IMG/VR virus record: IMGVR_UViG_3300027759_000003
Span: 45,758-109,757 of that record
DNA: 64,000 nt
Direction: 5' to 3' (one strand)
From: a virus
The notes under the pieces: generated by a model
What the model saw: the letters and a program-made list of their open reading frames with translations, nothing else
Told to the model about the DNA's origin: nothing
Database searches by the model: none
Part shown: positions 1 through 64,000 of the stretch, in pieces
Layout of the letters: each line of letters opens with the position of its first letter
Position numbering within the stretch: position 1 is the stretch's first letter
Program-made: the position numbers and the translations under genes

Positions 1-1
1 C

Positions 2-1504
2 GTTGTCACCATTGATGCCGTAGCAGATACAATTAATCCTGGTGAGACTGCAACAGCAGTAGTATCAGTATCATTTTTGGGAACAAGTATTGGAGATACC
101 GTTTCGGTAATATCTGCAGTACTATCTGCCCCATCTACTGCTAGCGTTCCACAGTTTGCCGTTACAGAAACATCTAGCGCAACAGTGGCACTATCAGCAG
201 ACACAAAAACAGCAGCAGTATCTCCAGCAACTAATACTTCTGGTTATGTTACTGCAAAGTTGACATCATCATTTTATGTGCCTACCGTCGCTGGATCATA
301 TGTAGTTAGATTTATTCCTACATTGACTAGCGCATCTGGTTCAGTTACATCTGCTGCCATTACATGGACAGTTACTGTTACCGCTCCAGACCTTAAGGCA
401 TCAACTGCTTATACAACATCTTTTATTAATACTGGAGAAACAATTTCAGCAACAACAGATGCTACTGTATATGCTTCAAAGACAGTCTCATCTGATGCAG
501 CAGCAGTTATTGTTTTAACTCAAAAGAATGCTGTTAATGCTTCTGCTTCAGAATCTGTTACAGCAACAATTTCAGGAGCGGGTATGTTGGGGTATGGTAC
601 AAACCATACAACAATTAACGGTCTTGGTAGATCATTAGTTGTACCTGCAGGAAACTACATTGGAGTATTCTCTGATGGAACATCTGGAGTAGGAACAATT
701 ACACTTACTTCACAGTCTGGAGCATTATTAGCAACAGAGAAAGTAACATTTTATGGTGACATTGCCAAAGTTGTTACAACTGTAAAGAAGCCAGCAATTG
801 CTGTAGGTTCTAACGCAGACGCAATTTCTGCCGTAGCATATGATGCTGCTGGCGTAGTTGTAGGAGCAGGAACACTAACAGTTACTTCAAATGATCTTAC
901 AGTAATCAGCAACTCAGCAACAACTGCTTCTATCTCTAATGGTGCAGCGTTGTTTTCTTTGGCTGGTGTTAAGACTGGTTCAGTAGGTGTAGTAGTAAAG
1001 AGTGGAACAATCTCTGCAGACACAGTTACTGTGCGTGTAGAGGCTGCCGTTGCTTCTATTAAGTTGGCTTTTGATAAAGCAAACTATGTAGCAGGAGAGC
1101 AAGCCACAATTACTCTTTCACCAGTTGATGCAACAGGTGCCGTATTGTCTGGAAAGACATATGCTAGCCTACTTGCTTCTACAGGAATTACTACAAGTTA
1201 TTCCTTTGGTGGATCAAGCGATACCATTACTGCAACATCTATTACAACTGACGCAAATGGTGTAAAAACTTACAAAGTTTATATGCCATTATCTGCAGGA
1301 GCAGTTACTATCAGCGCAACTGGTGGAACTGATTTACCAGCAGCAGGTCAAGTAAAGGTGTCAGCATCTGCAACAGTAACTGATTCAGCATCACAAGCAC
1401 TTGCTGCTGTGGCTGCATTAACTGTAACCGTTGCACAACTTAAGACATTAATCACAACCTTGACTAATCTTGTATTAAAGATTCAGAAAAAGGTTAAGGC
1501 TTAA
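2..1504 (+). CDS. Ala/Thr/Ser/Val-rich multi-Ig-like surface (S-layer-like) protein, 5'-truncated by window edge
   Basis: Frame is open from position 2, so the start lies upstream of the window. Beta-rich Ig-like repeats; C-terminal amphipathic helix ending LVLKIQKKVKA. Confidence 0.7.
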   Translation, partial: VVTIDAVADTINPGETATAVVSVSFLGTSIGDTVSVISAVLSAPSTASVPQFAVTETSSATVALSADTKTAAVSPATNTSGYVTAKLTSSFYVPTVAGSYVVRFIPTLTSASGSVTSAAITWTVTVTAPDLKASTAYTTSFINTGETISATTDATVYASKTVSSDAAAVIVLTQKNAVNASASESVTATISGAGMLGYGTNHTTINGLGRSLVVPAGNYIGVFSDGTSGVGTITLTSQSGALLATEKVTFYGDIAKVVTTVKKPAIAVGSNADAISAVAYDAAGVVVGAGTLTVTSNDLTVISNSATTASISNGAALFSLAGVKTGSVGVVVKSGTISADTVTVRVEAAVASIKLAFDKANYVAGEQATITLSPVDATGAVLSGKTYASLLASTGITTSYSFGGSSDTITATSITTDANGVKTYKVYMPLSAGAVTISATGGTDLPAAGQVKVSASATVTDSASQALAAVAALTVTVAQLKTLITTLTNLVLKIQKKVKA

Positions 1505-1522
1505 CAACTCCTTATAAAAATT

Positions 1523-1552
1523 GAGGGTAGATTAATTTCTACCCTCTTTTTT
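1523..1552 (+). terminator. Intrinsic terminator
   Basis: GAGGGTAGA/TCTACCCTC stem followed by T6. Confidence 0.85.
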
Positions 1553-1607
1553 ATTGCATAAAAATGGTATAATTACTAATATAATTACACATTGGAGAGC
1601 CTTATAA

Positions 1608-4214
1608 TTGACTAACCTTAAACGAAGACTAGTATTAGCCTTTGGGGTAGGGTTGTGTTTAACAATTTTTGGGATAATGGCTCCTGATCGTGCCCATGCT
1701 ACAGAAAATCAAGAACAAGTTGTTGTAAGTCCCGCTCAACAAGCAGTTAATACAGCCCTTGCAACAGCCACTACAGAGGTTCAACAGGCTATTACAGCCA
1801 CAGATACTGCCACTGCCACCATAGCCGTAGCAGTTTCTGAAAGAGTAGAGGCTCAGGCAGCGGTAGATACAGTAACAGCCACAATAGCAGTAGCACAATC
1901 AAATGTAGCCTTAGTAGACACAGCAACAGCCACAATTAGTTCTGTAGATTTATCTGTTACACCAATAGATCAAAGTTCTCAAATAGTTATAGATGCAAAA
2001 AATACAATTACAACAGCACAAACCTCCATAAATAATATTGACACATTAACTGCACAGGTACAAATATCTGAAGCCGTTGCAGCAAAAACAACAGCAACAA
2101 CAGCACAAGCCACCGCACAAACCGAACTAACTCAAGCCAACATTGCAATTGATAATGCTCAAACAGCAGTAAATAATTTACAAGCCACCATTGGAACTAG
2201 CACTAATGTTCTTGCTGGCGTAGACGATGCTGGCGTTAAAATGAATCTTCCATTCGGAATGCAAATGGGTGGAACTTTATATAACAATGTATTTGTTGGG
2301 TCTAATGCAACCATAACATTTGGTGTTAACGAAGGTCCTAATTATTATTCTACTCCAAGTGCACCATCCGTATCTATTGCTGGCTGGGACTGGACAACTT
2401 GGAGCACAGGAACTGGAATTACATATGCAACTACTGGAACAAGTTTAGATATTGCATGGGACCTTCGCCCTTATCCACAACAAGATGCTTCAACACAAAT
2501 GGTTCAAGTAAGATTTAATGCTGATGTGAATCCCAATGATGGTGCTTGGATGGCAACTGTTAGTGCTAATGGACCAATACCTAATGGAGCAAGATTTAAT
2601 TATAGAGAAACTACAAATGGAAATGTAAATAATATTGAGGATATAAATTCTGGGTCAGGATTCAACGGACAAATAAGTCAAGGTGCAGCATTTACTCCAT
2701 ATGTAGACCCAAATACTTCAACAATTCAAGCAGCAGTAGATTCTGCAAATGCTACAATTGCACAGTTAAACTCAAGTCTTACTCCAGTAGTTGCTCAAAA
2801 TACTACAAACACATCAGCAATAAATGCTATTAATACAACATCTTTAACTAATGCCGTAAACTCAGCGGTATCTAGTAAAACAAACTTACAAACACAATTA
2901 AATACAAATGCTCAAGAGTTAATTACAGCAATTAATACTCATATTCCTACTCCAGCCCCAGTGTTATCAGAACCAGTAATTGAAGGAACGACAGTTGTTA
3001 TTACGCCTGAATTGCCAGAAGGATACACAGCCAATACTTGGTTTTATCAAGTAATAACGAATGATCCAGATGCAGAAAACCCATATGAAGGTGGAACATA
3101 TAATACAACTGGTGCTCCAGAATCTATTGAATTAACTGGTTTGACAGAAGGCTCTACCTATACTGTTAGAGTTGCTAACTGGTCTGGACCTGTAAGTGAG
3201 TATACAGAGGTTGTTATTTCTATACCCGCACCAGAAGAAATTATTATAGCCCCAGCCCCAGAGCCAGTTTTTATTTATGCGCCTGAACAAACCTTACCAG
3301 ACGAGACCATTCCAACTGAAGAGGAGAATACAGAAACAGAAGAGATTCCTGTAGAGGAAATTCCTGTGGAAGAAATCCCTGTTGAAGAAGTGCCTTCTGA
3401 AGAAACTGAATCTCCCGAAACGGATACACCTGAATTTGATGAATCTTCATCCAACGATGAACTAGAAAATATTCTTGAAGAAAATCAGGATTTTTTTGAA
3501 GAAATAGCACAAGATAATGATACCTTATCTGTAGAACAAATACAAGACATAGTTAGTGATTTAGTTGCAGATAGTGGTTTAAATGCATCTGAAGTTGCAG
3601 AAGTATTAGAGGCAATTGCTCAGGGCGGAGAGGTATCTGAAGAAGTTGCTGCAGAAGTTTCATCTGTATTATCAGAGGGCGGACTAACAGAATCAGAAGC
3701 AGATTTTATTACAGAAATGCTTTCTGCAGATGGAGAAATAACAACTGCAGAAGTTGTTAATTTGTCAGAGGCATTAAACGAAGACGGTAAGTTTACTTTA
3801 GTAGAAAAAGATTTAGTTGCAGACGTATTAGTATCATCAGCAGAGGGAGCACCAGTAACTGCTGCAAACATAGAATCGGCGGGACTTGAATATCGTGATC
3901 TTCCTCCTACAATTCCAGTAGAAGTAAGAGAAGATGCTAGCGGTAACCCTGTGGTTATTACTGCAGAGGTGGCTTCAGCATTGCTTGTATTAGAAAGTCC
4001 AGCAGCATTATTAGATGCGGTTGCTACTTGTTTTAATCCAGATGAAGCAATTGAAGGTTTGACAGAAGAGCAAAAATGTGAGTTAGGTAAAGCCTTACTC
4101 AGCATGGGTGCTGACATGTCTATACCAGAACGTGAAAAAGCAGAAGATATTGTAGTTGTAACAATTATTGCTGGTCAATTAATTGTTGCTACTGCACCTA
4201 GAAGAAGGAGATAA
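1608..4214 (+). CDS. Large exported protein: signal peptide, coiled-coil, beta domain, FN3 domain, acidic stalk, C-terminal membrane anchor
   Basis: N-terminal hydrophobic segment plus AHA cleavage motif; FN3 signature (LTGLTEGSTYTVRVAN); EEIPV repeats; hydrophobic tail ending RRRR. Confidence 0.75.
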   Translation: MTNLKRRLVLAFGVGLCLTIFGIMAPDRAHATENQEQVVVSPAQQAVNTALATATTEVQQAITATDTATATIAVAVSERVEAQAAVDTVTATIAVAQSNVALVDTATATISSVDLSVTPIDQSSQIVIDAKNTITTAQTSINNIDTLTAQVQISEAVAAKTTATTAQATAQTELTQANIAIDNAQTAVNNLQATIGTSTNVLAGVDDAGVKMNLPFGMQMGGTLYNNVFVGSNATITFGVNEGPNYYSTPSAPSVSIAGWDWTTWSTGTGITYATTGTSLDIAWDLRPYPQQDASTQMVQVRFNADVNPNDGAWMATVSANGPIPNGARFNYRETTNGNVNNIEDINSGSGFNGQISQGAAFTPYVDPNTSTIQAAVDSANATIAQLNSSLTPVVAQNTTNTSAINAINTTSLTNAVNSAVSSKTNLQTQLNTNAQELITAINTHIPTPAPVLSEPVIEGTTVVITPELPEGYTANTWFYQVITNDPDAENPYEGGTYNTTGAPESIELTGLTEGSTYTVRVANWSGPVSEYTEVVISIPAPEEIIIAPAPEPVFIYAPEQTLPDETIPTEEENTETEEIPVEEIPVEEIPVEEVPSEETESPETDTPEFDESSSNDELENILEENQDFFEEIAQDNDTLSVEQIQDIVSDLVADSGLNASEVAEVLEAIAQGGEVSEEVAAEVSSVLSEGGLTESEADFITEMLSADGEITTAEVVNLSEALNEDGKFTLVEKDLVADVLVSSAEGAPVTAANIESAGLEYRDLPPTIPVEVREDASGNPVVITAEVASALLVLESPAALLDAVATCFNPDEAIEGLTEEQKCELGKALLSMGADMSIPEREKAEDIVVVTIIAGQLIVATAPRRRR

Positions 4215-4215
4215 A

Positions 4216-4392
4216 ATGAAAAAGTTAAAACAATGGGGTATGGCAGCCCTAAATGAGAACTTTACATTCCTGGGCTTCTTTGTAGCATGGGTGGTTTTAG
4301 AGGGCAGCGCAAAGACGGTAGTAGGGTATGTAACCCTAGCATCGGTAGCCATATGGTTTGCAACCATAGGAATTCGTAAAGAAGACGAATAA
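4216..4392 (+). CDS. Small 2-TM membrane protein
   Basis: AAGGAG RBS before ATG 4216; two hydrophobic segments. Confidence 0.7.
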   Translation: MKKLKQWGMAALNENFTFLGFFVAWVVLEGSAKTVVGYVTLASVAIWFATIGIRKEDE

Positions 4393-4410
4393 GTTTGATA
4401 TAATGGGAGT

Positions 4411-4617
4411 ATGTTAAAATTACGCATACTCCTACTATCAAGCATCCTAGCATTAGGATTGTCTGGTTGTGGATATGATGGTCACTATAGATACCCATGC
4501 CAAAACCCAACAAACTGGGAATCAGCAGAATGCAAACCACCAATTTGTACTGCTAACGGAGCATGTCCAGAAGACTTAACACAACTAGAAAAGGTGGAGG
4601 GAACACAGAATGGCTAA
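4411..4617 (+). CDS. Small Cys-rich lipoprotein
   Basis: Lipobox LSGC after a hydrophobic signal; four further Cys. Confidence 0.7.
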   Translation: MLKLRILLLSSILALGLSGCGYDGHYRYPCQNPTNWESAECKPPICTANGACPEDLTQLEKVEGTQNG

Positions 4618-5017
4618 AGAAAGATTAACTCCTCAAGAGTTAGATGCAAGATTAAAGTTTATCCTAGGAATTACTTTAGGATCAATTTTATTTATAACTG
4701 CAACAGGAATTATGTATGCTCTTATATTTGTTACACAACCGATTACAGGACAATCAGAAAACGATAAAATGTTTTTTAACGTTCTTGGTAGCGTAGCAAC
4801 ATTTATTACAGGAACACTTGCTGGTCTTCTTATAGGATCATCTGGCGCTAAAGATGTTATGGCAGCACAGATTGCAAACAAAGAGGTTGATGCCAAAAAT
4901 ACAATGGCAGATAAAAAACTTGAATCAGAAATTGATGATGCTAAAGCACGTAGACTAAACAAGCCTGATGGAGCAATGCCAGAGGAACAACCTGTTGACG
5001 CAAATTGGGATAAATAA
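4610..5017 (+). CDS. 2-TM membrane protein (possible holin or lysis accessory)
   Basis: Two TM helices and a charged C-terminal tail, directly upstream of the endolysin. Confidence 0.6.
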   Translation: MAKERLTPQELDARLKFILGITLGSILFITATGIMYALIFVTQPITGQSENDKMFFNVLGSVATFITGTLAGLLIGSSGAKDVMAAQIANKEVDAKNTMADKKLESEIDDAKARRLNKPDGAMPEEQPVDANWDK

Positions 5018-5019
5018 TA

Positions 5020-5595
5020 ATGGCGGAGCAAGGTACAGCAGCCCGTCTTATTGAAGTTGCTACTGCAGAAGTAGGAACTGTTGAAGGTCCTAAAGATAAT
5101 GAAACCAAGTATGGTAAGTTTACTAAAGCAGACTTCCAACCATGGTGCGGATCATTTGTTAATTGGTGTGGCAATGAGGCTGGAGTAAAAATTCCAAATA
5201 CCGTCTATACTCCTGGTGGCGCACAAGCATTTAAAAAAGCAAACTCATGGATTGACGGAGACTTAGCAGATCCAGAGCCAGGAGACATTGCATACTTTGA
5301 TTTTCCATCTGACGGGGTAGATAGAATTAGTCACGTAGCAATAGTAGTAGCAGACAATGGGGATGGAACAGTTTGGTGTGTTGAAGGTAACACTTCTGGA
5401 GATCCTAAAGGTAGCCAACGTAATGGTGGAGAGGTTTGTAAAAAACTTCGTGCTTTTAAGAAAAATAAAAAAGGAATTATGGTTTCTATTGTAGGGTTTG
5501 GCAGACCTAAGTTTGGCTCTGCGCCTGCAGGTACTGCTAAAAAGGCTGCGGCTAAGCCTAAAACATGCTCAGCATGTGGTCAAATCATTAAATAA
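5020..5595 (+). CDS. CHAP-domain endolysin
   Basis: PWCGSFVNW catalytic Cys, SHVAIV His, VEGNT motif, PGDIAYF. Confidence 0.9.
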   Translation: MAEQGTAARLIEVATAEVGTVEGPKDNETKYGKFTKADFQPWCGSFVNWCGNEAGVKIPNTVYTPGGAQAFKKANSWIDGDLADPEPGDIAYFDFPSDGVDRISHVAIVVADNGDGTVWCVEGNTSGDPKGSQRNGGEVCKKLRAFKKNKKGIMVSIVGFGRPKFGSAPAGTAKKAAAKPKTCSACGQIIK

Positions 5596-5601
5596 AGGTG
5601 T

Positions 5602-5630
5602 TTGACTAAGCAATAATCATTTGCTATACT
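5602..5630 (+). promoter_or_regulatory. Primary-sigma promoter
   Basis: TTGACT-17 bp-(TGC)TATACT. Confidence 0.75.
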
Positions 5631-5660
5631 TAAAGGGTATACTCTGAGGGGATTTTCTAT

Positions 5661-6185
5661 ATGACAGTCTTGGCTGTAGTTCGTCATGAAAATAAAATCT
5701 ACATGGCTGGTGATCGTGGTGCCTCAGACGATAACACCATCCTTTCATTAACCTCTCCAAAAGTTTGGAAACTTGGTCCATATTTAATTGGATATGCTGG
5801 AGCGCTAGATGGTGAACGTATTCGTTATAATTTTAATCCATATGTTCCAGATATAAAAGATTTAGATAAGTTTATGCAAACTAAGTTTATTAAACAACTT
5901 AGAGATTTTTATAATAACTGGTGGGTAGATACTACTAAAGAAGGTGATTTAGGTCTTATTATTTGTGTTAAAGGTCAAATATATGAACACAATGCTATTG
6001 ATATGTCTTTATCTAAATATAATTTAGATTATTTAGCAATGGGTTCAGGTGCAGAATACGCTTACGGATATTTAAATGCTACAGAAAAATCTAAGGATCC
6101 TCGCAAAAGAGTTGTTGGAGCGGTAAATGCAGCAATAAAATTTAGTCCATCTTGCATGGGTCCAGTTGACGTGGTAAACATTTAA
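5661..6185 (+). CDS. Ntn-hydrolase, HslV/proteasome beta-subunit-like peptidase
   Basis: N-terminal Met-Thr nucleophile, AGDR, KV and AMGSG motifs. Confidence 0.8.
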   Translation: MTVLAVVRHENKIYMAGDRGASDDNTILSLTSPKVWKLGPYLIGYAGALDGERIRYNFNPYVPDIKDLDKFMQTKFIKQLRDFYNNWWVDTTKEGDLGLIICVKGQIYEHNAIDMSLSKYNLDYLAMGSGAEYAYGYLNATEKSKDPRKRVVGAVNAAIKFSPSCMGPVDVVNI

Positions 6186-6200
6186 GGGTATAATTTATAT

Positions 6201-6419
6201 ATGGCAAACTTTGACGATATATTAAAAGATTTACAAGATGAGTCATCAAGTCTTGATGAGTTTGAGATTTGGTTAACTAACGGAATTGAGCGGGGCTGGG
6301 TAACAGAACCGTTTTGCAACACTCATGAAGGAGATCCTTATATGAGTGATGAAGAAGCACAAGAATGGGAAGAGGGCGGAGACCCTTGTCAAGTAGTAAT
6401 TAAAATAAATAACAACTAA
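6201..6419 (+). CDS. Acidic hypothetical protein (CxxH, DPC motifs)
   Basis: ORF with upstream extended -10. Confidence 0.7.
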   Translation: MANFDDILKDLQDESSSLDEFEIWLTNGIERGWVTEPFCNTHEGDPYMSDEEAQEWEEGGDPCQVVIKINNN

Positions 6420-6432
6420 TAAAAGGGGTAAA

Positions 6433-7434
6433 ATGAAAAAAATAGTGGTGGGAATTATAACTGTATTAGGTTTAACATTAATTCAATCACCTGCACATGC
6501 AGAGGTTTGTTCTACTGGAACTATTACCGTTTCTGGTATTAATACTTTTGGTCAACTTCCATGTACAGATCCTGGAACTGAGATTAATGTAACCGTTCGT
6601 GGTTTACATGATTATGGAGTTTCTGGTGGATTAACTGCCTATTGCTCATTTAATTACGTAAGGAGAAATTTAGGTACAGTTGAAAAACCTAATTGGTCAG
6701 CATCTACAAATACTGTTTGTGATCCAAAACCAACTCCTCCTGCACCAACTCCTACGCCAGTGCCTACGCCAACTCCTACGCCAGTGCCTACGCCAACTCC
6801 TACGCCAGTGCCTACGCCAGTGCCAAGTGTTGAAACTAGGACGGTATCAACAGGTACATCGTCAACTTCATCAACAACTACAACTAATAACAATACAACA
6901 ACCAATCAATTAAATGGTTATGCAGTAGTACATCCTACTGGATATGTATGTGGAGTTATTGTTGGTGGCTCATACTTTGCAGGAAATGATAAAACTATGA
7001 CATCAGAGTATATGGGTTGTCCAGTAGGTAGTAAAATAATTTCACAAACAAACGCATCTCCAGAAGGAAATGTTGCTGGATGGCATGGTCAAAATGTAAC
7101 ATATAATCAAAATCAATTTGCAATCAAAAATGATTCTGGAACTGTTACAACTACTATTCAAAATGGAGTAGCAACAGATTTGAACGGTAGAACTTGGGAT
7201 ACTGGTTCAGGTGCTTGTATTAGTCAATGTACTACAACAAGTATTTCTGATACAACTACTGCAACTACTGATACTTCAACTGCTCAGTTAAGATCTTTTA
7301 ATGCGGGTGAAGTTATTACTACAGAAAGTAAAGTTTTAGCACTTATTAAAAGTTATTTAGCAAATAATTCTTATAGTTCTGTATTAAATAGGCTTGGTAG
7401 AATTACAAGACAAATAGGTAATTTGTTCTTGTAA
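6433..7434 (+). CDS. Secreted protein with Pro/Thr-rich linker
   Basis: Signal peptide (AHA); Cys-paired domains separated by (PTPTPVPT)n and a Thr/Ser tract. Confidence 0.75.
   Translation: MKKIVVGIITVLGLTLIQSPAHAEVCSTGTITVSGINTFGQLPCTDPGTEINVTVRGLHDYGVSGGLTAYCSFNYVRRNLGTVEKPNWSASTNTVCDPKPTPPAPTPTPVPTPTPTPVPTPTPTPVPTPVPSVETRTVSTGTSSTSSTTTTNNNTTTNQLNGYAVVHPTGYVCGVIVGGSYFAGNDKTMTSEYMGCPVGSKIISQTNASPEGNVAGWHGQNVTYNQNQFAIKNDSGTVTTTIQNGVATDLNGRTWDTGSGACISQCTTTSISDTTTATTDTSTAQLRSFNAGEVITTESKVLALIKSYLANNSYSSVLNRLGRITRQIGNLFL
6745..6816 (+). repeat. Perfect 24-bp tandem repeat x3 (PTPTPVPT)
   Basis: CCAACTCCTACGCCAGTGCCTACG, three exact copies. Confidence 0.95.
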
Positions 7435-7441
7435 TAGGCTT

Positions 7442-7517
7442 TGGGTTGTAACTCAGTTGGCAGAGTGAGGAACTGTTAATTCCTAAGTCGTAGGTTCGAA
7501 TCCTACCAACCCAGCCA
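7442..7517 (+). tRNA. tRNA-Asn(GTT)
   Basis: TGGGTTG/CAACCCA acceptor, AGGAA-CTGTTAA-TTCCT anticodon arm, GTTCGAATC, encoded CCA. Confidence 0.93.
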
Positions 7518-7518
7518 A

Positions 7519-7589
7519 GCGAATATTGCATAGTGGTAGTGCGTAACCTTGCCAAGGTTAATGTGCGAGTTCGATTCTCGCTATTCGCT
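7519..7589 (+). tRNA. tRNA-Gly(GCC)
   Basis: GCGAATA/TATTCGC acceptor, TAACC-TTGCCAA-GGTTA anticodon arm, GTTCGATTC. Confidence 0.92.
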
Positions 7590-7593
7590 CTCT

Positions 7594-7665
7594 GTCCCTA
7601 TCGTCTAGTGGTTAGGACAACACCCTTTCACGGTGTAAACGAGAGTTCAATTCTCTCTAGGGATA
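7594..7665 (+). tRNA. tRNA-Glu(TTC)
   Basis: GTCCCTA/TAGGGAT acceptor, ACACC-CTTTCAC-GGTGT anticodon arm. Confidence 0.9.
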
Positions 7666-7666
7666 C

Positions 7667-7738
7667 GCCTCCTTAACTCAGGGGTAGAGTACCCGCCTTG
7701 TAAGCGGGTTGTCGTAGGTTCAAATCCTACAGGAGGCT
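7667..7738 (+). tRNA. tRNA-Thr(TGT)
   Basis: GCCTCCT/AGGAGGC acceptor, CCCGC-CTTGTAA-GCGGG anticodon arm, GTTCAAATC. Confidence 0.92.
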
Positions 7739-7810
7739 CAATAAATGGTATAATAGGATTGTATCTGCCTACGGGGGATACATAAACTAACTCGCTGAAA
7801 AGGAGAAAAA

Positions 7811-8230
7811 ATGGTAAGTTCGTTTGCATTGGATCTTTTTAAGGATCCATTTTTTATTGGTTTCAATCGTGAATTGGACCGTTTAAGTACAGTACACAAT
7901 CTAGCAACTCGTCAGGCATATCCGCCATACGATATCTTAAAATTAGACGAAGATACATACAGATTATCTTTGGCTGTTGCTGGATTTTCAAAAACAGATA
8001 TTAATGTTTCAGTAGATAATGGAACATTAATAATTAAAGGTGAAATAGTAGAAGTAACAGATGCTGAAGTTGTTCATAAGGGAATCGCTGCTCGTAAATT
8101 TACTCGCACATTTGCTCTTGGTGAATACATGGAAGTATCTAGTGCTGAACTTAAGGATGGCATGCTTACAGTTAATATTGTTCGTATTGTTCCTGAAGAC
8201 AAGAAACCTAAAGTAATTAAAATAAAATAA
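7811..8230 (+). CDS. hsp20: Small heat-shock protein (Hsp20/IbpA family)
   Basis: YPPYDI, LAVAGF, HKGIAARKFTRTF and LKDGML motifs. Confidence 0.95.
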   Translation: MVSSFALDLFKDPFFIGFNRELDRLSTVHNLATRQAYPPYDILKLDEDTYRLSLAVAGFSKTDINVSVDNGTLIIKGEIVEVTDAEVVHKGIAARKFTRTFALGEYMEVSSAELKDGMLTVNIVRIVPEDKKPKVIKIK

Positions 8231-8238
8231 ATAAACAA

Positions 8239-8263
8239 CCTAGGCATGTTGTAAAACTGCCTA
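8239..8263 (+). ncRNA. Conserved 3'-UTR hairpin motif (covariant copy)
   Basis: CC-TAGGCA-TG-TTGT-AAAAC-TGCCTA, 8 nt after the hsp20 stop; same architecture as five copies in the early region. Confidence 0.6.
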
Positions 8264-8300
8264 TTATTTGATATACTTAGATATAACTATAGGAGAATTA

Positions 8301-8474
8301 ATGCCAAGATATGATTACAAATGCTCTGTTTGTTCTTCACAAATTGAGTTTGAAAAAAAATTTGATGAAGAAAAATATCCAGTATGCTGTAATCAATCTA
8401 TGCAAAGACTTTGGAGTGCTCCTACTGCAATTTTTAACGGTAGTGGATTTTATTCAACAGACAATAGAAAGTAG
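8301..8474 (+). CDS. FmdB-like zinc-ribbon protein
   Basis: MPRYDYKCSVC...CC...F.GSGFYSTD; AGGAG RBS. Confidence 0.85.
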   Translation: MPRYDYKCSVCSSQIEFEKKFDEEKYPVCCNQSMQRLWSAPTAIFNGSGFYSTDNRK

Positions 8475-8489
8475 CGATATAATAGTACT

Positions 8490-8747
8490 ATGACAAACAT
8501 ATTAAAAGATCATCCAAGCGTAAAGCCAAAACAATGGGTTTTAGATGCAAAAGATCGTTGTGATACATGCCAAGCACAAGCCTTAGTCAAAGTCAAAGGG
8601 GCTTCTGGAGAATTAATGTTTTGTAGTCATCACTACGATAAGATAATGAATAACTCTGAGTCATATGCAAAGATGATGTCTTTCATGTTAGAGGTTCTTG
8701 ATGAGCGTGAAAAGTTAGTTGAAAATAGAGCGATTGGGGCAGTGTAA
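8490..8747 (+). CDS. Zn-finger hypothetical protein
   Basis: DRCDTC...LMFCSHH motif typical of small actinobacterial proteins. Confidence 0.7.
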   Translation: MTNILKDHPSVKPKQWVLDAKDRCDTCQAQALVKVKGASGELMFCSHHYDKIMNNSESYAKMMSFMLEVLDEREKLVENRAIGAV

Positions 8748-9154
8748 TGTATGAGTATTTTGTTAGAGAAGTAAAAAGTGTTGTTGATGGAGATACCATT
8801 GACGTAATTATTGATTTAGGGTTTGATATTTTATTTTCATCCCGTGTTCGTTTGGCTGGCATCGATACGCCAGAGTCACGTACAACAGACAAGGCTGAAA
8901 AGGCTCTTGGTCTTGAGGCTAAAGAATATTTAAAGAAACAGTTAAAGGATGCTAAGTCAGTTGTTATTCGTACAGAAAAAATGAATTCTTCTGAAAAATA
9001 TGGACGTATTCTTGGTTGGATATATATTAATGGAGAATCAGAGTCTATTAATAATAAAATGATTAATGATGGATATGCTTGGGGATACCTTGGCGAAACC
9101 AAAATTAAAGATTTTGAAGTATTAAAAAAGGCTAGAGTAAAGTCTGGCAAATGA
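8747..9154 (+). CDS. Staphylococcal nuclease-like (thermonuclease) protein
   Basis: VVDGDTI, VRLAGIDTPE, KYGRILG, IN.KMI.DGYA. Confidence 0.93.
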   Translation: MYEYFVREVKSVVDGDTIDVIIDLGFDILFSSRVRLAGIDTPESRTTDKAEKALGLEAKEYLKKQLKDAKSVVIRTEKMNSSEKYGRILGWIYINGESESINNKMINDGYAWGYLGETKIKDFEVLKKARVKSGK

Positions 9155-9408
9155 AATCAATACTTTACTTTACGGCAGACTGGTGTCAGCCTTGTAAGAA
9201 AGTAAAGCCAATTGTTGAAGAATTAAATAGAGAATATTTTCCTGGTATTTTTCAAATAGTTGATGTAGATATAGAAAGTGAAATGGCTAAAACTTTTGAA
9301 ATTCGTTCTGTGCCAACATTTATTTTATTTAAAGACGGTAAAGAAATTAATAAAATAATTGGATCACAGACCAAACAATCATTATTGGAGTTTATTGGAA
9401 ATGAATAA
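9151..9408 (+). CDS. trxA: Thioredoxin
   Basis: WCQPC active site, VDVD, SVPTF. Confidence 0.92.
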   Translation: MKSILYFTADWCQPCKKVKPIVEELNREYFPGIFQIVDVDIESEMAKTFEIRSVPTFILFKDGKEINKIIGSQTKQSLLEFIGNE

Positions 9409-9736
9409 CGAAGAAGAAAAAATAATTGAAAAACTTATTCTTGATGGTGGATTAGAAACTGTAGGGGTTGACCAAGAAACTGGAGAACTTTTATACTCTT
9501 TTACTCCTAAGATTAAAAATCTTATGCCTAATTTATATAATGAGCACATAACAGATGTTAATTCTTGTGTTATGAAATTATGGGAAAAGGGGTTTTTAGA
9601 AATAGATTTCTTTGCTTCAGAACCCATTATTACCCTATCTGAAAAAGCCTTTGATCGTGATGCAGTAGAGGGTTTATCTAAAAAAGACAGGTGGAATCTT
9701 TTTGAAATCATACGGCTTTTGAATCCTAAAACCTGA
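9401..9736 (+). CDS. Hypothetical protein (possible winged helix)
   Basis: ORF coupled to trx; ATG 9401. Confidence 0.65.
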   Translation: MNNEEEKIIEKLILDGGLETVGVDQETGELLYSFTPKIKNLMPNLYNEHITDVNSCVMKLWEKGFLEIDFFASEPIITLSEKAFDRDAVEGLSKKDRWNLFEIIRLLNPKT

Positions 9737-9765
9737 TATAATCTATATATAGCCTAGGAGGTTTT

Positions 9766-10569
9766 ATGTCAGTAAACGAAGATAAAAATGTGCCAATCTC
9801 AAAATCAATGGTAGCAGAGGGTGACTTTGTTATGTTTGTTCATGAGGATGATGGCATTATGGCTGGTCGTATTGAATATGTTATGACTAATCCTGGTTTA
9901 CTTGGTCTTCCTGGTTCTGAATACTCAATGGAATATGCTGAAGATGACAAACCAGTTATTGTTCGTGCTTATAAAGAAGAAGATGGCGCATGGGAAGAAC
10001 AGGCATATGTTTTTTATCATCGCATGTCAGAAGTTATAAAAATTGAATCACTATCTGTTTCAGTTGACATGGTTGTAGAAATGGGATCAAATGGAACTGG
10101 TATTCCAACAATCCCATCGCAATCTGATATGGAAAACATGTATGCTGTTCAGGTAAGCAAATCCTACAACTCAGATAATGAAGATGAAGACAAGTGGGAC
10201 AATATGACAAAAGCATGTTGGGTTGGATATGAACAACGTGGCATGAAAGAAAAAGGTGGACGCATGGTTCCTAATTGTGTTCCTGTTAACAAACTAAAAG
10301 AAATGGAAAATGAAATGGCAAAAGCAAAACCTAATTATGGAGATTTTATTAAACCACGTAGGGGTGGATCAACACCATCAGATCCTAAACTATATGCAAG
10401 AGTTGTGCAAGCAGCAAAAGATAAGTTTGACGTTTATCCGTCTGCAGTAGCAAATTCTTGGGTAGTACAAGAATATAAGCGTCGTGGCGGTACATACAAA
10501 TCAGAGTCACAATCTACAACAAAAAGTATTTGGGATGGATCTTTTAATCCTTTAAGGTTTGAAAAATAA
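9766..10569 (+). CDS. Multi-module hypothetical phage protein
   Basis: GGAGG RBS; contains CWVGY..KGGRMVPNCVP and YPSAVANSWVVQEYKRRGG modules common in phage head-associated proteins. Confidence 0.75.
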   Translation: MSVNEDKNVPISKSMVAEGDFVMFVHEDDGIMAGRIEYVMTNPGLLGLPGSEYSMEYAEDDKPVIVRAYKEEDGAWEEQAYVFYHRMSEVIKIESLSVSVDMVVEMGSNGTGIPTIPSQSDMENMYAVQVSKSYNSDNEDEDKWDNMTKACWVGYEQRGMKEKGGRMVPNCVPVNKLKEMENEMAKAKPNYGDFIKPRRGGSTPSDPKLYARVVQAAKDKFDVYPSAVANSWVVQEYKRRGGTYKSESQSTTKSIWDGSFNPLRFEK

Positions 10570-10709
10570 TGACAAAGAAAAAAACAACAGCATTCAATCC
10601 TACACAAATAAAAAATGGTAGGATTGTTCGTTTAAGAAAAGACGGTACCATAAAAACAGATCTTGGTCCGTATCCAAAAACAAAGGCAGGGGTAACTAAT
10701 GGCAAATAA
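10569..10709 (+). CDS. Small basic protein (46 aa)
   Basis: TAATG coupling; MTKKKTTAFNPTQIKNGRIVRLRKDG; below the ORF-track cutoff. Confidence 0.6.
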   Translation: MTKKKTTAFNPTQIKNGRIVRLRKDGTIKTDLGPYPKTKAGVTNGK

Positions 10710-10809
10710 AGAACAAAAAGGTAATGCTAATACAAAAAAAGAGCCTAAGATGACTCTTAAAGAAAAACGTGTTGCTAAACAACAAAAACGGGATAAGAAA
10801 AATGGCTGA
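10699..10809 (+). CDS. Small Lys-rich protein (36 aa)
   Basis: MANKEQKG...MTLKEKRVAKQQKR; overlaps both neighbours. Confidence 0.55.
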   Translation: MANKEQKGNANTKKEPKMTLKEKRVAKQQKRDKKNG

Positions 10810-11173
10810 TACATACACTCCTACTTCTGGTATGAAGGCTGCTGCTCGTCGTGCATTGAAGTGGAAAGAAGATGGTAAGGCAACTGGCGCAGGAACTCCA
10901 GTAGGCTGGGGTCGTGCAACTGATATTGTAAATGGATCAGCAATGTCTCTTAGTACTGTTAAAAGAATGTTTTCTTTCTTTTCCCGTCACGAAGTAGATA
11001 AAAAAGGCAAAGGTTTTTATGATGGTCCAGAGTTCCCTTCTAACGGCAGAATTATGTGGGATGCTTGGGGTGGTGATGCAGGATTTTCATGGAGCCGTGC
11101 AATTGTGGAAAGAGAAAAAAAACAAGTAGAAAAGGTTTGGGCAGATAGCCCATTTAATTTAAGGAAGGGGTAA
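10802..11173 (+). CDS. Conserved phage hypothetical domain (often fused to head-morphogenesis proteins)
   Basis: GTPVGWGRA...TVKRMFSFFSRH...IMWDAWGGDAG. Confidence 0.75.
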   Translation: MADTYTPTSGMKAAARRALKWKEDGKATGAGTPVGWGRATDIVNGSAMSLSTVKRMFSFFSRHEVDKKGKGFYDGPEFPSNGRIMWDAWGGDAGFSWSRAIVEREKKQVEKVWADSPFNLRKG

Positions 11174-11176
11174 AAA

Positions 11177-11335
11177 GTGGAGGACTTAACCATTGAAGAA
11201 GTAAAACAATTAGTTGTATTTTATAAACAAAAATCTTCAGATCTTGAGTTTAATTTATTGCAAATGCAAATAAAGTTAAATAGGACTATGTCTGTTGAAA
11301 ATTCAGTAGAAGCAAAACCAGTAATTAAAAAGTAG
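11177..11335 (+). CDS. Small coiled-coil protein
   Basis: GTG start after AAGGGG; 52 aa. Confidence 0.55.
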   Translation: MEDLTIEEVKQLVVFYKQKSSDLEFNLLQMQIKLNRTMSVENSVEAKPVIKK

Positions 11336-11348
11336 ATTGGTCTGAATA

Positions 11349-11768
11349 ATGCAAGAGTTAATAGTCTTAGGCTTGACATTGGCTCTTGCTTGGTTTATAC
11401 TTAGAGTAGGTAAAAGAAATAAAGAAAAACCTTTTTCTAGAACTTTGCATAAACAAAGTGATACGCATAGGTTAATGAAATTATTTTTTTCCATGCCTAT
11501 ATCAAATAACCAGCAAAACCTTTCTCAATTGACAAAACATAAAGAAAAGGGTATGATTAAGGTTATTGTTTTAGGCAACGAAGCATATTGGATATCTAAT
11601 CATATTTTTTATGTTGCAGAGGCTGTAGACGGTGAGGTACAACGCCACACCGCTAAACCAATAGATACTAGTACTTTATCAAAAGGTGACTTAGATAAAA
11701 TGCTTTTTATATTAGATAGTTTAAGGGATGGAAAAAGAGATGATCGTGGCAGTTCAGGGCACAAGTGA
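11349..11768 (+). CDS. Membrane-anchored hypothetical protein
   Basis: N-terminal TM segment. Confidence 0.7.
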   Translation: MQELIVLGLTLALAWFILRVGKRNKEKPFSRTLHKQSDTHRLMKLFFSMPISNNQQNLSQLTKHKEKGMIKVIVLGNEAYWISNHIFYVAEAVDGEVQRHTAKPIDTSTLSKGDLDKMLFILDSLRDGKRDDRGSSGHK

Positions 11769-12090
11769 GTTTAATGATTACAACGTATTCATTCGCTCTA
11801 TGGGTGTTGCCATGTCAAACATGCATAAAGACGATACAGAGTTTGTAATTTACTCTGCTGGTCCTGCTAAAATAAATTCTTTTGTTTCTGAGTTTTCTAA
11901 TTTATCTGAAAGAGGAATGAAAGCAAGAGGAAAAAAGATTAAATTTTATAAAGTTGCTCCAGTTTGGATGCAAGAAAATTTAGATCAAATTAACTACTTT
12001 GCTTTCTTAAGTAAGCCTAATGAAAAAACTTCAAAATTAGTTTCAGAGGCACAGTTAAAAAATGTAGAAGTTGGTATATTTAAATACTAG
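11740..12090 (+). CDS. YspA/SLOG-like hypothetical protein
   Basis: IVAVQGTSEFNDY resembles the SLOG N-terminal motif. Confidence 0.5.
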   Translation: MIVAVQGTSEFNDYNVFIRSMGVAMSNMHKDDTEFVIYSAGPAKINSFVSEFSNLSERGMKARGKKIKFYKVAPVWMQENLDQINYFAFLSKPNEKTSKLVSEAQLKNVEVGIFKY

Positions 12091-12099
12091 GGGGTATTT

Positions 12100-12309
12100 A
12101 TGTTTATTAGAAGTTTGAATACTATGGAAAAAATTATTTCCAAAAATAATAATTTACTTTGGAATGGTTGGGATGTTATTGATTTAAAAGAATCTGACAT
12201 TGCAAAAACATCTCCAATGGGTATTAGAGTTAAAGATAAGTGGTACATCCACAAAGTTTATTCTCCTGGTCGTAATGGGTGGGATATACCAAACAAGTAT
12301 CGAGAGTAA
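12100..12309 (+). CDS. Hypothetical protein
   Basis: ORF with GGGG RBS. Confidence 0.7.
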   Translation: MFIRSLNTMEKIISKNNNLLWNGWDVIDLKESDIAKTSPMGIRVKDKWYIHKVYSPGRNGWDIPNKYRE

Positions 12310-12311
12310 TT

Positions 12312-12596
12312 ATGAAACAGCATTTATGGAAAGATGACGCAATTTGTTTAGGTCTTGATACAAATATTTATTTTGATAAATATGAAGACAACGAATCTGG
12401 TAGGGCAATTGTTGATTCAATGTGCCAGCAATGTCCAGTAGCAAAAACATGCTTTGCAGTAGGCATCTCTGGTAAAGAGTGGGGTGTTTGGGGTGGAGTA
12501 TATCTAGAAGGTGGAGAAGTATCTAGAGAGTTTAACAAGCATAAGACTAAAGAAGATTGGTCCAATACCTGGCAATCTTTAACAATGGAAAAATAA
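12312..12596 (+). CDS. whiB: WhiB-family Fe-S transcription factor
   Basis: Four Cys (C...CQQCPVAKTC) and the GVWGG motif. Confidence 0.9.
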   Translation: MKQHLWKDDAICLGLDTNIYFDKYEDNESGRAIVDSMCQQCPVAKTCFAVGISGKEWGVWGGVYLEGGEVSREFNKHKTKEDWSNTWQSLTMEK

Positions 12597-12829
12597 TGTA
12601 TACAGATAAAATGAAAATGGCATTTCATTCTATTCCAGCCCCTAAAAATTTCAAGGTAGAAATTATTGATAACGAACATTTTATAACCATTAAGGCTAAT
12701 GAGGATATGTTTATGCGTCTATTTGACACAGAGAAGCGACATGCTGTAGAATATATGGTAAGAGTAAAAAAGGCTTTAGAGGATAATGGGGCAATTGTAA
12801 TGATTACTAGGGAGGCTATTAAAAAATGA
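12596..12829 (+). CDS. Hypothetical protein
   Basis: TAATG coupling to whiB. Confidence 0.7.
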   Translation: MYTDKMKMAFHSIPAPKNFKVEIIDNEHFITIKANEDMFMRLFDTEKRHAVEYMVRVKKALEDNGAIVMITREAIKK

Positions 12830-13248
12830 AAGATGCTATTTTAATATTTTCTATAGTGCTATCAGTGTCATTTGCTATATCCTATATGGCGGTTTTGCAT
12901 CAATTAAGAAACCTTAAACTATCATTTGCTAAATTATTCTTAGAGAATATAACGCTAATTGATAATGCTGAAAAGTTACAATCTTCAAGAGAGTTATCTG
13001 AAAATGATATACATAGAGAAAATTTTATAAAGTTTTTATCTGATTCTAGAGACTGGGCTTTTACTTATATAGAAGATGTTCAAAATGGTTTAACTAAGTT
13101 TGTTGAAGAAATTGATCCAAGCATTAACTATTTCTCAGATTTTAGTACAATGTCAGAAGGCAATCCATTACATAATGAGATGAAAATAATATCTAATGCC
13201 TATAAAGATTTAAAAAAGTTTTTACCAGAAAATGTAGAAGATAAATGA
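12826..13248 (+). CDS. Membrane-anchored hypothetical protein
   Basis: N-terminal TM segment, FIKFLSDSRDWAF. Confidence 0.7.
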   Translation: MKDAILIFSIVLSVSFAISYMAVLHQLRNLKLSFAKLFLENITLIDNAEKLQSSRELSENDIHRENFIKFLSDSRDWAFTYIEDVQNGLTKFVEEIDPSINYFSDFSTMSEGNPLHNEMKIISNAYKDLKKFLPENVEDK

Positions 13249-13403
13249 AAACTATACTTCTATCAACACTAACAGGTTTTGGGTGCGGTCTCGTGTTTGC
13301 TGCATTCAAATTGCCAGTACCAGCACCACCAGTTTTTGCGGGAGTCGCAGGAATTATTGGGATTTGGATTGGCTTTACAACAATGACACAAATTATATCC
13401 TAG
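13245..13403 (+). CDS. XapX/DUF1427-family small membrane protein
   Basis: Not in ORF track: MKTILLSTLTGFGCGLVFAAFKLPVPAPPVFAGVAGIIGIWIG; LPVPAPP signature. Confidence 0.8.
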   Translation: MKTILLSTLTGFGCGLVFAAFKLPVPAPPVFAGVAGIIGIWIGFTTMTQIIS

Positions 13404-13411
13404 GAGGAATA

Positions 13412-13678
13412 ATGAATAACTTAATTAATGATAAGACAAAGGCAATGCTAGCGTCATATGGTCGCTCAGTTCTTGCATCAGGTCTTGCACTATACATGGC
13501 AGGCGTAACAGATCCAAAGGATCTATGGGCTGCACTAGTTGCTGCTATAGCACCCGTTGCATTGAGAGCGCTCAATCCAAATGATAAAGCGTTTGGTATT
13601 TTACCTGATGCTGCTGAGGTTGCAAAGGCTTTAAAGGCTGCAAAAGCACCTTTAAAAAAGGCTGCTAAAAAGAAGTAA
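13412..13678 (+). CDS. Putative holin
   Basis: AGGAGG RBS before ATG 13412; two TM segments, RALNPND motif, basic tail. Confidence 0.6.
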   Translation: MNNLINDKTKAMLASYGRSVLASGLALYMAGVTDPKDLWAALVAAIAPVALRALNPNDKAFGILPDAAEVAKALKAAKAPLKKAAKKK

Positions 13679-13695
13679 ACAATCTTCTATAAGAT

Positions 13696-13727
13696 AGCCA
13701 GTCTAGAAATAGGCTGGCTTTTCTTTT
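13696..13727. terminator. Terminator between convergent transcription units
   Basis: AGCCAGTCTA-GAAA-TAGGCTGGCT plus T-tract. Confidence 0.85.
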
Positions 13728-14763
13728 ATTTGTTTATAATTTCTAAGTATTTTTGTTTTAATTTATCTATAGAAAAGTTTTCTAAACCAATTGATAATGC
13801 TTTTTCTTTAAATTCTTTTTTATTATTATTTTTAATATATCTATCAACTATGTTTGCAAATTTATCTGGAACAATATTATAAATATCAACCATTGACTTT
13901 GTTCTAAATGATCCTATCTTTGTTGATTCTACTAACCAATCTTCAGGCAATATTGTATTATTTGGAGATACATTAGTCATAAAAACTGGCAGGGCACTCA
14001 TAAGAGCCTCATTCATAGGTAAACAAAGACCAGCATACCTTCTAGGCAGAATCATTGCATCAAAGCCATCATACATGTCTTCCCTACTGGCTGGATTACC
14101 TATTTCAATCTTTACCCTAGAATCTTTACAGTTTGTATCAATTGGGGTTTGGGATTTAATTACTAATTCGTAATCTTCTTTAGAATGCTTGACCATCTCA
14201 AAAATACTTTCAGTTCCATTTCTATCTTTTGCAGCCTTTTTACCAGCAATATGAAGTATACGGTTGTGATCTTTTGAAAGATTATTGTCTTTTGCTTTAT
14301 TAAATAAAGACTCATTTGTTGGTGGTGGTAAATGAATTACATCACATGCAGAGCCAAACCTTTCTTTTACTATGTCTATATTCCAAAGACTAGGAGATAG
14401 CAATACATCTGGTAATGACCAGTTAGGGTTTGTTAAGTTACCAAAAAGTTCGTAGTTGTATTGAAGAATAGTCTTTGTTCCTTGTTGCCTAGCAAGATCT
14501 ACAAGGTCTAAATGATAAAAGGTTTCACAACTAATTACTACATCAACATCTTTTAAAAACCAAATAATTTCTTTTGTTGTTGGCATACCTCCCCTAGTTG
14601 AGTAAAAATTATAACCTTCATACCATTCAGGATGCTGTTTATTTTTATTAAACGGGGCAGAGTCAATTAAAAGAATCTTATCAGGATTAAGCATATTAAC
14701 TAACTCTCTAGTCTGATTGCCAAGACCAGTGTTGTCTGATCTTGCTATGATTCCTAGTCTCAT
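13726..14763 (-). CDS. GT-B glycosyltransferase (GT4-like)
   Basis: TGLG N-terminal loop; LPRRYAGLCLPMNEALMSALPV nucleotide-binding motif. Confidence 0.85.
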   Translation of the reverse strand: MRLGIIARSDNTGLGNQTRELVNMLNPDKILLIDSAPFNKNKQHPEWYEGYNFYSTRGGMPTTKEIIWFLKDVDVVISCETFYHLDLVDLARQQGTKTILQYNYELFGNLTNPNWSLPDVLLSPSLWNIDIVKERFGSACDVIHLPPPTNESLFNKAKDNNLSKDHNRILHIAGKKAAKDRNGTESIFEMVKHSKEDYELVIKSQTPIDTNCKDSRVKIEIGNPASREDMYDGFDAMILPRRYAGLCLPMNEALMSALPVFMTNVSPNNTILPEDWLVESTKIGSFRTKSMVDIYNIVPDKFANIVDRYIKNNNKKEFKEKALSIGLENFSIDKLKQKYLEIINK

Positions 14764-15521
14764 TCTTTATACCCCCAAGTTTCATCGTCTACCGTAAATT
14801 TGCGGGTACCTTGACGACCATCTAAATGATAAGAACGTTTAATGTTTTCTTCAGGATGATAAATCCAAAGTTTATGAGTCTCCCAACCTTCTTGATTAAA
14901 CTCCCCATATGGAGATATATCATCTTGAATTGCTCCATGAAATGTATCTTCTATAAAAAATTTATCTTTACATCTTGGAAGCACAATGTCTTTATAATAT
15001 TGTTTTCTACTTAGATGTGGTCGTTGACTCCATTGTATAGTTTTCATAAACCCATCTTCTAAACCAAACATAAGGTGTTCGTGATCTTTTGGTATAAATG
15101 CTTCAAAATGAAAACGAATAGTATTTGCTTTATTGTATTCAAACATGTCCAAACATTTATCCCAGTCTATAGGTGTGTCTGGAGTTAATGGAGCGTCTCC
15201 TTCAACATAAAGCAATAGTGGTGTTTTAATTTCATTAATTGTTTTACGCATCATGTTGGTTTGATGGCTATGCTCTTTAAATATAAAAGGTAATATGTTT
15301 TTATCTTCATGTAAACATTTCCACAAAATACGATTTTTGTATTCATCGTAATCTTTTTTACGATCTTGTTGTTCTTCCCTAAGACCATCTATTTGCATAA
15401 TAATTTCGTTGTCTGGAAAATGAGCACGAACATCACTAATAGTTTGATCTATCATTTTTGTGCTTGGATGATCTGTAATTACAGAAGTAGCCATGACAAT
15501 TGTTATATCTTTTTTATGCAT
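14760..15521 (-). CDS. GT-A-like glycosyltransferase
   Basis: ITIVMATS, QIDG, LLLYVEGD, SYHLDG. Confidence 0.65.
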   Translation of the reverse strand: MHKKDITIVMATSVITDHPSTKMIDQTISDVRAHFPDNEIIMQIDGLREEQQDRKKDYDEYKNRILWKCLHEDKNILPFIFKEHSHQTNMMRKTINEIKTPLLLYVEGDAPLTPDTPIDWDKCLDMFEYNKANTIRFHFEAFIPKDHEHLMFGLEDGFMKTIQWSQRPHLSRKQYYKDIVLPRCKDKFFIEDTFHGAIQDDISPYGEFNQEGWETHKLWIYHPEENIKRSYHLDGRQGTRKFTVDDETWGYKE

Positions 15522-16368
15522 TTACTTGCCTCATTAATTTAATAAAAAGATCTCTTTTATATTTAATCCACCAACAAACAATCTGATGCATTTCAGATGT
15601 ATAATTATTTAATAGTTCAGGTAACAAGTCAACCAAGTGATTCCAATTATCAACAGTTTTTACTGAATGATTATCTTCAAATACAAAATTAAAAAAATCT
15701 GTATTTTGCATTTTTGAGTCTAACTTATCTCCTATAGGCAAGCAAAGCATTTCAATTGCTTCATAAAATCTAAATGAATCAATAACCATCGCCCCGCTAG
15801 GGCAAGGAACAATCTTTGATAAAGACATTTTGTCATAGTATTGTTTTGGTTTTAGTCCTTCTGCAAAACCAGTAGTTGGATTATAAAAAGAATTAGGTAT
15901 GTTAGGCATAACAGTTGCAAGTTCTTGTCTTCGTTGATGAGTTATTTGTCCTGAAAAAAATACATCATATGATTTATCTTGATATTTTGGTAAATGTTTA
16001 TGCAAATCTCTTGGCACACCCAACGCTAATTTATTATATTGCGAATGTTTTCTGTGCGGGTATTGAACCCAAATCTCAATATTTTTATGTTTTATTTTAT
16101 CAACTTTAAATGTAGCACTTTCATCTCCAGTAATAAACAAAATAACTCTATCTATCTTGTTTAACTCTTCAGATATTTGATCTTCATAGTCTACATTTTG
16201 TGGTCCAGGAATAACAACAAAGGCTCTATCTGTGTTAGGTAAGGTTGTTACCTTATCTGGTTTAATATTATTTTTATTAAAAAATTGTTTTAATAAACCG
16301 TAATCCCATTTATCAGCAGCACAGTCTTCTTGTTTAACTGAATAAAGATATGCTTTAAGATCGCTCAT
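15514..16368 (-). CDS. Exostosin/GT47-like glycosyltransferase
   Basis: DVFFSGQ...RR, KIVPCPSG, SFRFYEAIEMLCLPI. Confidence 0.7.
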   Translation of the reverse strand: MSDLKAYLYSVKQEDCAADKWDYGLLKQFFNKNNIKPDKVTTLPNTDRAFVVIPGPQNVDYEDQISEELNKIDRVILFITGDESATFKVDKIKHKNIEIWVQYPHRKHSQYNKLALGVPRDLHKHLPKYQDKSYDVFFSGQITHQRRQELATVMPNIPNSFYNPTTGFAEGLKPKQYYDKMSLSKIVPCPSGAMVIDSFRFYEAIEMLCLPIGDKLDSKMQNTDFFNFVFEDNHSVKTVDNWNHLVDLLPELLNNYTSEMHQIVCWWIKYKRDLFIKLMRQVNA

Positions 16369-17068
16369 AATATAAGTGTACTTCATGTTGATAGTCAAGC
16401 AATGTTTCTTTGTAGCCAATACCCTTAATAAACTGTCTTAAATCATGCAAATATTCTTTCCAATACATCATCATAAATTCTGGGTGTCCAGATAGCCAAA
16501 TCTTAGGTTTGTGCTCTCTAAGGACCCTTTCAGCCCCTCCTAGGACCCTCCATTCACTACCCTCAACATCAAGAGAAATTGCAGTAGGCGGCTTCATTCC
16601 TTTTTCATATACAAGCGTATCAATTTTTGTTTGACCATATTTATCTGCTTCATACTGCAGTTCTTTAAATCCATGAGCAGCCTCAATAGGAGCATCTGCT
16701 TCTGGTGGAAACTCGCCATAATAAATACGTGCAAGTTTATTATCTTTATCTGATGCAAACCCAGGAATACATGCAATTGGTTTTTCTAAATTATTAGCAC
16801 TCCAAAGCAAAGGAAAGTGTGACCAAACCTTTGGATTAGGTTCAAATAAAACAACTTCTGCTCCCCACATTTGACATAGGGCAGGCATTTCTCCTTCTTC
16901 TGCTCCAACATAGTAAACAACATCGCCTTTACCAATATTTTCATGCATTGATTTTAATCTAATTTTTTCCCAACCATGTGGTTGATACCATTCTGGTCTA
17001 TCTGCACGATGCTTTGGTAACATTATTTCAAATTCCCCGTTAACAGTAGCCTTAATCATTTCAGTCAT
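16355..17068 (-). CDS. FkbM-family SAM-dependent methyltransferase
   Basis: YVGAEEG, FEPNP, ISLDVEGSEWRVLGG. Confidence 0.88.
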   Translation of the reverse strand: MTEMIKATVNGEFEIMLPKHRADRPEWYQPHGWEKIRLKSMHENIGKGDVVYYVGAEEGEMPALCQMWGAEVVLFEPNPKVWSHFPLLWSANNLEKPIACIPGFASDKDNKLARIYYGEFPPEADAPIEAAHGFKELQYEADKYGQTKIDTLVYEKGMKPPTAISLDVEGSEWRVLGGAERVLREHKPKIWLSGHPEFMMMYWKEYLHDLRQFIKGIGYKETLLDYQHEVHLYYERS

Positions 17069-17948
17069 TTTGTATCCACTCTACTAATGATACCTTTGGT
17101 ATCCATCCAGTTAGATCTTTAAACTTGGCGTTAGAGGCAAGAGTTTCTTGCACTTCACCAATTCTTGGCGGTATAAATTTAATATCATTTGAAATCATAT
17201 TAGCAATATCAAGTATAGCGTAGTTACTTCCATACCCAATGTTATATACTTCACCAAACCCACTTTTAACTTCAGATGCAAGTATGTTTGCTTGTACTAC
17301 GTCTGATATATGGGTAAAATCTCTACGCTGAGAACCATCTCCAACTACTGTTAGTGGCTTTGACTCATGATGTTGTTTAAAAAATAGTCCTATTACTGGT
17401 GCATACTGCCCCTTTAATGGTTGTCTATCTCCGTAAACATTAAAATATCTAAGCGATATAGTCTTTAATCCGTAAAGGTTGTGATAAACTCTTGCAAGGT
17501 TTTCACCAAAGACTTTAGCAGCAGAATATGGGGTTAATGGATCAGGTGATTGTGTTTCTTGGTTTGGAAGCAAAGCCTTTTTGCCATAAGAAGAGGATGT
17601 GCTTGAATAGATTAGTCTATCTACCTTGTTAACCCTGCAAAGTTCAAGAACATTGGCTGTTCCTACTGCGTTTGATTGAATAGATTTTTTTGGATTTAAT
17701 ATTGCTGGCTGTATTCTTGCATCAGATGCTACGTGAAATACGCAGTCAACATCTTTAAAGAGTGGTGCAATTAGGTCATAATCACAAATGTCATGCTTAT
17801 AATTTTGTGCTTTATCATTCCAATAGAACTGCTCATGACATTCTGCAGACTCATCATCAATGCAAATAACATCGTGACCAAGACTAATTAACTTATCAAC
17901 AAGGTTTGATCCAATAAAACCAGCACCACCAGTAACTAAATATTTCAT
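17061..17948 (-). CDS. NAD-dependent nucleotide-sugar epimerase/dehydratase
   Basis: VTGGAGFIGS, YSAAK (YxxxK), LRYFNVYG, RDFTHISD. Confidence 0.93.
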   Translation of the reverse strand: MKYLVTGGAGFIGSNLVDKLISLGHDVICIDDESAECHEQFYWNDKAQNYKHDICDYDLIAPLFKDVDCVFHVASDARIQPAILNPKKSIQSNAVGTANVLELCRVNKVDRLIYSSTSSSYGKKALLPNQETQSPDPLTPYSAAKVFGENLARVYHNLYGLKTISLRYFNVYGDRQPLKGQYAPVIGLFFKQHHESKPLTVVGDGSQRRDFTHISDVVQANILASEVKSGFGEVYNIGYGSNYAILDIANMISNDIKFIPPRIGEVQETLASNAKFKDLTGWIPKVSLVEWIQND

Positions 17949-18904
17949 TTTATGTTTAGAGTTTCTAATATGCTTGCCCATCTATGAACATATGTATGTT
18001 CTTTTTTAGTCCGCTCATGACCAGCAATCCTTATTTCTTCTCTGGTTAATCCATCTAAGATGTAGTAATCTATTTTTTGTTTAAGGTCTTCAAGATTACC
18101 ATGCTCATAAAATATAATTTCTTTACCATCTTCAAAATATTTATCAAGTCCTTTGATGCGGGGATAGATAGTAAAACCACCACGACCAGTGCTTTCAAAT
18201 AGTCTATCGCTTGTATAGTATGGATAGTTAAAGTTTATGTTTAAACTATCACCTATGGCTACTTTGCTTCTTGCATAGATGCGATTAAGCGCTTCTCCAC
18301 GCACAGTTCCAGTATCTCCATCGCCACCAACATGTAGGAATCTTTTACCGTATGTTTTTCGTAAGAAATCTATTAGTTGTGGACGGTATTTATGCTCATG
18401 GTGATACCCTTTGCTACCAACAAAAATTATGTCATGCTCAAAGTTGTGTGGATCGTAATCTTGATGAACGTAGCATTCTTTATCATATACACCAGCAGGT
18501 AAGAAATGTCCTTTAACTTCTGTATTTTCATTAAACCAATCACACATTAACTTATCTGTAGCAAAAAAGTGACCTATATTTGTGTAGAAATCATCATTCT
18601 TTAAATCTTTTTCACGCTCAATTCCAAACCACAAATCCAAGTGATAAGTCATAGTTGGTATGCCAGCAGCCTTTAATTCTTTTAGTACATCAGTCATAGA
18701 TCTAGATCCTGGAGTCTGCCATCTATGTGTGTGTACCCAGATAAATAGATTAGAGTTTAATGCTGCGTTTAATATTTCTGTGCTACCTGCTTTTTTTTCT
18801 TGCAGTTTTTTCACGGTATGCCCAAGAGATTCCAAAGACTTAGCATGATGATTCTCACTACTATAAGGCACTTCAAAGTTGCCTAGAAATACTATATTAG
18901 CCAA
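17945..18904 (-). CDS. YkvP/CgeB-like glycosyltransferase
   Basis: DIIFVGS, SDRLFE, REEIRIAGHERTKKEHTYVHR. Confidence 0.85.
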   Translation of the reverse strand: MANIVFLGNFEVPYSSENHHAKSLESLGHTVKKLQEKKAGSTEILNAALNSNLFIWVHTHRWQTPGSRSMTDVLKELKAAGIPTMTYHLDLWFGIEREKDLKNDDFYTNIGHFFATDKLMCDWFNENTEVKGHFLPAGVYDKECYVHQDYDPHNFEHDIIFVGSKGYHHEHKYRPQLIDFLRKTYGKRFLHVGGDGDTGTVRGEALNRIYARSKVAIGDSLNINFNYPYYTSDRLFESTGRGGFTIYPRIKGLDKYFEDGKEIIFYEHGNLEDLKQKIDYYILDGLTREEIRIAGHERTKKEHTYVHRWASILETLNIK

Positions 18905-18972
18905 GGATCCCGCCCATTCTGTGTTTATAACAGTATACCAGATTCTGATATACTTATAAGAAAGCGGGGTAT

Positions 18973-19665
18973 TTGATGGATTTTGTTTATATTTGTCGTG
19001 ATGGAGAAAATGAAGAGTTAAGATACTCCATTAGGTCTGTCTTGCTTAGTTTTCCAGAGGCAAAGGTTTGGGTCGTAGGTGGAAAGCCAAAATGGTATTC
19101 TGGCAATCATGTTTTTTTAGAACAAAATGATAACAAATATGCTAATGCTGTAAATAATTTAAAGGCTGTTTGCGATACTTCAGATATATCTGATAATTTT
19201 ATATTAATGAATGATGATTTTTTTATTATTAAAAAAATAGAAACAATAGAACAATTTTACAATGGGCTGTTGTCTGAAAAAATAGATAAATTTACAAAGA
19301 TTACTGGATCATCAATGTATATTAGAAAACTTATAACAACAAACAATAAATTAAACAAGTTGGGGTTTACAAAGCCATTAGACTATGAGTTACACGTACC
19401 AATGCCAATGCATAAAGCGGGATTACTTTATATATTAAATGAATATCCAGAATGTTTATGGAGATCAATGTATGGTAATTTATTTAATGTTGGGGGTAGT
19501 CAAATGGAAGATGTTAAAGTATATAAAAACAAAAGGCATGCTGCAAGATCAGCACAAATAACTAAAAATTCTATTTATTTATCAACAGAAGATACAGGTT
19601 TAACCATAATGGTTGATAATATATTTAAAGAATTACTAACAAACCCTAGTCCTTACGAGCAGTAA
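18973..19665 (+). CDS. Stealth-like sugar-phosphotransferase
   Basis: DFVY, EELRYSIRS, FILMNDDFF and HVPMP match Stealth conserved regions. Confidence 0.75.
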   Translation: MMDFVYICRDGENEELRYSIRSVLLSFPEAKVWVVGGKPKWYSGNHVFLEQNDNKYANAVNNLKAVCDTSDISDNFILMNDDFFIIKKIETIEQFYNGLLSEKIDKFTKITGSSMYIRKLITTNNKLNKLGFTKPLDYELHVPMPMHKAGLLYILNEYPECLWRSMYGNLFNVGGSQMEDVKVYKNKRHAARSAQITKNSIYLSTEDTGLTIMVDNIFKELLTNPSPYEQ

Positions 19666-19667
19666 TC

Positions 19668-20450
19668 CTACTCCCAATCGGCTATTTGATTATAGGTAAC
19701 AGAGTATTCTCCAGAGTATATTTCTGCATAGGAGATCATATCTTTGTTATATCGTGTTACAGTATTCTTATCTACTAAACCTGTTTTATATTTTTTACCA
19801 TGCATAATTGGCAAATGTTTTATATTTTCTGATGCCAATGAATTATTTAGTGCTTGTATATATCTAGTCTTGCCAAATTGTTTTGAAAGAAATGATTGTT
19901 TTGGATATTCTTTTTCTATCCACAGCCTTTCATTATGATCAGAAGGCTTTGGGTTTAACACTCTTTCTACTTCATTGTGATATATTCTTGTAGACCAACT
20001 CTTCATATTTCTTTCATAATTTATTAAATTTTTGTATGTAGAATCTGCGTAAGCCATAAAATTCTTATCAAGATCAGACGTAGGTACACCAGTTGCAAAT
20101 GTTATTAAAAAACAAGTAGCGTAAGGAAATTTATCCGTATATTTTATTACCTCAAAATGTAGGTTTGGATTAAAAGAATTAACAGAAATGTTGTCAGAAG
20201 TCAACCGCATATGGTTACCAATAGAGACAAACTCTGGCGTATTCATATCACAATCTACAAAAAGACAATCCTCTGGATTAATTCCATCAGCAATAGTTAA
20301 AATGTTTTTATCGTATGCCCCAACAACAACTGATCCATTGTATCGATTAATTAACTTAGCAGTCATAAATCCATCAATATCGGGAGAAACAATTAATTTT
20401 TTAGAGTATTCTAATGTATCTAATATGCTGGTTTTTAAATTAAATTCCAT
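19668..20450 (-). CDS. DHH-like phosphoesterase (divergent)
   Basis: SPDIDG, FVDCD, IGNH, YAD motifs. Confidence 0.5.
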   Translation of the reverse strand: MEFNLKTSILDTLEYSKKLIVSPDIDGFMTAKLINRYNGSVVVGAYDKNILTIADGINPEDCLFVDCDMNTPEFVSIGNHMRLTSDNISVNSFNPNLHFEVIKYTDKFPYATCFLITFATGVPTSDLDKNFMAYADSTYKNLINYERNMKSWSTRIYHNEVERVLNPKPSDHNERLWIEKEYPKQSFLSKQFGKTRYIQALNNSLASENIKHLPIMHGKKYKTGLVDKNTVTRYNKDMISYAEIYSGEYSVTYNQIADWE

Positions 20451-20712
20451 TATCTTCCATATACTTCAGCCGTTCCATTAGGGCCTGGTGCTCTGGATCA
20501 TTTAGCATCTCTTCAATAGACTCTTTTATGTTTGGTCTTAACTTACTTAATGGTTCCACATACCTTGGATCTTTTGTGACGGTATAAAGAAGTGATCGTA
20601 ATGCCTCACATTCATCATGCTTCCACCATGTATAGCAAACATCATCTTCTATGTTGGGGCAAAGGTAGTACTGGTCTTTAATGGTTTGAATTATTTCTTC
20701 TGCATTCATCAT
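20440..20712 (-). CDS. Hypothetical protein
   Basis: ORF track. Confidence 0.6.
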   Translation of the reverse strand: MMNAEEIIQTIKDQYYLCPNIEDDVCYTWWKHDECEALRSLLYTVTKDPRYVEPLSKLRPNIKESIEEMLNDPEHQALMERLKYMEDNGI

Positions 20713-20787
20713 TAGTCCTTAGTCATAAAGAATATTGCTGCAATAAAAATTATAAGAGCAGAAATTAAAGTGTTCTTAATAAAACTA

Positions 20788-21000
20788 TTAAATTTCATTT
20801 TGTCCCCTTGCTATGGCTGCAGATATTTCAAATGCTTTTGTTGTACGACGAGACTTATTAAGACCCTTAGCCTTCCAAAGATCGCTGGTGCCTTGAATAT
20901 CTTGAGCAATCTGTTCACGAATTTCTTTAACAGTTTCCACAATAAAATGCCAAATTTGTTCTTTGTGTTCATCTGATAGTTCTTCGGTCCAGTTACTCAT
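20788..21000 (-). CDS. Hypothetical protein
   Basis: ORF; EIREQIAQDI motif common in actinophage small proteins. Confidence 0.6.
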   Translation of the reverse strand: MSNWTEELSDEHKEQIWHFIVETVKEIREQIAQDIQGTSDLWKAKGLNKSRRTTKAFEISAAIARGQNEI

Positions 21001-21207
21001 TTTCTTCTTCAAACTCCCTTAATGCGTTAGAATTGTTTAAACAAAATCCACAATCACCATTAACTAATCTATTATTACAACTGTTACAATAATCATTCAT
21101 AAAAAGAATCAACTACCTTTGTCCATAGTTTCCAAAGACCAAGAGAAATTAAAAATGCAATAAATATACCAAGTAGTTTCCCCATATATCTAGTATATCA
21201 AACTATC

Positions 21208-21411
21208 TTAGATATAGTAAGTAGCCCATTTATTTTGTCCTTTTTCAAAAAGACTAGATATCTTAGCAAACATTCTTGCTCGTAATGCATGTTTTTTATC
21301 GTCAGCCCTAATCTCTTTAAGAAGAAAAAAGGTAAATACTGATCCACAGATATTTCCTATGAACCTTAAGAATATATTGTTAGTCTTTTCTTTTCTAATA
21401 AATTTTTTCAT
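21208..21411 (-). CDS. Small membrane protein
   Basis: ORF with one TM segment, preceded by a TATAAT. Confidence 0.5.
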   Translation of the reverse strand: MKKFIRKEKTNNIFLRFIGNICGSVFTFFLLKEIRADDKKHALRARMFAKISSLFEKGQNKWATYYI

Positions 21412-21737
21412 ATTTTTATTATACACCTAATTCCTTTTCTACCTTGCCCAAAATTCTATTTACCATAGCCTGTCTTTCGGCGGGATCTAAAGAAACCCCA
21501 TTATCCATCTCAGTCATAGTAACAGCCATCTGGACTATATCTTCATACTTCATTTATGCTCCTTCATATGATTAGTTAAGGTTTGCGAAGCCATGCTAGA
21601 CCTAGACTCTATCTCTTTTTTACACACTGAACAAATTATTATACGAGCCATATATTCAGTATATCAAAGTTTGAGAGGTTTGTAAAGTCAAAATAATGGT
21701 ATAATTTAGACATATACCACGGAGGTAATACCTTTTA

Positions 21738-22898
21738 ATGACTACCAAGAGTTTTAAAACAGGCTTATCCTTAGCGGTTGGTAACGCAAGTGCTGCTATT
21801 CCCAATTCTCCTACTATTGGCACTGCTACTACAACAGGAGCAACAACAGCAACTGTTACATATACCGCCGCAACTTTAGGTGCTCTTGGTTCTACATTTA
21901 CCGCTACATCAAGTCCAGGATCTGTTACTGGAACTGGTTCTTCACCTATTACGGTTAGTGGTTTGACTGGTGAAACAAATTATACTTTTACAGTCACCGC
22001 TACAAATTCTAATGGAACATCAGCAGCCTCTGCTGCAAGTAATCAAATTACTACTGATGCAAATACAGTAGTTGCCGATATGCTAATAATTGCAGGTGGA
22101 GGAAGTGGTGGAGCATATATCTATGGTGGAGGTGGAGGTGCTGGTGGATATGTAGAATCAAATTCTTATACATTAAGTTTATCTACAAATTACTCAATAA
22201 CTATTGGGGCAGGTGGTGCTGGTAATAAAAATAATAATGGCTCAAATGGAAGTAATACAACATTTGGTTCTATTTATACTGCTACTGGTGGTGGCGCTGG
22301 CGGAAGTTGGAACGCTGACAGAAACGGTCAAAATGGTGGTTCAGGTGGTGGCGGTGGTGAAAATAGTGGTTCTGGCAATGCAGGTTCTGCAACACAAGCA
22401 AGTTATGGTGGATTAGGTTTTGGTAATAATGGTGGAGTTTGGTCAGGCGGTTCTGCTGGTGGCGGTGGAGGTGCAGGTGGAATAGGCGGTGTTGGTGGAA
22501 CAGGTTATGCAAACTCTGCAGGTGGTGTTGGTAAATCATCTTCTATAACTGGAACTGCTACATATCGTGCTGCTGGTGGTGGTGGTTCTTCTAATGGGGG
22601 TACACCCTATGCTCTTGGCGGCAATGGCGGAGGTGGAAACGGTAGTAAATGGTTTAATGCCTCGCCTTTTCTTAATGCAACTAGTGGAGATGCTAACACT
22701 GGTAGTGGTGGTGGCGGTGATAATACACAAACTGTTGGTGCAGGTGGTGGCAATGGAGGCTCAGGTATTGTTATTTTAAGATATTTAAATTCAAAAACAA
22801 TTACAATAGGTGCAGGTCTAACAGGTAGCACAGCAATAGATGGTTCACATAAAGTAACCACAATAACTGCGGGTACTGGAAATGTGAGTTGGTCATAA
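21738..22898 (+). CDS. FN3 + glycine-rich-domain virion fibre/adhesin (triad A, member 1)
   Basis: SAAIPNSPTIGTAT-FN3, IIAGGG...GSGIVILRY glycine-rich domain. Confidence 0.85.
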   Translation: MTTKSFKTGLSLAVGNASAAIPNSPTIGTATTTGATTATVTYTAATLGALGSTFTATSSPGSVTGTGSSPITVSGLTGETNYTFTVTATNSNGTSAASAASNQITTDANTVVADMLIIAGGGSGGAYIYGGGGGAGGYVESNSYTLSLSTNYSITIGAGGAGNKNNNGSNGSNTTFGSIYTATGGGAGGSWNADRNGQNGGSGGGGGENSGSGNAGSATQASYGGLGFGNNGGVWSGGSAGGGGGAGGIGGVGGTGYANSAGGVGKSSSITGTATYRAAGGGGSSNGGTPYALGGNGGGGNGSKWFNASPFLNATSGDANTGSGGGGDNTQTVGAGGGNGGSGIVILRYLNSKTITIGAGLTGSTAIDGSHKVTTITAGTGNVSWS

Positions 22899-24883
22899 TG
22901 GCAATTAAAAGATTAGTTAATGACTCAAGTTTAGTAAATAGTTTTAGAGCCAGTAGAGGTCAATCTAGTGCAGCAATTCCTAATGCGCCTACTATTGGTA
23001 CAGCAACTGCTGTTACTGGTACTACAGCAACTGTTACTTATACCGCCGCAGTTTTAGGTGCTACAGCATCATCCTTTACAGCAACTTCTAATCCAGGATC
23101 ATTAACAGGTACTGGTTCTTCACCTATAACGGTTAGTGGTTTAGATGGTGAAACAAATTATACTTTTACAGTTTATGCAACTAATGCAAATGGTAACTCA
23201 ACGCAATCTGGTGCAAGTAATCAAATTACTACACCTGTTGCTACTTTATCTGTTGATTACTTAGTTGTCGCTGGCGGCGGCGGTGGTGGTGTTGGTGGCG
23301 GTGGCGCTGGTGGATATAGAACTTCTGTTGGCTCTGGTCAAGGTTCTCCTTTAACTATATCATTAAATGCTGATTACACTGTTATAGTAGGTGCTGGTGG
23401 CGCTACTTCAACATCAGGTATTAATTCAGTATTTTCTACAATTACATCTACTGGTGGTGGTAGAGGTGCAAGTGGAGTCTCTGTATTTGACGGTGGTTCA
23501 GGTGGTGGTGGTAGTAATGATGCTACTAATTATGGTTTAGGAAACACTCCAGCAACTTCACCTTCACAAGGTAATAATGGTGGCTCAAGATTTAATGGAC
23601 AAACTTCAGGCGGCGGCGGCGGTGCAGGTGCAGTAGGTGGTAATGCAAGCAATTCTACTACTGGTGGCCATGGTGGTGATGGTGCTGCTAACTCTATTAC
23701 TGGTTCTTCTGTAACTTATGCAGCAGGTGGTGGAGGTGGTGGTTGGGGTGGTGGTAGTTTTAACGTTTCTGGTGGTGGTAATGGTGGTAGTAGCGGTCTC
23801 GGCGGAAATGCTGAAAGAAACGGAGTCGTTGGGCAACCAGGAACAGTAAATACTGGTAGTGGCGGTGGCGGCGGATATTGGGTAAATGGTTTAGGTACAG
23901 GCGGCTCAGGAATTGTTGTAGCCCGATACTCAGGCACTGTACAAAAAGCAAGTGGTGGAGTGGTTACTACATCAGGTGGAAATACAATTCACACATTTAC
24001 CACATCTGGAAACTTTTTAACTTTATCATCTCCACTAGCAAAAGCAAGCGGTGGAGTTATATCTACTGATGGTACTTATTGGTATCACGCATTTTTATCT
24101 TCAGCAACATTTACTCCTACTCAATCATTAACTGCTGATGTATTAGTAGTTGCTGGTGGTGGCGGAGGAGGTACTTCTGATTCTGATACTGGCGGCTCTG
24201 GCGGTGGTGGTGCAGGTGCGCTTCGTTATTTTGCTTCACAATCATTAACCGCAACTGGATATTCTGTAACAGTTGGTGCTGGTGGTACTGCGGGTACAAC
24301 AAGTAATGTTGGTACTAATGGTATAAATTCACAGTTTGGTTCTTTATCTGCTTCATCAGGTGGCGGTTGCGGTGGTGGTGGTAATTCCCCTGGATATGGT
24401 GGAAGTAATGGTGGTTCAGGTGGTGGTGGTAAATCTAATACAGGTAATAATGGGGCTGGAACTGGAACTACAGGTGGCAATAATGGCGGTGGTGGCAATA
24501 ATGGCGGACAACGTGGTGGAGGTGGAGGTGGAGGAGCAGGTGCTGCTGGTACTGCTGGTGGATTTAGTGCGTCAGGTGCAGGTGGAATTGGGTTAAATAC
24601 ATATTCATCTTGGGCAAGTGCAACTGGAACTGGAGTAAGTGGTTATTATGCAGGCGGAGGCGGTGGCGGAGAAGGTGGTGCATCAGGTAATGGCGCTGGA
24701 CTTGGTGGAACGGGTGGAGGAGGTCGAGGCAATTCACATACTTCTGGAATTGCTGGTGCAGCGGGAACTGCAAATACTGGCGGCGGTGGAGGTGGCGGCG
24801 GAGGCAGTGCAAGCGTTGGTGGTTTATACCCAACAGGAAATGCTGGCGGTAGCGGTATAGTAATTATAAGATATGCAGTCTAA
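22898..24883 (+). CDS. FN3 + two glycine-rich domains (triad A, member 2)
   Basis: TAATG coupling; tandem Gly-rich domains. Confidence 0.85.
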   Translation: MAIKRLVNDSSLVNSFRASRGQSSAAIPNAPTIGTATAVTGTTATVTYTAAVLGATASSFTATSNPGSLTGTGSSPITVSGLDGETNYTFTVYATNANGNSTQSGASNQITTPVATLSVDYLVVAGGGGGGVGGGGAGGYRTSVGSGQGSPLTISLNADYTVIVGAGGATSTSGINSVFSTITSTGGGRGASGVSVFDGGSGGGGSNDATNYGLGNTPATSPSQGNNGGSRFNGQTSGGGGGAGAVGGNASNSTTGGHGGDGAANSITGSSVTYAAGGGGGGWGGGSFNVSGGGNGGSSGLGGNAERNGVVGQPGTVNTGSGGGGGYWVNGLGTGGSGIVVARYSGTVQKASGGVVTTSGGNTIHTFTTSGNFLTLSSPLAKASGGVISTDGTYWYHAFLSSATFTPTQSLTADVLVVAGGGGGGTSDSDTGGSGGGGAGALRYFASQSLTATGYSVTVGAGGTAGTTSNVGTNGINSQFGSLSASSGGGCGGGGNSPGYGGSNGGSGGGGKSNTGNNGAGTGTTGGNNGGGGNNGGQRGGGGGGGAGAAGTAGGFSASGAGGIGLNTYSSWASATGTGVSGYYAGGGGGGEGGASGNGAGLGGTGGGGRGNSHTSGIAGAAGTANTGGGGGGGGGSASVGGLYPTGNAGGSGIVIIRYAV

Positions 24884-24895
24884 CAAAGGAGAAAT

Positions 24896-25096
24896 ATGAA
24901 AAAAGATAACGCAACTAAAATAAAAGAAACAAAGACAACACAATGTTTTAGTTATGAAATAACAATGTTAGTACACGTTATTTCTGATACCGAAACAAAC
25001 GCTAAAGCACAATTAGACGAAAAAGGCGGTATTGTTACAAAACGTAATGTACAATTAGTTAATAAATCAACTCTCTACGGAGAAGAAACGGAATAA
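24896..25096 (+). CDS. Small protein, paralog of 29553-29714
   Basis: CFSYEITMLVH...LDEKGGIVTKR. Confidence 0.7.
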   Translation: MKKDNATKIKETKTTQCFSYEITMLVHVISDTETNAKAQLDEKGGIVTKRNVQLVNKSTLYGEETE

Positions 25097-25098
25097 TC

Positions 25099-25440
25099 AT
25101 GGGTCACTATGCAAAAATAGAAGACGGAATTGTTACACAGGTAATCGTTGCCGATGGACCAGACTGGTGTGAAAAAAACTTAGGTGGTGAATGGGTTCAA
25201 ACCTCATACAACACACACGGTGGAGTTCATTCAGGCGGTAAATTTGCTATCCACAAAAATTATGCAGGTATTGGATACACATTTGACGGTATTGGCTTTG
25301 CCGCACCTCAACCTTATCCATCTTGGACAAAAAATTTAAACACATACTTGTGGGAAGCACCAACCCCAATGCCAGTTGATGACAAAATCTATCGTTGGGA
25401 TGAAGACACAACCTCTTGGGTTGAAGTAACACAAGAATAA
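25099..25440 (+). CDS. Small fibre-associated protein (MxHYA family), paralog of 55590-55940
   Basis: HYA..IVTQVIV, QTSYN, YAGIGYT, PQPYPSW, WEAPTPMP. Confidence 0.8.
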   Translation: MGHYAKIEDGIVTQVIVADGPDWCEKNLGGEWVQTSYNTHGGVHSGGKFAIHKNYAGIGYTFDGIGFAAPQPYPSWTKNLNTYLWEAPTPMPVDDKIYRWDEDTTSWVEVTQE

Positions 25441-25455
25441 AAAAAAGGTATCTAA

Positions 25456-27417
25456 ATGGCAGCCAAAAGAGTAGTTACCAGTAGTAGTATAGCCAACAGT
25501 TTTAAGATGAGTGTTGGACAATCTTCTGCTGCCATTCCAAATTCCCCGACAATCGGCACTGCTACTGCTGTAACAGGAACTACTGCTACTGTTGCTTATA
25601 CTGCTGCCGTATTAGGGGCTACAGCATCATCCTTTACTGCTACATCTAATCCAGGATCACTTACTGGTACTGGTTCTTCACCTATAACGGTTAGTGGTTT
25701 GACTGGTGAAACAAATTATACTTTTACAGTTTATGCAACTAATGCAAATGGTAACTCAGCGCAATCTGGTGCAAGTAATCAAATTACTACTCCTACTGCA
25801 AACTTAATTATTGATGCTCTTGTTATTGCTGGCGGTGGTGGAGGTGGAAGTTATGGAACTAGTGGTGGCGGCGGCGCAGGCGGATTATTATATTTTAGTT
25901 CACAAACTCTATCTCCTGCATCTTATGTAATAACTGTTGGAGCAGGAGGTGCAGCAGCCACTAATGGATATGATTCACAATTTGGTGCGTTAACTTCGGC
26001 TATAGGTGGTGGAACAACTGGAACTAATGGTGGTTCTGGTGGTGGTGCTGGTGACACTGGTAACGCTGGCTCTGGTGTAGTTGGACAAGGAAACAACGGA
26101 GGATCTAGGGGTGGAAGCATTGGTTTAGGAGGAGGAGGTGGTGCAGGAGGTGCTGGCGGAAATGGTTCAGGTAATGGTGGTGTAGGTGGTGCTGGTGTAA
26201 ACACATATTCATCTTGGGCATCTGCAACTTCTACAGGTGTATCTGGATATTACGCTGGCGGCGGCGGTGGCGCTGGCCATTATAGTCAACAGGTTGGAGG
26301 TGCAGGTGGTTCAGGTGGAGGTGGAAATGGTGGTTCTGCTGACACAGTTGCTGCTACTTCTGGAGTTGCAAATACAGGTTCAGGTGGTGGTGGTGGTGCA
26401 TTTGCTGGTTATAGTCCTAGTCCACTTGGTGGTTCAGGTGGTTCAGGAATTGTTATAGTTCGTTATCAATCTGGTACACAAAAAGCATTAGGTGGAACAA
26501 TTACAACATCTGGAGGATATTATTATCATACATTTACTGCATCAGGTATTTTTCAAACAGAGTATTCAGTAGCAAAAGCAACTGGCGGATCAATAAATAC
26601 TGATGGTACTTATTGGTATCACACATTTACTGGTTCAGGTACATTTACTCCTACTCAATCATTAACTGCTGATTATTTGGTAGTAGCAGGCGGCGGCGGT
26701 GGAGGAAACATGGGCGGTGGCGGCGGAGCAGGTGGACTTCGTTCTACTGTTACTGCAACAGGCGGTGGCGGTTCATTAGAATCATCAGTATCTTTAATTA
26801 ACAATACAGCATACGCAATTTCTATTGGTGCAGGAGGAACTAGTTCAGTTCAACATAATATTTCTGGCGGTCAAGGTGTAAATTCATCAATTATTGGTGG
26901 AGCAATCTCTATTACATCTACAGGTGGCGGTGGTGGAGCAAGTTATGCTTCAAGCCCAAGTAGTGGTGGTTCAGGTGGCGGCGGCCAGCGTTCTAATGGT
27001 GCAGGAGCATCTGGAACACAATATCAGGGTTATGCAGGTGGTTCAGGTGGTGGATATAGCGGTGGTGATGATAGTCTTTCATCTGGCGGTGGCGGAGGCG
27101 GAGCAGGTACTATTGGTGGTTCATATAATTCTGGAATTACTAAAGCAGGTAATGGTGGTAACGGTGTTCAAATTACTGCATTATCAACACCAACTGGAAC
27201 TGGTAAAGACAGTGGCTATTACGCAGGTGGTGGTGGAGGTGGTGGATATAACTCAACCGCTGGGTCTGCAGGTCTTGGTGGAGTAGCAGGTGTAACTGGT
27301 GGCAATAATGGTATATCTGGAACTCCAAATACTGGTAGTGGCGGTGGAGGTGGCGGTACTGGAAGAAATGGCGGACCAGGCGGTAGCGGTATAGTAATAA
27401 TTAGGTATGCAGTCTAA
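25456..27417 (+). CDS. FN3 + two glycine-rich domains (triad A, member 3)
   Basis: Same architecture as 22898. Confidence 0.85.
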   Translation: MAAKRVVTSSSIANSFKMSVGQSSAAIPNSPTIGTATAVTGTTATVAYTAAVLGATASSFTATSNPGSLTGTGSSPITVSGLTGETNYTFTVYATNANGNSAQSGASNQITTPTANLIIDALVIAGGGGGGSYGTSGGGGAGGLLYFSSQTLSPASYVITVGAGGAAATNGYDSQFGALTSAIGGGTTGTNGGSGGGAGDTGNAGSGVVGQGNNGGSRGGSIGLGGGGGAGGAGGNGSGNGGVGGAGVNTYSSWASATSTGVSGYYAGGGGGAGHYSQQVGGAGGSGGGGNGGSADTVAATSGVANTGSGGGGGAFAGYSPSPLGGSGGSGIVIVRYQSGTQKALGGTITTSGGYYYHTFTASGIFQTEYSVAKATGGSINTDGTYWYHTFTGSGTFTPTQSLTADYLVVAGGGGGGNMGGGGGAGGLRSTVTATGGGGSLESSVSLINNTAYAISIGAGGTSSVQHNISGGQGVNSSIIGGAISITSTGGGGGASYASSPSSGGSGGGGQRSNGAGASGTQYQGYAGGSGGGYSGGDDSLSSGGGGGGAGTIGGSYNSGITKAGNGGNGVQITALSTPTGTGKDSGYYAGGGGGGGYNSTAGSAGLGGVAGVTGGNNGISGTPNTGSGGGGGGTGRNGGPGGSGIVIIRYAV

Positions 27418-27476
27418 TAAATAATAAAATAATGATACAATGTTTTTATAACTTTGATTTTTTTGAAGGGATTTAA

Positions 27477-29003
27477 ATGGCAGTCAACAACCTAAATAAG
27501 GTAAAAATTCCAGGTACTGGAACTACTGCTGCCCGTCCATCTAATCCTGCTGTAGGAGATACTTTTTATAACGGTACCCTCGGAAGATTAGAAATTTATA
27601 CATCACAAGGATGGATGGCTTTAAATGCCCCAGCAGCAACCCCTACAGGTGTAACAGCAACAGACGCAGGTTCTGGCAGGGCATACAATAATGGCTCTGC
27701 ATCAATAGCATTTACTCCAGCAACAGCAGGTGGTCTACCAACATCATATGTAGTTACATCATCTCCTGGCTCCTATACTGCGACGGGATCAGTAAGTCCA
27801 ATCATAGTATCAGGTCAACAATCTTCAACTCAATATACATATACAGTAGTAGCAAGCAATGACTTTGGAACAGCAACATCTTCTGCATCTAGTGCAGTTA
27901 CTGCAACTACCGTGCCACAGGCTCCTACAATTGGTGCTGTAACTGGTGGAAATGCTTTAGCAACAGTTGCCTATACAGCAGGTGCAACTGGTGGTTTATC
28001 TAATACTTATACTGCTACATCATCTCCAGGTGGACTTACTGGTACTGGTTCAAGTCCTATTACAGTTTCAGGATTAACTAATGGAACTTCATATACATTT
28101 ACAGTAACAGCAACAAATGCTAACGGAACATCAGCAGCAAGTGCTGCAAGTAGTTCAGTAACTCCTGTTGCAGAAATTTTAGTTGATTACCTTGTACTTG
28201 CAGGAGGCGGTGGCGGAGGCGGAGGCGGTGGTGGTGCAGGTGGATTGCGTTCTACTGTAACTGCAAGTGGTCGTGGTACCGCACCCGAATCCAATTTAAC
28301 TTTATTACCTTCAACTAATTATGCGGTTACAGTTGGTGCTGGCGGTGCTGGTGTTCTGGGTTACGAAGGAACTGGTGCTGGTGGTGGCATCGGAGCAAAC
28401 TCTGTATTTAGCACTATAACTTCTCTTGGTGGAGGCGGTGGCGGAAGCAACGCTAATTTTGGTACTAACGGTGGTTGTGGTGGTGGAGCGTGTTATTCAT
28501 CAGGTCAGTCAGGTCCAGGAGCAGGAACTGCTGGTCAAGGATTTGATGGTGGTCAAGATACAGTTGATATTGCCCCATATCCTGGTGCTGGTGGTGGAGG
28601 AACTGGTCAAGCAGGACAAGTGCCCCTTACTGCATCTGTCCCTGGTCCTGGAGGTAATGGTACGGCTGTATCAATTACTGGTACATCAGTTACGTATGGC
28701 GGCGGAGGCGGAGGTGGAATATATCCTTACTCTTCTACTGGTGCTCCTGGTGGTACTGGCGGAGGCGGAAGTTCAAGTGGTGGAGTAGGTGGCGACGGTA
28801 CTGTCAATCTTGGTGGTGGCGGTGGTGGAAATTCAAGAACTCAAACAGGTGGCAATGGCGGAGCAGGTGTAGTTATTCTTAGATACCCAGACACTTTTAC
28901 AATTTCAATTGGAGCAGGTTTAACAGGAACTACAAGTTCACCAAGTGGCGGATACAAAAGAACAACATTAACTGCAGGTACTGGAAATGTGAGTTGGGCA
29001 TAA
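27477..29003 (+). CDS. Fibre protein: GTTAARP docking domain, two FN3, glycine-rich domain
   Basis: GTTAARPSNPAVGDTFYNGTLGRLEIY motif; FN3 x2; Gly-rich C-terminus. Confidence 0.85.
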   Translation: MAVNNLNKVKIPGTGTTAARPSNPAVGDTFYNGTLGRLEIYTSQGWMALNAPAATPTGVTATDAGSGRAYNNGSASIAFTPATAGGLPTSYVVTSSPGSYTATGSVSPIIVSGQQSSTQYTYTVVASNDFGTATSSASSAVTATTVPQAPTIGAVTGGNALATVAYTAGATGGLSNTYTATSSPGGLTGTGSSPITVSGLTNGTSYTFTVTATNANGTSAASAASSSVTPVAEILVDYLVLAGGGGGGGGGGGAGGLRSTVTASGRGTAPESNLTLLPSTNYAVTVGAGGAGVLGYEGTGAGGGIGANSVFSTITSLGGGGGGSNANFGTNGGCGGGACYSSGQSGPGAGTAGQGFDGGQDTVDIAPYPGAGGGGTGQAGQVPLTASVPGPGGNGTAVSITGTSVTYGGGGGGGIYPYSSTGAPGGTGGGGSSSGGVGGDGTVNLGGGGGGNSRTQTGGNGGAGVVILRYPDTFTISIGAGLTGTTSSPSGGYKRTTLTAGTGNVSWA

Positions 29004-29052
29004 AGATTAATTAAATTGCCTTGTACCCTAAGATAGGGTATAATATAGTAAT

Positions 29053-29391
29053 ATGAGTTTTAAACTTAAAAGCATAATCTGGGTACAATCTGCATTAATC
29101 GTAATACTTTCTGTGTTCATGCTTTTTATGGGAGGGGATTTAAAACAATCTCGTAAAATGACCTTAGATCAATCCAACTACTGTATAAGATATACCAGTG
29201 ATATTATTGCAAGTAGCCGTCTTGATTTAATAAGAGAACAAGATGCCCATAGTCGGACGGTAGATAAAGCAAACTCTGTAATAGATGACATTGTTAATAG
29301 ATATAACTCACTTGTGGCACGGTATAACAAAAGCACTGGCGGAACTAATTACGATCCCCTTAACACATACTCATATAGGATAAGACCTTGA
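29053..29391 (+). CDS. Membrane-anchored coiled-coil protein
   Basis: N-terminal TM segment. Confidence 0.65.
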   Translation: MSFKLKSIIWVQSALIVILSVFMLFMGGDLKQSRKMTLDQSNYCIRYTSDIIASSRLDLIREQDAHSRTVDKANSVIDDIVNRYNSLVARYNKSTGGTNYDPLNTYSYRIRP

Positions 29392-29552
29392 TATGTGCCC
29401 TAACTGTAATTCTACACTAATCCCAATAATCTATGGCTATGTTAATCCCAAGTATGTGGATATGCATAAGCAAGGTTTGATATTGTTAGTATCTAAAACT
29501 TATCATACCAAACAAGATCCCAACTGGCACTGTGGGGTTTGTATGGAGTCTT

Positions 29553-29714
29553 TTAACCTTTAATCAGCGGTACTGAGTCAATAAGAGTTACCTTACGACT
29601 ACTTACATACCCACCATTCTTTTCTAATGTTTCTGCTGCTTTTGGCTCGGAATCTGAAAGTAAATGAATAATCATCTCTACTTTATAGGTATAACAAACT
29701 GTATCTTCTTCCAT
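29553..29714 (-). CDS. Small protein, paralog of 24896-25096
   Basis: Not in ORF track: MEEDTVCYTYKVEMIIHLLSDSEPKAAETLEKNGGYVSSRKVTL; GGGAG RBS. Confidence 0.7.
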   Translation of the reverse strand: MEEDTVCYTYKVEMIIHLLSDSEPKAAETLEKNGGYVSSRKVTLIDSVPLIKG

Positions 29715-30334
29715 ATTATCTCCCTCCTGCATTTGCCAAGGCTTGGGCTATGATACGCTGCCTAACATCTTCTTGGCTTCTTTCAAATTTAGACATACTG
29801 TGATATGGTTTGTTAGCCATACGCTTTTTGTTCTTGGCATACCGTCTTAGTTTTCGCTGGGAAATAATCGCATTGTTTTTTTTCATATTATAAGTGTATC
29901 ACGCTTTGAGTTCGGCGGCAAATAGGAGGTAACAAACCTTCCCCTGCCCGACACGGGCAATAGCGGTTAATATTACAGGTATGCCTGATTTAAGAAATCA
30001 TCTGCCCAAAAGGAAGCAAGGGATTCATCCCCAATATCATTAAAGTAATAACGATTTTTTTCAATGCTGTATGTCCACCCTTTCCAAAGATTAACATCTT
30101 CTTCTGCCCAAGTAAGGTTTGTATCCATTAATTCATGCATTTCGATACCTCCAGTTTAGCAGAGTATAAACAAACTCTCCGTACCACTTATTAGAACAAC
30201 GTCTAATACCCTTTTCCCCATAATGATCGTACATGAATAAGGTTAATCTAACCTTATCCTTTGTCCTAATAAACCTTCCGCAATTAATACAGGATTGAAA
30301 GATATACTGGTTAATTGGTTTGTCATAATCTACA

Positions 30335-30703
30335 TTACCCATTGTGCCACTTCCAATTTGATATAAAACCTTTATCTTGTTCATTTAATTCAACCCAAAG
30401 ATTAACATTTTTATTGACCACTGGTAAACCACCACTTTCATCTGATTTTCTAGCCTTTGCCTTTTGTTTGGGTACAAAGGTTTTATTATATTTTTTACGT
30501 TGTTTTTTATTTAATTTATGAGTTTTGACATGAGTGTCAGGAGCGCTAGGATCTGGAGCAATTAAAGGTTTGTTATAAACAGGTCTAGACCAGTTAGCAG
30601 GTGTCCCAAAGGCAGTAGCCTCAATAGCGGATTTACTTCTATTAAGGCTAGCCCTTGCTCGTTCTTCTGCTTCAGACCAATCTATTTCTTTTTTAGATTT
30701 CAT
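30335..30703 (-). CDS. Basic hypothetical protein
   Basis: ORF track. Confidence 0.6.
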   Translation of the reverse strand: MKSKKEIDWSEAEERARASLNRSKSAIEATAFGTPANWSRPVYNKPLIAPDPSAPDTHVKTHKLNKKQRKKYNKTFVPKQKAKARKSDESGGLPVVNKNVNLWVELNEQDKGFISNWKWHNG

Positions 30704-30938
30704 TATTAATAAGCAGGTTCAAATGATTCAAAAGCCTTTGGAAAGTAACTTTGAATTATTTTATGAACTTTGTCGTTTTCAATATAGAAAAGTCCACCTG
30801 ATTTTTCATTGCTAAACATTTCTTGCATTATTTCATGTATCATTTCTGTTGTCATAGTTTTCCCCTTTGTTTACATTAAGCATACCACAAATCGGCGGGA
30901 ATAGCAAGAAGGATCGTAATATCACAGGTAGTAAACAG

Positions 30939-31559
30939 TTATATCTTTTTAATCCAATATTGATGGTTCATAGCCATTGTTTCTATTTGATTTTTGTATT
31001 TTTCAACAAATGACAAAATAGCAGTTCTAGGTCTTAGATGAGCAGGTTTTTCATCACCCCAAGAGTAGTCATCAAATGACATGATTCCACCAGCCTTTAG
31101 TAATGGCCAAGACAGTTCGGCATCACTTAATACGCTGCTGGCAACATGATCTGCATCAATATAAATAAAATCATAGGTGTTATTTTTGGTGTTTTCAGCA
31201 TTTAAAAAATCAAAGGTCGTGGATCTTTTACTATGAACACGAGGAGAAAATTGTTCCATCCTACTTAAATATAATTGATAGACATCTTCAAAGTCATAAT
31301 TATCATGAACATCGCTTTCAGCAGATGATCCTAGCCAAGTATCAACATCTGTTAAATGTGAGGTTTCATGGGTTAATACATTTTTCATTAACCATTTGCT
31401 TGTGTCTCCAGTAAAAACACCTAATTGAAGATAATTTAAGTTAGGCTTATCTTTATACTCAGACAAGAATTCTTCAAAGTTATATTTGCCTGTATATGAA
31501 AACCAATTAGGATAGTGACCTTTACCAAACCTTGATCCCAGCCAACCAGTATTAGACAT
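30939..31559 (-). CDS. Class I SAM-dependent methyltransferase (Methyltransf_24-like)
   Basis: LQLGVFTG, VDTW, YDFIYIDADH, LKAGGIMSFDDY. Confidence 0.88.
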   Translation of the reverse strand: MSNTGWLGSRFGKGHYPNWFSYTGKYNFEEFLSEYKDKPNLNYLQLGVFTGDTSKWLMKNVLTHETSHLTDVDTWLGSSAESDVHDNYDFEDVYQLYLSRMEQFSPRVHSKRSTTFDFLNAENTKNNTYDFIYIDADHVASSVLSDAELSWPLLKAGGIMSFDDYSWGDEKPAHLRPRTAILSFVEKYKNQIETMAMNHQYWIKKI

Positions 31560-31569
31560 AAACTTATTG

Positions 31570-32310
31570 TATCCTATTTTTGGCGGGTACAGAAGGAGTA
31601 TCGTAATCCCCAGTGTAATAACAAACCTTATATCCCCATAGCCCCATATCCCAGATAGCCAGATATGTCTGGTTTGGGAACCAACGAGATGGTTAAATAC
31701 CGTCGCAAATAGGGCTTGGAAGGCTTTTAAATAGGTGGTTTGGAGGTTTGGTATGAAAGATAATCCTTACTGACATTTTTTAGATTGGGTTAGAATGGAG
31801 GAAAGTGGAGCATAGTGGGGGATTGGGCGATTTTATAGATGGCGTCGTAATCCTCTGGCGGCCAAACCTCCCTATCCCAAACCTTCCTATCTCCATATGC
31901 GGCATGCATTATATACCCAAAAGCAAGGTTTGTCAAGTAAAAAACCCCTATAAAAACATAACAAAAAAGTTATAAAAGTATTAAAAAACCAGGGAAAAAG
32001 TATAGAAAGGTTTGGTAATTATGGGAATAGTTTGTATAAATCTGGGATTTTTTTTGCCCCTTCGTAATGTGTTATTATACTATCAATCAGCGCCGCCACG
32101 GGCGGCAGAAATGGGCGGGGATAAAAAGATATACCCATACCCCTAGTATAAGAGAGATGAATCTGGAAAATATTTCAAACCTTCGTAATGTCTTTTTAGA
32201 AAATAAGGTTTGGAAGGTTTGGCTATCAATGGGGAAAATATTTTGATGGATCGTAATGTCTTTTTCGTAAATAAGGTTTGGAGGTTTGGTAATTGATACC
32301 GGGTTTTTCC
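31570..32310. repeat. Non-coding repeat-rich region (GGTTTGG and TCGTAAT motifs); candidate origin or regulatory hub
   Basis: No ORF of 60 aa or more; about 10 GGTTTG(G)/CAAACC; imperfect ~60-bp duplication 32163-32222 / 32231-32289. Confidence 0.7.
31795..31827 (+). promoter_or_regulatory. MraZ-box-like triple repeat
   Basis: ATGGAG-GAAA-GTGGAG-CATA-GTGGGG, 10-bp period. Confidence 0.55.
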
Positions 32311-32430
32311 TATGCTGGTAGGCGATCTTTAATTAAGTTAGCAATGATGTTGTGTGCCTGGTCCACTTCATGTAGAGAGCCAGACCATAGCAACTGTTGG
32401 GCTTTAAGTAACTGTTCATCTAAATAGTTA

Positions 32431-32715
32431 TTACTCAGTTCCATTGTTCTTCTCCTCTGCACTCTCAAAGACCTCATCTAAATCAGAGAAGCCAGTATCC
32501 TCTAGGTTTAACCCTGCTAAGAATAGTGCCCATGTTTCTGTTATATACCGTGCCCCGTCATCTGCTACCTCACAAAGGTTCTCAGAAACAAAGTAAGCAA
32601 GCGGTAGCCCTAAGTCATTAAACTCTATGAAGTCTTTAAACTCTTCATCATCTTTATATACGGAATAAAGTTTTCCTAAAATCTCACATACATTACGGAA
32701 GTCGGTCACTATCAT
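32431..32715 (-). CDS. Acidic hypothetical protein
   Basis: DFIEFNDLGLPLAY motif. Confidence 0.7.
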   Translation of the reverse strand: MIVTDFRNVCEILGKLYSVYKDDEEFKDFIEFNDLGLPLAYFVSENLCEVADDGARYITETWALFLAGLNLEDTGFSDLDEVFESAEEKNNGTE

Positions 32716-32926
32716 ACCCCAATCTGTTTTGCTCTATCTTGTCCTCTTGGAACTTAGCACTTTCTAATACTTCTAATGACCTGCGATAAATTAAATAAGG
32801 AGTTGCCCTAGCCAAATAATAGCCAACCTTTTCTAAGTCAAGGTAAAAGTCAGATAGCAATTTGCCAATTCCAACCGCAACCTTTTCCTCATTGGTCTGT
32901 CGCTTTACTCTGTTAATACGATACAT
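32693..32926 (-). CDS. Hypothetical protein
   Basis: ORF track. Confidence 0.7.
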   Translation of the reverse strand: MYRINRVKRQTNEEKVAVGIGKLLSDFYLDLEKVGYYLARATPYLIYRRSLEVLESAKFQEDKIEQNRLGYDSDRLP

Positions 32927-33000
32927 GAAACCCCTATCTAAATTATACCAAAGGAAAAGGGAGAGCGCAACCCACCACAGTTAACGCCCTCCCCATATTG

Positions 33001-33399
33001 CTAGCGAGAGGTGACCCCAACCTCCGCTGATGAAGCCCCCACAGTGGAGAGAGCACTGCTGGGCAAATTATAAGTAATAAAACTATCAATGTCTTTGTGG
33101 TCTACACCATCATGACTAATAGTATTATCTGTGAGATCGATTAATATTGGATGGTCCGCAAACCCTAAGTCATTAGGATTGCAGGCATAGATACCAAACC
33201 CTGTTTCCTCCAAGATGGAGTCTTGCATCAAATAACTAATAGCCATGCGGGTATAGTATTCTGTATCACCTTTACGTACCGCTGCATGCTGCAGGGCCTG
33301 AGCAAGATCTTGATACATGCTGTCTTCACCCCAATGGCTATACAGCGCTACTGCTAGATCCTCTGATTGTTTAAATATGAATGTACAACGTGCTCCCAT
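33001..33399 (-). CDS. Conserved phage hypothetical protein
   Basis: MGAR...LYSHWG...YYTRMAI. Confidence 0.7.
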   Translation of the reverse strand: MGARCTFIFKQSEDLAVALYSHWGEDSMYQDLAQALQHAAVRKGDTEYYTRMAISYLMQDSILEETGFGIYACNPNDLGFADHPILIDLTDNTISHDGVDHKDIDSFITYNLPSSALSTVGASSAEVGVTSR

Positions 33400-33544
33400 T
33401 ATGCATCCGTCCTTTCAGGTATGATTGATATTTGGTTTGTTATCTCATTAAAGATATCGTTCTCGTCTTCGGTGTCAGTCTCATATTCAAAATTCATATA
33501 AGTACCTGTTGGCTCAAAGATTATTTCAACATCCCATGTAGCCA

Positions 33545-33862
33545 TTATAGGTCCCCTTCAAAATCGATTACAACTTTAGAAACTCTGCCGTCATCGTTCA
33601 TCTGAACATATACTGGATATAGCCCATCGCCATAACCTGTATTAAATACTACTGCCGTGCCATTACCTAACTCGCCATATGAATTAGCAAGGGTAGTAGC
33701 ACTAGCACCATGATAAGAGTATTGACCTTCTTTGCCGTCAATATTCCAATCATCATTTTTGTTGGTATCCCAATTATCAATATAGCATGGGTCGCCTACC
33801 ATGGCCTGACCGCTATCAACTGCAAAATGTCCTGCTAAGATTAAATCTTTTGTTTTTATCAT
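33545..33862 (-). CDS. DUF4241-like protein
   Basis: AVDSGQAMVGDPCY and TGYGDGLYPVY. Confidence 0.7.
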   Translation of the reverse strand: MIKTKDLILAGHFAVDSGQAMVGDPCYIDNWDTNKNDDWNIDGKEGQYSYHGASATTLANSYGELGNGTAVVFNTGYGDGLYPVYVQMNDDGRVSKVVIDFEGDL

Positions 33863-33871
33863 TAGGTCTCC

Positions 33872-34435
33872 TTAGAAGTGGAAGTCAACTGGTACTAGAT
33901 ATTGTCTCACGGCTCGATCAGGTTTGTCAAGTCGCTCATCTAAATACTCGAATTCAGAGACATGTTCTTGAAGGTCGTAAAACCCACTGTCGGATGTCCA
34001 AGAGCCCATGAGCATTTCTGCTGCTTGTTTAATAGAATAAACATTCATTAGGGTATCTCCGTTCCAGGGACCCCTGCCACCCTCTGAAGCATAGTCGACC
34101 ATTTGACTAATAAACTTATCAGTCTTAATCTCTACTATGTTCCTGTTCATGGTTTGAGAGCGGAACCTTAAGATATCCTTAACTACTTCTTGGAACTTTT
34201 CTTTATTTTCAGCATAGCCAATAACATCAGTAGGGTCATCGTTATAACCCCCCATAAGGTTGTTTTCGCTTTTTTTGTTGGCATTAGTACTCCACCTTCC
34301 TCCACCTACGACGTGCCAATCTGACCAGTCTGCTAGGCGATATCCGTCTTCGTTTGATTGCAGGCTTACAACAACTTTGTCAAAAGCCTCTTGCTTGCTA
34401 TCTGCTTCAACTGCTATATAGTGTAGGGTATGCAC
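33872..34435 (-). CDS. Conserved phage hypothetical protein
   Basis: WSDWHVVGGGRW...VPVDFHF. Confidence 0.75.
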   Translation of the reverse strand: MHTLHYIAVEADSKQEAFDKVVVSLQSNEDGYRLADWSDWHVVGGGRWSTNANKKSENNLMGGYNDDPTDVIGYAENKEKFQEVVKDILRFRSQTMNRNIVEIKTDKFISQMVDYASEGGRGPWNGDTLMNVYSIKQAAEMLMGSWTSDSGFYDLQEHVSEFEYLDERLDKPDRAVRQYLVPVDFHF

Positions 34436-34758
34436 TATTCGTCCCTTCCCTCAATTAGTTGTATCTGATAGTACTGTTTGTCATCGTAGGGCACGGTAGT
34501 TACAAAGTAACCAATCCTATTAACCATATGCATACCGTCACAGATATAAGTTCCACCGTCATCTCCGTCACAGTAAGTCCAAACAGTATTAGGATGTAGA
34601 AACACATGGTCTCTAACAAACTCTACCTCGTCACCATATGTCTCAAACATATAGCCGTGCTCACCGTCATTGAATGAGGCATTCTCGTCTAAATGGTTTG
34701 GTATAGGCTTGAACTGTTTAAACCATTCATCCTCTGTAAGTTTTACTAACTTGGGCAT
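34435..34758 (-). CDS. Conserved phage hypothetical protein
   Basis: MFETYG, VWT, VNRIGYFVT. Confidence 0.75.
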   Translation of the reverse strand: MPKLVKLTEDEWFKQFKPIPNHLDENASFNDGEHGYMFETYGDEVEFVRDHVFLHPNTVWTYCDGDDGGTYICDGMHMVNRIGYFVTTVPYDDKQYYQIQLIEGRDE

Positions 34759-34788
34759 TGGGCTTCTTTCTCTAGGGTTCTTAATACA

Positions 34789-34843
34789 ATTTTACTACGA
34801 ACTGGGAAAAATTACAAGGTATCGTAAGGTGATCTACATCACA
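34789..34843 (-). promoter_or_regulatory. Promoter TTGTAA-17-TAAAAT with bipartite phage motif and upstream CRP-like box
   Basis: -10 at 34789-34794, -35 at 34812-34817, GGTGA-N6-TCACA at 34828-34843. Confidence 0.7.
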
Positions 34844-35477
34844 CTGCTTTGGCTTGCTCCCCAATAGGTTTGAGGGTTCTCTTCAAGAAGTCCCCTAATA
34901 CTATTAATAACCTCTTCGTCAGACATGATCTCTCCGTCTGTGTTTATAAGTTCCATAATCTTATCTATGATCTCACCGTGGTCCATTAGTCTTCATCCTC
35001 ATCTTCATCAATTACATATGCAACATTAGACTGACCCTCGTGAAATGAAGGTGGGTCTTGCCATATACCCCAAGATAAAGAACTATCAGATAGGCCCTCT
35101 GACACTAAGTCTCCACCAAATTGCGATGAATATGTTTTAGTCACATTACCCATAGTATGTGTTCTCATCTATGTAACCTTCTGCTAACAAACCTTCAAAG
35201 AAGTCCCATATGGTTAATAGGCCTTGCTTTACTTTTGGGTCGGTAGCGGAATCAATAGCAACAGTTAAACTATTACCAAATTCTTGTATATCCTTGTATG
35301 TATAACCTAACATTATCTATCATACTCCTTAATCAAATTCATCGCAAAGTGAAGACAACAATCGCAGTCTCCATTATTCATGCTATATATAAAGTCAAAA
35401 TGTTCAGAGTTGTCCTCATATATATTCATTATTAGGCCGTCTATGGTTAGTGGTTTGTTAATTGTGGTCATGTTAAT

Positions 35478-35516
35478 ATTTTACAGGAAACTGGGGAAAA
35501 AGTCAATCTTTCTTAA
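35478..35516 (-). promoter_or_regulatory. Promoter TTGACT-17-TAAAAT
   Basis: Near-consensus hexamers; TTTTCCCCAG in the spacer. Confidence 0.75.
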
Positions 35517-35559
35517 TGAAACAATCATGTGTTATTATTTAAAGAAAGAAAACCCGGAG

Positions 35560-35633
35560 CGGCTCTGATGGGACTTGAACCCACGATCTCTACCGTGACA
35601 GGGTAGCGCATTAACCAACTATGCTACAGAACC
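35560..35633 (-). tRNA. tRNA-Asp(GTC)
   Basis: Reverse complement: GGTTCTG/CAGAGCC acceptor, CTACC-CTGTCAC-GGTAG anticodon arm, GTTCAAGTC. Confidence 0.92.
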
Positions 35634-35638
35634 AATGG

Positions 35639-35663
35639 TGAGCAGTTTTAAATCATGCTCAGG
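35639..35663 (-). ncRNA. Conserved 3'-UTR hairpin motif
   Basis: CC-TGAGCA-TG-ATTT-AAAAC-TGCTCA. Confidence 0.65.
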
Positions 35664-35671
35664 ATTTTTTA

Positions 35672-36688
35672 CTAAACTAGTTGCAAAGTTTTTTGCACAA
35701 CAGTTAGCAAACGATTTTTTTCTGCATTAGTTGCAGGGTCAAATCCAGAAGCAGCAGCAAACATGCTTTCGCCATTTGCACTACGAGATGAACGATACCA
35801 GTCTAAACGCTCAGTAAGTGCATTAAATGCGCCCCAAGCATTACCAGCAATCATGCCATTAAAATCACCAGTATAAATATCGTTAATCATATTTACCTTG
35901 TTTTCCCATTTCTTGATTGCACCCTTAGTATCTAATTCAGGTTTTGGATAAGCAGCAAGAATAATATCATTGAAATCTTTCGCTGATATTTCTTTTTGTA
36001 TCATAGCATGAGCCATCTTGTCGAATTCGTCCATGTATGAGTTAGCCATACCTAGTGCTTGACGAGCAACAGCAACCTTGCCATTGGCAGTTTGTGTATG
36101 ACGGATTTTGAAAGATTGCTTGACGCCATCTTTTTTCTTAGTACGATTGAGTGCAACATTAAGAGTGTTAGCGCACACAACACGAACGGGAGTGATAGAA
36201 GCCTGAATTGCAATAGAGCCATCATGGCTAGTGTTAATAAGCAAATAAGTTTTAACCTTATCCGCAACACCATTTGGGTCTAATACAGTTTCACGCTCTA
36301 AAGCAAGAGAGCCAAATACTACACGACCACCCTTAAGAGAGCCAGCAGTTTCCCAACGACCTCCACCATCAAGAATGTTATCGCCAAATGCAAATAACTC
36401 TTCATTTTGTAGTGGTGTGTATCGCTCACCAACAATTCCCAAAACATCAGTTTGAGATTTATCAGTTGGGTTTGTACGAACAACATATTGATATTGTTTG
36501 TCAGATACTAAACTAGATGGGATTTCTAAATCCTCTAGTCTAACATTCCAATTATTTAAGTTAGCAGCAACAAGCATTTCACTTGTATTTTTTTCAGTAT
36601 CAAATACTGTGCCAAGATTGTGCCATGCAGGCTCTCTAAATGAAGCAAAACTTGCTACGCCATTTTGAGTTTCTAAATCATGAGCCAT
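35672..36688 (-). CDS. DUF932/DUF945 (TIGR03299) phage/plasmid protein
   Basis: PAWHNLG, YTPLQN, ETAGSLKGG, NTSHDGS, TPVRVVCANTL, NAWGAFNALTE. Confidence 0.92.
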   Translation of the reverse strand: MAHDLETQNGVASFASFREPAWHNLGTVFDTEKNTSEMLVAANLNNWNVRLEDLEIPSSLVSDKQYQYVVRTNPTDKSQTDVLGIVGERYTPLQNEELFAFGDNILDGGGRWETAGSLKGGRVVFGSLALERETVLDPNGVADKVKTYLLINTSHDGSIAIQASITPVRVVCANTLNVALNRTKKKDGVKQSFKIRHTQTANGKVAVARQALGMANSYMDEFDKMAHAMIQKEISAKDFNDIILAAYPKPELDTKGAIKKWENKVNMINDIYTGDFNGMIAGNAWGAFNALTERLDWYRSSRSANGESMFAAASGFDPATNAEKNRLLTVVQKTLQLV

Positions 36689-36714
36689 TTTTATCCTTTC
36701 GGTTGTTTTAACTA

Positions 36715-36743
36715 AGTTTAGCAGTCATGACAGCCAATGTCAA
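36715..36743 (-). promoter_or_regulatory. Promoter TTGACA-17-(TGC)TAAACT
   Basis: Consensus -35 and extended -10. Confidence 0.75.
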
Positions 36744-36819
36744 ATAGGATTGGGGAAAATGGTTTAATCTTCTTAATTGGTATAAATCGGACATTTCGGG
36801 CGGGGCCGGGTTTTTGTTA

Positions 36820-36845
36820 GGGCCAGTTTTACGTCTTGGCCCACG
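36820..36845 (-). ncRNA. Conserved 3'-UTR hairpin motif (covariant copy)
   Basis: GGGCCA-AG-ACGT-AAAAC-TGGCCC. Confidence 0.6.
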
Positions 36846-36905
36846 ACGTTGATAGCCCCCTATCAAATTTAAGCGGTCCCTGCAGCGGATGCTACAGATC
36901 TCTTA

Positions 36906-37370
36906 TTAGTTCTCCTCAAGTGACACATCGTCTACAGTTAAGTCAGCGTCATAGTCATATGAACTTAATTCTGCATCAATGGTTACACTGCTTAGATCAA
37001 AGTCTTCAATCTCATCCAATGGGATGTTAATAGTTCCACTGAATGTAACGGTGCCGTATACACTCATTTGCTTTACAGGATTAAGATTAAAGTGTTGTGT
37101 TAGCGCTTTTAAAACTTCTTCTTTAGAATAGTTTGGGTCATACCATTCAGGAATTTGATCTTCAAGCCATGAGATGTCTAAACGACGCTCTGCTGCTAGA
37201 TTGGCATTAGTTCTGCCTTGATGTAGTTCCCATTCAAGATCAGTAACTTTATCAGTCATGAATGTAGGGCTTTCAGGTGCTGCATAGGTGTCAGGTATAG
37301 CCTTGTAGGTTACAAGTAGGTTAGGATTGTATGGAACAGATAACTGCTCCTGTGTCATTACTTCGCTCAT
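36906..37370 (-). CDS. Acidic hypothetical protein
   Basis: AAGGA RBS before MSEV. Confidence 0.7.
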   Translation of the reverse strand: MSEVMTQEQLSVPYNPNLLVTYKAIPDTYAAPESPTFMTDKVTDLEWELHQGRTNANLAAERRLDISWLEDQIPEWYDPNYSKEEVLKALTQHFNLNPVKQMSVYGTVTFSGTINIPLDEIEDFDLSSVTIDAELSSYDYDADLTVDDVSLEEN

Positions 37371-37440
37371 TAGGGGTTCCTTTTCTGTTAATACAATAAT
37401 ATCATCAAGATTGTGGGAATGCAAGTTCAGTTCTTAATTA

Positions 37441-37472
37441 GTCTCACATAATGAGATGTGATTTAGATCACG
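37441..37472. promoter_or_regulatory. Composite operator: RTCTCA-N5-TGAGAT plus CRP-like box
   Basis: GTCTCA-cataa-TGAGA-TGTGA-tttaga-TCACG; same arrangement at 38605-38636. Confidence 0.65.
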
Positions 37473-37505
37473 CTGCCCCGGATTTTTGCGGGGGGCAATT
37501 AAAGA

Positions 37506-37531
37506 TGAGCAGTTTAGAACTCATGCTCAGG
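37506..37531 (-). ncRNA. Conserved 3'-UTR hairpin motif
   Basis: CC-TGAGCA-TG-AGTTCT-AAAC-TGCTCA. Confidence 0.65.
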
Positions 37532-37585
37532 AGTCTTATCTCAGGAATAACTTAGCAATTAAGCCAAGTGCTTATCAGAGATAAA

Positions 37586-37756
37586 TTATTTAGTTGTGCT
37601 TACCATAGCAAGGCGTCTTGCGCCATTTGCTAATTGTAAGGATACTCTAGTGGTCTTAGAGTTGATAGGTGAGAACTTTACAATTCTACCTGTGATACCT
37701 GTTTTGCTTGTGGTGAATAAATCACCTAGTTGGTATGTGTATCCGCCTAGTGTCAT
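37586..37756 (-). CDS. Small basic beta-barrel protein, paralog of 38355-38525
   Basis: Not in ORF track: MTLGGYTYQLGDLFTTSKTGITGRIVKFSPINSKTTRVSLQL; AAGGA RBS. Confidence 0.7.
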   Translation of the reverse strand: MTLGGYTYQLGDLFTTSKTGITGRIVKFSPINSKTTRVSLQLANGARRLAMVSTTK

Positions 37757-37838
37757 GATTTTCCTTTTCTGTTGTGGTGGTTTGTTATATTAAGTATAAC
37801 ATTTTTGGGGGGGCAAGTCAAGAACCCCCCCAATACTA

Positions 37839-38261
37839 TTAGAGATAACGAGCAATAGCGTTATATGTGCTAGTGCTAACTGTTTCCTCGTCCGTCATTT
37901 TAAGGATACGGATAGCGTTCTCAAGTTCCTCTTTCATTTCACGATAAGTATGAGCATGGATTTGCTCAAAATTACGCTCAGGCTCTTTGGGAAAGTCTGC
38001 CTCATCTGTGATTAAATCAAAATCAACATTAAGGGTTTTGTTCCAAGAACGATAGTTAGTGCGTAGGTTTTCAGCCTTTGAGATGTTAGCAGTAGCAAAC
38101 TTAGCAACTTCTTTGCGCCATTTATCTACTTGCTTTTGGAACTTTGCTTCCAGTTCATCTTGATTTGTGTAGTCAGCATTTACTTGTGCTAACTTTGTTT
38201 CTAAGGCTTTGATAACCTTAGCAGTAGCGATTTTTACGCTGATGGGTTTGCTTCTTGCCAT
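37839..38261 (-). CDS. Hypothetical helical protein
   Basis: ORF track. Confidence 0.75.
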   Translation of the reverse strand: MARSKPISVKIATAKVIKALETKLAQVNADYTNQDELEAKFQKQVDKWRKEVAKFATANISKAENLRTNYRSWNKTLNVDFDLITDEADFPKEPERNFEQIHAHTYREMKEELENAIRILKMTDEETVSTSTYNAIARYL

Positions 38262-38308
38262 TTGGTTTGTTTCCGTTTCTGTTGGTGAGTTTGATGGGGG
38301 TATTAAGT

Positions 38309-38333
38309 TGAGCAGTTTCTCGTCATGCTCAGG
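38309..38333 (-). ncRNA. Conserved 3'-UTR hairpin motif
   Basis: CC-TGAGCA-TG-ACGAG-AAAC-TGCTCA. Confidence 0.65.
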
Positions 38334-38354
38334 ACTTTAGCCACTAGGCTAAGA

Positions 38355-38525
38355 TTAAGCGTTCTTTGCTGTCCAAGTTGTCCAGCGAGTTGAGCCATTA
38401 ACATCTAACTTAACTCTAACTGTGTTCTTGTTAGTTGGCACAATTTCGGTAATAGTTCCTACTACCTTTGATTTTTGTGATGTGTAGGTGTCGCCTACCT
38501 TGTATGTTGCGTTTGCTACGGACAT
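38355..38525 (-). CDS. Small basic beta-barrel protein
   Basis: AAGGAG RBS; TYKVGDTYTSQKSKVVGTITEI. Confidence 0.7.
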   Translation of the reverse strand: MSVANATYKVGDTYTSQKSKVVGTITEIVPTNKNTVRVKLDVNGSTRWTTWTAKNA

Positions 38526-38604
38526 GGTTCTCCTTCTTGTTGGTTTTTGCTTACTGTATAAGTCTAACATTTTTTGGTCAAAAATACAAATTATCTCATG
38601 GATA

Positions 38605-38636
38605 ATCTCATATATTGAGATGTGAGATATATCACA
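38605..38636. promoter_or_regulatory. Composite operator with perfect CRP box
   Basis: ATCTCA-tatat-TGAGA-TGTGA-gatata-TCACA. Confidence 0.7.
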
Positions 38637-38710
38637 CTTAATGCCCCATGCCTGAGAATAGGATATATAAGAATATAAGTGATAATACTATTAGTATCTC
38701 CATATGCCCC

Positions 38711-39439
38711 TTATTTCTTAGATGATGAAAAGACTATGTCGCTCTTAGAGTATACACACAAACCGCAAGATACGCAAGCCGAGCCAGCGCTTGAGATAAG
38801 TGGAATGGCTTTTAGGTTTTCAGGGCACTTAGCACCAGGTCGATTAAATAACTCCTTCATATCTGCCTGACCTATTGCAAAATTCTGTGCAAGGTATGCA
38901 AGGCGTATCCCATGATCTTTCTTTAAATTAACGCCTATCTGCTTATTCTCGCTGTCTGTTGAATAGTATAAGGATAGATTAGGAATATCCTTTAGCATTA
39001 CCGCTGCAGGCTGTACCCTTGTATATACCCAGAATTTTATATCTGTATTGTTAAGGATGATTTGTTTCCATGCTTTGGTGTACGTGTCATTAAAGAAATC
39101 ACCGTCCCAATGAATACGAAATAACAATGACGCATTTTTCTTTTCACAATCTTTTTTAAAATCATTAATCATATTCTGCAATAGATCAATCATAGTCGAT
39201 TCGTCAGCGTCTTTTAATAATTCCCAATTATGTATTAGGTTTGCCTTTACGGCTTTGTAAAGTTTTTCAAGTTTTCCTGCGTAGCAAACACTTTCACAAA
39301 CACTAGTGGCACCAGGGCATGAATAATTCTTTCCAGCGGGAAGACCGAACGTGTTTGCAATTGCGGCTTGCTTTCCATTTTTTGTAACAAGATTAGCAAC
39401 CTTTCTGTCAAATGATCTTTTTAATTGTGGTGTTGTCAT
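38711..39439 (-). CDS. GP88-like (radical-SAM-related Fe-S) phage protein
   Basis: FGLPAG..SCPGAT..C...CYA, FRIHWDGDF, FWVYTR, CxxCxxC. Confidence 0.8.
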   Translation of the reverse strand: MTTPQLKRSFDRKVANLVTKNGKQAAIANTFGLPAGKNYSCPGATSVCESVCYAGKLEKLYKAVKANLIHNWELLKDADESTMIDLLQNMINDFKKDCEKKNASLLFRIHWDGDFFNDTYTKAWKQIILNNTDIKFWVYTRVQPAAVMLKDIPNLSLYYSTDSENKQIGVNLKKDHGIRLAYLAQNFAIGQADMKELFNRPGAKCPENLKAIPLISSAGSACVSCGLCVYSKSDIVFSSSKK

Positions 39440-39445
39440 ATAAAT

Positions 39446-39484
39446 ATTTTAGCAGAATGTGGAGAAAATATCAAGTGTACGTAA
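39446..39484 (-). promoter_or_regulatory. Promoter TTGATA-17-(TGC)TAAAAT
   Basis: Hexamers at 39469-39474 and 39446-39451. Confidence 0.7.
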
Positions 39485-39542
39485 GGTACAAAACGGACAA
39501 ATCGGGCAGGGCCGGGTTTTTCTGCGGGGAAGTGCAGAAAAA

Positions 39543-39776
39543 TTATTCTAAGTGAACATACCAATCATAGTATTCATTATCAACTAACTGAGCGGTATCT
39601 TTTTCACCAAACTCATTTTGATACTCTGCATACCAAAAGTATTGGTCAGGATCAGATTCAATAGAAAGTATTTCAACTACCTCATCATTGTATCCAATAA
39701 AATCTCCAACCATCATCATAGAAGGTTTGAGAATATCTATTTTCTTTAATTCCATGTTCATCATTGTAGCAGCCAT
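39543..39776 (-). CDS. Hypothetical protein
   Basis: ORF track. Confidence 0.65.
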   Translation of the reverse strand: MAATMMNMELKKIDILKPSMMMVGDFIGYNDEVVEILSIESDPDQYFWYAEYQNEFGEKDTAQLVDNEYYDWYVHLE

Positions 39777-39861
39777 TTATTCAGCCTCAATTTCTGCTAG
39801 GGTTTCCCATAGAATAGGTTCTAGAATTTTTGCAACCTGATCTAATTTATCTTGCAAGTCT

Positions 39862-40158
39862 TTACTCATATAAGTCCTCATCTGCTGGCTCAATGAACCA
39901 CTCTAGGTGTGCGTGTGATACCAATGCGCTGGCGGTAGTCCAAGTGTTGCCCTTCCAACTAATTTGAAAGCCATCAACAACTGGTAATTCTATTCTACGA
40001 GAATAATCCTCCTCATAGTATGCGTCAATAGCCTCAATACATGGCTGAACCATTACTGTTGGTATTGGTGGATAATGATTACCTTGTAAGTGATACTTTA
40101 ATTGTGTTTCTAGGTCTAGCGTTGTATCTGCTAAACCTATTGCTGTTATGCTTCCCAT
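39862..40158 (-). CDS. Conserved phage hypothetical protein
   Basis: HLQGNHYPPIP...HLEWF. Confidence 0.75.
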   Translation of the reverse strand: MGSITAIGLADTTLDLETQLKYHLQGNHYPPIPTVMVQPCIEAIDAYYEEDYSRRIELPVVDGFQISWKGNTWTTASALVSHAHLEWFIEPADEDLYE

Positions 40159-40382
40159 TATTTAATTACGACCTCTCCGTTAGTGTAGAAGGTTTTAGTA
40201 TACATCTTACCTGTTGGGTCAGACAAATTATAGGTTGCGTATTCTTTAGCAAAGCCATAGTCCACGCATTTATCCCAAGCCCTAACTGCTTCTAGCATAT
40301 CGCTAACTCGCAGGGTATGAATTAACTCTCCATCATATGAAGTAGTAAGTGAATAAGTATATTCCATTAGTTTAGTTTCCAA
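40158..40382 (-). CDS. Hypothetical protein
   Basis: ORF track. Confidence 0.65.
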   Translation of the reverse strand: METKLMEYTYSLTTSYDGELIHTLRVSDMLEAVRAWDKCVDYGFAKEYATYNLSDPTGKMYTKTFYTNGEVVIK

Positions 40383-40556
40383 TCCATTAGTTCGTCAGCA
40401 GATATAGCGTAAGGATTACACTCGCAAGGCTCACTATCAAAGTCTACATTATTTCCTTGATATATCCAACCATAGCCGTAGCAGTATTCGTGCTCTAGTA
40501 TATCCATTAGTGCTTCTTTTACTTTACCCATTTGTTCCTTCTTTCTTTATATCTTT

Positions 40557-40578
40557 ATCCTATCAGATACAACTGACA
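40557..40578 (-). promoter_or_regulatory. PafBC/RecA-NDp-type promoter
   Basis: TGTCAG-N10-TAGGAT. Confidence 0.7.
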
Positions 40579-40678
40579 AAATCCAATTAGACGCCTTAAT
40601 CTGGGGAATTTAGGGTGTGATCTTAACCACACGTAAAGGTCATGTATAGATTGCGACACGCCGCCTGCGCCGGGTTTT

Positions 40679-40694
40679 TCGAACAAATGTTTGA
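40679..40694. promoter_or_regulatory. LexA (actinobacterial SOS) box-like site
   Basis: TCGAAC-aaat-GTTTGA, one mismatch to TCGAAC-N4-GTTCGA. Confidence 0.55.
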
Positions 40695-40716
40695 GCAGTT
40701 TTTATTCTTGCTCAGG
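40692..40716 (-). ncRNA. Conserved 3'-UTR hairpin motif
   Basis: CC-TGAGCA-AG-AATAA-AAAC-TGCTCA. Confidence 0.65.
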
Positions 40717-40877
40717 AATTTTTATTTATACTTTAAATGCTTTACGCAATTCATTTCGCAATCTGCGAATTTCTTTTTGTTGTGCAATATTTTGTTTCCA
40801 AAATAAACCCATAACAGTTAAGCAACCAAGTAGCGCAATTATTATTGCAATCACATCTAAATTAGTTATCATTTGTT

Positions 40878-41087
40878 TTACCCCTTCCACATTTCAGAGC
40901 CAACAGGAATTAAACCAATTTCATCAATTCCGCAAGCCTTTTCAAATCTTGCAAAATCAAAGTTTTCATTATCTGATTGAAACCAATCCGCAAATTCTTG
41001 AATTAAATCTTCATAAGTATTTTGTGGAATTTCATCTACAAAACTTTTTAGAATGTTTGCGGTTTTGATGTAGTCTTTTCTAGTCAT
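40878..41087 (-). CDS. Conserved small phage protein
   Basis: MTRKDY...DNENFDFARFEKAC family. Confidence 0.75.
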   Translation of the reverse strand: MTRKDYIKTANILKSFVDEIPQNTYEDLIQEFADWFQSDNENFDFARFEKACGIDEIGLIPVGSEMWKG

Positions 41088-41235
41088 TAGTCAGCCTCTT
41101 TCGTAGTAAATAAAGTGCCTAGTGCAAAGTTTTTACATTCGCACTTTTCTACATCATAGGCAAGATTATCTCCCCAAAAAATATAACCTGCGCCATTACA
41201 TTCATCACACTTAAAAGTCATTACGCTACTAATCA

Positions 41236-41421
41236 TTATGCTAACGCCTTTCCTCTAAGTGTGCCACGAACACCCAACACATCACAAGCAATTTTTACAG
41301 ATACGCCAACAGGTAATTGGTTTGGGTAAGTGTTTATGAATTGAGCAACCGCACCCTGAGAAGGTAGGTTGATATTTTTTACAGCACCATTAAAGGTTTC
41401 TAGTTTTACAGTATAAGTCAT
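41236..41421 (-). CDS. Small protein, paralog of 43416-43610
   Basis: VKLETFNG...FINTYPNQLPVG..RGK. Confidence 0.7.
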   Translation of the reverse strand: MTYTVKLETFNGAVKNINLPSQGAVAQFINTYPNQLPVGVSVKIACDVLGVRGTLRGKALA

Positions 41422-41454
41422 TTCTGACCACCTTTCGTTTTTGTTTGAGTTATT

Positions 41455-41476
41455 ATTCTATCAATTATCGCTGACA
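41455..41476 (-). promoter_or_regulatory. PafBC/RecA-NDp-type promoter
   Basis: TGTCAG-N10-TAGAAT; perfect CRP box upstream at 41505-41520. Confidence 0.7.
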
Positions 41477-41625
41477 TTTTCCAATTATAGGGGGTGTGTT
41501 GGAGTGTGAGTTGCCTCACATCTCCTTTATATTAGCCTGATGATAAGCAAGGGTTATCTCCTCGCCATACTCGGCTACTAGGTCGGCATAGACCTCATCT
41601 AGATAGTTAAGGTAATCAGACATTA

Positions 41626-41826
41626 TTAACCTACCTGAACCGCTACGGTGCGGAAAGTATTGTTAATGCGACCTTCATCTATTTCTACAAAATAGGCTTC
41701 AGTATTATCACCATACCAAAGAGCACCCTTAGATTTTTCTGCGGAAATAATTGTTCCGTCAGTTAAGGATTTAGATGAATAAGATTTACCAATTAGCAAA
41801 TCTTCTATTGTGTATAAGTTAGCCAT
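41626..41826 (-). CDS. Hypothetical protein
   Basis: AAGGA RBS. Confidence 0.7.
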   Translation of the reverse strand: MANLYTIEDLLIGKSYSSKSLTDGTIISAEKSKGALWYGDNTEAYFVEIDEGRINNTFRTVAVQVG

Positions 41827-41863
41827 TGTTAGCCACTTCCTTTCGTTATTTTCTTACTCCGTA

Positions 41864-41885
41864 AGTCTATCAGAATTAACAGACA
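41864..41885 (-). promoter_or_regulatory. PafBC/RecA-NDp-type promoter
   Basis: TGTCTG-N10-TAGACT. Confidence 0.65.
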
Positions 41886-41893
41886 TTTACAAC

Positions 41894-42005
41894 CTACTAG
41901 CCAGTAATCTCAAATAATAAGACGCTCAAACTGTGTGAGAAAAATCACATCGTACGTAAGTTATCCACAGGCTGTGGACGACACGCCATGCGTGCCGGGT
42001 TTTTT
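41894..42005. promoter_or_regulatory. Dense operator block (two palindromes, CRP box, paired DnaA boxes, GACAC, GCCGGGTTTTT)
   Basis: TGTGA-N6-TCACA 41934-41949; TTATCCACA 41961-41969; TGTGGACGA 41973-41981; GACACGCC 41980-41987. Confidence 0.7.
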
Positions 42006-42036
42006 GCAGAGTTTTTATTTCTGCAAAAATTTTTTA

Positions 42037-42153
42037 TTAGTTAAATTTATCTAATAAAATTTGTTTAACAATTTCTAATTGCGCTTCGGTTAAATTAGTT
42101 AATTCAACTGCGTTTTCAAATTGCTTAGTTATGCTTTCTGTATTATTTTGCAT
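42037..42153 (-). CDS. Small protein (38 aa)
   Basis: MQNNTESITKQFENAVELTNLTEAQLEIVKQIL; AAGG RBS. Confidence 0.5.
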   Translation of the reverse strand: MQNNTESITKQFENAVELTNLTEAQLEIVKQILLDKFN

Positions 42154-42265
42154 TTTTATGTTTTACCTTTCTACTATATTTTTTTTTATTTGGAATTGGT
42201 GTTGCCGCATTACTACGGCGCAATTCTTGAATACGAATAATTTTGTTTTTTATTTCTTTTAACAT
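42143..42265 (-). CDS. Small basic peptide (40 aa) with ArfA-like C-terminus
   Basis: RIQELRRSNAATPIPNKKKYSRKVKHK. Confidence 0.55.
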   Translation of the reverse strand: MLKEIKNKIIRIQELRRSNAATPIPNKKKYSRKVKHKNAK

Positions 42266-42698
42266 TTTATTATTCCCAACAATTAGAGCAAGTAATTATA
42301 TCTTGCTCATCAAAAAATTCGCTAGAAACTTTTTCATTACATAGACGACAATTAAGAGTTATCATTTATATTCTCCTTTTAAGATAAGTTCATCTAGCAT
42401 TTTTGCTAGAGGGTCTATCTGCTCGTCAGCAAGATAGTTAGTTAATTCTAAATCTTTTACAAAGTTTATCATTTACTTACCTACCTTCCATGAAGACCAA
42501 TAAGATAGCAATTCGCTATCCTCAATATAGTGAGAATAAATATTCTGCTCACAATTTTCGCAGAAACTATATTTCATATCATTTACGATAGATGTCGCTA
42601 ATAGATTAGCGGTGTGCTTACACACTTTGTTTAGTAGTGAATTCATTTTGAATTCCTTTCTTTAAGAGATTTACTTATTGTTCAATCTTTATACTAGA

Positions 42699-42720
42699 AG
42701 TATAACAGCGACCACTGACA
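42699..42720 (-). promoter_or_regulatory. PafBC/RecA-NDp-type promoter
   Basis: TGTCAGtg-N8-TATACT, matches TGTCRgtg-N8-TAnnnT. Confidence 0.75.
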
Positions 42721-42760
42721 TTTACTGACCAGTAGGTAGGACAAAACGGACATTGTGTCT

Positions 42761-42826
42761 TGTGATGTAGGTCATGTGGATAACTTGAGCGTGAAATGGG
42801 TATGTGATCTACGTCATGTGGATAAC
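42761..42826. repeat. Duplicated 24-bp composite CRP-like/DnaA element
   Basis: TGTGATGTAGGTCATGTGGATAAC (42761-42784) and TGTGATCTACGTCATGTGGATAAC (42803-42826). Confidence 0.85.
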
Positions 42827-42922
42827 CCTCTCAGACACACCCGACCGAGCCGGGTTGCATGTCCGATATGTCCGATATGTCGTGTGGTATATATCACTAA
42901 TTACATGCGTGTTATTTACGGC

Positions 42923-42959
42923 GTGTCGTGTTGACTTTTGGGGTTATCCCTGCTATAAT
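42923..42959 (+). promoter_or_regulatory. Promoter TTGACT-17-(TGC)TATAAT with GTGTC (WhiA-type) motif next to -35
   Basis: GTGTC 42923-42927, -35 42931-42936, -10 42954-42959. Confidence 0.75.
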
Positions 42960-43060
42960 TCCATTATAGAAAATTAAATATAGAATTATTTAGGGGCGTG
43001 AGCCTAGCAAGTAAATGTGAGACAAATCACAGTGAGCCTAGCAAATAACCCCCCCTAAAT

Positions 43061-43082
43061 TGTCAGCCCCCCCTGCTAGAAT
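43061..43082 (+). promoter_or_regulatory. PafBC/RecA-NDp-type promoter
   Basis: tTGTCAG-N10-TAGAAT; perfect CRP box at 43016-43031. Confidence 0.7.
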
Positions 43083-43415
43083 TGCAGGTATAGAAAGAAA
43101 GTCTCTTGAAAGGAGAACTACAAATGATAAACAATAACCCTAACAATCCCCTTATTTCGGATATTAGAAAAGCCCAACAGGCTCGCTATGACCGAGAGGA
43201 TCAGAGTATCCTTGAAGCGTTAAATCAGGCTAACGCCTATCTATCTGCTCAATACAATTTAGATGAGGAGGTTAAGTAGTTATGGAACTATTTTTAGACT
43301 TAGATGGTTTTGGTTTATATGCCGAGAGCATTGCCTTAGCAGTAGAGATACCAACATGGTTGTTGGTTGGCACTATTGCGTTCATTTATTCAATTAAATT
43401 GATTAGGAGAGACAA

Positions 43416-43610
43416 GTGATACCAGTAAAACTAACAACAGTTAACGGCTCGGTGGCAGACATGCCATTTACAAGCAAAGAAAAAATACTAGAGTTTATTG
43501 ATCAATACTCTAACGCATTACCAATTGGCACAGCAGTAAACATTGACGCACCGCTAGTTGGTATTCACTCAGGTTGGATACAAGGACGCAAGGCTACTGC
43601 TAACGCATAG
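43416..43610 (+). CDS. Small protein, paralog of 41236-41421
   Basis: VKLTTVNG...FIDQYSNALPIG..QGRK. Confidence 0.7.
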   Translation: MIPVKLTTVNGSVADMPFTSKEKILEFIDQYSNALPIGTAVNIDAPLVGIHSGWIQGRKATANA

Positions 43611-43616
43611 ACTATA

Positions 43617-43654
43617 TGGTGAGCATGCCTGCAGTGTGCTCACTATTTTTTTTT
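43617..43654 (+). terminator. Intrinsic terminator
   Basis: TGGTGAGCAT/GTGCTCACTA stem plus T9. Confidence 0.8.
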
Positions 43655-44606
43655 ATTATATTATTTTTAAACATGTATCGTACATCTAAGAAAAATATTC
43701 AGATTTTGTCAAAATGAAAATTTTTTCAGATTTCCAGGGTATAGGGTATAATCAATATATGTGCCAACACGTATATAGATACACAGGTTCTGGGCTATGC
43801 GGATATTGTGGTTTGGAAACTCATGATCCTGATTGGGTCAAGATAAATAAAATATACGCAGAGTACAAAGAAAAAGTCGGGTACTTCTACAATTCGACAA
43901 CCTGGTGGTCTATATGATAGAATATATGGATGCATTTACTAGGACTAGAAATTCGACGGGATCGTAGAGAAAAACAATACTCTATGAAGACCTGTTTTGG
44001 CTGTGGCAAAATACTCTGGGTAGCCAAAGCAAACATCAGAGCATATAACTATTGCGGTAGTTGTAAGTAATGCCATTCTTAGAAAACCTCGAAACCTCCA
44101 TAGCCGATGATGATGGTATGCCCAATAACGAAAAAGTTATAAACAATGGTTTGGCATTAAAAGTTTTTGAAGAAGAGGTTTGTGATCATTGTTCTTGCAA
44201 AACCACGGTAACTAATGAAATGATTGAATCCCAAACCTCATTTGAGGAATAATGAATTACTTAGTTCACACAGATCCATACAATCACTTAGATAGAGGTT
44301 TGTTAATTCTTGCAATTTTGGCAGGTATAACAATTATCGCCTGGTATTTTAAAAGATAACCACCTGGTTATTTATTATATTTATTAAACAACCTTATTAC
44401 ACCATACCCCATACACACACATATACCAAACCACAGTATTCCCATATATCAATTATATCACTATAGCCGCATAGAAGGTTTGACAGTTACTACACCATAG
44501 TGACTATGTATTAGTCATATTAGGTGGGAGAAGGTTTGTTATCTCTATTTTTCGGCTTCGTTAATTCCCGCCGAAATTTAAAATAAATAATGTTATAATT
44601 GGATTC

Positions 44607-44831
44607 ATGACAACTCAAGACTGGGCAGGAATGATTTTAACTTTATTGTCCATAATTGCAATTGTTGGAGTGGGCGTAAGATGGATTGTTAAAAAATACG
44701 TAGAAGATATTGTTTACGAAATGAAGCCCAATAATGGATCCTCGATGAAGGACCAAATTACAAGATTAGAAGAGAAGACTGAAAAAATTTTTGACTTAAT
44801 GATCGAACATTTAAAAAATCATTCTAAATAA
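44607..44831 (+). CDS. Small membrane protein with coiled-coil tail
   Basis: TM segment then EMKPNNGSSMKDQITRLE, a common actinophage membrane family. Confidence 0.75.
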   Translation: MTTQDWAGMILTLLSIIAIVGVGVRWIVKKYVEDIVYEMKPNNGSSMKDQITRLEEKTEKIFDLMIEHLKNHSK

Positions 44832-45101
44832 CTATATATAAAGATATCTTAAAAACCTATTTACAGTATATTCTTTTCTTTATATATTTTAAGTATACAC
44901 CATAACTTCTGGATTTTTCGAACTTTATGCCAAACCTTTATAACGGTTCAATAACAATTTTTATATATCTGGATTATAACGATTTGTTATAAATATAATG
45001 TGTGTTAATATATAATGTTATAATTTGAGTGCTGCCCCTAGGTTGCCCCCACCCCCCACTGCGCCTAGGGGTTAGCATATTTTATGGTATAATCAAATAT
45101 T

Positions 45102-45503
45102 ATGTGCGTATCTACAATTGAAAAATATGGCGCAACACCAGCCAACATACAGTGGACAGTAGTCCGTGGAGATAGTGCAACCCTAAAGGTAGAGTTTTTT
45201 GAAGATGACGAAACCACACCATACGACACCTCAGACTGGACATATAGCGCTACATCCTATGATTCCAATGGAGATGTTTTAGATGAACTTATTACTACCC
45301 CCGAAGATGGGTATGTTGAAATTTTTGCTCCAGCAAGTATTACTGAAAATTGGGGTGGTACTAAATACCGCTCAATTGTTGCCGAACTACAGTTTGATTT
45401 ACAAATAGTAATTGAGGGCGGTAGTGGTCAAAATGCAGACACCGTATGGACTCCAGTAATTGGAACCATATGTGTACTAGGTGATATAACTCCAGGTCTA
45501 TAA
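45102..45503 (+). CDS. Virion structural protein (BppU-N-like beta-sandwich)
   Basis: WTVVRGDSATLKVEF...FDLQI; paralogous to 46353 and 59442. Confidence 0.65.
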   Translation: MCVSTIEKYGATPANIQWTVVRGDSATLKVEFFEDDETTPYDTSDWTYSATSYDSNGDVLDELITTPEDGYVEIFAPASITENWGGTKYRSIVAELQFDLQIVIEGGSGQNADTVWTPVIGTICVLGDITPGL

Positions 45504-45596
45504 TGCCAATAGTAAAAATATCAGCAAAAAAAGATAACCTTCCACCAATTGTTAAAATTGGTAAAAAAGTATTTAAAGTAAAGAAATAACTCTGCC

Positions 45597-46328
45597 ATGG
45601 CTAAAAGCATGGACTTCCCAGACGTTTCAAAAAAGAAAAAATACTCCGAAGCAGTACAAGGCACCCAAGAATTAAATACACAGTATATTGCTGTTCCTGG
45701 AATCCAAGGTGAAAAAGGTGAAACTGGACCAAAGGGTGAAAAAGGTGATCAAGGTATACAAGGTTTAAAAGGAGAAAAAGGGGATAGAGGTCCCGAAGGT
45801 CCACAAGGACAGCGAGGAGAGCCAGGTAAGGGTGCAGAAGGCTATGACAGCGTATCTGGTCAATATCCAGGATGGGCATATTATAGGAATAAAAATTTAA
45901 GTGAAGTTAGGCTTGGTCCAGAAAGAGGGGATGACGGATGGGTATCTATAAATTTTATGAAAGACGAAGAAACATCTAATGAGATCTATATGCCAATCGG
46001 TGCAAATACTTTATGGAATAATGAATCAAAAAATTTTAACTTTAAAGCCTTAAAAATTGGAGCAAAGGTAGATGTAAGATATGACTTTACTATAACTACT
46101 TATATGAATAATACAGAGGTTTGGGCTAGGTTATTTGTTCCAGATTATAGCAACTCTCCAATAGGATATGTTTCAACTCTAAAATATCAATACTCATACG
46201 ATATGTCATATAACCAAACCATATATCTAGATGCTCAAAGAATTAGAACACTAGGTGGAGCAATTCAATTCAGGGCAGATAATGAAAGTAATATAGTTCT
46301 AAATGGTATCTATATTGCTGTTTGTTAA
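45597..46328 (+). CDS. Collagen-like fibre protein
   Basis: About 15 consecutive Gly-X-Y triplets followed by a globular C-terminal domain. Confidence 0.85.
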   Translation: MAKSMDFPDVSKKKKYSEAVQGTQELNTQYIAVPGIQGEKGETGPKGEKGDQGIQGLKGEKGDRGPEGPQGQRGEPGKGAEGYDSVSGQYPGWAYYRNKNLSEVRLGPERGDDGWVSINFMKDEETSNEIYMPIGANTLWNNESKNFNFKALKIGAKVDVRYDFTITTYMNNTEVWARLFVPDYSNSPIGYVSTLKYQYSYDMSYNQTIYLDAQRIRTLGGAIQFRADNESNIVLNGIYIAVC

Positions 46329-46352
46329 TGGTATAATGGATCAGGAGGACTA

Positions 46353-46694
46353 ATGGCATTTCCAGGCAGTTATAGTTTTAGTTATTACCGTGGCGACACA
46401 TCTCAATTTGTGGTTCGACCTAAAACAACGGATGGTTCAGCCTTTGATTTAACAGGTTATACTGCCGCTTTTACAATTGCAAATCAATCAGGACCAAGCG
46501 GTACTCAAACTGCTGCTGTTACAGTTGTTAATACAACAACAGACATTGTAACATGCACAATTACTCCAGCAATTGGAAGAACACTTTCAGCAGGAACTTA
46601 TGTCTATGACGTTCAAATTACAAACGGAACACAAATTTATACACTACTTGCTGGATCAATTACAGTAACCAATGATATTACTGGTGCAGTATAA
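46353..46694 (+). CDS. Virion structural protein (BppU-N-like)
   Basis: YRGDT, FDLTGY, AGTYVYDVQI. Confidence 0.7.
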   Translation: MAFPGSYSFSYYRGDTSQFVVRPKTTDGSAFDLTGYTAAFTIANQSGPSGTQTAAVTVVNTTTDIVTCTITPAIGRTLSAGTYVYDVQITNGTQIYTLLAGSITVTNDITGAV

Positions 46695-47281
46695 TGCCTG
46701 ATGTTTTATTAAACAATGACGACATTACAGTTCTTGGTCCCCCAGAAGTTGTAGAACTTCTTGTAGATATTGGACCAACAGGAACTCGTGGAAGTCAAAC
46801 ATTTGTTGGAATAGGAGATCCCAACACTATTGAAATTGGACAAACCCCACTACTAAATGATTTATACATTAATACCTCTCCAGGTGCAGATTATGGATAT
46901 TTATATCAATACGTATCTCAACCTGGAGGAAATACCTGGATTGAAGTTTTAGAATTAAATCCAACAATCTATTCAGTTAATCACACAACAACTTATGTCA
47001 ATGGAGTTGCACAGATTGTGATTCCTATTTCAAATATTACCTCTGAAACATCACTAACTGCTAGTAACTTCAGTGTTCAATTTAGTATTGTTAATGATAA
47101 TCCAGTTGCAGCCTCTATGAGCATACCCGCACTTGCTGGAAACAATCAAAATTTAGTTATAAACTTTAAAGCAGTTGAGCATAGAACAGATGTAGATTCT
47201 GGCCCATATGGAGATTGGGCGGTTTTAGAGGGAGAAGTAACAACACATTTATTTATAACAATTTTAGATGAGGAGTCTTAG
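46694..47281 (+). CDS. Virion structural protein
   Basis: GPTGTRGS...GDP...NDLYINT tail-type motif. Confidence 0.7.
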   Translation: MPDVLLNNDDITVLGPPEVVELLVDIGPTGTRGSQTFVGIGDPNTIEIGQTPLLNDLYINTSPGADYGYLYQYVSQPGGNTWIEVLELNPTIYSVNHTTTYVNGVAQIVIPISNITSETSLTASNFSVQFSIVNDNPVAASMSIPALAGNNQNLVINFKAVEHRTDVDSGPYGDWAVLEGEVTTHLFITILDEES

Positions 47282-47318
47282 TCTATATCTTTATGATATA
47301 ATTCTAATGAGGTGATAT

Positions 47319-48047
47319 ATGGCAGCAGAATCAATAGGTACGTTAGTACCAACTAAAATTCCAGGATTATCAGATCCTGCCGACATACAAGCAGCACTGC
47401 GTTTATATCACTATGGAGATTATACATATACTACATCAAACTCTAATACAGCAAACCTTGTAAATCCATCTATTGCTTATACAATTAATAGTTTACAAAG
47501 TCAGATAACTGCAATTGATCTTTCAACTGCACTACTAAAAACAGACTTTGCTGCTAAAGGTGATCTACTTTCTGCTTCAGCAAATGACACATTATCTATT
47601 TTATCTGTTGGAAGTAATGGAACAGTTTTAACAGCCAACTCAGCAACAGCATCAGGTTTAGCCTGGACAACACCAGATGTTACACTTACTAATAGTGCAA
47701 CACTAACTAATAAAACTTTAACTGCTCCAGTTATAAATCTTTCAATTAATCCACAAACAGTTGCCTATGAACTTGTTCTTGCCGATAATGGAAAAATGGT
47801 TGAGGTGTCAAGTGCTTCTGCAGTTACCTTGTCAATTCCAACAAACGCCAACCAAGCATTTGCAACAGGTGCACAAATTACAATTTTACAAACAAGCACG
47901 GGACAGGTAACTATTGCAGCAACTACTCCAGGAACTACAACTGTAAACGGAACTCCAGGATTAAAATTAAGAGCACAATGGTCATCTGCCGTATGTATTA
48001 AACGTGCTACTGACTCTTGGGTTGTTCTTGGAGACTTAGTTGCATAA
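47319..48047 (+). CDS. Fibre protein
   Basis: AKGDLL..VGSNGTVLTA module, TLTNKTLT, C-terminal YELVLAD...WVVLGDL domain. Confidence 0.75.
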   Translation: MAAESIGTLVPTKIPGLSDPADIQAALRLYHYGDYTYTTSNSNTANLVNPSIAYTINSLQSQITAIDLSTALLKTDFAAKGDLLSASANDTLSILSVGSNGTVLTANSATASGLAWTTPDVTLTNSATLTNKTLTAPVINLSINPQTVAYELVLADNGKMVEVSSASAVTLSIPTNANQAFATGAQITILQTSTGQVTIAATTPGTTTVNGTPGLKLRAQWSSAVCIKRATDSWVVLGDLVA

Positions 48048-48622
48048 TGTCAAGACTAGGACCCGTATCATCTTCTGCTGGTCGTAAACCAGGAACACCA
48101 ACAATTGGGTCTGCAACTGCTGGCGATGGTCAAGCAAGTGTAACATTTACAGCACCAACATATTTAGGTAAACCAAATTCTTCTTTAACTTATACAGTAG
48201 TTTCATCTCCTAGTTCAATTTCTAATACTGGATCTGGATCACCAATTACAGTTACTGGATTATCAAATGGAACATCTTATAGTTTTACAGTAAAGTTAAG
48301 TAATACTGTTTTAGATTCTGAGTTTTCATCAGCAAGCAATAACGTTTCTCCAGCAGGAGCAGCACCACCACCCCCACCTCCTCCTCCCCCACCACCCGTA
48401 ACGCCACCACCTGTAACGCCGCCACCTGCGACGCCACCACCTGCGACGCCACCACCTGCGACGCCACCACCTGCGACGCCACCACCTGCGACGCCACCAC
48501 CTGTTCAAAACAAATCTTGTACTACACAAGATGTTATTAATGGTCTATGCTATCCAAGCGGATGTTGTGGTGGTGTTCGTGGAGGACAGTGTGGATATAC
48601 AACAACTTGTAATTATGGATAA
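48047..48622 (+). CDS. FN3 + poly-proline (P11, (A/V)TPPP x7) + Cys-rich tip protein
   Basis: TAATG coupling; FN3 signature; extensin-like repeats; six C-terminal Cys. Confidence 0.85.
   Translation: MSRLGPVSSSAGRKPGTPTIGSATAGDGQASVTFTAPTYLGKPNSSLTYTVVSSPSSISNTGSGSPITVTGLSNGTSYSFTVKLSNTVLDSEFSSASNNVSPAGAAPPPPPPPPPPPVTPPPVTPPPATPPPATPPPATPPPATPPPATPPPVQNKSCTTQDVINGLCYPSGCCGGVRGGQCGYTTTCNYG
48401..48505 (+). repeat. 15-bp tandem repeat x7 (TPPPA/V)
   Basis: ACGCCACCACCTGCG near-identical units. Confidence 0.95.
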
Positions 48623-48655
48623 GATAAGATATACTTTTAATAAGGAGAAAAATAT

Positions 48656-49021
48656 ATGGTAACAGATGCTTCAATTGATTATATTTATAGCCCAGAAATT
48701 CCAGGCATAGGGGTTGCCTTTGTTATTGATAGAGAGGTTTTGTATACTGCTCCAGTCTGGGCTACATTTGGACAAAAATTATTAGACGCTACAGAATTTA
48801 GAGATGTCTCATCTGAATATATAGAACATAATGGTATGACAATAGAAATATTAATAGATGATCAAGTAGTAGAAACATGGCAAACCACAGAGTATGTAGG
48901 TTCAATTTTACTTTCAAATCCATTAATATTAGATTTATCAAAATATGAAAATGGCGGATATGTAGAAGATTTAAAGGCTAGTTTTGACGGTGTAAAATTT
49001 ATTATTAAAACAGGGGAATAA
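48656..49021 (+). CDS. Hypothetical protein
   Basis: AAGGAG RBS; AFVIDREV...ILLSNP. Confidence 0.7.
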   Translation: MVTDASIDYIYSPEIPGIGVAFVIDREVLYTAPVWATFGQKLLDATEFRDVSSEYIEHNGMTIEILIDDQVVETWQTTEYVGSILLSNPLILDLSKYENGGYVEDLKASFDGVKFIIKTGE

Positions 49022-49022
49022 T

Positions 49023-49247
49023 ATGAGTAAGTGGTCAGAGTATAAAGAAAAAAATGGATCAACTCCACTGGATTTTTTAAATCCAAGAACTAACCGTGTT
49101 AGTGATGAAGTTGCAAAATCAAGACTTGATATATGCATATCTTGCCCAGAATTAATACAAATTACAAAACAATGTAAAAAATGTAGATGTTTTATGACAG
49201 CAAAAACAAAAATTGAAGCATCCAGATGCCCAATAGGAAAATGGTAA
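49023..49247 (+). CDS. Small Cys-rich (metal-binding) protein
   Basis: RLDICISC...QCKKCRCFM..KT....CPIGKW. Confidence 0.8.
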   Translation: MSKWSEYKEKNGSTPLDFLNPRTNRVSDEVAKSRLDICISCPELIQITKQCKKCRCFMTAKTKIEASRCPIGKW

Positions 49248-50203
49248 TGAATAAGATTTATGTTTCAATAGCATCTTATCGAGATCCATATTTACAAAGT
49301 ACAATAGATTCACTTTTTCTTGAAGCAGATAATCCAGAAAATATAACAGTTGGATGTTTTATACATGCTTTAAAAAATGAAATTAAAGATTTAAGCCTAA
49401 AAAAAACATATAACAATAAAGTTAAATATGAAATTGAGCAGGCTGGTACAGTTTTTAGCGTTACCGCTTGTAGAAATCGTTGTTTAAAATGGCTTGACAG
49501 TACTTATAAATACACCTTACAAGTAGACTCTCATTCAAGATTTGATAAAGGATGGGATACAAAATTAATTAATATTATAGAGTCTACAGGTGATAATAAA
49601 GCAATACTTAGCGGTGCGTTACCAGTTTTTGATATTTTAGAAGATGGCACAGAAGAAAAAAAACAACAAGATTATCCAGTTTCATTTACTGTGCATACTG
49701 ACACAACCAAAGAGAATATTTTGCATTCCTACGACCTATCTCCAAGGGGAATAGTTTTACAAACACTTGAAAACAAGGAATACGCTATTGATTGGTATTT
49801 AACTGGACATTTTATTTTTTCTTTAAGTGATTATTTTAAAAAAATTCCACAACCAGACTGGGTTTTATTTTGGGGAGAAGAAGTTTTAAACGGTGTTAGA
49901 GCCTTTACTGCTGGATATAACGTTTATATTCCAAAAAATGTACCAATTTATCATTTGTATTCTGATAGAATAAAAAGACCAAGATTAGTTCAAGATTTTC
50001 CAGAAAAATATTTTTTATTAAGAGACTATACAACAGACAGAATTATTGATATACTAATAGGTAAAGATATTAAAGAAAATGATATTTTTTATGAAAGAAG
50101 TATAGAAAGTTTTTATAACTACGTTGGTTATAATTTAGGAGAATTATTTGATTCTTGGAGAAATTGGAGAAAAGAGTTAATTGATAAGGGGAGAAATGAA
50201 TAA
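49247..50203 (+). CDS. GT60-like polypeptide GlcNAc-transferase (Skp1 hydroxyproline Gnt1-like)
   Basis: IYVSIASYRDP, LQVDSHSRFDKGWD, FWGEE, RAFTAGY, IYHLY motifs. Confidence 0.82.
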   Translation: MNKIYVSIASYRDPYLQSTIDSLFLEADNPENITVGCFIHALKNEIKDLSLKKTYNNKVKYEIEQAGTVFSVTACRNRCLKWLDSTYKYTLQVDSHSRFDKGWDTKLINIIESTGDNKAILSGALPVFDILEDGTEEKKQQDYPVSFTVHTDTTKENILHSYDLSPRGIVLQTLENKEYAIDWYLTGHFIFSLSDYFKKIPQPDWVLFWGEEVLNGVRAFTAGYNVYIPKNVPIYHLYSDRIKRPRLVQDFPEKYFLLRDYTTDRIIDILIGKDIKENDIFYERSIESFYNYVGYNLGELFDSWRNWRKELIDKGRNE

Positions 50204-50750
50204 AGCAAAAACGTTTAAAAATTTTATTTTAAAAAAAGATTGTGAATATTTAATAAATAAAATTAAAGATTCGTCTTTATGGGAAAGTGGAGGTTCTGGA
50301 TTTTGGGACAACCGTGTAATTAATTATAGTAAGTTATTAACTTATGATAAAGTTGCAGCAGAAATTATGAAAGATGCAAATTTAAGGTGTGCTGCAAAAA
50401 TTAAAGAAGAATATAATATAGATAAACCAGTGTACTCTGATACCTTGCAGGCAATTCGTTGGTTTCCAGAAATGGAACAAACTCCACATGCAGACGATAT
50501 GACAAATACAGACATAAAGGGTTTTGAGCATAGGGTTTTTGGATCTATTATATATCTTAATGATGACTATGAGGGCGGACATACTTATTATCCAAACTAT
50601 AATTTTGAAATAACTCCAGAGGCTGGTAAATTAGCAATACATCCAGGAGATCCAGAGCATTTGCATGGAGTTACTAAAATTAAAAATAACATTAGATATA
50701 CTATTGCCTCATTTTGGACATTTGAAAAAAATCTAAGTTATGTCTGGTAA
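50196..50750 (+). CDS. 2OG-Fe(II) oxygenase (prolyl-4-hydroxylase-like)
   Basis: HAD...YLNDDYEGG...HGV...RYT facial triad and 2OG-binding Arg. Confidence 0.9.
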   Translation: MNKAKTFKNFILKKDCEYLINKIKDSSLWESGGSGFWDNRVINYSKLLTYDKVAAEIMKDANLRCAAKIKEEYNIDKPVYSDTLQAIRWFPEMEQTPHADDMTNTDIKGFEHRVFGSIIYLNDDYEGGHTYYPNYNFEITPEAGKLAIHPGDPEHLHGVTKIKNNIRYTIASFWTFEKNLSYVW

Positions 50751-51492
50751 TTATTTAAATAATTCTGGATTTGAAATTCCAGAAAATAAAATTGCTATAG
50801 TTCCACATTCACTAGATAATGATGGTTGGTATAAAGAAGTTATCAAACCATTAAAGGGTGAAACCAAAAGAGATTGGTTTAATTCTCATTTTTATTATTG
50901 TTTACCACTTACTATTGGAAATCAATACGGATTTGTAATTAATTCACTTAGAGACTTTGAGGTGTCTTGGGACGGTACAGATTCAGACGCTATGATTAAT
51001 TTTTTAAATAATGATAATCAAGAAAAACAAATAATTAAAAATGGTTTTGGCAAAGGCATTGTAACAATACAAAATCTATTTGCATTAAAGACTCCAATTG
51101 GTATTAATATAATGACTATACAACCACCAAACCTTTTTATACCTGGATGTTCTGCCATGACTGGGGTAATAGAAACAGACCAAATAAGAAGAGACTTTAC
51201 GTTTAACTTTAAAATCACAATTCCAAACCAAAAAATAACAATAAAAAAGGGTGATGCAATAGGAGCATTTATTCCTATTCCAAGATACTTTGTAGATAAC
51301 TTTGAAGTAGAACTGGTTAGTAATTTATTTGATAAACAATTACATATTAATGAAATTGAAGAAATGAATAATCTTTCAAAAGAAAGAGGTGGGGTAGACA
51401 GGCTTAAACCACACCAGTCTGGAAGAAGGTATTTTAATGGTATTCATACCGATAGTAACAAATATCCAGACCACCAAAAGCGGGTACATTAA
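50740..51492 (+). CDS. DUF6065-like (dUTPase-fold-related) protein
   Basis: KRDW...CLPLTIGNQYG, PPN, GVIETD, FTFNFKI, FIPIPR. Confidence 0.7.
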   Translation: MSGNYLNNSGFEIPENKIAIVPHSLDNDGWYKEVIKPLKGETKRDWFNSHFYYCLPLTIGNQYGFVINSLRDFEVSWDGTDSDAMINFLNNDNQEKQIIKNGFGKGIVTIQNLFALKTPIGINIMTIQPPNLFIPGCSAMTGVIETDQIRRDFTFNFKITIPNQKITIKKGDAIGAFIPIPRYFVDNFEVELVSNLFDKQLHINEIEEMNNLSKERGGVDRLKPHQSGRRYFNGIHTDSNKYPDHQKRVH

Positions 51493-51541
51493 ATAAAATA
51501 ATGCTATAATAGGTCTAAGTCTATTTATAGGAGGCAATACC

Positions 51542-51871
51542 ATGGCTACTACTTACAAGGTTTTGGCACAGTCCAACCCTTCAGCAACTACAGCAACTAC
51601 GCTTTATACAGTACCGTCCTCTACCTCAACGGTAGTATCGACAATCACTGTAGCAAACCTTGCTGGATCTGCTGCAACTTATCGAATTTCTGTTCGTCCT
51701 GCTGGAGAAGGTCAGGCTAACAAGCACTACATTGCATACGATGTAACTGTAGGTGCAAACGATACAACTACTCTAACACTTGGATTAACATTAGCAACAA
51801 CAGATGTTATTACAATTTACGCTTCAACCTCAACACTAGCATTTAACGTATACGGCAGCGAAATAGCCTAG
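51542..51871 (+). CDS. Small virion adaptor protein
   Basis: YKVLAQ..PSATT..TLYTVP, ending FNVYGSEI; heads the Gly-rich array. Confidence 0.75.
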   Translation: MATTYKVLAQSNPSATTATTLYTVPSSTSTVVSTITVANLAGSAATYRISVRPAGEGQANKHYIAYDVTVGANDTTTLTLGLTLATTDVITIYASTSTLAFNVYGSEIA

Positions 51872-51890
51872 TTTTAGGAGGGTAGTCGAA

Positions 51891-53105
51891 GTGTCAACCA
51901 AAAGACTATCGGATAAAACTAGTCTAGTTAATAGTTTTAGAATGGGTATGGGGGCGTCTAGTGCTGCCATACCTGATACCCCGACAATTGGCACCGCTAC
52001 AAAAACTGGTGGAACAGGCGCTACTGTTACTTATACCGCTGCAACTTTAGGAGCAAATGCTTCTTCCTTTACAGCAACTTCAAATCCAGGATCTTTAACA
52101 GGAACTGGATCTTCACCAATTACTATTAATGGATTAACTCCAGCAACAAATTATACTTTTACCGTTACTGCTACAAATTCAAATGGAACATCTGCAGCAA
52201 GTTCTGCAAGTAATGAAATTACTACAGATGCACTAGTATCAGTTTCTTACTTAGTTCTTGCTGGTGGTGGCGGCGGTGGACAAGGTGGCGGCGCTGGCGG
52301 CGGAGGTGGAGGAGCAGGTGGATATCGTACAAATTTTGAAGGAACATCTTTATCATTACTTTTATCAACTAACTATTCTGTAACTATTGGCGGAGGTGGT
52401 GTTGGAACTGCATATCCAAATCCTCAAAATTCTGGAACTAATTCTTCATTTTCTACTATTTCTGCAACGGGTGGCGGAGGAGGCGGAGGAGAAAGTTTAT
52501 CTGGTAATGGTGGAGGTGCTGCATTTAGAATTGGATCAACTGGTGGCTCTGGAGGTGGATCTAAGGGAGAGCAAGGAGTTGCAGATGGTGGTATTGCTAG
52601 TCGTGTAGGTGGAACTGGTAATGCTGGTGGATACTCTCCAGTAGAAGGTTATAATGGTGGTGTAATGATTGGAACTCCCCAGCCCAATGGTTCAGGTGGT
52701 GGAGGTGCTGGAGGGACAGGCGGTTCAAATAATAACTCAATTGGTGGCGCAGGCGGAGGCGGGGCTTCTAATTCAATTACTGGTTCGTCAGTAACCTATG
52801 GCGGAGGCGGAGGTGGTGCTGGATACTTTACTACAGGAGGTGCTGGAGGTAGTGGAGGTGGAGGTAGAGGTCAACAAAGAGATGGTCTTGCTGGAACTGC
52901 TGGTGAATCAAATAAAGGTGCTGGCGGTGGAGGTGCTACCAATATTACATCTTATAATGGTGGATCAGGAGTTGTAATTCTTAGATATCCAAATACATAT
53001 ACAATTTCAAATCCTGGTGGAGGATTATCAATGTCAACAAACACAGTTTCTACAGACAAAGTAACCACAATTACTGCGGGTACTGGAAACGTAAGTTTTG
53101 CATAA
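51891..53105 (+). CDS. FN3 + glycine-rich-domain adhesin (triad B, member 1)
   Basis: SAAIPDTPTIGTAT-FN3-Gly-rich. Confidence 0.85.
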   Translation: MSTKRLSDKTSLVNSFRMGMGASSAAIPDTPTIGTATKTGGTGATVTYTAATLGANASSFTATSNPGSLTGTGSSPITINGLTPATNYTFTVTATNSNGTSAASSASNEITTDALVSVSYLVLAGGGGGGQGGGAGGGGGGAGGYRTNFEGTSLSLLLSTNYSVTIGGGGVGTAYPNPQNSGTNSSFSTISATGGGGGGGESLSGNGGGAAFRIGSTGGSGGGSKGEQGVADGGIASRVGGTGNAGGYSPVEGYNGGVMIGTPQPNGSGGGGAGGTGGSNNNSIGGAGGGGASNSITGSSVTYGGGGGGAGYFTTGGAGGSGGGGRGQQRDGLAGTAGESNKGAGGGGATNITSYNGGSGVVILRYPNTYTISNPGGGLSMSTNTVSTDKVTTITAGTGNVSFA

Positions 53106-54343
53106 TGGCAAATAAAAGTATAAAAACAGGATCATCAATAATTGTTAGTAAATCTATTGCAGTAGGTAATACATCTGCCGCTATTCCAAATGCTCCAACT
53201 ATTGGCACTGCTACTAAGACAGGAATAACAACTGCAACTGTTACTTATACCGCTGCAGTTTTAGGTGCAACTGGCACAACTTTTACTGCTACATCAAATC
53301 CAAGTTCTATTACAGGAACTGGCTCTTCACCAATTACTATTAATGGATTAACTCCAGCAACAAATTATACTTTTACCGTTACTGCCACAAACTCTAATGG
53401 AACATCAACAGCCTCTGCTGCAAGTAATTCAATTACTACTGATGCTCAACCAATACTTTCAAGTGTTGATTATCTTGTTGTTGCAGGTGGCGGTGGCGGT
53501 GGTGGAGTAGGACAAACCGCAGGTGGAGGCGGAGGCGGAGGTGGAGGATTTAAAACTTCTACTAATTTTTCCATTAGTGGCTCTTTCACAGTAACAGTTG
53601 GTGCTGGCGGTGCAGGTGGTGCCGCAGGTAATAGTCATCCAGGTTCAAATGGTGGTAATAGTGTTTTCTCTACCATTACATCAACTGGTGGTGGTGGTGG
53701 TGGTTCGTATTCTAGTCAAAGTGCTGGTTTATCTGGTGGTTCAGGTGGTGGAGGAACTATTGGCGAAAGTGGTGGTGCTGCTTCTCCTGCTGGTCAAGGT
53801 AATGCTGGTGGAAACGCAAATGCAGGTAATGAAGGACAATTTCAACAAGGTGCTGGCGGCGGCGGTGCTGGTAGCGCAGGTGAAAATGTTGGAACAAATG
53901 GCGATACAACTGCTGGTGGAACAGGCGGATCTGGCTTAAGTAATTCATACTCAGGAAGTGCTGTTACCTATGCTGGCGGCGGCGGCGGCGGTGGTGGATA
54001 CTATAACGTATTTACTGCAGGACTTGGACAAGATGGTGGCGCTAATGGAACTGCTGGTTCAAGTTCAGGCTCAACAGATACCCCAACCAATGCGGTAGTA
54101 AATCGAGGCGGCGGAGGTGGTGGTGCTGGTGGTGATACTAATGGTGGTGGTGGTTACCCAAATACACCAGGAGGCAATGGCGGCTCAGGTGTTGTTATAT
54201 TGCGTTATGCAGATAATTATGCTGATTTAACTTCTATTAGTGGAAGTTTAGTTAAAACAGGTGGTGGAACAACGCCAACAACAACAACAGGTGGTTACAA
54301 AATTTATGTATTTACAGCAGGAACAGGAACGGTGACTATCTAA
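53105..54343 (+). CDS. FN3 + glycine-rich-domain adhesin (triad B, member 2)
   Basis: TAATG coupling; same architecture. Confidence 0.85.
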   Translation: MANKSIKTGSSIIVSKSIAVGNTSAAIPNAPTIGTATKTGITTATVTYTAAVLGATGTTFTATSNPSSITGTGSSPITINGLTPATNYTFTVTATNSNGTSTASAASNSITTDAQPILSSVDYLVVAGGGGGGGVGQTAGGGGGGGGGFKTSTNFSISGSFTVTVGAGGAGGAAGNSHPGSNGGNSVFSTITSTGGGGGGSYSSQSAGLSGGSGGGGTIGESGGAASPAGQGNAGGNANAGNEGQFQQGAGGGGAGSAGENVGTNGDTTAGGTGGSGLSNSYSGSAVTYAGGGGGGGGYYNVFTAGLGQDGGANGTAGSSSGSTDTPTNAVVNRGGGGGGAGGDTNGGGGYPNTPGGNGGSGVVILRYADNYADLTSISGSLVKTGGGTTPTTTTGGYKIYVFTAGTGTVTI

Positions 54344-55539
54344 TGTCAGTTAAAAGATTCTCAGACGACTCAAGTATAAAGAATACTTATAAATTAGGTA
54401 GAGGTGCAACTAGTGCCGCTATTCCAAATACCCCGACTATTGGTGCTGCTACTGCAGTTAACGATGTTTCTGCTACCGTTGCCTATACCGCTGCAGTCTT
54501 AGGTGCTAATGGTGTTACCTTTACAGCAACATCTACTCCTGGTTCTATTACTGGTTCTAGTTCTACTTCACCAATTACAGTGTCAGGATTAACAGCATCA
54601 ACAAATTATACATTTACAGTAAAGGCAAATAATGCTAATGGTAATTCTCCTAACTCAGAAGCAAGTAATCAAATTACTACTGCGCCACCAATAGTTTATT
54701 TTGATGTTGATTATTTAGTTATTGCAGGCGGCGGTGGCGGCGGATTTAATGCAGGAGGTGGTGGTGGTGCAGGTGGATTTAGAACAAGCGCTGGAACGCA
54801 AGGTGGTGGAGGCGGTGGTGCTTCAGCATTAAATCTTGATACAGCAACAAATTACACAGTTACTGTTGGTGGTGGTGGTGCTGGTGCAACCAGCAATGCG
54901 TTAGGTAGTAGTGGTGTTAATTCTGTATTCTCAACTATTACATCAACAGGTGGCGGAGGCGGTGGTAGTCGCAGTTCTAATAAAACTGGTGGTACTGGTG
55001 GTTCTGGTGGTGGTGGTGCAAATGATTTAGGTAGTGGTGGTTCTAGAACTAGTAGCCCAGTACAAGGAAACAATGGTGGTGCTAATGTTGGCGATTCAAC
55101 TGGCGCAGGCGGAGGCGGCGCTGGTGGCGCTGGAGGTACTGGCGGTGCTGGTAACCCAGGAACAGGCGGCGCAGGTCTTGCTTCAAGCATTACTGGCAGT
55201 TCTGTTACTCGTGCTGGCGGCGGCGGCGGTGGTTATAGAGTTGGCGCTGCAAATGGTGGTACTGGCGGTGGTGGTGCAGGTTCACTTGGTGGCAGTAATA
55301 CCCAACCAGCGGTTGCGGGTAATGCAAACACAGGCTCTGGCGGCGGTGGTGGTAACAATGCTACAGATAATGCTGCTGGAAATGGTGCTAGCGGTGGGTC
55401 AGGTGTCGTAATTTTAAGATACCCAGATTCACGCACAATTACATTTGGCGCAGGAGTTACAGGAACTGAAAGTGGAGCAAGCGGTGGATACAAAAGAGCC
55501 ACAATAACAGAGGGTACTGGAAACGTAAGTTGGACATAA
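54343..55539 (+). CDS. FN3 + glycine-rich-domain adhesin (triad B, member 3)
   Basis: TAATG coupling; same architecture. Confidence 0.85.
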   Translation: MSVKRFSDDSSIKNTYKLGRGATSAAIPNTPTIGAATAVNDVSATVAYTAAVLGANGVTFTATSTPGSITGSSSTSPITVSGLTASTNYTFTVKANNANGNSPNSEASNQITTAPPIVYFDVDYLVIAGGGGGGFNAGGGGGAGGFRTSAGTQGGGGGGASALNLDTATNYTVTVGGGGAGATSNALGSSGVNSVFSTITSTGGGGGGSRSSNKTGGTGGSGGGGANDLGSGGSRTSSPVQGNNGGANVGDSTGAGGGGAGGAGGTGGAGNPGTGGAGLASSITGSSVTRAGGGGGGYRVGAANGGTGGGGAGSLGGSNTQPAVAGNANTGSGGGGGNNATDNAAGNGASGGSGVVILRYPDSRTITFGAGVTGTESGASGGYKRATITEGTGNVSWT

Positions 55540-55589
55540 ACCATTAAACAAATAATGGTAGAATATACTATAGCGAAAGGAAATACAAC

Positions 55590-55940
55590 ATGGCACATTA
55601 TGCATTTTTAGATGACAACAACATTGTTACCGAAGTTATCACGGGTATCGATGAAACAGAATTAATTGAAGGATTAGATCCTGAAACATGGTACGGTAAC
55701 TTTAGAGGTCAAACCTGTAAACGTACTAGTTATAACAACAACATAAGAAAACAATACGCAGGTATTGGTTATACTTATAATGCAGAGGAAGATGTTTTTA
55801 TCTCCCCGCAACCTTTTGCATCTTGGTCATTAGATGCTAACTTTGATTGGCAAGCACCAACTCCAATGCCTGTAGAAGAAGGTAAGTTTTATCGTTGGTC
55901 AGAAGATGATTTAAGTTGGGTTGAGATACCAGTAGAGTAA
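55590..55940 (+). CDS. Small fibre-associated protein (MAHYA family)
   Basis: Paralog of 25099-25440. Confidence 0.8.
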   Translation: MAHYAFLDDNNIVTEVITGIDETELIEGLDPETWYGNFRGQTCKRTSYNNNIRKQYAGIGYTYNAEEDVFISPQPFASWSLDANFDWQAPTPMPVEEGKFYRWSEDDLSWVEIPVE

Positions 55941-55997
55941 GGTTTTGCATTAAAAAAATGGTATAATTCATAATATACCTATTGAAAGGCAATACAA

Positions 55998-56861
55998 TTG
56001 GCAATTAAAAGAACGTCAAGTAATAGCCTTGTCAATGCTACAAAAATGAGTACTGGTTTTTCATCTGCCGCTATTCCAAATGCCCCTACTATTGGTGTTG
56101 CAACTGCTACATCAGACGTAGCAGCAACTGTTGCTTATACCGTTGCAGTCTTAGGTGCTAATGGCGTTACCTTTACAGCAACATCTAGTCCTAGTTCAAT
56201 CACGGGTACTGGATCATCCCCAATCACGGTAACAGGTTTAACTGCTAGTACATCATACACATTTTCAGTAACGGCGAGTAATGCAAATGGAACCTCAGCA
56301 GCCTCATCAGCCAGCAATTCTATTACTACTAGTGCTCCACTTTCTTCTTACGAATCTATTGCAACAGTAACAGTAGGTGGTGGCGGGGCTTCGTCTATTT
56401 CATTTACCTCAATACCTCAAACTTTTACTCATTTGCAATTAAGAGGTTTGTTTAGATCAGATTATGGTACAGGTGCTGGTGCCTATCTTAGAATAAATAA
56501 TGATACTACTTCAAATATTTATTCCGCCCATGGCTTAAGTGGTAATGGTAGTAGCCCAAGTGCTTTTGGAGACATAAATATTAGTGCTGGTACATACTGG
56601 GGAATAGACACAGGACCTTCTAGCATTGCTAATTCTTTTGGTGCTAATATTGCAGATATTCTTGATTATAAAAATACTAATAAGTTTAAAACTGTAAAAA
56701 TTTTTTCAGGAGCAGACAATAGTGGTAGTGGAACTATTGCTTTAAGGTCAGGTTTATATCGTTCTACAACTGCCATTTCTAGATTAGATATAGTATTTGG
56801 TGGAGCAGCAAACTGGGTTTCAGGAACTACAGTTGCCCTCTACGGAATCAAAGGAGCATAA
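55998..56861 (+). CDS. FN3 + beta-sandwich tip domain (triad C, member 1)
   Basis: Shared N-peptide/FN3, then YESIATVTV..FTSIPQTFTHL...ALYGIK. Confidence 0.8.
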   Translation: MAIKRTSSNSLVNATKMSTGFSSAAIPNAPTIGVATATSDVAATVAYTVAVLGANGVTFTATSSPSSITGTGSSPITVTGLTASTSYTFSVTASNANGTSAASSASNSITTSAPLSSYESIATVTVGGGGASSISFTSIPQTFTHLQLRGLFRSDYGTGAGAYLRINNDTTSNIYSAHGLSGNGSSPSAFGDINISAGTYWGIDTGPSSIANSFGANIADILDYKNTNKFKTVKIFSGADNSGSGTIALRSGLYRSTTAISRLDIVFGGAANWVSGTTVALYGIKGA

Positions 56862-56864
56862 AAA

Positions 56865-57380
56865 ATGCCAGCAGGAGCAACATACGAACCTATCGCTACT
56901 ACCACACTTGCTAGCAACGGGACAATTACCTTTAGTTCTATTCCTAATACTTATACGGATTTAAGACTAATAATTAATGGTGGAATTGCGAATAATGGGT
57001 GGAATATACGGTGGAGATATAATAACAATTCTTCTGCTATTTACTCTTATACATATCTTTATGGAGAAACATCAACCGCCGTATCTGGTCGTGTTACTGG
57101 TGATACTAAATTCGCAACTACTCCTGGTGTAGGCAGTGGTAATAATAGTTTGAGTATAATAAGTATGATAGATATATTTAACTATTCAAATACTAATATT
57201 TATAAAAATACTCTATCTCGTAGTGGTGAGGCTCCTTATATGACCCACGGAGTAGTTGGTTTATGGTCTTCAACTGCTGCAATTAATGAAATATTTATTT
57301 TTTGCGGAGCAAGTGATGATGGCGTAGCCCTCTTATACGCTGGAACAACAGCAACTCTTTACGGAATTAAGGCCGCATAA
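56865..57380 (+). CDS. Beta-sandwich tip domain (triad C, member 2)
   Basis: TYEPIATTTL..FSSIPNTYTDL...TLYGIK. Confidence 0.8.
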   Translation: MPAGATYEPIATTTLASNGTITFSSIPNTYTDLRLIINGGIANNGWNIRWRYNNNSSAIYSYTYLYGETSTAVSGRVTGDTKFATTPGVGSGNNSLSIISMIDIFNYSNTNIYKNTLSRSGEAPYMTHGVVGLWSSTAAINEIFIFCGASDDGVALLYAGTTATLYGIKAA

Positions 57381-57904
57381 TGGCAAATACATATACTTTA
57401 ATTGAGGGTAAAACCCTTACTACAACTGCTGCTAGTGTCACATTTACTTCAATACCGCAGACTTATACAGATTTGCTTATCAAATTCTCGGCTCGTTCAA
57501 CCTCTACTGCTGGAGCAGATATTTATGCAAATCTAAGGGTTCAATTTAATTCTGACACAGGCAATAATTACAATGGAATTTTACTTTTTGCTAATCTTGG
57601 AAGTGCTGGAAGTGGTAGTTATACTAGTCAATCAGGCAACTTATTTAGTTATGCTAATGGTAATGTTACCACCGCAAGCACTTTTTCTAATATGGAAATA
57701 TACATTCCAAATTATACTGGCAGTAATAAAAAAACATCCTTTGTTGACGGTGTTGTTGAAAACAATGCTAGTAATGGTTTTGTAGAAATGGCCACAGAAA
57801 TATGGACAGGCACAAGTGCTATTACTACTATTAATCTTGTGTCTATTTACGGTTCACACACTGCTGATTCAACCTTTTACCTATACGGAATCAAAAACTC
57901 ATAA
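57380..57904 (+). CDS. Beta-sandwich tip domain (triad C, member 3)
   Basis: TYTLI..FTSIPQTYTDL...YLYGIK. Confidence 0.8.
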   Translation: MANTYTLIEGKTLTTTAASVTFTSIPQTYTDLLIKFSARSTSTAGADIYANLRVQFNSDTGNNYNGILLFANLGSAGSGSYTSQSGNLFSYANGNVTTASTFSNMEIYIPNYTGSNKKTSFVDGVVENNASNGFVEMATEIWTGTSAITTINLVSIYGSHTADSTFYLYGIKNS

Positions 57905-57922
57905 CAACTAAGGAGAAATAAA

Positions 57923-58180
57923 ATGACAGAAAACCTAACCGCCCTCGAAGTATGTTGCTGTGGCAACTGTGCTGCTGAGGGTCATGAAAAAGAAGTAATC
58001 CGACCTCTAACTGCGGAAGAGATTACTCAACGTGAGACAGATGCAGAAGCATATGCAATTCGCAAGGCAGAAGAAGATGCAGCGGCAGAAGCCAAAGCAG
58101 CACTTAAAGCATCAGCAAAAGCAAAACTTATTGCTGGTCAACCTTTAACTGCTGAAGAAGCAGACGTTCTAGTCTTATAA
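57923..58180 (+). CDS. Small helical fibre-assembly-type protein
   Basis: RPLTAEEI...KASAKAKL..LTAEEA. Confidence 0.7.
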   Translation: MTENLTALEVCCCGNCAAEGHEKEVIRPLTAEEITQRETDAEAYAIRKAEEDAAAEAKAALKASAKAKLIAGQPLTAEEADVLVL

Positions 58181-58185
58181 ATAAA

Positions 58186-58215
58186 AATACCCCCAAGGAT
58201 TACCAAGGGGGTATT
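58186..58215. terminator. Hairpin between convergent genes
   Basis: AATACCCCC/GGGGGTATT. Confidence 0.65.
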
Positions 58216-58226
58216 GTTTATAATTT

Positions 58227-58778
58227 TTAGGACTTACAAGGATACTTGCTGTACCATTCTAGGTACCGTGGTCCGTTCACAGAACTCCATGCTGACCAAT
58301 CTTTACCACCCTTAGTCATGTGAAATGTAATTTTTGAATTAGTAACTGGATTAAACAATTCAACGTTTGAATCTAGATCAAATTTTTCTCTTCGATCAGG
58401 ACCCAGTTCTCCCATCATATTTATTTGAAATACTCCATAAGAACTATCGCCAGTTTCTGCATTACCATTAAAAGCAAAAGGTCGTCCATTAGATTCAGCC
58501 TTAGCAATTGCACATGCTGATCTTAATGAATTACCTTTAAAGCCTATAGCCTTTAATAGTTCAACCAATTGCCCATCAGTTAATTTATGAGCATTTTCAT
58601 ATTTTTTTAATATTTTATCCTTAGAAACCAGAAAAGCCCCTTGAGGGGCTGGAACGACTTCTAAAGACTGTTTAGTCAATAAATTATTATCTAAAGCATT
58701 GGCAGAATTGCTAAAAGGCGCAACTAAGCCAACGATAGATAGTAACCCCAACCAAACCTTCTTTTCAATGTTTCTCAT
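58227..58778 (-). CDS. Secreted lysozyme-like/SLT transglycosylase
   Basis: Signal peptide (ANA), AIAKAESNG catalytic Glu, SYGVFQIN, LFNPVTN, DWSAWS. Confidence 0.88.
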   Translation of the reverse strand: MRNIEKKVWLGLLSIVGLVAPFSNSANALDNNLLTKQSLEVVPAPQGAFLVSKDKILKKYENAHKLTDGQLVELLKAIGFKGNSLRSACAIAKAESNGRPFAFNGNAETGDSSYGVFQINMMGELGPDRREKFDLDSNVELFNPVTNSKITFHMTKGGKDWSAWSSVNGPRYLEWYSKYPCKS

Positions 58779-58920
58779 TAGTGTTACCTCCTTAGAAACA
58801 AAAACTACCTTTCGGTAGTGTATTAATTATAACATGATTTAGGGATTAAAGTCAACTTTATCAATATACCCGCACATTTATTAAAAATATTGCTTTAGGA
58901 AGTGGTATAATAATAAGATT

Positions 58921-59442
58921 ATGGCTACTGGTGCAACCGCAAATTATGATATTCCTTTTCCGCTTTCTAGCGATCCAGTAAACATTCATGAAGATTTGCA
59001 AGACTTAGCGGAACAAATTGAATTAATCCTTCCTGATCTTGTAAATCATACAATAGAGGTTAGAAATGTAAGTGGTGCAAGTATTGCAAAAGCAACACCA
59101 GTTTTTGTTACTGGATTTAATACAAAAACAACAATAGGAAAATGTGACTCTGACAACATTGCTACATTTCCAGTATTAGGATTAACAAGTTCTGCAATTG
59201 GAAATAACACAGATGGCGTTGTTACTGTTTCTGGTGTAATCCTTGATGCAAATACAAATTCATTTACTGCTGGCAATGTTCTTTATGTAGCAGATGGTGG
59301 AGGATTAACAGCAACACAACCAGCAACTGGTTCTGGAGCAGTGGCAATAGTCGGAAAGGCTAATGCAACTACTGGAATATTAATTGTTGGTCAGCCAAAA
59401 GGCAACGGTAGTTGGGGATCATTGAAAGCAGGATTATCATAA
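58921..59442 (+). CDS. Virion structural (capsid fibre/decoration-like) protein
   Basis: VRNVSGASIAKATPVFV...GNVLYV..GGLTATQP. Confidence 0.65.
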   Translation: MATGATANYDIPFPLSSDPVNIHEDLQDLAEQIELILPDLVNHTIEVRNVSGASIAKATPVFVTGFNTKTTIGKCDSDNIATFPVLGLTSSAIGNNTDGVVTVSGVILDANTNSFTAGNVLYVADGGGLTATQPATGSGAVAIVGKANATTGILIVGQPKGNGSWGSLKAGLS

Positions 59443-59855
59443 TGGCAACACTTAGATCTTCACAACAAGATTCTTATTCAATTGGCTCTGCACCACCTAC
59501 AGTTAATTGGACAATTGTAAAAGGAGACAGTGCAGGATTTAGAGTATACGTAACAGATGATAACAAAGATCCACTTGATATTTCCGAATGGACAATTGAA
59601 ATGGAAATTAAAAGACCAGCAGTTGCAGGAAATTTAAATGATGCAGATCCAGCAGGAGTGTTAAACCTTACCCCTGTTGCCCTAGCAGCAGATGATGATG
59701 GAGAATTCACAGTATCCTTAACATCTACTCAATCAAAAAGTTTAAATACTGGAGATATTTTTGATATTGAATTAAGAGATGCTAGCAGGGTATGGACAGT
59801 TGCTCGTGGCGTATTAACAGTTATTGAAGATATTACAAACAGCGATGAGTCGTAA
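59442..59855 (+). CDS. Virion structural protein (BppU-N-like)
   Basis: WTIVKGDS...FDIEL...VWTVARG. Confidence 0.65.
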   Translation: MATLRSSQQDSYSIGSAPPTVNWTIVKGDSAGFRVYVTDDNKDPLDISEWTIEMEIKRPAVAGNLNDADPAGVLNLTPVALAADDDGEFTVSLTSTQSKSLNTGDIFDIELRDASRVWTVARGVLTVIEDITNSDES

Positions 59856-60070
59856 TGGCTTATGCAACAATTATAGATTTATCTAAAAATAAATCAGAAA
59901 AAATTTCTAGGATAAATTATCCTAAAACTAAAATAAATGGTTTTGTAAGGTTTACAAAGATACAAGAGGTTTTGCCCTTTAGGGTAAGGTTTACAAACAT
60001 TGGAATATCACCAACAGCCGTACCTGGAATTGGGCTTCAAATAATCGGAATTAATAACTATATTCTTTAA
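59855..60070 (+). CDS. Hypothetical protein
   Basis: TAATG coupling. Confidence 0.6.
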   Translation: MAYATIIDLSKNKSEKISRINYPKTKINGFVRFTKIQEVLPFRVRFTNIGISPTAVPGIGLQIIGINNYIL

Positions 60071-60090
60071 TAATGTGATATAATTTCCAT

Positions 60091-60537
60091 ATGGCTAGAA
60101 CATCACTTTCAGCAGTTAAAGCACTATTTCAAACTGGAGATCGACCAACCCAGGAAAACTATGTTGATTTAATTGATACCCTGTCAGCCCAAGCAACAGA
60201 TTTAGGCAGTAATGGAAATAACGAATCAACAATAACTGGTATTGAAAATTCAACAGTATTTGACAACTTTTTAGCAAGCGAATTTAGATCAATGAGATAT
60301 GTAATCTCAATTAAAAAGACTTCTGGTGGCGCAAATAAATTTTACGCCACAGAGATGAATATTCTTGTAGATGGAACAGACGTTTCAGTTACAGAATATG
60401 CAACGATAGACAACGATGGGAATATTGGCACCATCTCTGTTTCAAGGGCTGGGGATACAGTTTCACTAACTGTGGTTCCAGTGGGCGGACAAACCCCTAT
60501 AACTCTACGCTACATGCGTATGGGATTAAAGGCTTAA
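60091..60537 (+). CDS. Virion structural protein
   Basis: FQTGDRPTQENYVDLIDT plus a beta domain shared with the C-terminus of 60553. Confidence 0.7.
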   Translation: MARTSLSAVKALFQTGDRPTQENYVDLIDTLSAQATDLGSNGNNESTITGIENSTVFDNFLASEFRSMRYVISIKKTSGGANKFYATEMNILVDGTDVSVTEYATIDNDGNIGTISVSRAGDTVSLTVVPVGGQTPITLRYMRMGLKA

Positions 60538-60552
60538 CCAAGGAGATAAAAG

Positions 60553-62733
60553 ATGGCAACCGTAACAAAAGATTTTAGAGTAAAAGCGGGACTGGTAGTT
60601 GAAGGATCAACTGCGACCGTTAATGGAAAGAACATAATCACAGCAGGCACAGTAGATGCTAAGGGTGATTTAATTGTTGGTAGCGCAGACGATGCAGTTG
60701 CTCGTTTAGGAATTGGCACAAATGGTCAAGTACTTACAGCAAACTCATCTGCTACATATGGTGTTGAATGGTCAGCCCCAGCAGCAGTTGGAGTATTTGA
60801 TACACAGATTACATTTGAAGGTGCAACAGCAGACGCTTATGAGACAACACTTACAGTAGTTGACCCAACAGCAGACCGTACAATTACACTTCCAAACGTA
60901 GATGGAACAGTTATTACTACTGGAGATACTGGAACAGTTACAGCAACAATGCTTGCTTCAGATTCAGTAACTACCGCAAAAATTACAAATGCAAACGTAA
61001 CAGCAGCAAAACTTGCTTCAGACTCTGTAGAGACAGCAAAGATTGTTGATGCTAACGTAACAGCAGCAAAACTTGCTGCAGACTCAGTTACAACTGCAAA
61101 AATTGTTGACTCAAATGTTACAGCAGCAAAATTGGCTGCAGACTCAGTTACAACAGCAAAAATTCTTGATGCTAACGTAACAGATGCAAAACTTGCATCA
61201 AACTCAGTTACAAATGCTAAGATTGCAGATTCAGCAGTTGATACAGCAGAGATTGCAAACAATGCAGTAACTACAGCAAAAATTACAGACTTAAACGTAA
61301 CTACTGGTAAACTTGCAGCAGGCGCAGTAACAACAGCAAAGATTACAGATGCTAACGTAACCGCTGCTAAACTTGCTGCAGACTCTGTAGAAACAGCAAA
61401 GATTGTAGATGGCGCAGTAACTTCTGCAAAGATTGCTAACGATACAATCGTAGATGCTGACATTAACTCAGCAGCAGCAATTGCTCAGTCAAAAATTTCA
61501 GGATTGACAACAGACCTTGGCAACAAACTAGCACTTGCTGGTGGAACAATGTCTGGCGCAATCGCAATGGGCACAAACAAGATTACAGGTCTTGGAGATC
61601 CAACATCTGCACAAGATGCAGCAACAAAGAATTATGTAGACGGTGTTGCTCAAGGTTTAGATATTAAAGCCTCTGTTCTTTCAGCAACAACAGCACAATT
61701 AACTGGTGTAACTTATAATGATGGAACCTTTACAGCAAATGCCACTGGTCTATATTATATAGATAATCAAATGGGTGGGCCAGGAACAAGATTTCTTGTA
61801 AAAAATCAAACCGATACAGCACAAAATGGTATTTATGAAACAACTGTTCTTGGCTCTGATGGATCAAGAGGCGCAGCAGCAGCATCAGTGTTTACTAGAA
61901 CAACTGATGCCAACAGCATAGGTAATGATTTAACTAGAGGTTCATTTGTATACGTAGAAGCAGGAGATACAAATGCTGGCAAAGGATTTGTTGCTACTGA
62001 AGCAATTGCTGAAAATGGTCAGAATACCTGGGCTCAGTTCTCAGGTGCTGGAACATTTGTTGCAGGTAATGGTTTAACACTAACTGGTAATTCATTTAGC
62101 ATTAATACAACTATTACAGCAGATCTTTCTACCGCTCAAACACTAACAAACAAGACACTTACATCACCAACATTAACAACTCCAAACCTTGGAACACCAA
62201 GTGCATTAACACTTACAAATGCAACTGGTCTTCCAGTATCAACTGGTATCTCAGGTCTTGGAACTGGAGTAGCAACATTCCTTGCAACTCCATCTTCTGC
62301 AAACCTTGCATCAGCATTAACTGATGAATCAGGATCTTCAACAGTAGCATTTACTAATAGTCCAACTTTTGTTACACCAACTCTTGGTGCAGCAGCAGCG
62401 ACAAGTATTGCTCTTCCAGATGTTCTTCTTGGTTCTGCTCTTGCTACCGCTTCAACTTCAGCAACAACAATTGATACATGGTCAGCAACAACATACTCAA
62501 GTGCTAAATATATCGTACAAATGAAAAAAGGTAATGATATTGAAGTAATTGAATTACTTGTTACAGTTGATGGATCAAATAACGTTTACTTAACAGAATA
62601 TGCAGATGTAATTAGCAATGCCGAACTAGGAACAACTAACGCTGTTTACAGCGGTGGAAACGTTCTTCTTCAAGTAACTGGTGCATCAGCAGATACTGCT
62701 GTTAAAGTAAGCAAAACTTATATCGAAGCATAA
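60553..62733 (+). CDS. Long tail-fibre protein with 10-aa VTxAK(I/L) shaft repeats
   Basis: About 17 copies of VT(A/T)AK(I/L)xDx(N/S); KITGLGDPT..DAATKNYVD; TLTNKTLT. Confidence 0.85.
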   Translation: MATVTKDFRVKAGLVVEGSTATVNGKNIITAGTVDAKGDLIVGSADDAVARLGIGTNGQVLTANSSATYGVEWSAPAAVGVFDTQITFEGATADAYETTLTVVDPTADRTITLPNVDGTVITTGDTGTVTATMLASDSVTTAKITNANVTAAKLASDSVETAKIVDANVTAAKLAADSVTTAKIVDSNVTAAKLAADSVTTAKILDANVTDAKLASNSVTNAKIADSAVDTAEIANNAVTTAKITDLNVTTGKLAAGAVTTAKITDANVTAAKLAADSVETAKIVDGAVTSAKIANDTIVDADINSAAAIAQSKISGLTTDLGNKLALAGGTMSGAIAMGTNKITGLGDPTSAQDAATKNYVDGVAQGLDIKASVLSATTAQLTGVTYNDGTFTANATGLYYIDNQMGGPGTRFLVKNQTDTAQNGIYETTVLGSDGSRGAAAASVFTRTTDANSIGNDLTRGSFVYVEAGDTNAGKGFVATEAIAENGQNTWAQFSGAGTFVAGNGLTLTGNSFSINTTITADLSTAQTLTNKTLTSPTLTTPNLGTPSALTLTNATGLPVSTGISGLGTGVATFLATPSSANLASALTDESGSSTVAFTNSPTFVTPTLGAAAATSIALPDVLLGSALATASTSATTIDTWSATTYSSAKYIVQMKKGNDIEVIELLVTVDGSNNVYLTEYADVISNAELGTTNAVYSGGNVLLQVTGASADTAVKVSKTYIEA

Positions 62734-62752
62734 AAAGAAATAGAGGTCGGAA

Positions 62753-63211
62753 GTGGCAACAGTAAACAAAGACTTTAAAGTAAAGCACGGGATAAACGTA
62801 GCCCTTGGCGGTACTTTTGGATCAACAGTCACAGTTGCCACTCCTACTGAAAATTCACATGCAGCAACAAAACTATATGTAGATACAGCGGTTGGAACCC
62901 CAACGATTCCTGCAGGATTAACAGCACCAGTATCACCAAGTAATGGTGGGTTATGGTTTGATACGTTAACTGAAAGACTTCACGTTTACTACAGTGGAGA
63001 ATGGTATCCAATGGCTACTCTTGAAGATGCAGAAGTTCTTCAAGACCACATTCATGATACAGCAATTGACGGTAGTGGATTAATTGTCAGCACTTTTATT
63101 AGTGGTGGAGCATATAACGAACCTGGAGTTCTTGTTAGTGCGGGGTTATACAATACAGCATCATTTGAAGCAACATATGATGGTGGAACGGCTATAGATA
63201 ATTTTAATTAA
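62753..63211 (+). CDS. Fibre-associated structural protein
   Basis: N-terminus shared with 60553 (MATVxKDFxVK); AATKLYVD; GGLWFDT. Confidence 0.75.
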   Translation: MATVNKDFKVKHGINVALGGTFGSTVTVATPTENSHAATKLYVDTAVGTPTIPAGLTAPVSPSNGGLWFDTLTERLHVYYSGEWYPMATLEDAEVLQDHIHDTAIDGSGLIVSTFISGGAYNEPGVLVSAGLYNTASFEATYDGGTAIDNFN

Positions 63212-63251
63212 TTATCTGTTATAATATACATATACACCAAAGGAGTTATAA

Positions 63252-64000
63252 ATGGCAACTAGAATGCAACAGCGCAGAGGTACTGCAGCACAATGGACAT
63301 CTGCTAACCCAGTATTAAATGCTGGCGAAATGGGTTGGGAATCAGATACAAATAAATTTAAAATTGGTGATGGTACAAATCACTGGGCTGACATAGACTA
63401 CTTTGCCGATATTAACTCAACAGTTGATCCTTCTTTTGGTACAAGTATTACTTTTGAGGGCGCTACTGCTGACTCTTATGAAACTACCCTTGTAGTAACA
63501 GATCCAACTGCTGACCGTACAATTACACTTCCAAATGCAACTGGAACAGTTGTTCTTAAAGATTCAACTGATACATTTACTAATAAATCAATTTCTCTTG
63601 GTACAAACACTGTTACATCAACTCTTGCACAATTAAATACTGCAGTTTCTGATGCTGATGTAGCCTCTCTTGCTGGCACAGAAACTTTAACAAACAAGAC
63701 AATCTCACTTGCTTCAAACACTGTTACATCAACTCTTGCTCAATTAAATACAGCAATATCTGATGCAGATGTAGTTTCACTTGCAGGTTCAGAAACACTT
63801 ACAAATAAAACATTAACAAGCCCAGTAATTGCTGGAGCCAGTGTTACTGGACATATTATTCCAGCCACAAACAATACATATGACTTAGGCTCTGCTTCTT
63901 ATATGTTTAGAGATATATATGTTGGTCCAGGATCTTTATATGTTAACGGACAAAAAGTTCTTCAAACTGTCTCAGGTGACGTTATTATTACTGCCGATGC
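63252..64000 (+). CDS. Fibre protein with Mtd_N (major tropism determinant N-terminal)-like domain, 3'-truncated
   Basis: Not in ORF track (no stop in window): MATRMQQRRGTAAQWTSANPVLNAGEMGWESDTNKFKIGDG; AGGAG RBS. Confidence 0.88.
   Translation, partial: MATRMQQRRGTAAQWTSANPVLNAGEMGWESDTNKFKIGDGTNHWADIDYFADINSTVDPSFGTSITFEGATADSYETTLVVTDPTADRTITLPNATGTVVLKDSTDTFTNKSISLGTNTVTSTLAQLNTAVSDADVASLAGTETLTNKTISLASNTVTSTLAQLNTAISDADVVSLAGSETLTNKTLTSPVIAGASVTGHIIPATNNTYDLGSASYMFRDIYVGPGSLYVNGQKVLQTVSGDVIITAD

Follow-up and report, generated by a model that had tools for sequence, protein, structure and literature searches.

An RNA pseudoknot of 27–34 nt was found behind stop codons in six places in the window (the whole 64,000-nt stretch of viral DNA analysed) and at no fewer than several hundred loci in IMG/VR, named phages and bacterial contigs, where its most likely role is that of a cap and insulator at the message end. 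The carriers include phages of cyanobacteria, alpha- and gammaproteobacteria, actinobacteria, Bacillota and gut Clostridia, with T7-like, T4-like and temperate phages all among them, as well as contigs binned with Saccharibacteria, many further phyla and even Methanobrevibacter. Rfam 15, the catalogue of RNA families, has no entry for it. A gathering scan of the window with Rfam 15 matched tRNAs alone, and even at E-values up to 10 no Rfam model matched the knot in the six window copies or at 10 carrier loci. No RNA family catalogue yet lists this fold of roughly 30 nt, although its two stems show textbook covariation.

Fold, covariation and copies in the window

The initial annotation had described a plain hairpin with an 11-nt loop, a description that has to be revised: the bases 5' of the CC pair with the supposed loop after WG, and the element is therefore an H-type pseudoknot whose strands interleave as S1, S2, S1' and S2'. 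Its order is S1 (N3–5 then C), C, S2 (U-N4-A), W, S1' (G then N3–5), N0–5 AAAC and S2' (U-N4-A), and S1 and S2 together provide 10–12 stacked pairs. With a search pattern blind to S1 and CC, the matches listed comprised 135 distinct IMG/VR instances, among which S1 was in exact register with at least 3 bp in 132, 64 distinct S1 arms occurred and CC was found in 132–133; S1 controls that were slid or re-dealt in this set mostly gave 0–1 bp. Alignment of 148 instances showed pairing in 91.4% of cells, versus 25–37% when slid, and compensatory changes at 8 of 11 pairs, with both sides changed at S1 pairs 4-19, 5-18 and 6-17 and at S2 pairs 10-30, 11-29, 12-28 and 13-27. The covariation score was reached by none of 500 shuffles, supporting the earlier proposal of a functional RNA fold with compensatory changes. 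Two alternative S2 versions, each with at least 118 further loci, repeated the S1 covariation. Interleaved helices with compensatory changes in each assign the element to the H-type pseudoknot class.

Direct reading located the six copies first reported, all on the sense strand and 3' of stop codons; scanned for hairpins over its full 109,757 bp, the genome has all of its copies within the window. The pattern TGAGCA-WG-N3-8-AAAC-TGCTCA had 4 matches in the window, all on the minus strand, against 0.00 expected from 100 shuffles. Two copies with swapped stems and preserved pairing, TAGGCA/TGCCTA at 8241–8263 (+) and GGGCCA/TGGCCC at 36820–36842 (−), were confirmed by both the direct reading and the hairpin scan. 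Copy 1 (8235–8263, +) follows an Hsp20-like gene (7811–8230) with a stop-to-CC distance of 8 nt and consists of S1 ACAAC (8235–8239)/GTTGT (8248–8252), S2 TAGGCA (8241–8246)/TGCCTA (8258–8263), L1 C (8240) and L3 AAAAC. The other copies lie on the minus strand. Copy 2 (35639–35667), with S1 AAATC (35667–35663)/GATTT (35654–35650) and S2 TGAGCA (35661–35656)/TGCTCA (35644–35639), stands 8 nt (stop to CC) behind the TAG stop of a DUF932-like 338-aa gene; tRNA-Asp (35559–35633, −) follows directly 3' after a gap of 5 nt, as had been noticed from the sequence.

Copies 3 to 5 are preceded by the extra hairpins reported earlier, which fold as described. Copy 3 (36820–36849) is built from S1 ACGTC (36849–36845)/GACGT (36835–36831), S2 GGGCCA (36842–36837)/TGGCCC (36825–36820) and L1 GT, and two hairpins (36851–36898) separate it from the stop codon of a 172-aa gene. 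Copy 4 (37506–37535; S1 GACTC at 37535–37531/GAGTT at 37522–37518, S2 37529–37524/37511–37506) lies 3' of a 56-aa gene (37586–37756) and a long hairpin (37536–37584). In copy 5 (38309–38335), found 3' of a 71-aa gene (38355–38570) and a hairpin (38337–38352), S1 is merely GTC/GAC and S2 pairs 38331–38326 with 38314–38309. Copy 6 (40692–40719) pairs S1 ATTC (40719–40716) with GAAT (40707–40704) and S2 40714–40709 with 40697–40692, and follows a small membrane-protein ORF (40726–40890) with a stop-to-CC distance of 9 nt. The degenerate copy suspected near 42006–42024 was recovered at 42001–42029 (−), with the stem TTTTTGCAGA/TCTGCAAAAA, AAAC at the loop end and an S1 of at best 3–4 A-U pairs; its hairpin is terminator-like when read on the plus strand. 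A G+C-rich hairpin followed by a T-run (36795–36810, +) lies just downstream of copy 3, on whose sense strand it reads as an A-run and then a hairpin, and a hairpin behind the degenerate copy (41982–41994) resembles it.

The knot flanks small accessory genes in a cassette arrangement, and T4-type phages have promoter/stem-loop cassettes for which recombinational swapping has been proposed. The knot may accordingly be imagined as a DNA-level boundary, a short common stretch where phages recombine and swap gene cassettes. Lake metatranscriptome contigs of relatives do join knot sites (e.g., 35663 to 40718), although assembly across a repeat may have created such joins artefactually; these RNA data are assembled contigs, from which RNA ends cannot be read. 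Recombination, however, needs identity, and S1 and S2 vary among copies with pairing kept, which indicates selection on the folded single strand; the strand and stop-codon rules are likewise RNA-level, and a DNA boundary is highly improbable.

Position between stop codons and downstream features

Orientation in relatives is non-random, since a sense-strand ORF end lies just upstream of the knot in 111 of 124 instances, versus 44 of 124 on the antisense strand. The upstream ORFs fall into 42 unrelated clusters. The knot begins 4–6 nt past the stop codon and its CC lies at least 8 nt away, with 23 copies at 8 nt, 14 at 9, one at 7 and none below, and the same 8-nt floor appeared in the genome set and in both S2-variant sets. 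Stop-to-CC distances cover all three frames (8, 9, 10, 11, 12 and so on), and the spacers between stop and knot have no common sequence. A bacterial family of ORFs of about 20 codons has its stop codon inside the knot or 1 nt before it, followed by a normal terminator.

Downstream of the knot, a tRNA of one of 7 kinds starts within 2–12 nt in 19 of 282 copies, whereas none of the 282 has a tRNA just upstream, and the order ORF, pseudoknot, tRNA is repeated in unrelated phages. A DUF2800 RNA adjoins one copy. G is depleted in the first bases 3' of the knot, and the commonest triplet there is CCA, yet in only 18 of 147 copies (12%). The next start codon lies at widely varying distances; in about a third of cases the next Shine–Dalgarno (SD) sequence and start are found 12–38 nt downstream.

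An intrinsic (Rho-independent) terminator is ruled out, in agreement with the initial annotation: direct reading found no U-run 3' of the window copies, and terminator-like sites lay within 120 nt downstream of 5 of 150 phage copies, a frequency at the background level of control ORF ends (2.6%). Other transcriptional roles of a cis element, such as an RNA-polymerase pause, a factor-independent stop, a put-type antiterminator or a phage-protein binding site, appear very unlikely. Every small gene of the window has a sigma-70-like promoter to itself but lacks a terminator on the sense strand, which leaves the knot as the sole regular gene-end signal there, and in some carriers (Methanobrevibacter contigs and S. 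aureus phages) it is fused to a T-run. Against this, most copies lie inside operons without a U-run, the carriers share no partner protein, T7-like, T4-like and temperate carriers differ in polymerase and have hosts of many phyla, and the link to stop codons is left unexplained.

A proposed gene-end barrier and competing readings

The strongest regularities are the 8-nt floor and the tRNAs 2–12 nt downstream, and they favour a barrier or insulator at the gene end over the mark of high expression, antitermination or protein binding first envisaged. Our tentative preference is that the knot is a compact barrier fold which would protect or insulate the upstream cistron at its 3' end once the transcript has been processed. 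The pseudoknot would form on the mRNA of the preceding gene. When a ribosome holds a stop codon in the A site, published geometry puts the mRNA entry at about the point where the knot begins. Situated there, outside the terminating ribosome, the knot could stay folded while the upstream gene is translated. The long transcript might then be cut downstream of the knot, where RNase P could act on a neighbouring tRNA or other endonucleases could act within the G-poor sequence. The tightly wound knot with its very short 3' tail would block 3'-to-5' exonucleases and thus stabilise the upstream cistron, which would also be held structurally apart from the next ribosome-binding site (RBS), tRNA or structured RNA. 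Against such a cap, the invariant C, W and AAAC would be superfluous in a simple stabiliser, and so would a position at the minimum distance from the stop codon. In addition, at the ORFs of about 20 codons with a stop in the knot or 1 nt before it and a terminator behind it, the knot does not lie outside the ribosome and is not the sole 3' structure; in Saccharibacteria a short ORF appears to read through the knot.

The ORFs of about 20 codons with a stop inside the knot count in favour of an action on the ribosome itself, whereby a knot at the mRNA entry of the terminating ribosome would affect termination, recycling or re-initiation; for example, a ribosome that has terminated could be held or blocked, or S1 folding could be coupled to ribosome occupancy. 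The sharp floor and peak at 8–9 nt in four independent sets and the SD and start found 12–38 nt downstream agree with this, and the stop-to-knot geometry resembles that of recoding pseudoknots. However, the distances occur in all three frames, so that no recoding frame is kept, no ORF goes on through the knot, and the sequence behind it frequently offers no gene for re-initiation but a tRNA, a promoter or a long gap. We consider a ribosome-directed function unlikely.

Tight tRNA adjacency also suggests an RNA-processing signal, either a tiny self-cleaving RNA or a site for a universal endonuclease such as RNase P, that would cut transcripts into gene-sized pieces. Like known small ribozymes, the knot occupies gene boundaries in many phyla and mobile elements. 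A tRNA-like or RNase P minihelix substrate is a coaxial helix of about 12 bp with a 3' end NCCA, and CCA is the most frequent triplet after the knot, although only in the 12% noted above. No ribozyme family matched the knot or occurred in 12 carrier loci searched; hammerhead, twister, pistol and HDV-like/theta ribozymes are probably excluded, as judged from model searches at and near the knots. To our knowledge, 27–34 nt with some six unpaired conserved bases is below the size of any self-cleaving class, and a processing signal is distinctly unlikely.

A bolder proposal, which we regard as rather unlikely, is that the knot is no passive cap but represents a new functional RNA class, nearly universal in the mobile elements of bacteria and archaea, whose partner is a universal machine: it could be a sensor or brake of the terminating ribosome, or the smallest known self-processing or RNase-P-directed punctuation. 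If true, phages would use the knot to divide long transcripts into genes under separate control.

As a compact insulator part that does not depend on the host, the knot might find use in synthetic operons. Its fixed place relative to stop codons and tRNAs offers an experimental handle on how polycistronic phage messages are punctuated and stabilised, and phage annotation would be improved, because the knot marks true gene ends and the strand.

Comparison with known pseudoknots and stabilising elements

The pseudoknot in the T-even gene 32 leader, for which a T2 NMR structure is available (2TPK), nucleates gp32 binding and occurs upstream of the single-stranded DNA-binding protein (SSB) gene only, in the 5' leader, with an A+U-rich stretch leading to the RBS (PMC3014915). 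Both it and the present knot are H-type folds of phage mRNA with a 4–5 bp S1 ending in C-G, a one-base first loop, a third loop of 5–7 nt and a 6–7 bp S2 whose A-U pair abuts S1, followed by a G-poor unstructured stretch; the T4 gene 32 knot even contains the stop codon of the upstream segG. Yet the T4 sequence is without the CC, W and AAAC core, and the present knot stands behind dozens of unrelated genes, often followed by tRNAs or promoters, and has no tie to an SSB gene. A gene 32 type autoregulatory knot was rejected on the 42 unrelated neighbour clusters and because no window copy precedes an SSB gene.

The knot also shares a size and topology class with the preQ1-I riboswitch. PreQ1-I (RF00522) is an H-type knot about 34 nt long in which P1 is variable and 5 bp in length and the A-rich tail ends in AAAC-U; the present knot has a similar AAAC-U tail. 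A ligand-sensing aptamer of this size class, controlling the decay or expression of neighbouring genes, might be read from the A-rich third loop, from a helix junction with one conserved base from each loop as in preQ1-I, and from some neighbours in nucleotide metabolism (RNR, PNP, 5'-nucleotidase and xanthine dehydrogenase). But the neighbours are otherwise unrelated, no riboswitch model matched at E-values up to 10, there is no expression platform, and the 6-bp S2 should fold ligand-free, making an aptamer most improbable. PreQ1-I itself was rejected by the same search and because S2, 6 bp long and in a 3' UTR position, overlaps neither an SD nor a terminator.

Recoding knots (BWYV-type −1 frameshift and MuLV read-through) are small, with short S1 and S2, an A-rich third loop, a first-loop cytosine and an unpaired junction base, and lie a few bases downstream of the A-site codon, all like the present knot. 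Unlike these RNA-virus elements, the present knot belongs to bacterial hosts and follows an ordinary stop codon, with no slippery site, fixed frame or continuing ORF. A −1 frameshift or read-through knot was rejected on the unshared spacers in all frames and on the tRNA, promoter or next SD downstream.

STAXI and other simple Rfam knots are small, sometimes repeated, and found near SSB- or anti-restriction-type genes of mobile elements. The present knot is similarly small and its neighbours include DUF932, DUF3768, DUF4192 and DUF669 genes; STAXI was rejected, as no Rfam model matched the copies at E-values up to 10. REP elements, terminator hairpins and intercistronic hairpins block 3' exonucleases and set segment stability in polycistronic RNA, the same job as is proposed for the present knot. 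Such stabilising stem-loops are plain hairpins of free sequence at no fixed distance from the stop codon, whereas the present element is a sequence-constrained pseudoknot with ribosome-footprint spacing.

Fold and covariation of the element

The element that recurs behind stop codons in the window was initially annotated as a plain hairpin, of which the stem (S2) stands and the open loop does not, as the bases after the motif's WG (W, U or A) pair with bases just 5' of the motif. A strict-motif scan of IMG/VR gave at least 119 loci, and this second helix (S1) was measured on 135 distinct instances with a search pattern that left the S1 bases and the preceding CC unspecified. S1 of at least 3 bp was present in the exact register in 132 of the 135 instances, with 64 different arm sequences, and CC in 132–133 of them, whereas controls in which an arm was slid or the arms were re-dealt among instances gave mostly 0–1 bp. 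The pairing in register together with these controls demonstrated that the element is an H-type pseudoknot (hereafter the knot), which consists in order of the S1 5' arm (N3-5 then C), a first loop (L1) of a single C, the S2 5' arm, a junction U or A, the S1 3' arm (G then N3-5), a third loop (L3; N0-5 then AAAC) and the S2 3' arm. This architecture, with an S1 of 3–5 bp, also holds for the six window copies.

When 148 instances were aligned without gaps, 91.4% of the cells paired versus 25–37% with the partner slid, both partners had changed in 8 of 11 pairs, and none of 500 shuffles reached the observed covariation score. As this alignment was chosen for pairing, the 135-instance count is the unbiased measure of S1. 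Carrier loci contained 174 knots in 1.09 Mb, compared with 0–5 in shuffles, and included S2 variants with the pairing kept (UAAGCA/UGCUUA, UGGACA/UGUCCA, UAGACA/UGUCUA and others). Searches based on two different S2 versions each revealed at least 118 additional IMG/VR loci with the same S1 covariation (44 and 37 distinct arms), so the conservation of UGAGCA is largely a product of the search pattern, and the true core is CC-U-N4-A-W-G ... AAAC-U-N4-A. A loose generic pseudoknot scanner was discarded, since shuffled DNA gave as many matches (334–389) as the genome, and a core-anchored scanner was used instead. The covariation contradicts the idea that the repeat is a recombination boundary acting at the DNA level, which is extremely unlikely.

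At gathering scores, the window gave no Rfam 15 match on the knot; at E values up to 10, no Rfam 15 family matched the knot in the six window copies or in ten carrier loci. The literature, searched by motif and by key word, yielded no account of the element, which may be included in a set of 10,006 candidate phage RNAs (PMC10690425).

Copies in the source virus and their surroundings

The source virus, an IMG/VR record, is 109,757 bp long with terminal repeats, of which the window covers bases 45758–109757, and a scan of the whole genome found no additional copy beyond the window. The strict motif matched four times, all on the minus strand, against 0.00 expected from shuffling, and direct reading of the sequence verified these four, the two swapped-stem copies and the degenerate one. 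As annotated, all copies lie on the coding strand 3' of a stop codon, one ends 5 nt ahead of tRNA-Asp, and the three additional hairpins upstream have the described folds; the view that the element is not a terminator agrees with the absence of a U-run at every window copy. G+C-rich hairpins do lie behind knots (36795–36810 (+), 41982–41994 (+) and about 40655–40672), preceded by an A-run on the sense strand. They read as terminators on the opposite (+) strand only, are followed by sigma-70-like promoters, and may stop antisense transcription from entering the small-gene cluster.

Two genes of this region, at 37586–37756 (-) and 38355–38570 (-), encode paralogous small proteins of 56 aa and 71 aa, and the longer one belongs to phrog_11181. 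A hairpin and, behind it, a knot come after each gene. Among the upstream ORFs of other phages, relatives of these two genes make up the second largest cluster, with 11 members. In addition, a perfect DnaA-box sequence (TGTGGATAA / TTATCCACA) is located at 41961–41969 (-), in the gap that follows the cluster's gene-end elements, and related phage contigs (L008, L012, L087, L118 and L119) have a similar box in a comparable place.

Comparison of the whole window with named phages gave matches only at tRNA and one short protein stretch, so the window has no close relative among them. Parts of the region occur in 15 lake/freshwater metatranscriptomes, solely as assembled contigs of relatives that are 90–99% alike. 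Within 35663–40745, such contigs from one lake run connect knot site to knot site. Either the assembly switched at the repeat, or the related phages truly differ in their cassettes.

Carriers among phages and genome contigs

True copies were found in Mycobacterium phage Labelle, Paracoccus phage ParMal1, Synechococcus phage S-EIVl, cyanophage S-RIM4, gut Heliusvirales phages, Arthrobacter phage Molivia, Bacillus phage Edson and Lentibacter phage ICBM1, where the copy has a cobalamin ribonucleotide reductase on one side and a glutaredoxin on the other. In Labelle and Molivia the knot precedes a tRNA. About 85 records of S. aureus Phietavirus contain a weaker knot, with an S2 of 4 bp plus a T-run. 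Phage B236 (L254:1492–1530), the one read in detail, has it between the genes for head morphogenesis and scaffold, and two records label it as a BPROM-predicted promoter. A match in Prevotella phage Lak was rejected as chance because the two halves of the motif are swapped, and matches in Erwinia and Vibrio phages were left out of the count, as either S1 was weak or the annotated genes lie on the opposite strand. Two knot-carrying phage contigs also contain tmRNA-like genes (L038:11778–12019 (+) and L071:11486–11558 (+)), one matching a permuted and one a standard tmRNA, and the L071 match starts 94 nt 3' of a knot.

Among the matches listed for species-representative genomes, contigs were labelled as Saccharibacteria (many), Anaerolineae, Omnitrophota, Actinobacteria, lactobacilli, Nocardia and Methanobrevibacter. 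Their neighbours (DUF3768, DUF7249 or family-less proteins) suggest that these contigs are mobile elements. Complete E. coli genomes are essentially free of the knot, with one weak plasmid match only. The initial annotation had considered a site for protein binding or antitermination; a role of this kind, or as a transcription pause or stop, is very unlikely, as the carriers have no common partner and their polymerases differ greatly.

Placement at gene ends and possible function

Counted from the upstream stop codon to the first C of CC, the distance shows a hard floor of 8 nt (23 instances at 8, 14 at 9, one at 7 and none lower) and is 8–16 nt in 74 of 124 instances. The floor recurred in the genome set and in both variant-S2 sets, and places the beginning of S1 4–6 nt past the stop codon; where the distance is longer, an extra hairpin often fills the gap. 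The spacer occurs in all three frames with no common sequence, and the upstream ORFs fall into 42 unrelated clusters, including Hsp20, DUF932, ribonucleotide reductase, DUF669 and DUF4192. The next start codon follows at broad distances, 12–38 nt in about one third of cases and otherwise up to 300 nt. The sharp spacing would fit a knot directed at the ribosome, yet this is unlikely given that no frame rule holds and there is often nothing downstream to re-initiate on. Luteovirus-type and retroviral recoding knots resemble the family in architecture and in spacing from the A-site codon, but they depend on a slippery site and on an ORF that continues, both of which are absent here. In the T4 record, the leader knot of gene 32 has the same topology and encloses the stop codon of the upstream segG, but lacks the CC / W / AAAC core; it serves gp32 autoregulation and lies upstream of the SSB gene only (PMC3014915).

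A tRNA starts 2–12 nt downstream on the same strand at 19 of 282 copies, against roughly 0.1 expected by chance, and none of the 282 has a tRNA just upstream. These tRNAs are of Asp, Asn, Arg, Val, Ser and Leu types, plus one that could not be typed. At L133:427–583 (+), a locus of gut phage NatCom_3357, the knot abuts a DUF2800 RNA (RF02960, 136.6 bits), indicating that knots precede structured non-coding RNAs besides tRNAs, and the same downstream sequence occurs in nine other loci (L023, L132, L161, L173, L207, L209, L211, L227 and L235). The tRNA link and the position at gene boundaries could speak for a processing signal or a new ribozyme, which is nevertheless quite unlikely, as ribozyme models matched neither the knots nor anything in 129 kb of carrier loci. 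Terminator-like hairpins after phage knots are no more frequent than background, and G is scarce in the first bases past the knot. CCA follows only 12% of copies, which speaks against mimicry of tRNA, and a ligand aptamer is most improbable because an expression platform is absent.

Published work locates duplex unwinding in the ribosomal mRNA channel at a distance of about 11 nt from the first base of the P site. With the stop codon in the A site, a knot 4–6 nt further would sit at the channel entrance, which would place the fold as near the gene as possible without melting at termination. RNase P cleavage at a tRNA 2–12 nt downstream would leave a very short 3' tail, and a tight knot with a one-base L1, an A-rich L3 and a conserved junction could block 3' exonucleases following downstream cleavage. 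It may also isolate the upstream cistron structurally from the next RBS, tRNA or structured RNA. From the stop-codon placement, the indifference to downstream sequence and the close tRNAs, we tentatively propose that the knot is a gene-end cap, with a probability approaching an even chance. If it acts as a 3' stabiliser, the knot would be the pseudoknot counterpart of REP and terminator hairpins, with an extra spacing rule. The gene-end cap leaves the invariant C, W and AAAC unexplained, as well as the cases of tiny ORFs.

In several phyla, bacterial contigs have such ORFs overlapping or adjoining the knot. One conserved ORF, about 20 codons long and with a strong SD (L150, L158, L160, L187, L192, L201, L218, L220, L225 and L228; e.g. 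L187:7183–7242 (+)), encodes MKRYLIPRVAHCxEGCxxxS or MRWMFPHATHCSxCGSxR. It stops at the UGA within the CCUGA of the knot or at a TAG 1 nt ahead of it, and an ordinary terminator follows. The differences between members are mostly synonymous, which shows that the ORF is translated, and neither Pfam nor NCBIfam gave a match. Selenocysteine at the in-knot UGA was ruled out, since relatives stop at TAG ahead of the knot and nothing is conserved past the UGA. A link to purine metabolism is possible: a xanthine-dehydrogenase-type gene lies upstream at 3 of roughly 13 such loci, PNP downstream at one and a 5'-nucleotidase downstream at one; the remaining loci have unrelated neighbours. Five Saccharibacteria loci (L135, L155, L163, L180 and L217) carry a 14-codon ORF (MSSDGEQWVGPEHD) with its own SD and a stop in L3, which seems to pass through the knot, and a 138-aa gene of no known family begins 21 nt past the knot.

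Follow-up and report, generated by a model that had tools for sequence, protein, structure and literature searches.

Conserved motifs matching actinobacterial PafBC promoters, CRP/GlxR sites and DnaA boxes in a promoter-dense arm of an uncultured phage genome

Introduction

Transcription from the middle promoters of phage T4 depends on a MotA box and on sigma appropriation by AsiA, both factors being encoded by the phage. As a rule, the dominant palindrome in a phage is the operator of its own regulator, and iteron origins such as those of lambda and P1 have a classical layout of DnaA boxes, an AT-rich stretch and direct repeats. Spo0A, a host regulator, was shown experimentally to have binding sites in the early promoter and origin region of phi29 and Nf, two lytic phages of Bacillus (PMC2731898). 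The PafBC consensus is tGTCgg(N10)tA(N3)T, in which PafB reads the GTC triplet and a -35 element is absent (PMC8635444), and RecA-NDp promoters occur across Actinobacteria (PMC8223512). The GlxR consensus was obtained from PMC4254451.

The window analysed here is the final 64 kb of the complete 109.8-kb genome (36.7% GC) of an uncultured IMG/VR phage. It is a distant relative of the Stanwilliamsviridae phages of Streptomyces. The phage is a lytic-type, freshwater-like actinophage, and this assignment was upheld despite the 37% GC by the presence of a WhiB gene and of a DnaE that is 55% identical to Streptomyces phage polymerases. Genes point leftward between ~29.4 and 42.65 kb and rightward beyond 43.12 kb, with the GC skew simply following the direction of transcription. 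The stretch is a promoter-dense arm of small genes with a divergent control gap, organized in many predicted short transcription units. We infer from the architecture that the arm is early. The phage carries its own DnaB and DnaE, and the replication genes are ~50 kb from the divergent gap.

Results

The first-pass annotation had placed palindromes and repeats upstream of promoters in nearly every intergenic gap between 34.8 and 43.1 kb. Recurrent motifs were found in these gaps at the places it had named, and its two densest spots were upheld, at 41.83-42.04 kb and 42.65-43.12 kb (Table 1). Motifs were counted in the region's intergenic DNA (2,497 nt), in 300 dinucleotide-preserving shuffles of it and in 9,684 nt of non-coding DNA from the rest of the genome. 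The CRP-type palindrome TGTGA-N6-TCACA was present in four exact copies (shuffle mean 0.0) and in six with at most one mismatch (0.07), the DnaA box TTATCCACA in three (0.04) and the PafBC-type element TGTC(A/G/T)G-N10-TAnnnT in five (0.07), while the exact palindrome, the box and the PafBC-type element were each absent from the other non-coding DNA. The counts of AACCCGGC (5), CCTGAGCA (4), ATGTCCG (4) and TCTCA-N5-TGAGA (2) were likewise reached by 0 of 300 shuffles. Scanning the whole genome located inside the region all four exact CRP-type sites, three of four DnaA boxes and four of five copies of TGTC(A/G)G-N10-TAnnnT, a TGTCTG variant being the fifth copy of the region. These genome-wide counts, the CRP-type and DnaA-box fractions among them, support the earlier statement that the structural operons contain no such sites.

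The 80 metagenomic relatives sampled contained 309 copies of the CRP-type site, 294 of the DnaA box and 503 of the PafBC-type element, compared with 0 to 15 for controls. All three families recur in relatives whose flanks have diverged, the motifs being kept while upstream sequences were ~67% alike by a crude global alignment that has no unrelated-sequence baseline. The elements are enriched, oriented with the gene strand, strictly spaced and kept across the 80 relatives, and the layout of the divergent gap is conserved. No such promoters or sites were found in the Streptomyces phage relative BillNye. Chance products of an AT-rich intergenic composition would account for loose sigma-70 matches, which are no more frequent than in shuffles, and for GACAC and the lone LexA-like site, which are near chance level in this genome. 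For the main motifs the probability of this explanation is negligible since none of the 300 shuffles reached their counts and relatives carry hundreds of copies; where the CRP-type, DnaA-box and PafBC-type motifs are concerned, it is refuted. Three of the proposed consensus matches (CRP/GlxR, DnaA and PafBC) were borne out as enriched, confined to the arm and conserved, and the motifs correspond to a candidate actinobacterial PafBC promoter, CRP/GlxR site and DnaA box.

Table 1. Features of the region, in window coordinates
Feature	Position	Strand	Remarks
PafBC-type hybrid promoter, TGTCAG-N10-TAGAAT	43061..43082	+	heads rightward genes; geometry tGTCgg(N10)tA(N3)T
PafBC-type hybrid promoter, TGTCAGTGG...	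42699..42720	-	RecA-NDp-like variant; heads leftward arm
PafBC-type promoter, TGTCTG variant	41864..41885	-	precedes gene 41626-41826
PafBC-type promoter	41455..41476	-	precedes gene 41236-41421
PafBC-type promoter	40557..40578	-	precedes gene 40367-40531
Near-consensus sigma-A promoter, TTGACT-N17-TATAAT with TGn	42931..42959	+	in 38/45 distinct relatives
Sigma-A-type promoter	39446..39474	-	precedes GP88-like gene
Sigma-A-type promoter	37793..37821	-	within G7/C7 inverted repeat
Sigma-A-type promoter	36715..36743	-	precedes DUF932 gene
Sigma-A-type promoter	35478..35506	-	downstream of tRNA-Asp
Weaker sigma-A-like promoter, 9/12 match	34789..34817	-	preceded by CRP-type palindrome 34828-34843
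Exact CRP/GlxR-type palindrome	43016..43031	.	between two GCTAGGCTCA repeats (42999-43008, 43033-43042)
Exact CRP/GlxR-type palindrome	41934..41949	.	~-84.5 from inferred start of promoter 41864-41885
Exact CRP/GlxR-type palindrome	41505..41520	.	~-64.5 from inferred start of promoter 41455-41476
Exact CRP/GlxR-type palindrome	38621..38636	.	adjoins TCTCA-N5-TGAGA (38606-38620)
CRP-type palindrome, one mismatch	37457..37472	.	adjoins TCTCA-N5-TGAGA (37442-37456)
CRP-type palindrome, one mismatch	40616..40631	.	upstream of promoter 40557-40578
CRP-type palindrome, one mismatch	34828..34843	.	precedes sigma-A-like promoter 34789-34817
Degenerate CRP-type palindrome, two mismatches	42883..42898	.	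conserved in relatives
Perfect DnaA box	42775..42783	-	within 24-nt direct repeat
Perfect DnaA box	42817..42825	-	within second copy of 24-nt direct repeat
Perfect DnaA box	41961..41969	+	member of inverted pair, upstream of promoter 41864-41885
Divergent control gap	42647..43123	.	between leftward gene 42473-42646 and rightward gene 43124-43279
LexA/SOS-box-like palindrome	40679..40694	.	one mismatch to TCGAAC-N4-GTTCGA
AACCCGGC element, one of five	41994..42001	-	other starts 36805, 39511, 40669, 42849
CCTGAGCA...CTGCTCA 33-nt element, one of four	35639..35671	-	others 37505-37537, 38309-38341, 40692-40724

The inner units (40.5-43.1 kb, both directions) are headed by predicted hybrid promoters without a -35 hexamer, in which AAATGTCAG is located exactly 10 nt ahead of an extended -10. 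This class, TGTCAG-N10-TAnnnT, shares the geometry of PafBC/RecA-NDp promoters, and each of the five in the region is oriented with its genes. The 503 copies in relatives are gene-oriented, compared with 55 lying on the other strand and 13 copies of a backwards control; 188 distinct sites have the N10 spacer and no other spacer has more than six. Several copies read TGTC(A/G)GTGG, like RecA-NDp. At the head of the leftward arm, all 45 distinct upstream sequences from relatives carry a PafBC-type promoter. Ordinary predicted sigma-A promoters of the form TTGACN-N17-TAnAAT, frequently with TGn, head the outer units (34.8-39.5 kb). Loose sigma-70 matches as a class were not enriched in the region (28 vs 30.6 in shuffles); six matches of at least 10/12 stand out, five with 17-nt spacing and five at gene heads.

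Among the palindromes of the lineage, TGTGA-N6-TCACA leads by a wide margin (192 distinct contexts vs 1.5 expected), with 99 different spacers and a GlxR-like preference for a central TA. The CRP-type centres lie upstream of hybrid promoters at ~-64.5, -74.5 and -84.5 from the inferred starts, and the counterpart of promoter 41455-41476 in relatives has a site at ~-64.5 in 44 distinct contexts. The positions cluster at 10-bp steps (Rayleigh p ~0.003-0.02, from only 8 loosely independent clusters). Two CRP-type sites adjoin a second palindrome near gene starts, an arrangement that looks like repression. That palindrome, TCTCA-N5-TGAGA (61 contexts), and TATACT-TCT-AGTATA, located over a start site, have no recognized host counterpart. 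The DnaA boxes are paired, in both orientations and with unrelated flanks, ~-86 to -130 upstream of hybrid promoters, where ATGTCCG repeats are also found. The divergent gap contains two PafBC-type promoters, one sigma-A promoter and two DnaA boxes together with CRP-type sites and repeats of ATGTCCG and of GCTAGGCTCA.

The first-pass annotation had also listed LexA and WhiA sites. The single one-mismatch LexA-like site in the window is marginal; across the lineage, enrichment of its core palindrome is seen, and two relatives have a perfect core at apparently the same position. The WhiA assignment was not supported, the core GACAC being depleted genome-wide (85 vs 127 expected), and its mild rise in the region (6 vs 2.5, a count reached by 12 of 300 shuffles) is due to its location inside the longer repeat CGACACGCC. 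On the + strand the AACCCGGC elements read as GC hairpins, each trailed by a run of T residues. The CCTGAGCA...CTGCTCA elements, located at the 3' ends of genes, are likely RNA structures rather than regulator sites.

Discussion

No Crp, cNMP-binding, WYL or DnaA DNA-binding (DnaA_C) domain was found encoded by the phage, and none of 20 small proteins from the arm had a DNA-binding Pfam match. Since the phage is without a Crp, WYL or DnaA domain, host readers are the most economical explanation, and we regard it as an even call that a host PafBC-type factor, a CRP-family dimer and DnaA, with sigma-A RNA polymerase, read the promoters of the arm. At the hybrid promoters the host's sigma-A RNA polymerase would initiate with a PafBC-type factor as its adaptor, a CRP-family dimer would be a class-I-like activator at the upstream palindromes, and host DnaA would occupy the boxes upstream of the hybrid promoters. 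In that case the DNA-damage/ssDNA, cAMP and replication state of the host would govern expression of the first genes. A sample of 12 small Actinomycetota genomes of 29-42% GC was examined. In two low-GC genomes with paired WYL genes the PafBC-type motif precedes recA. Paired WYL genes were present in only three of the 12 and WYL genes were absent in nine; neither a cNMP-binding protein nor enrichment of CRP-type sites was found in any of the 12. BillNye is without these motifs although Streptomyces has PafBC and Crp, which counts against host readers.

A strong rival, plausible while short of probable, is that phage-encoded factors (unrecognized small early proteins or WhiB) read the motifs, for example with sigma-A redirected to the -26 element in a delayed-early class, in the manner of MotA/AsiA, and with a phage dimer on the palindrome; the likeness to PafBC, CRP and DnaA sites would then be convergent or coincidental. 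The small proteins of the arm are mostly orphans and might be DNA-binding proteins of a new kind, and the phage WhiB could likewise retarget sigma-A. The lineage specificity of the motif set, absent from BillNye, argues for such factors, as do the dominant palindrome, which fits the usual operator of a phage's own regulator, the scarcity of WYL genes and lack of cNMP-binding proteins in the sampled genomes, the sigma-A promoters available to express such factors first, and the additional palindromes without a host counterpart. However, searches of the phage detected no Crp, WYL, DnaA_C or further DNA-binding domain, three independent motifs match the canonical actinobacterial consensus exactly with the strict N10 included, and the hybrid promoter is the sole promoter of the head leftward operon, which would therefore stay silent until a phage factor was made. 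The proposal that the sites are decoys titrating host regulators, or disguise incoming DNA as chromosome, found no support and is very improbable. The density of consensus-grade sites is the only point in its favor, whereas the sites are few per genome, strand-oriented, at a fixed promoter distance and phased, as cis-regulation predicts and titration has no need of. It is unlikely, if well within consideration, that the divergent gap is the phage replication origin, possibly also a control region, in which flanking promoters would give transcriptional activation and DnaA boxes would serve initiation rather than gene control. Consistent with an origin are the two perfect boxes 42 nt apart adjoining an AT-rich segment, the nearby iteron-like GCTAGGCTCA direct repeats (period 28-34 nt, arrays of 2-4 in relatives), and the phage-encoded DnaB and DnaE, with no initiator recognized in the phage. 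Arguing against it are the third box in the second promoter module (41961), the tracking of PafBC-type promoters by boxes at -86 to -130 in relatives, inter-repeat spacers that are varied small palindromes resembling hairpins or operators more than iterons, a GC skew reflecting only transcription, and the distant replication genes.

Like the iteron origins of lambda and P1 (oriR), the gap is a transcribed intergenic region that combines paired DnaA boxes with an AT-rich segment and regularly spaced direct repeats, but it has variable palindromic spacers, no adjacent initiator gene and boxes at a second promoter module. The hybrid promoters resemble T4 middle promoters in that the -10 is kept and the -35 is replaced by another element ~30 bp upstream; however, MotA and AsiA are encoded by T4 and no homologue was found here. 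As in phi29 and Nf (PMC2731898), a lytic phage would carry host master-regulator sites and read the state of its host; those phages involve one regulator established experimentally, whereas up to three or four candidates are deduced here from sequence alone. The CRP-type sites agree with CRP/GlxR class-I-type sites (PMC4254451) in the exact 16-bp palindrome, central TA preference and ~10-bp positional steps, and differ in preceding PafBC-type rather than -35-containing promoters, with no Crp known for the host. With the PafBC/RecA-NDp promoters of 'sigma adaptation' (PMC8635444, PMC8223512) the phage promoters share the 22-nt arrangement of GTC-element, N10 and TAnnnT, a missing -35 hexamer and a sigma-A-type extended -10. 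The phage sites are known from sequence, and the host may be without PafBC. They also differ in having mostly A at position 5, an A/T-rich upstream flank and a phage-borne location, with five copies within 2.6 kb and hundreds across the phage lineage.

Genome, lineage and gene layout

The phage genome is a single 109,757-bp contig of 36.7% GC with ends overlapping by 72 nt, which IMG/VR lists as complete and with direct terminal repeats; the window (G000:C1:45758-109757) is its final 64 kb. The genome encodes portal, protease, capsid protein, large terminase, DnaB, a DnaE-type polymerase and ribonucleotide reductase, and also a RecA/UvsX-like recombinase, SSB, Hsp20, ferredoxin and a DUF7455 protein (8490-8747). 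Stanwilliamsviridae phages of Streptomyces, BillNye, Circinus and Wakanda among them, have polymerases that share 52-55% identity with the one encoded here. A low-GC, non-actinobacterial host, suggested by the 37% GC, was rejected in view of the WhiB gene and of the DnaE relatives among Streptomyces phages, results confirming the earlier label of actinophage despite the low GC. Nucleotide searches of the phage collection gave no near match, and a search for distant matches returned only tRNA genes and one 120-nt match to Streptomyces phages.

All plausible genes from approximately 29.4 to 42.65 kb are on the minus strand and small, the plus strand carrying genes from 43.12 kb onward; the 477-bp divergent gap (42647-43123) lies beside this leftward arm. 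A tRNA-Asp is located within the arm, and family matches were obtained for just two arm proteins, DUF932 and GP88. The GP88-family protein (38711-39439) contains C-x6-C-x3-C and C-x2-C-x2-C motifs invariant in 32 homologues, which suggests an iron-sulfur enzyme. This and other mid-size arm proteins were considered as regulators and rejected, GP88 having the cysteine motifs and no relatives in the PDB. At least 378 IMG/VR contigs encode a close homologue of GP88, and 80 of these loci (protein identity 76-100%, GC 34-40%, 1.3 Mb in total) were used as the set of relatives.

Elsewhere in the window, seven paralogues with fibronectin type III and Gly_rich_2 (PF21722, phrog_2295) domains form two clusters (21738-29003 and 51891-55539) with a GC content of 43-48%, well over the genome mean. 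A minus-strand cluster (13726-20450) probably comprises the sugar-modification genes of the genome. Its first gene (13726-14763) encodes a glycosyltransferase, and at the level of the whole genome there were also matches to epimerase/dehydratase, methyltransferase and additional glycosyltransferase families.

Features of the window
Feature	Position	Strand	Remark
PafBC-type promoter	43061-43082	+	points at next gene
PafBC-type promoter	42699-42720	-	points at next gene
PafBC-type promoter	41864-41885	-	points at next gene
PafBC-type promoter	41455-41476	-	points at next gene
PafBC-type promoter	40557-40578	-	points at next gene
Near-consensus promoter	42931-42959		rightward
Ordinary promoters	39446-39474, 37793-37821, 36715-36743, 35478-35506		outer arm
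Weaker ordinary promoter	34789-34817		outer arm
AACCCGGC elements	36805, 39511, 40669, 41994, 42849		five, one orientation
CCTGAGCA...CTGCTCA element, 33 nt	35639-35671, 37505-37537, 38309-38341, 40692-40724	-	gene 3' ends
WhiB gene	12279-12596		44 bits

Motif enrichment in the putative early region

Recurrent elements were recognised by reading each gap on the gene strand and with a repeat finder, and were counted in the whole genome against 30 dinucleotide shuffles, in the 2,497 nt of intergenic DNA of the region (34.8-43.1 kb) against 300 shuffles of this DNA, and in a further 9,684 nt of the genome that are likewise non-coding. The exact CRP-type palindrome TGTGA-N6-TCACA occurs four times genome-wide (0.1 expected), each time in the region, and the DnaA box TTATCCACA four times (1.4 expected), three of them in the region. 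All five genome copies of AACCCGGC are in the region and in a single orientation. The region's intergenic DNA contains the CRP-type palindrome (four exact, six with at most one mismatch), the DnaA box (3), the PafBC-type promoter TGTC(A/G/T)G-N10-TAnnnT (5), AACCCGGC (5), CCTGAGCA (4), ATGTCCG (4) and TCTCA-N5-TGAGA (2), and each of these counts was matched by 0 of 300 shuffles. The 9,684 nt of non-coding DNA outside the region contained no copy of any of these motifs, in agreement with the statement in the first-pass annotation that the structural operons lack them. Its observation of recurrent motifs was largely right and, if anything, understated, with three consensus-grade families, CRP-type, DnaA box and PafBC-type. 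Loose sigma-70 matches were in no excess over shuffles.

The CCTGAGCA...CTGCTCA element has a 6-bp stem with four to five preceding bases that co-vary with the loop, which suggests an RNA pseudoknot and not a regulator site. On the plus strand, antisense to the genes, AACCCGGC reads as a GC hairpin and T run and so resembles a terminator.

Retention of the motifs in relatives

Conservation of the motifs against divergent flanks was evaluated in the 80 relatives with the same patterns read backwards as control. The CRP-type palindrome was found 309 times (control 0), the DnaA box 294 times (15), CCTGAGCA 278 times (1), TCTCA-N5-TGAGA 111 times (0) and the PafBC-type promoter 503 times in gene orientation (13) and 55 times on the strand opposite to the genes, numbers that are non-independent since the copies are related. 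Selection on the motifs themselves is argued for by the varied CRP spacers, the rank of the palindrome, the pairing of DnaA boxes and the diverged upstream DNA. The CRP-type sites have 99 distinct spacers, and TGTGA-N6-TCACA was far in the lead when all 5-Nx-5 palindromes were counted unbiased (192 distinct contexts against 1.5 expected). DnaA boxes come in pairs of either orientation, and their flanks are unrelated. The first leftward gene, the protein of which falls to 35-45% identity, is preceded in the relatives by 45 distinct sequences approximately 67% alike by a crude global alignment, a figure obtained without comparison to unrelated sequences; the PafBC-type promoter was kept in 45 of the 45, a CRP-type site (at most one mismatch) in 44, the ATGTCCG element in 40 and the DnaA box in 32. 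Judged from these sequences, the three consensus-grade families are real cis-elements of the entire phage lineage.

A PafBC-type promoter class

The lineage consensus of the hybrid promoter is aaaTGTCAG, seven variable bases, cTGn and TAnaaT, with an extended sigma-A -10 and no -35-like conservation 16-18 nt off; only the copy at 41455-41476 has a sigma-70 match of 9/12 in the window. The spacer is rigid, with 188 distinct sites in the relatives at N10 and at most six at any other spacer length between N6 and N14. TGTC(A/G)GTGG, the RecA-NDp core, is the reading of several phage copies. In the PafBC consensus tGTCgg(N10)tA(N3)T the GTC triplet is invariant, and PafB, which reads the GTC of this '-26 element', adapts sigma-A for promoters that lack a -35 (PMC8635444). 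The related RecA-NDp motif has been reported throughout Actinobacteria (PMC8223512). The 22-nt motif is present in the five window copies and in the N10 sites of the relatives, combined with a canonical sigma-A -10 without a -35 hexamer, and the PafBC match proposed from the sequence was borne out by both the geometry of the five copies and the strict N10 of the relatives. Among the top matches listed from the full-text literature on PafBC/RecA-NDp, none described promoters of this type in a phage.

At 42690-42706 the palindrome TATACT-TCT-AGTATA, conserved in relatives, covers the -10 and inferred start of the leftward promoter at the head of the arm, and may be an operator.

Architecture upstream of the hybrid promoters

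The CRP-type sites of the window (four exact, four near-exact) have the 16-bp palindrome and central 'ta' preference of CRP/GlxR sites. With the start site set 12 nt past the first -10 base, upstream of hybrid promoters the CRP-type centres peak at -64.5 (44 distinct contexts), -74.5 (9) and -84.5/-85.5 (13), with a few near -95 and -104. The phasing gave Rayleigh p values of 0.003-0.02 with the contexts merged into eight clusters, which over-merges them; many contexts are orthologous and the start sites are inferred. The 10-bp steps are suggestive of sites aligned on a single face of the helix, in the manner of class-I activators. Two of the CRP-type sites (38621 and 37457) adjoin a second specific palindrome near gene starts, an arrangement that looks more like repression.

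The DnaA boxes are clustered, with three perfect copies of the 9-mer within 865 nt against 0.04 expected, and of 207 distinct contexts 123 have their box at -86 to -130 of a hybrid promoter. The CRP/GlxR and DnaA consensus matches of the first-pass annotation are supported by the motif counts in the window and in relatives. Between palindrome and promoter, ATGTCCG-type elements recur every 9-13 nt and resemble the -26 element. The DnaA boxes have an AT-rich segment and iteron-like repeats nearby, and an additional possibility, compatible with a control region, is that the divergent gap is also an origin.

LexA-like and WhiA-like sites and the repeat slot

The window contains one LexA-like site (40679-40694), with one mismatch to TCGAAC-N4-GTTCGA, and no exact actinobacterial SOS box near a promoter. 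In the relatives 15 of the 80 loci carry the core CGAAC-N4-GTTCG, with 16 copies in all, and 22 contexts have GAACA-N2-TGTTC against 1.5 expected, so that LexA-type sites are sporadic but not random there; the proposed LexA match is marginal in the window. The WhiA core GACAC is depleted genome-wide (85 against 127 expected). It is only mildly raised in the region (6 against 2.5) because the copies belong to a longer repeat, CGACACGCC, and the proposed WhiA match is not supported.

The direct repeat GCTAGGCTCA forms arrays of two to four with a period of 28-34 nt between the rightward sigma-A and rightward hybrid promoters. The slot between the repeats is occupied in the window (42999-43042) by a CRP-type site (43016-43031) and in relatives (L014, L029, L033 and others) by CRP-type, LexA-type, CCTC-N5-GAGG or ATAAC-N6-GTTAT palindromes, several of the LexA-type copies being in this position. 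The slot could reflect operator exchange, a leader RNA rich in hairpins, or an origin of iteron-like type adjoining the DnaA boxes.

Candidate readers of the sites

Six-frame family searches (E up to 1) of the whole phage detected no HTH_Crp_2, cNMP-binding, WYL or DnaA C-terminal domain. When 119 proteins were scanned with Pfam and PHROG, the 25 families listed per library included a single transcription factor, WhiB, and no DNA-binding Pfam match was obtained for 20 small arm proteins. The absence of reader domains favours host readers, although weakly because most arm proteins are orphans, and the finding that BillNye has neither PafBC-type promoters nor an excess of CRP-type sites counts against simple host reading. 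On balance, the chance that host proteins read at least the main elements is about even, and readers encoded by the phage are a less probable prospect that still carries real weight. The alternative of decoys titrating host regulators is disfavoured because orientation, spacing and phasing indicate cis-regulation. The switchboard of host master-regulator sites originally proposed is plausible for PafBC, CRP and DnaA as putative readers; the case for LexA is marginal and that for WhiA lacks support.

The protein atlas host search resolved to phylum only. Actinomycetota genomes were reached through a mis-binned phage contig and small ones were picked on size and GC; those flagged as unpublished in the 400-genome sample of the phylum underlie none of the claims. 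Related Streptomyces phages have a GC content far under that of their hosts (~72%), and GC is therefore no guide to the host. Three of 12 small genomes of 29-42% GC have WYL genes side by side in pairs, arranged as pafB-pafC, and the other nine have no WYL genes; in two of the three, a motif of PafBC form (GTC and two bases, N10, TAttaT) stands before recA. The motif was absent before recA in higher-GC small genomes, where the search pattern was offset by one base. A cNMP-binding protein was encoded in none of the 12, the lowest in GC, and in eight of 10 higher-GC small genomes. The 12 low-GC genomes showed no excess of CRP-type sites, and in the sampled genomes neither perfect DnaA boxes nor CRP-type sites were clustered or enriched. 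A TGTCAG match common to two genomes turned out to be coding sequence. WhiB in genome contigs was rejected as a host lead, with matches only in probably mis-binned phage contigs. Three short contigs (L085, L086 and L087) with phage-like WhiB (62-70% identity), assigned to MAGs of Acidimicrobiaceae and Chitinophagaceae, probably derive from phages and were wrongly placed in bacterial bins.

Comparison with known systems

A tentative model, less probable than host reading of the main elements, is that in a widespread uncultured actinophage lineage the promoters of the first genes would require the host DNA-damage activator PafBC, a WYL heterodimer acting with ssDNA, through sigma adaptation, with CRP-family and DnaA inputs phased upstream and with the operators in the slots between conserved direct repeats (CRP-type, LexA-type and other palindromes) swapped among relatives, so that a lytic phage would read several host signals via host regulators alone. 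If correct, sigma adaptation would be exploited by a common environmental phage group (at least 378 related IMG/VR contigs) and early expression would be coupled to the ssDNA signal that infection generates. Even with phage factors as readers, the lineage has a well-defined new promoter class with strict geometry, plus a dominant operator. Host-state reading through host regulators is known from a few single-factor cases, for example phi29 with Spo0A and LexA-controlled temperate phages. The closest precedent is that of phi29 and Nf with Spo0A, in which a lytic phage carries sites for a host master regulator (PMC2731898).

Follow-up and report, generated by a model that had tools for sequence, protein, structure and literature searches.

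What reads a group of promoters that share a hexamer at one fixed distance upstream of the −10 element? The question arose from a window of 64,000 nucleotides within the complete genome of an uncultured phage (109,757 bp, approximately 110 kb; 36.7% GC), for which five such sites had been predicted from the sequence, each with exactly 10 nt between the two elements. A genome scan with spacer controls confirmed the positions and the spacing of all five. P1 (40557–40578, − strand) carried TGTCAG at 40573–40578 and the extended −10 element TGaTAGGAT ending at 40557, ahead of a 54-aa ORF (40367–40531), and had orthologous sites in relatives. P2 (41455–41476, −) combined TGTCAG with TGaTAGAAT and preceded four small ORFs (41236–41421, 41087–41236, 40878–41087 and 40726–40890), while P3 (41864–41885, −), with TGTCTG and TGaTAGACT, preceded ORFs 41626–41826 and 41516–41623. 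P4 (42699–42720, −) had the TGTCAGTGG form with TGtTATACT, ahead of ORFs 42473–42646, 42362–42472 and 42037–42153. P5 (43061–43082, +) consisted of TGTCAG, a spacer with a run of C and TGcTAGAAT, and was followed by ORFs 43124–43279, 43282–43419 and 43416–43610. Ten of the small ORFs downstream of the promoters matched no known family.

Each site shared its orientation with the ribosome-binding site and small ORF that follow it, as predicted: the sites lay 25–52 nt from a start codon with a GGAG- or AAGG-type ribosome-binding site ahead of it. The TG two bases 5′ of the −10 element was present in all five, again as predicted. The statement that no good −35 element exists held for P4 and P5, where the best match to TTGACA at 16–18 nt spacing was 2 of 6 bases, and only roughly for P1, P2 and P3 (3, 4 and 4 of 6). 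The sequence outside the motif was unrelated among the five sites, which rules out duplication of a promoter cassette.

The pattern TGTC[AT]G-N10-TAnnnT occurred seven times in the window (1.5 expected from shuffles). A genome-wide count, proposed as a check in the original prediction, gave eight matches to TGTCNG with the 10-nt spacer, six of them within a single 10-kb stretch (window positions 34000–44000). Spacers of 6–9 and 11–14 nt gave 1–5 matches genome-wide and 0–1 in this stretch; clustering was seen only for the 10-nt gap between the hexamer and a SigA-type TAnnnT. A sixth candidate, missing from the original list, was found at 40204–40225 (−). It consisted of TGTCTG followed by ACC, and TAAGAT without the TG, and lay in the terminal part of the upstream ORF, 45 nt ahead of the ATG at 40158 (ORF 39862–40158). 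Its motif was kept in relatives and its spacer varied. In all five sites and the sixth candidate, GTC occupied positions −27 to −25 inside a tGTCgg-like hexamer at −28 to −23.

PafBC is a single-stranded-DNA alarm protein encoded by adjacent or fused WYL genes. It joins SigA RNA polymerase at its promoters only in the presence of single-stranded DNA, and their transcription is induced by DNA damage and starts about 7 nt downstream of the −10 element. Its published ‘−26 element’ promoter is tGTCgg(N10)tA(N3)T, with a strictly conserved GTC and a cryo-EM structure (PMC8635444). The likeness to PafBC promoters claimed by the original prediction was upheld, since the sequence, the −28 to −23 position and the fixed spacing of the phage sites all agree with that description, and since the pattern tracks pairs of WYL genes in cells, as detailed below. 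Like the PafBC-dependent (RecA-NDp, recA P1-type) promoters of Mycobacterium and other Actinobacteria, the phage sites combine GTC in the −28 to −23 hexamer with a SigA-type TAnnnT at a constant distance of 10 nt, are non-palindromic and often have no usable −35 element. Reading of P1–P5 by the PafBC of the host is the best explanation of these features, and we give it a probability of about 0.55.

Conservation of the element was assessed with an unbiased test anchored only on TGnTAnnnT upstream of ORFs with a ribosome-binding site, which yielded 902 unique extended −10 contexts from 80 related contigs. GTC stood exactly at −27 to −25 in 240 of the 902 (1% expected) and at any other offset in at most 59. 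Within the 240, the frequencies were 1.00 for T−28, 0.83 for A−24 and 0.98 for G−23. The TG was present in 68% of family sites, and a weak −35-like signal was visible in the family (T−35 0.59, G−33 0.61). Each of four other complete relatives had 4–9 clustered, co-directional sites (2–3 control matches), and a more distant relative had 26 such promoters, all without a −35 element and often without the TG. The relatives form an abundant group of uncultured lake phages with more than 378 related contigs, and more than 120 contigs shared a single identical 18-base version of the site. Against the PafBC reading, the habit is not common to the nearest cultured relatives: the Streptomyces phages BillNye, Blueeyedbeauty and Paradiddles, which have the closest DnaE, showed no enrichment (2–4 matches versus 2–4 in the control).

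At the DUF932 promoter of relatives the element stood alongside a perfect TTGACA, and in the present phage this promoter was kept and the element lost. This coexistence, together with the weak family −35 signal, argues that the TGTCAG element is not simply a substitute for a −35 element. The weak signal, the dispensability of the element at the DUF932 promoter, the TG at five of five sites and the 3–4 of 6 −35 matches at three of them would also fit recognition of the extended −10 element by SigA RNA polymerase alone, with TGTCAG and the C-rich spacer acting as a feature of the spacer or as a binding site for another host factor unrelated to PafBC. We consider this improbable, as six bases are near-invariant at one fixed offset, as the distant relative carries its 26 sites without a −35 element and often without the TG, and as the motif tracks WYL pairs in cells. 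We know of no RNA polymerase contact that explains six near-invariant bases at a fixed offset.

The same alignments bear on whether TGTCAG might be one half-site of an operator, partially mirrored by CTG at −16 to −14, through which a phage or host repressor would shut the units off. C−16 was more frequent in this promoter class than in other promoters (0.60 versus 0.23), and the element also occurs on promoters with a perfect −35 element, both of which would suit an operator. However, the mirror comprises just three bases, two of which are those of the extended −10 element, A−13 was not enriched, an operator does not require an exact offset from the −10 element, and PafBC sites have been described as non-palindromic (PMC6789036). 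Such a half operator is therefore very unlikely, and a palindromic operator was rejected because nothing was found beyond the CAG/CTG mirror.

The motif was also followed in cellular actinobacteria. In a phylum sample of 81 genomes, 65 of which had WYL genes, the 22-nt pattern was enriched only in genomes with at least two WYL genes (354 matches versus 120 in the control; otherwise 109 versus 110). These tallies include the unpublished genomes G003, G020 and G050, on which no single claim depends. The strongest single genome had 73 matches versus 0 in the control, and three small genomes with a WYL pair were enriched as well (21 versus 0, 17 versus 1 and 8 versus 0). The TGTCAG form precedes recA in Streptomyces-like genomes, and AddB-like, DprA and DUF763 genes were preceded by the motif in a WYL-pair genome of low GC content. 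The resemblance extends beyond the hexamer: ACC (59) and TGG (53), the top trinucleotides following it in 278 phage sites, recur together with the TGTCAG form in cellular sites of WYL-pair genomes. Many small genomes lack WYL genes, which counts against host PafBC as the reader: in the first, 81-genome sample, 10 of the 11 actinobacterial genomes of at most 1.6 Mb had no WYL gene. A WYL pair was present in five of five small rhodopsin-bearing genomes; the recA upstream regions of five such genomes were free of the motif. On the PafBC reading, the signal that raises host repair would, in some small actinobacteria, apparently raise restriction and Cas9-like genes as well.

Could the phage meet an actinobacterial PafBC? 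The genome encodes a WhiB (44 bits, above the cut-off), a protein regarded as confined to Actinobacteria and their phages (PMC10202952; PMC6802176), and on this basis an actinobacterial host is assumed. Classification as an actinophage is also suggested by the presence of the GP88 family, by the leaderless layout of several of its ordinary promoters and by its DnaE, which is most similar to that of Streptomyces phages (55% identity). A mycobacteriophage origin was ruled out by the GC content of 36.7% and zero nucleotide matches in the phage collection. A search for the host on the basis of WhiB gave cellular homologues of at most 47% identity. Matches of 70% identity came from contigs of 33–35% GC binned into a MAG of 70% GC and a Saccharibacteria MAG, which identifies them as mis-binned phage. 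The secreted 475-aa protein of the phage had zero matches across 401 genomes, and a search with its epimerase retrieved phage relatives only. When rhodopsin served as a marker, the genome sample yielded no small lake genomes of low GC, and the commonest order of lake hosts was not recognised among its members. The scans of 401 genomes include the unpublished genomes G084, G090, G122, G176, G228, G320, G338, G345 and G393, and again no single claim depends on these. M. smegmatis, which the original prediction had put forward as the test host, is not supported as such for an uncultured phage of this GC content. One difference from the published consensus counts against the PafBC reading: in M. 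smegmatis sites only GTC is strongly conserved (PMC8635444), whereas T−28 and G−23 are invariant in the phages.

A factor encoded by the phage itself was the other candidate reader. The original prediction had allowed for a PafBC mimic encoded outside the window, and this suggestion found no support, as a WYL search of the complete genome and of four complete relatives was negative. Neither a WYL domain nor sigma-70 region 2 was found in these five complete genomes, which led us to reject a recognisable phage-encoded PafBC mimic or sigma factor, and five further partial genomes of relatives had no WYL domain. Phage T4 brings an activator of its own and reshapes sigma region 4. By analogy, a non-WYL activator or adaptor made from ordinary early promoters might read TGTCAG at −26 and recruit the host RNA polymerase, which would make P1–P5 counterparts of the MotA/AsiA-dependent middle promoters of T4. 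A good −10 element, an upstream box at a fixed position and a weak or absent −35 element are the architecture of T4 middle promoters, a parallel already drawn for PafBC (PMC8635444). Ordinary promoters nearby could supply such a factor first, recognition of the hexamer is stricter than in M. smegmatis, and the region holds small genes without a known family. However, a phage activator would have to match the cellular PafBC element by chance in three respects, the hexamer, its exact offset and the bases that follow, and searches for a candidate DNA-binding protein, WYL protein or sigma factor were negative. We regard it as unlikely, although a small protein of an unrecognised kind might act in this way. 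In their strong −10 element, in the fixed upstream box in place of the −35 element and in the ordinary early promoters alongside, the phage sites resemble the middle promoters of T4, where a MotA box at −30 acts with AsiA (‘sigma appropriation’). They differ in that no phage activator was found and the box equals the site of a host activator.

The surroundings of P1–P5 bear on when they may act. Ordinary TTGACw-17-TAnnnT promoters shared the region with the five sites, which indicates that activator-independent promoters serve it too. The strong promoter at 42931–42959 (+; TTGACT-17-TATAAT with TG, 11 of 12 matches) was located approximately 100 nt upstream of P5, and another ordinary promoter was at 39474. 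P1–P5 had been predicted to drive the first, innermost early genes, which is not supported in view of these neighbours: ordinary promoters would fire without an activator, so a class dependent on single-stranded DNA is more likely to act later. Four CRP-like boxes were also found. Those at 41505–41520, 41934–41949 and 43016–43031 were perfect, with their centres at −64.5, −84.5 and −65.5 relative to P2, P3 and P5, respectively; the one at 40616–40631 had one mismatch to TGTGA-N6-TCACA and was centred at −73.5 relative to P1. The P4 unit was closed by a double hairpin without a U-tail (41972–42036, −; −22.2 kcal/mol, z −5.3), a form of terminator that is common in actinobacteria, and the P5 unit by a hairpin and U-run terminator (43612–43660, +; z −4.3).

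With host PafBC as the reader, the phage probably borrows the PafBC switch of its host for five, and probably six, units of tiny genes. The ordinary −35/−10 promoters nearby would be active from the start. At P1–P5, the extended −10 element would be read by the housekeeping RNA polymerase of the host and TGTCAG at −28 to −23 by its PafB/PafC heterodimer, which, once bound to single-stranded DNA, would insert itself between the DNA and sigma region 4, a mechanism termed ‘sigma adaptation’. Single-stranded DNA appearing in the infected cell, be it from phage replication, end processing or breakdown of host DNA, would then boost or switch on the block of tiny genes on either side of the divergence point. 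We infer that the host possesses PafBC, that PafBC binds at these sites and that this signal sets their timing.

To our knowledge, promoters of the PafBC type have been described only for the LexA-independent damage regulon of the cell, and no published report of a phage carrying them was found in the literature searched. Unlike cellular PafBC promoters, the sites described here are phage-borne and clustered ahead of tiny genes of no known family rather than repair genes; their T−28 and G−23 are invariant, most carry the extended −10 TG, a good −35 element occurs in some orthologues and CRP-like boxes lie upstream. The predicted link between phage expression and host sensing of single-stranded DNA is reminiscent of the SOS (LexA/RecA) control of temperate phages. 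The SOS route is a derepression of the prophage, whereas the present one would be activation via a WYL-domain factor, in a phage without a detected tyrosine integrase. A temperate lifestyle was rejected on the negative outcome of this search, which was for tyrosine integrases.

For the family as a whole, we tentatively propose, at somewhat less than even odds, that these lake actinophages make one block of small genes conditional on the WYL-domain single-stranded-DNA alarm of the host, PafBC. Their own replication or DNA ends would time these genes, the signal that raises host repair would also raise phage genes, and promoter mimicry would for the first time be seen to give a phage access to ‘sigma adaptation’. 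If true, a phage can tap a WYL-domain sensor of single-stranded DNA through a copied promoter, the role of PafBC would extend from repair to infection, and one temporal class of genes in very abundant uncultured lake phages would carry a simple sequence mark.

The pattern TGTC(A/T)G-N10-TAnnnT occurred seven times in the 64-kb window (1.5 expected). The five sites of the original prediction, P1 at 40557-40578(-), P2 at 41455-41476(-), P3 at 41864-41885(-), P4 at 42699-42720(-) and P5 at 43061-43082(+), were present, all within 2.5 kb. A genome-wide count gave eight matches with the exact 10-nt spacing, six of them in 34000-44000, where eight other spacings gave zero or one. Each of the five sites has an extended TG ahead of the -10 and is directed towards a small ORF that begins 25-52 nt further on and is served by a ribosome-binding site. 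The proposed lack of a good -35 held in part, with best matches of 3, 4, 4, 2 and 2 of 6 for the five sites. Their flanking sequences were unrelated to one another, and ten of the small proteins encoded downstream matched no known family. A sixth site at 40204-40225(-), with the same geometry and no TG, is kept in relatives. Hairpins were found at unit ends at 41972-42036(-) (z-score -5.3) and 43612-43660(+) (z-score -4.3). An almost perfect SOS (LexA) box of the Gram-positive/actinobacterial form, GAAC-N4-GTTT (40679-40694), stands between the end of the P2 unit and P1. The divergent intergenic region and its surroundings hold three perfect DnaA boxes (TTATCCACA; 41961-41969, 42775-42783, 42817-42825) and a short tandem repeat (42860-42889), which may mark an origin of replication or serve to titrate DnaA.

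The window spans bases 45758-109757 of an IMG/VR record of 109,757 bp, which CheckV rated 100% complete and whose ends overlap. Its GC content is 36.7%, and a comparison with 50,697 deposited phages gave no match at the nucleotide level. Its genes code for portal, protease and capsid proteins, a GP88-family protein, a DnaE-type polymerase with 53-55% identity to those of large Streptomyces phages, and a WhiB in which the four cysteines and the GVWGG turn are present. WhiB is regarded as restricted to Actinobacteria and actinobacterial phages (PMC10202952; PMC6802176). Ordinary TTGAnn-17/18-TAnnnT promoters of GP88 and two small ORFs (39446-39474(-), 35478-35506(-), 43894-43923(+)) are followed by an ATG after 6-7 nt, with no ribosome-binding site. 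The distance from promoter end to start codon is 6-8 nt in several ordinary promoters, whose mRNAs are probably leaderless. Leaderless mRNAs are frequent in actinobacteria. Because of the WhiB, GP88, the Streptomyces-phage-like polymerase and the leaderless promoters, the host is taken to be an actinobacterium, with no mycobacterium singled out. WhiB proteins 67-70% identical to that of the phage were found on contigs of 33-35% GC binned in the MAGs CAYVOK01 (‘Acidimicrobiaceae’, approximately 70% GC) and CAYZIG01 (‘Saccharibacteria’); these contigs are almost certainly mis-binned phage DNA. Two blocks of higher GC (42-46%), at 21738-29003 and 51891-55539, encode eight or more paralogues that combine a fibronectin type III domain with a glycine-rich domain (PF21722), probably a diversified fibre or receptor-binding set. 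A low-GC block (32-35%) at 13726-20450 encodes a glycosyltransferase, an FkbM-type methyltransferase and a sugar epimerase, the last with thousands of 85-95% identical metagenome copies, all on phage-sized contigs.

With the GP88 protein as bait, 378 related stretches were recovered from IMG/VR and 80 retained. In these, the pattern was concentrated near the small-gene block on the strand of the genes and, past the divergence point, on the opposite one. In an unbiased test anchored only on TGnTAnnnT upstream of ORFs with a ribosome-binding site, 240 of the 902 unique contexts had GTC at -27 to -25, where 1% would be expected, and no other offset had it in more than 59. Within the 240, the frequencies of T-28, A-24 and G-23 were 1.00, 0.83 and 0.98. 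The spacer was C-rich, and a weak -35-like signal was also seen. Four further complete genomes had 4-9 clustered, co-directional sites each, and an identical 18-base version of the site occurred in more than 120 viral contigs. The distant relative IMGVR_UViG_3300020044_005177 (portal 63% identical) carries 26 co-directional promoters approximately 200 nt apart at 26.4-35.1 kb, none with a -35, serving tiny, mostly leaderless genes; all have ACCC after the hexamer and a GC hairpin in the place of the -35, and the block has 51% GC compared with 44% for the contig. At the orthologous DUF932 promoter, relatives have the hexamer beside a perfect TTGACA, while the present phage has kept the promoter and lost the hexamer. 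The fixed offset, the family-wide conservation, the DUF932 loss and the -35-less relative together argue that the element is a selected, position-fixed add-on, one that suffices in certain promoters lacking a -35 and can be dispensed with elsewhere. That the hexamer is instead a repressor operator is highly improbable.

The published PafBC consensus, tGTCgg(N10)tA(N3)T, lacks a -35 and has its 5' part at -23 to -28, with a GTC that is strictly conserved among actinobacteria; the element is recognised by PafB, PafC contacts sigma region 4, and the complex assembles only with ssDNA (PMC8635444; PMC11804915; PMC6789036). The phage sites share sequence, position and spacing with it. We consider host PafBC, the WYL-domain PafB/PafC pair, the probable reader, at roughly 55%. 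This reading is weakened because T-28 and G-23 are stringent, the TG is usual and good -35 boxes can coexist, unlike in mycobacterial PafBC promoters. It is also weakened because 10 of 11 sampled actinobacterial genomes of at most 1.6 Mb yielded no WYL gene, and because the motif was not enriched in the cultured Streptomyces phages whose polymerase comes closest. SigA alone, or another host factor, is an unlikely reader. The PafBC mimic once suggested as phage-encoded finds no counterpart: no WYL protein was found in five complete and five further partial genomes of the phage family, nor a recognisable sigma factor in the five complete ones. A phage-encoded adaptor of a non-WYL kind is a less probable but conceivable reader. 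Searches of the available literature found no report of phage promoters of the PafBC type.

Among 81 actinobacterial genomes, those with at least two WYL genes had 354 matches compared with 120 for the reversed-motif control, and those with none had 109 compared with 110; single genomes reached 73 versus 0. An adjacent WYL pair was also present in three small genomes of 1.3-1.8 Mb, which gave 8 versus 0, 21 versus 0 and 17 versus 1, and all five small rhodopsin-bearing genomes had a WYL pair. The TGTCAG form lies upstream of recA in three Streptomyces-like genomes. A 1.5-Mb WYL-pair genome (approximately 39% GC) has the motif immediately upstream of genes for AddB-like, DprA and DUF763 proteins; its recA is preceded by a GTC variant. 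The commonest trinucleotides after the hexamer in 278 unique phage sites, ACC (59) and TGG (53), also follow it in cellular sites, ACC in 13 of 46 sites of the three small WYL-pair genomes by our own count. This shared fine structure is hard to explain unless one type of protein reads both the phage and the cellular sites. Where small high-GC actinobacteria have a WYL pair (G222, G274), the motif precedes genes for HsdM (type I restriction methylase), Cas9-like and DUF2779 nuclease-like proteins, which hints that such PafBC-type regulons include defence genes.

Seven CRP-like boxes (TGTGA-N6-TCACA, at most one mismatch; four perfect) all fall in the 8 kb of 34828-43031, with 2.9 expected by chance for the whole window. 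Such a box lies upstream of P1, P2, P3 and P5, with centres at -73.5, -64.5, -84.5 and -65.5 respectively, roughly helically phased, which suggests a second, nutritional input. The sites had been proposed to drive the first phage genes, a claim at odds with the ordinary promoters nearby (42931-42959(+), 39474-39446(-), 37821-37793(-), 36743-36715(-), 35506-35478(-)), which would fire earlier. Since these would need no helper and PafBC would raise the TGTCAG class only once it carries ssDNA, that class fits better as a delayed set of genes coupled to replication or damage.
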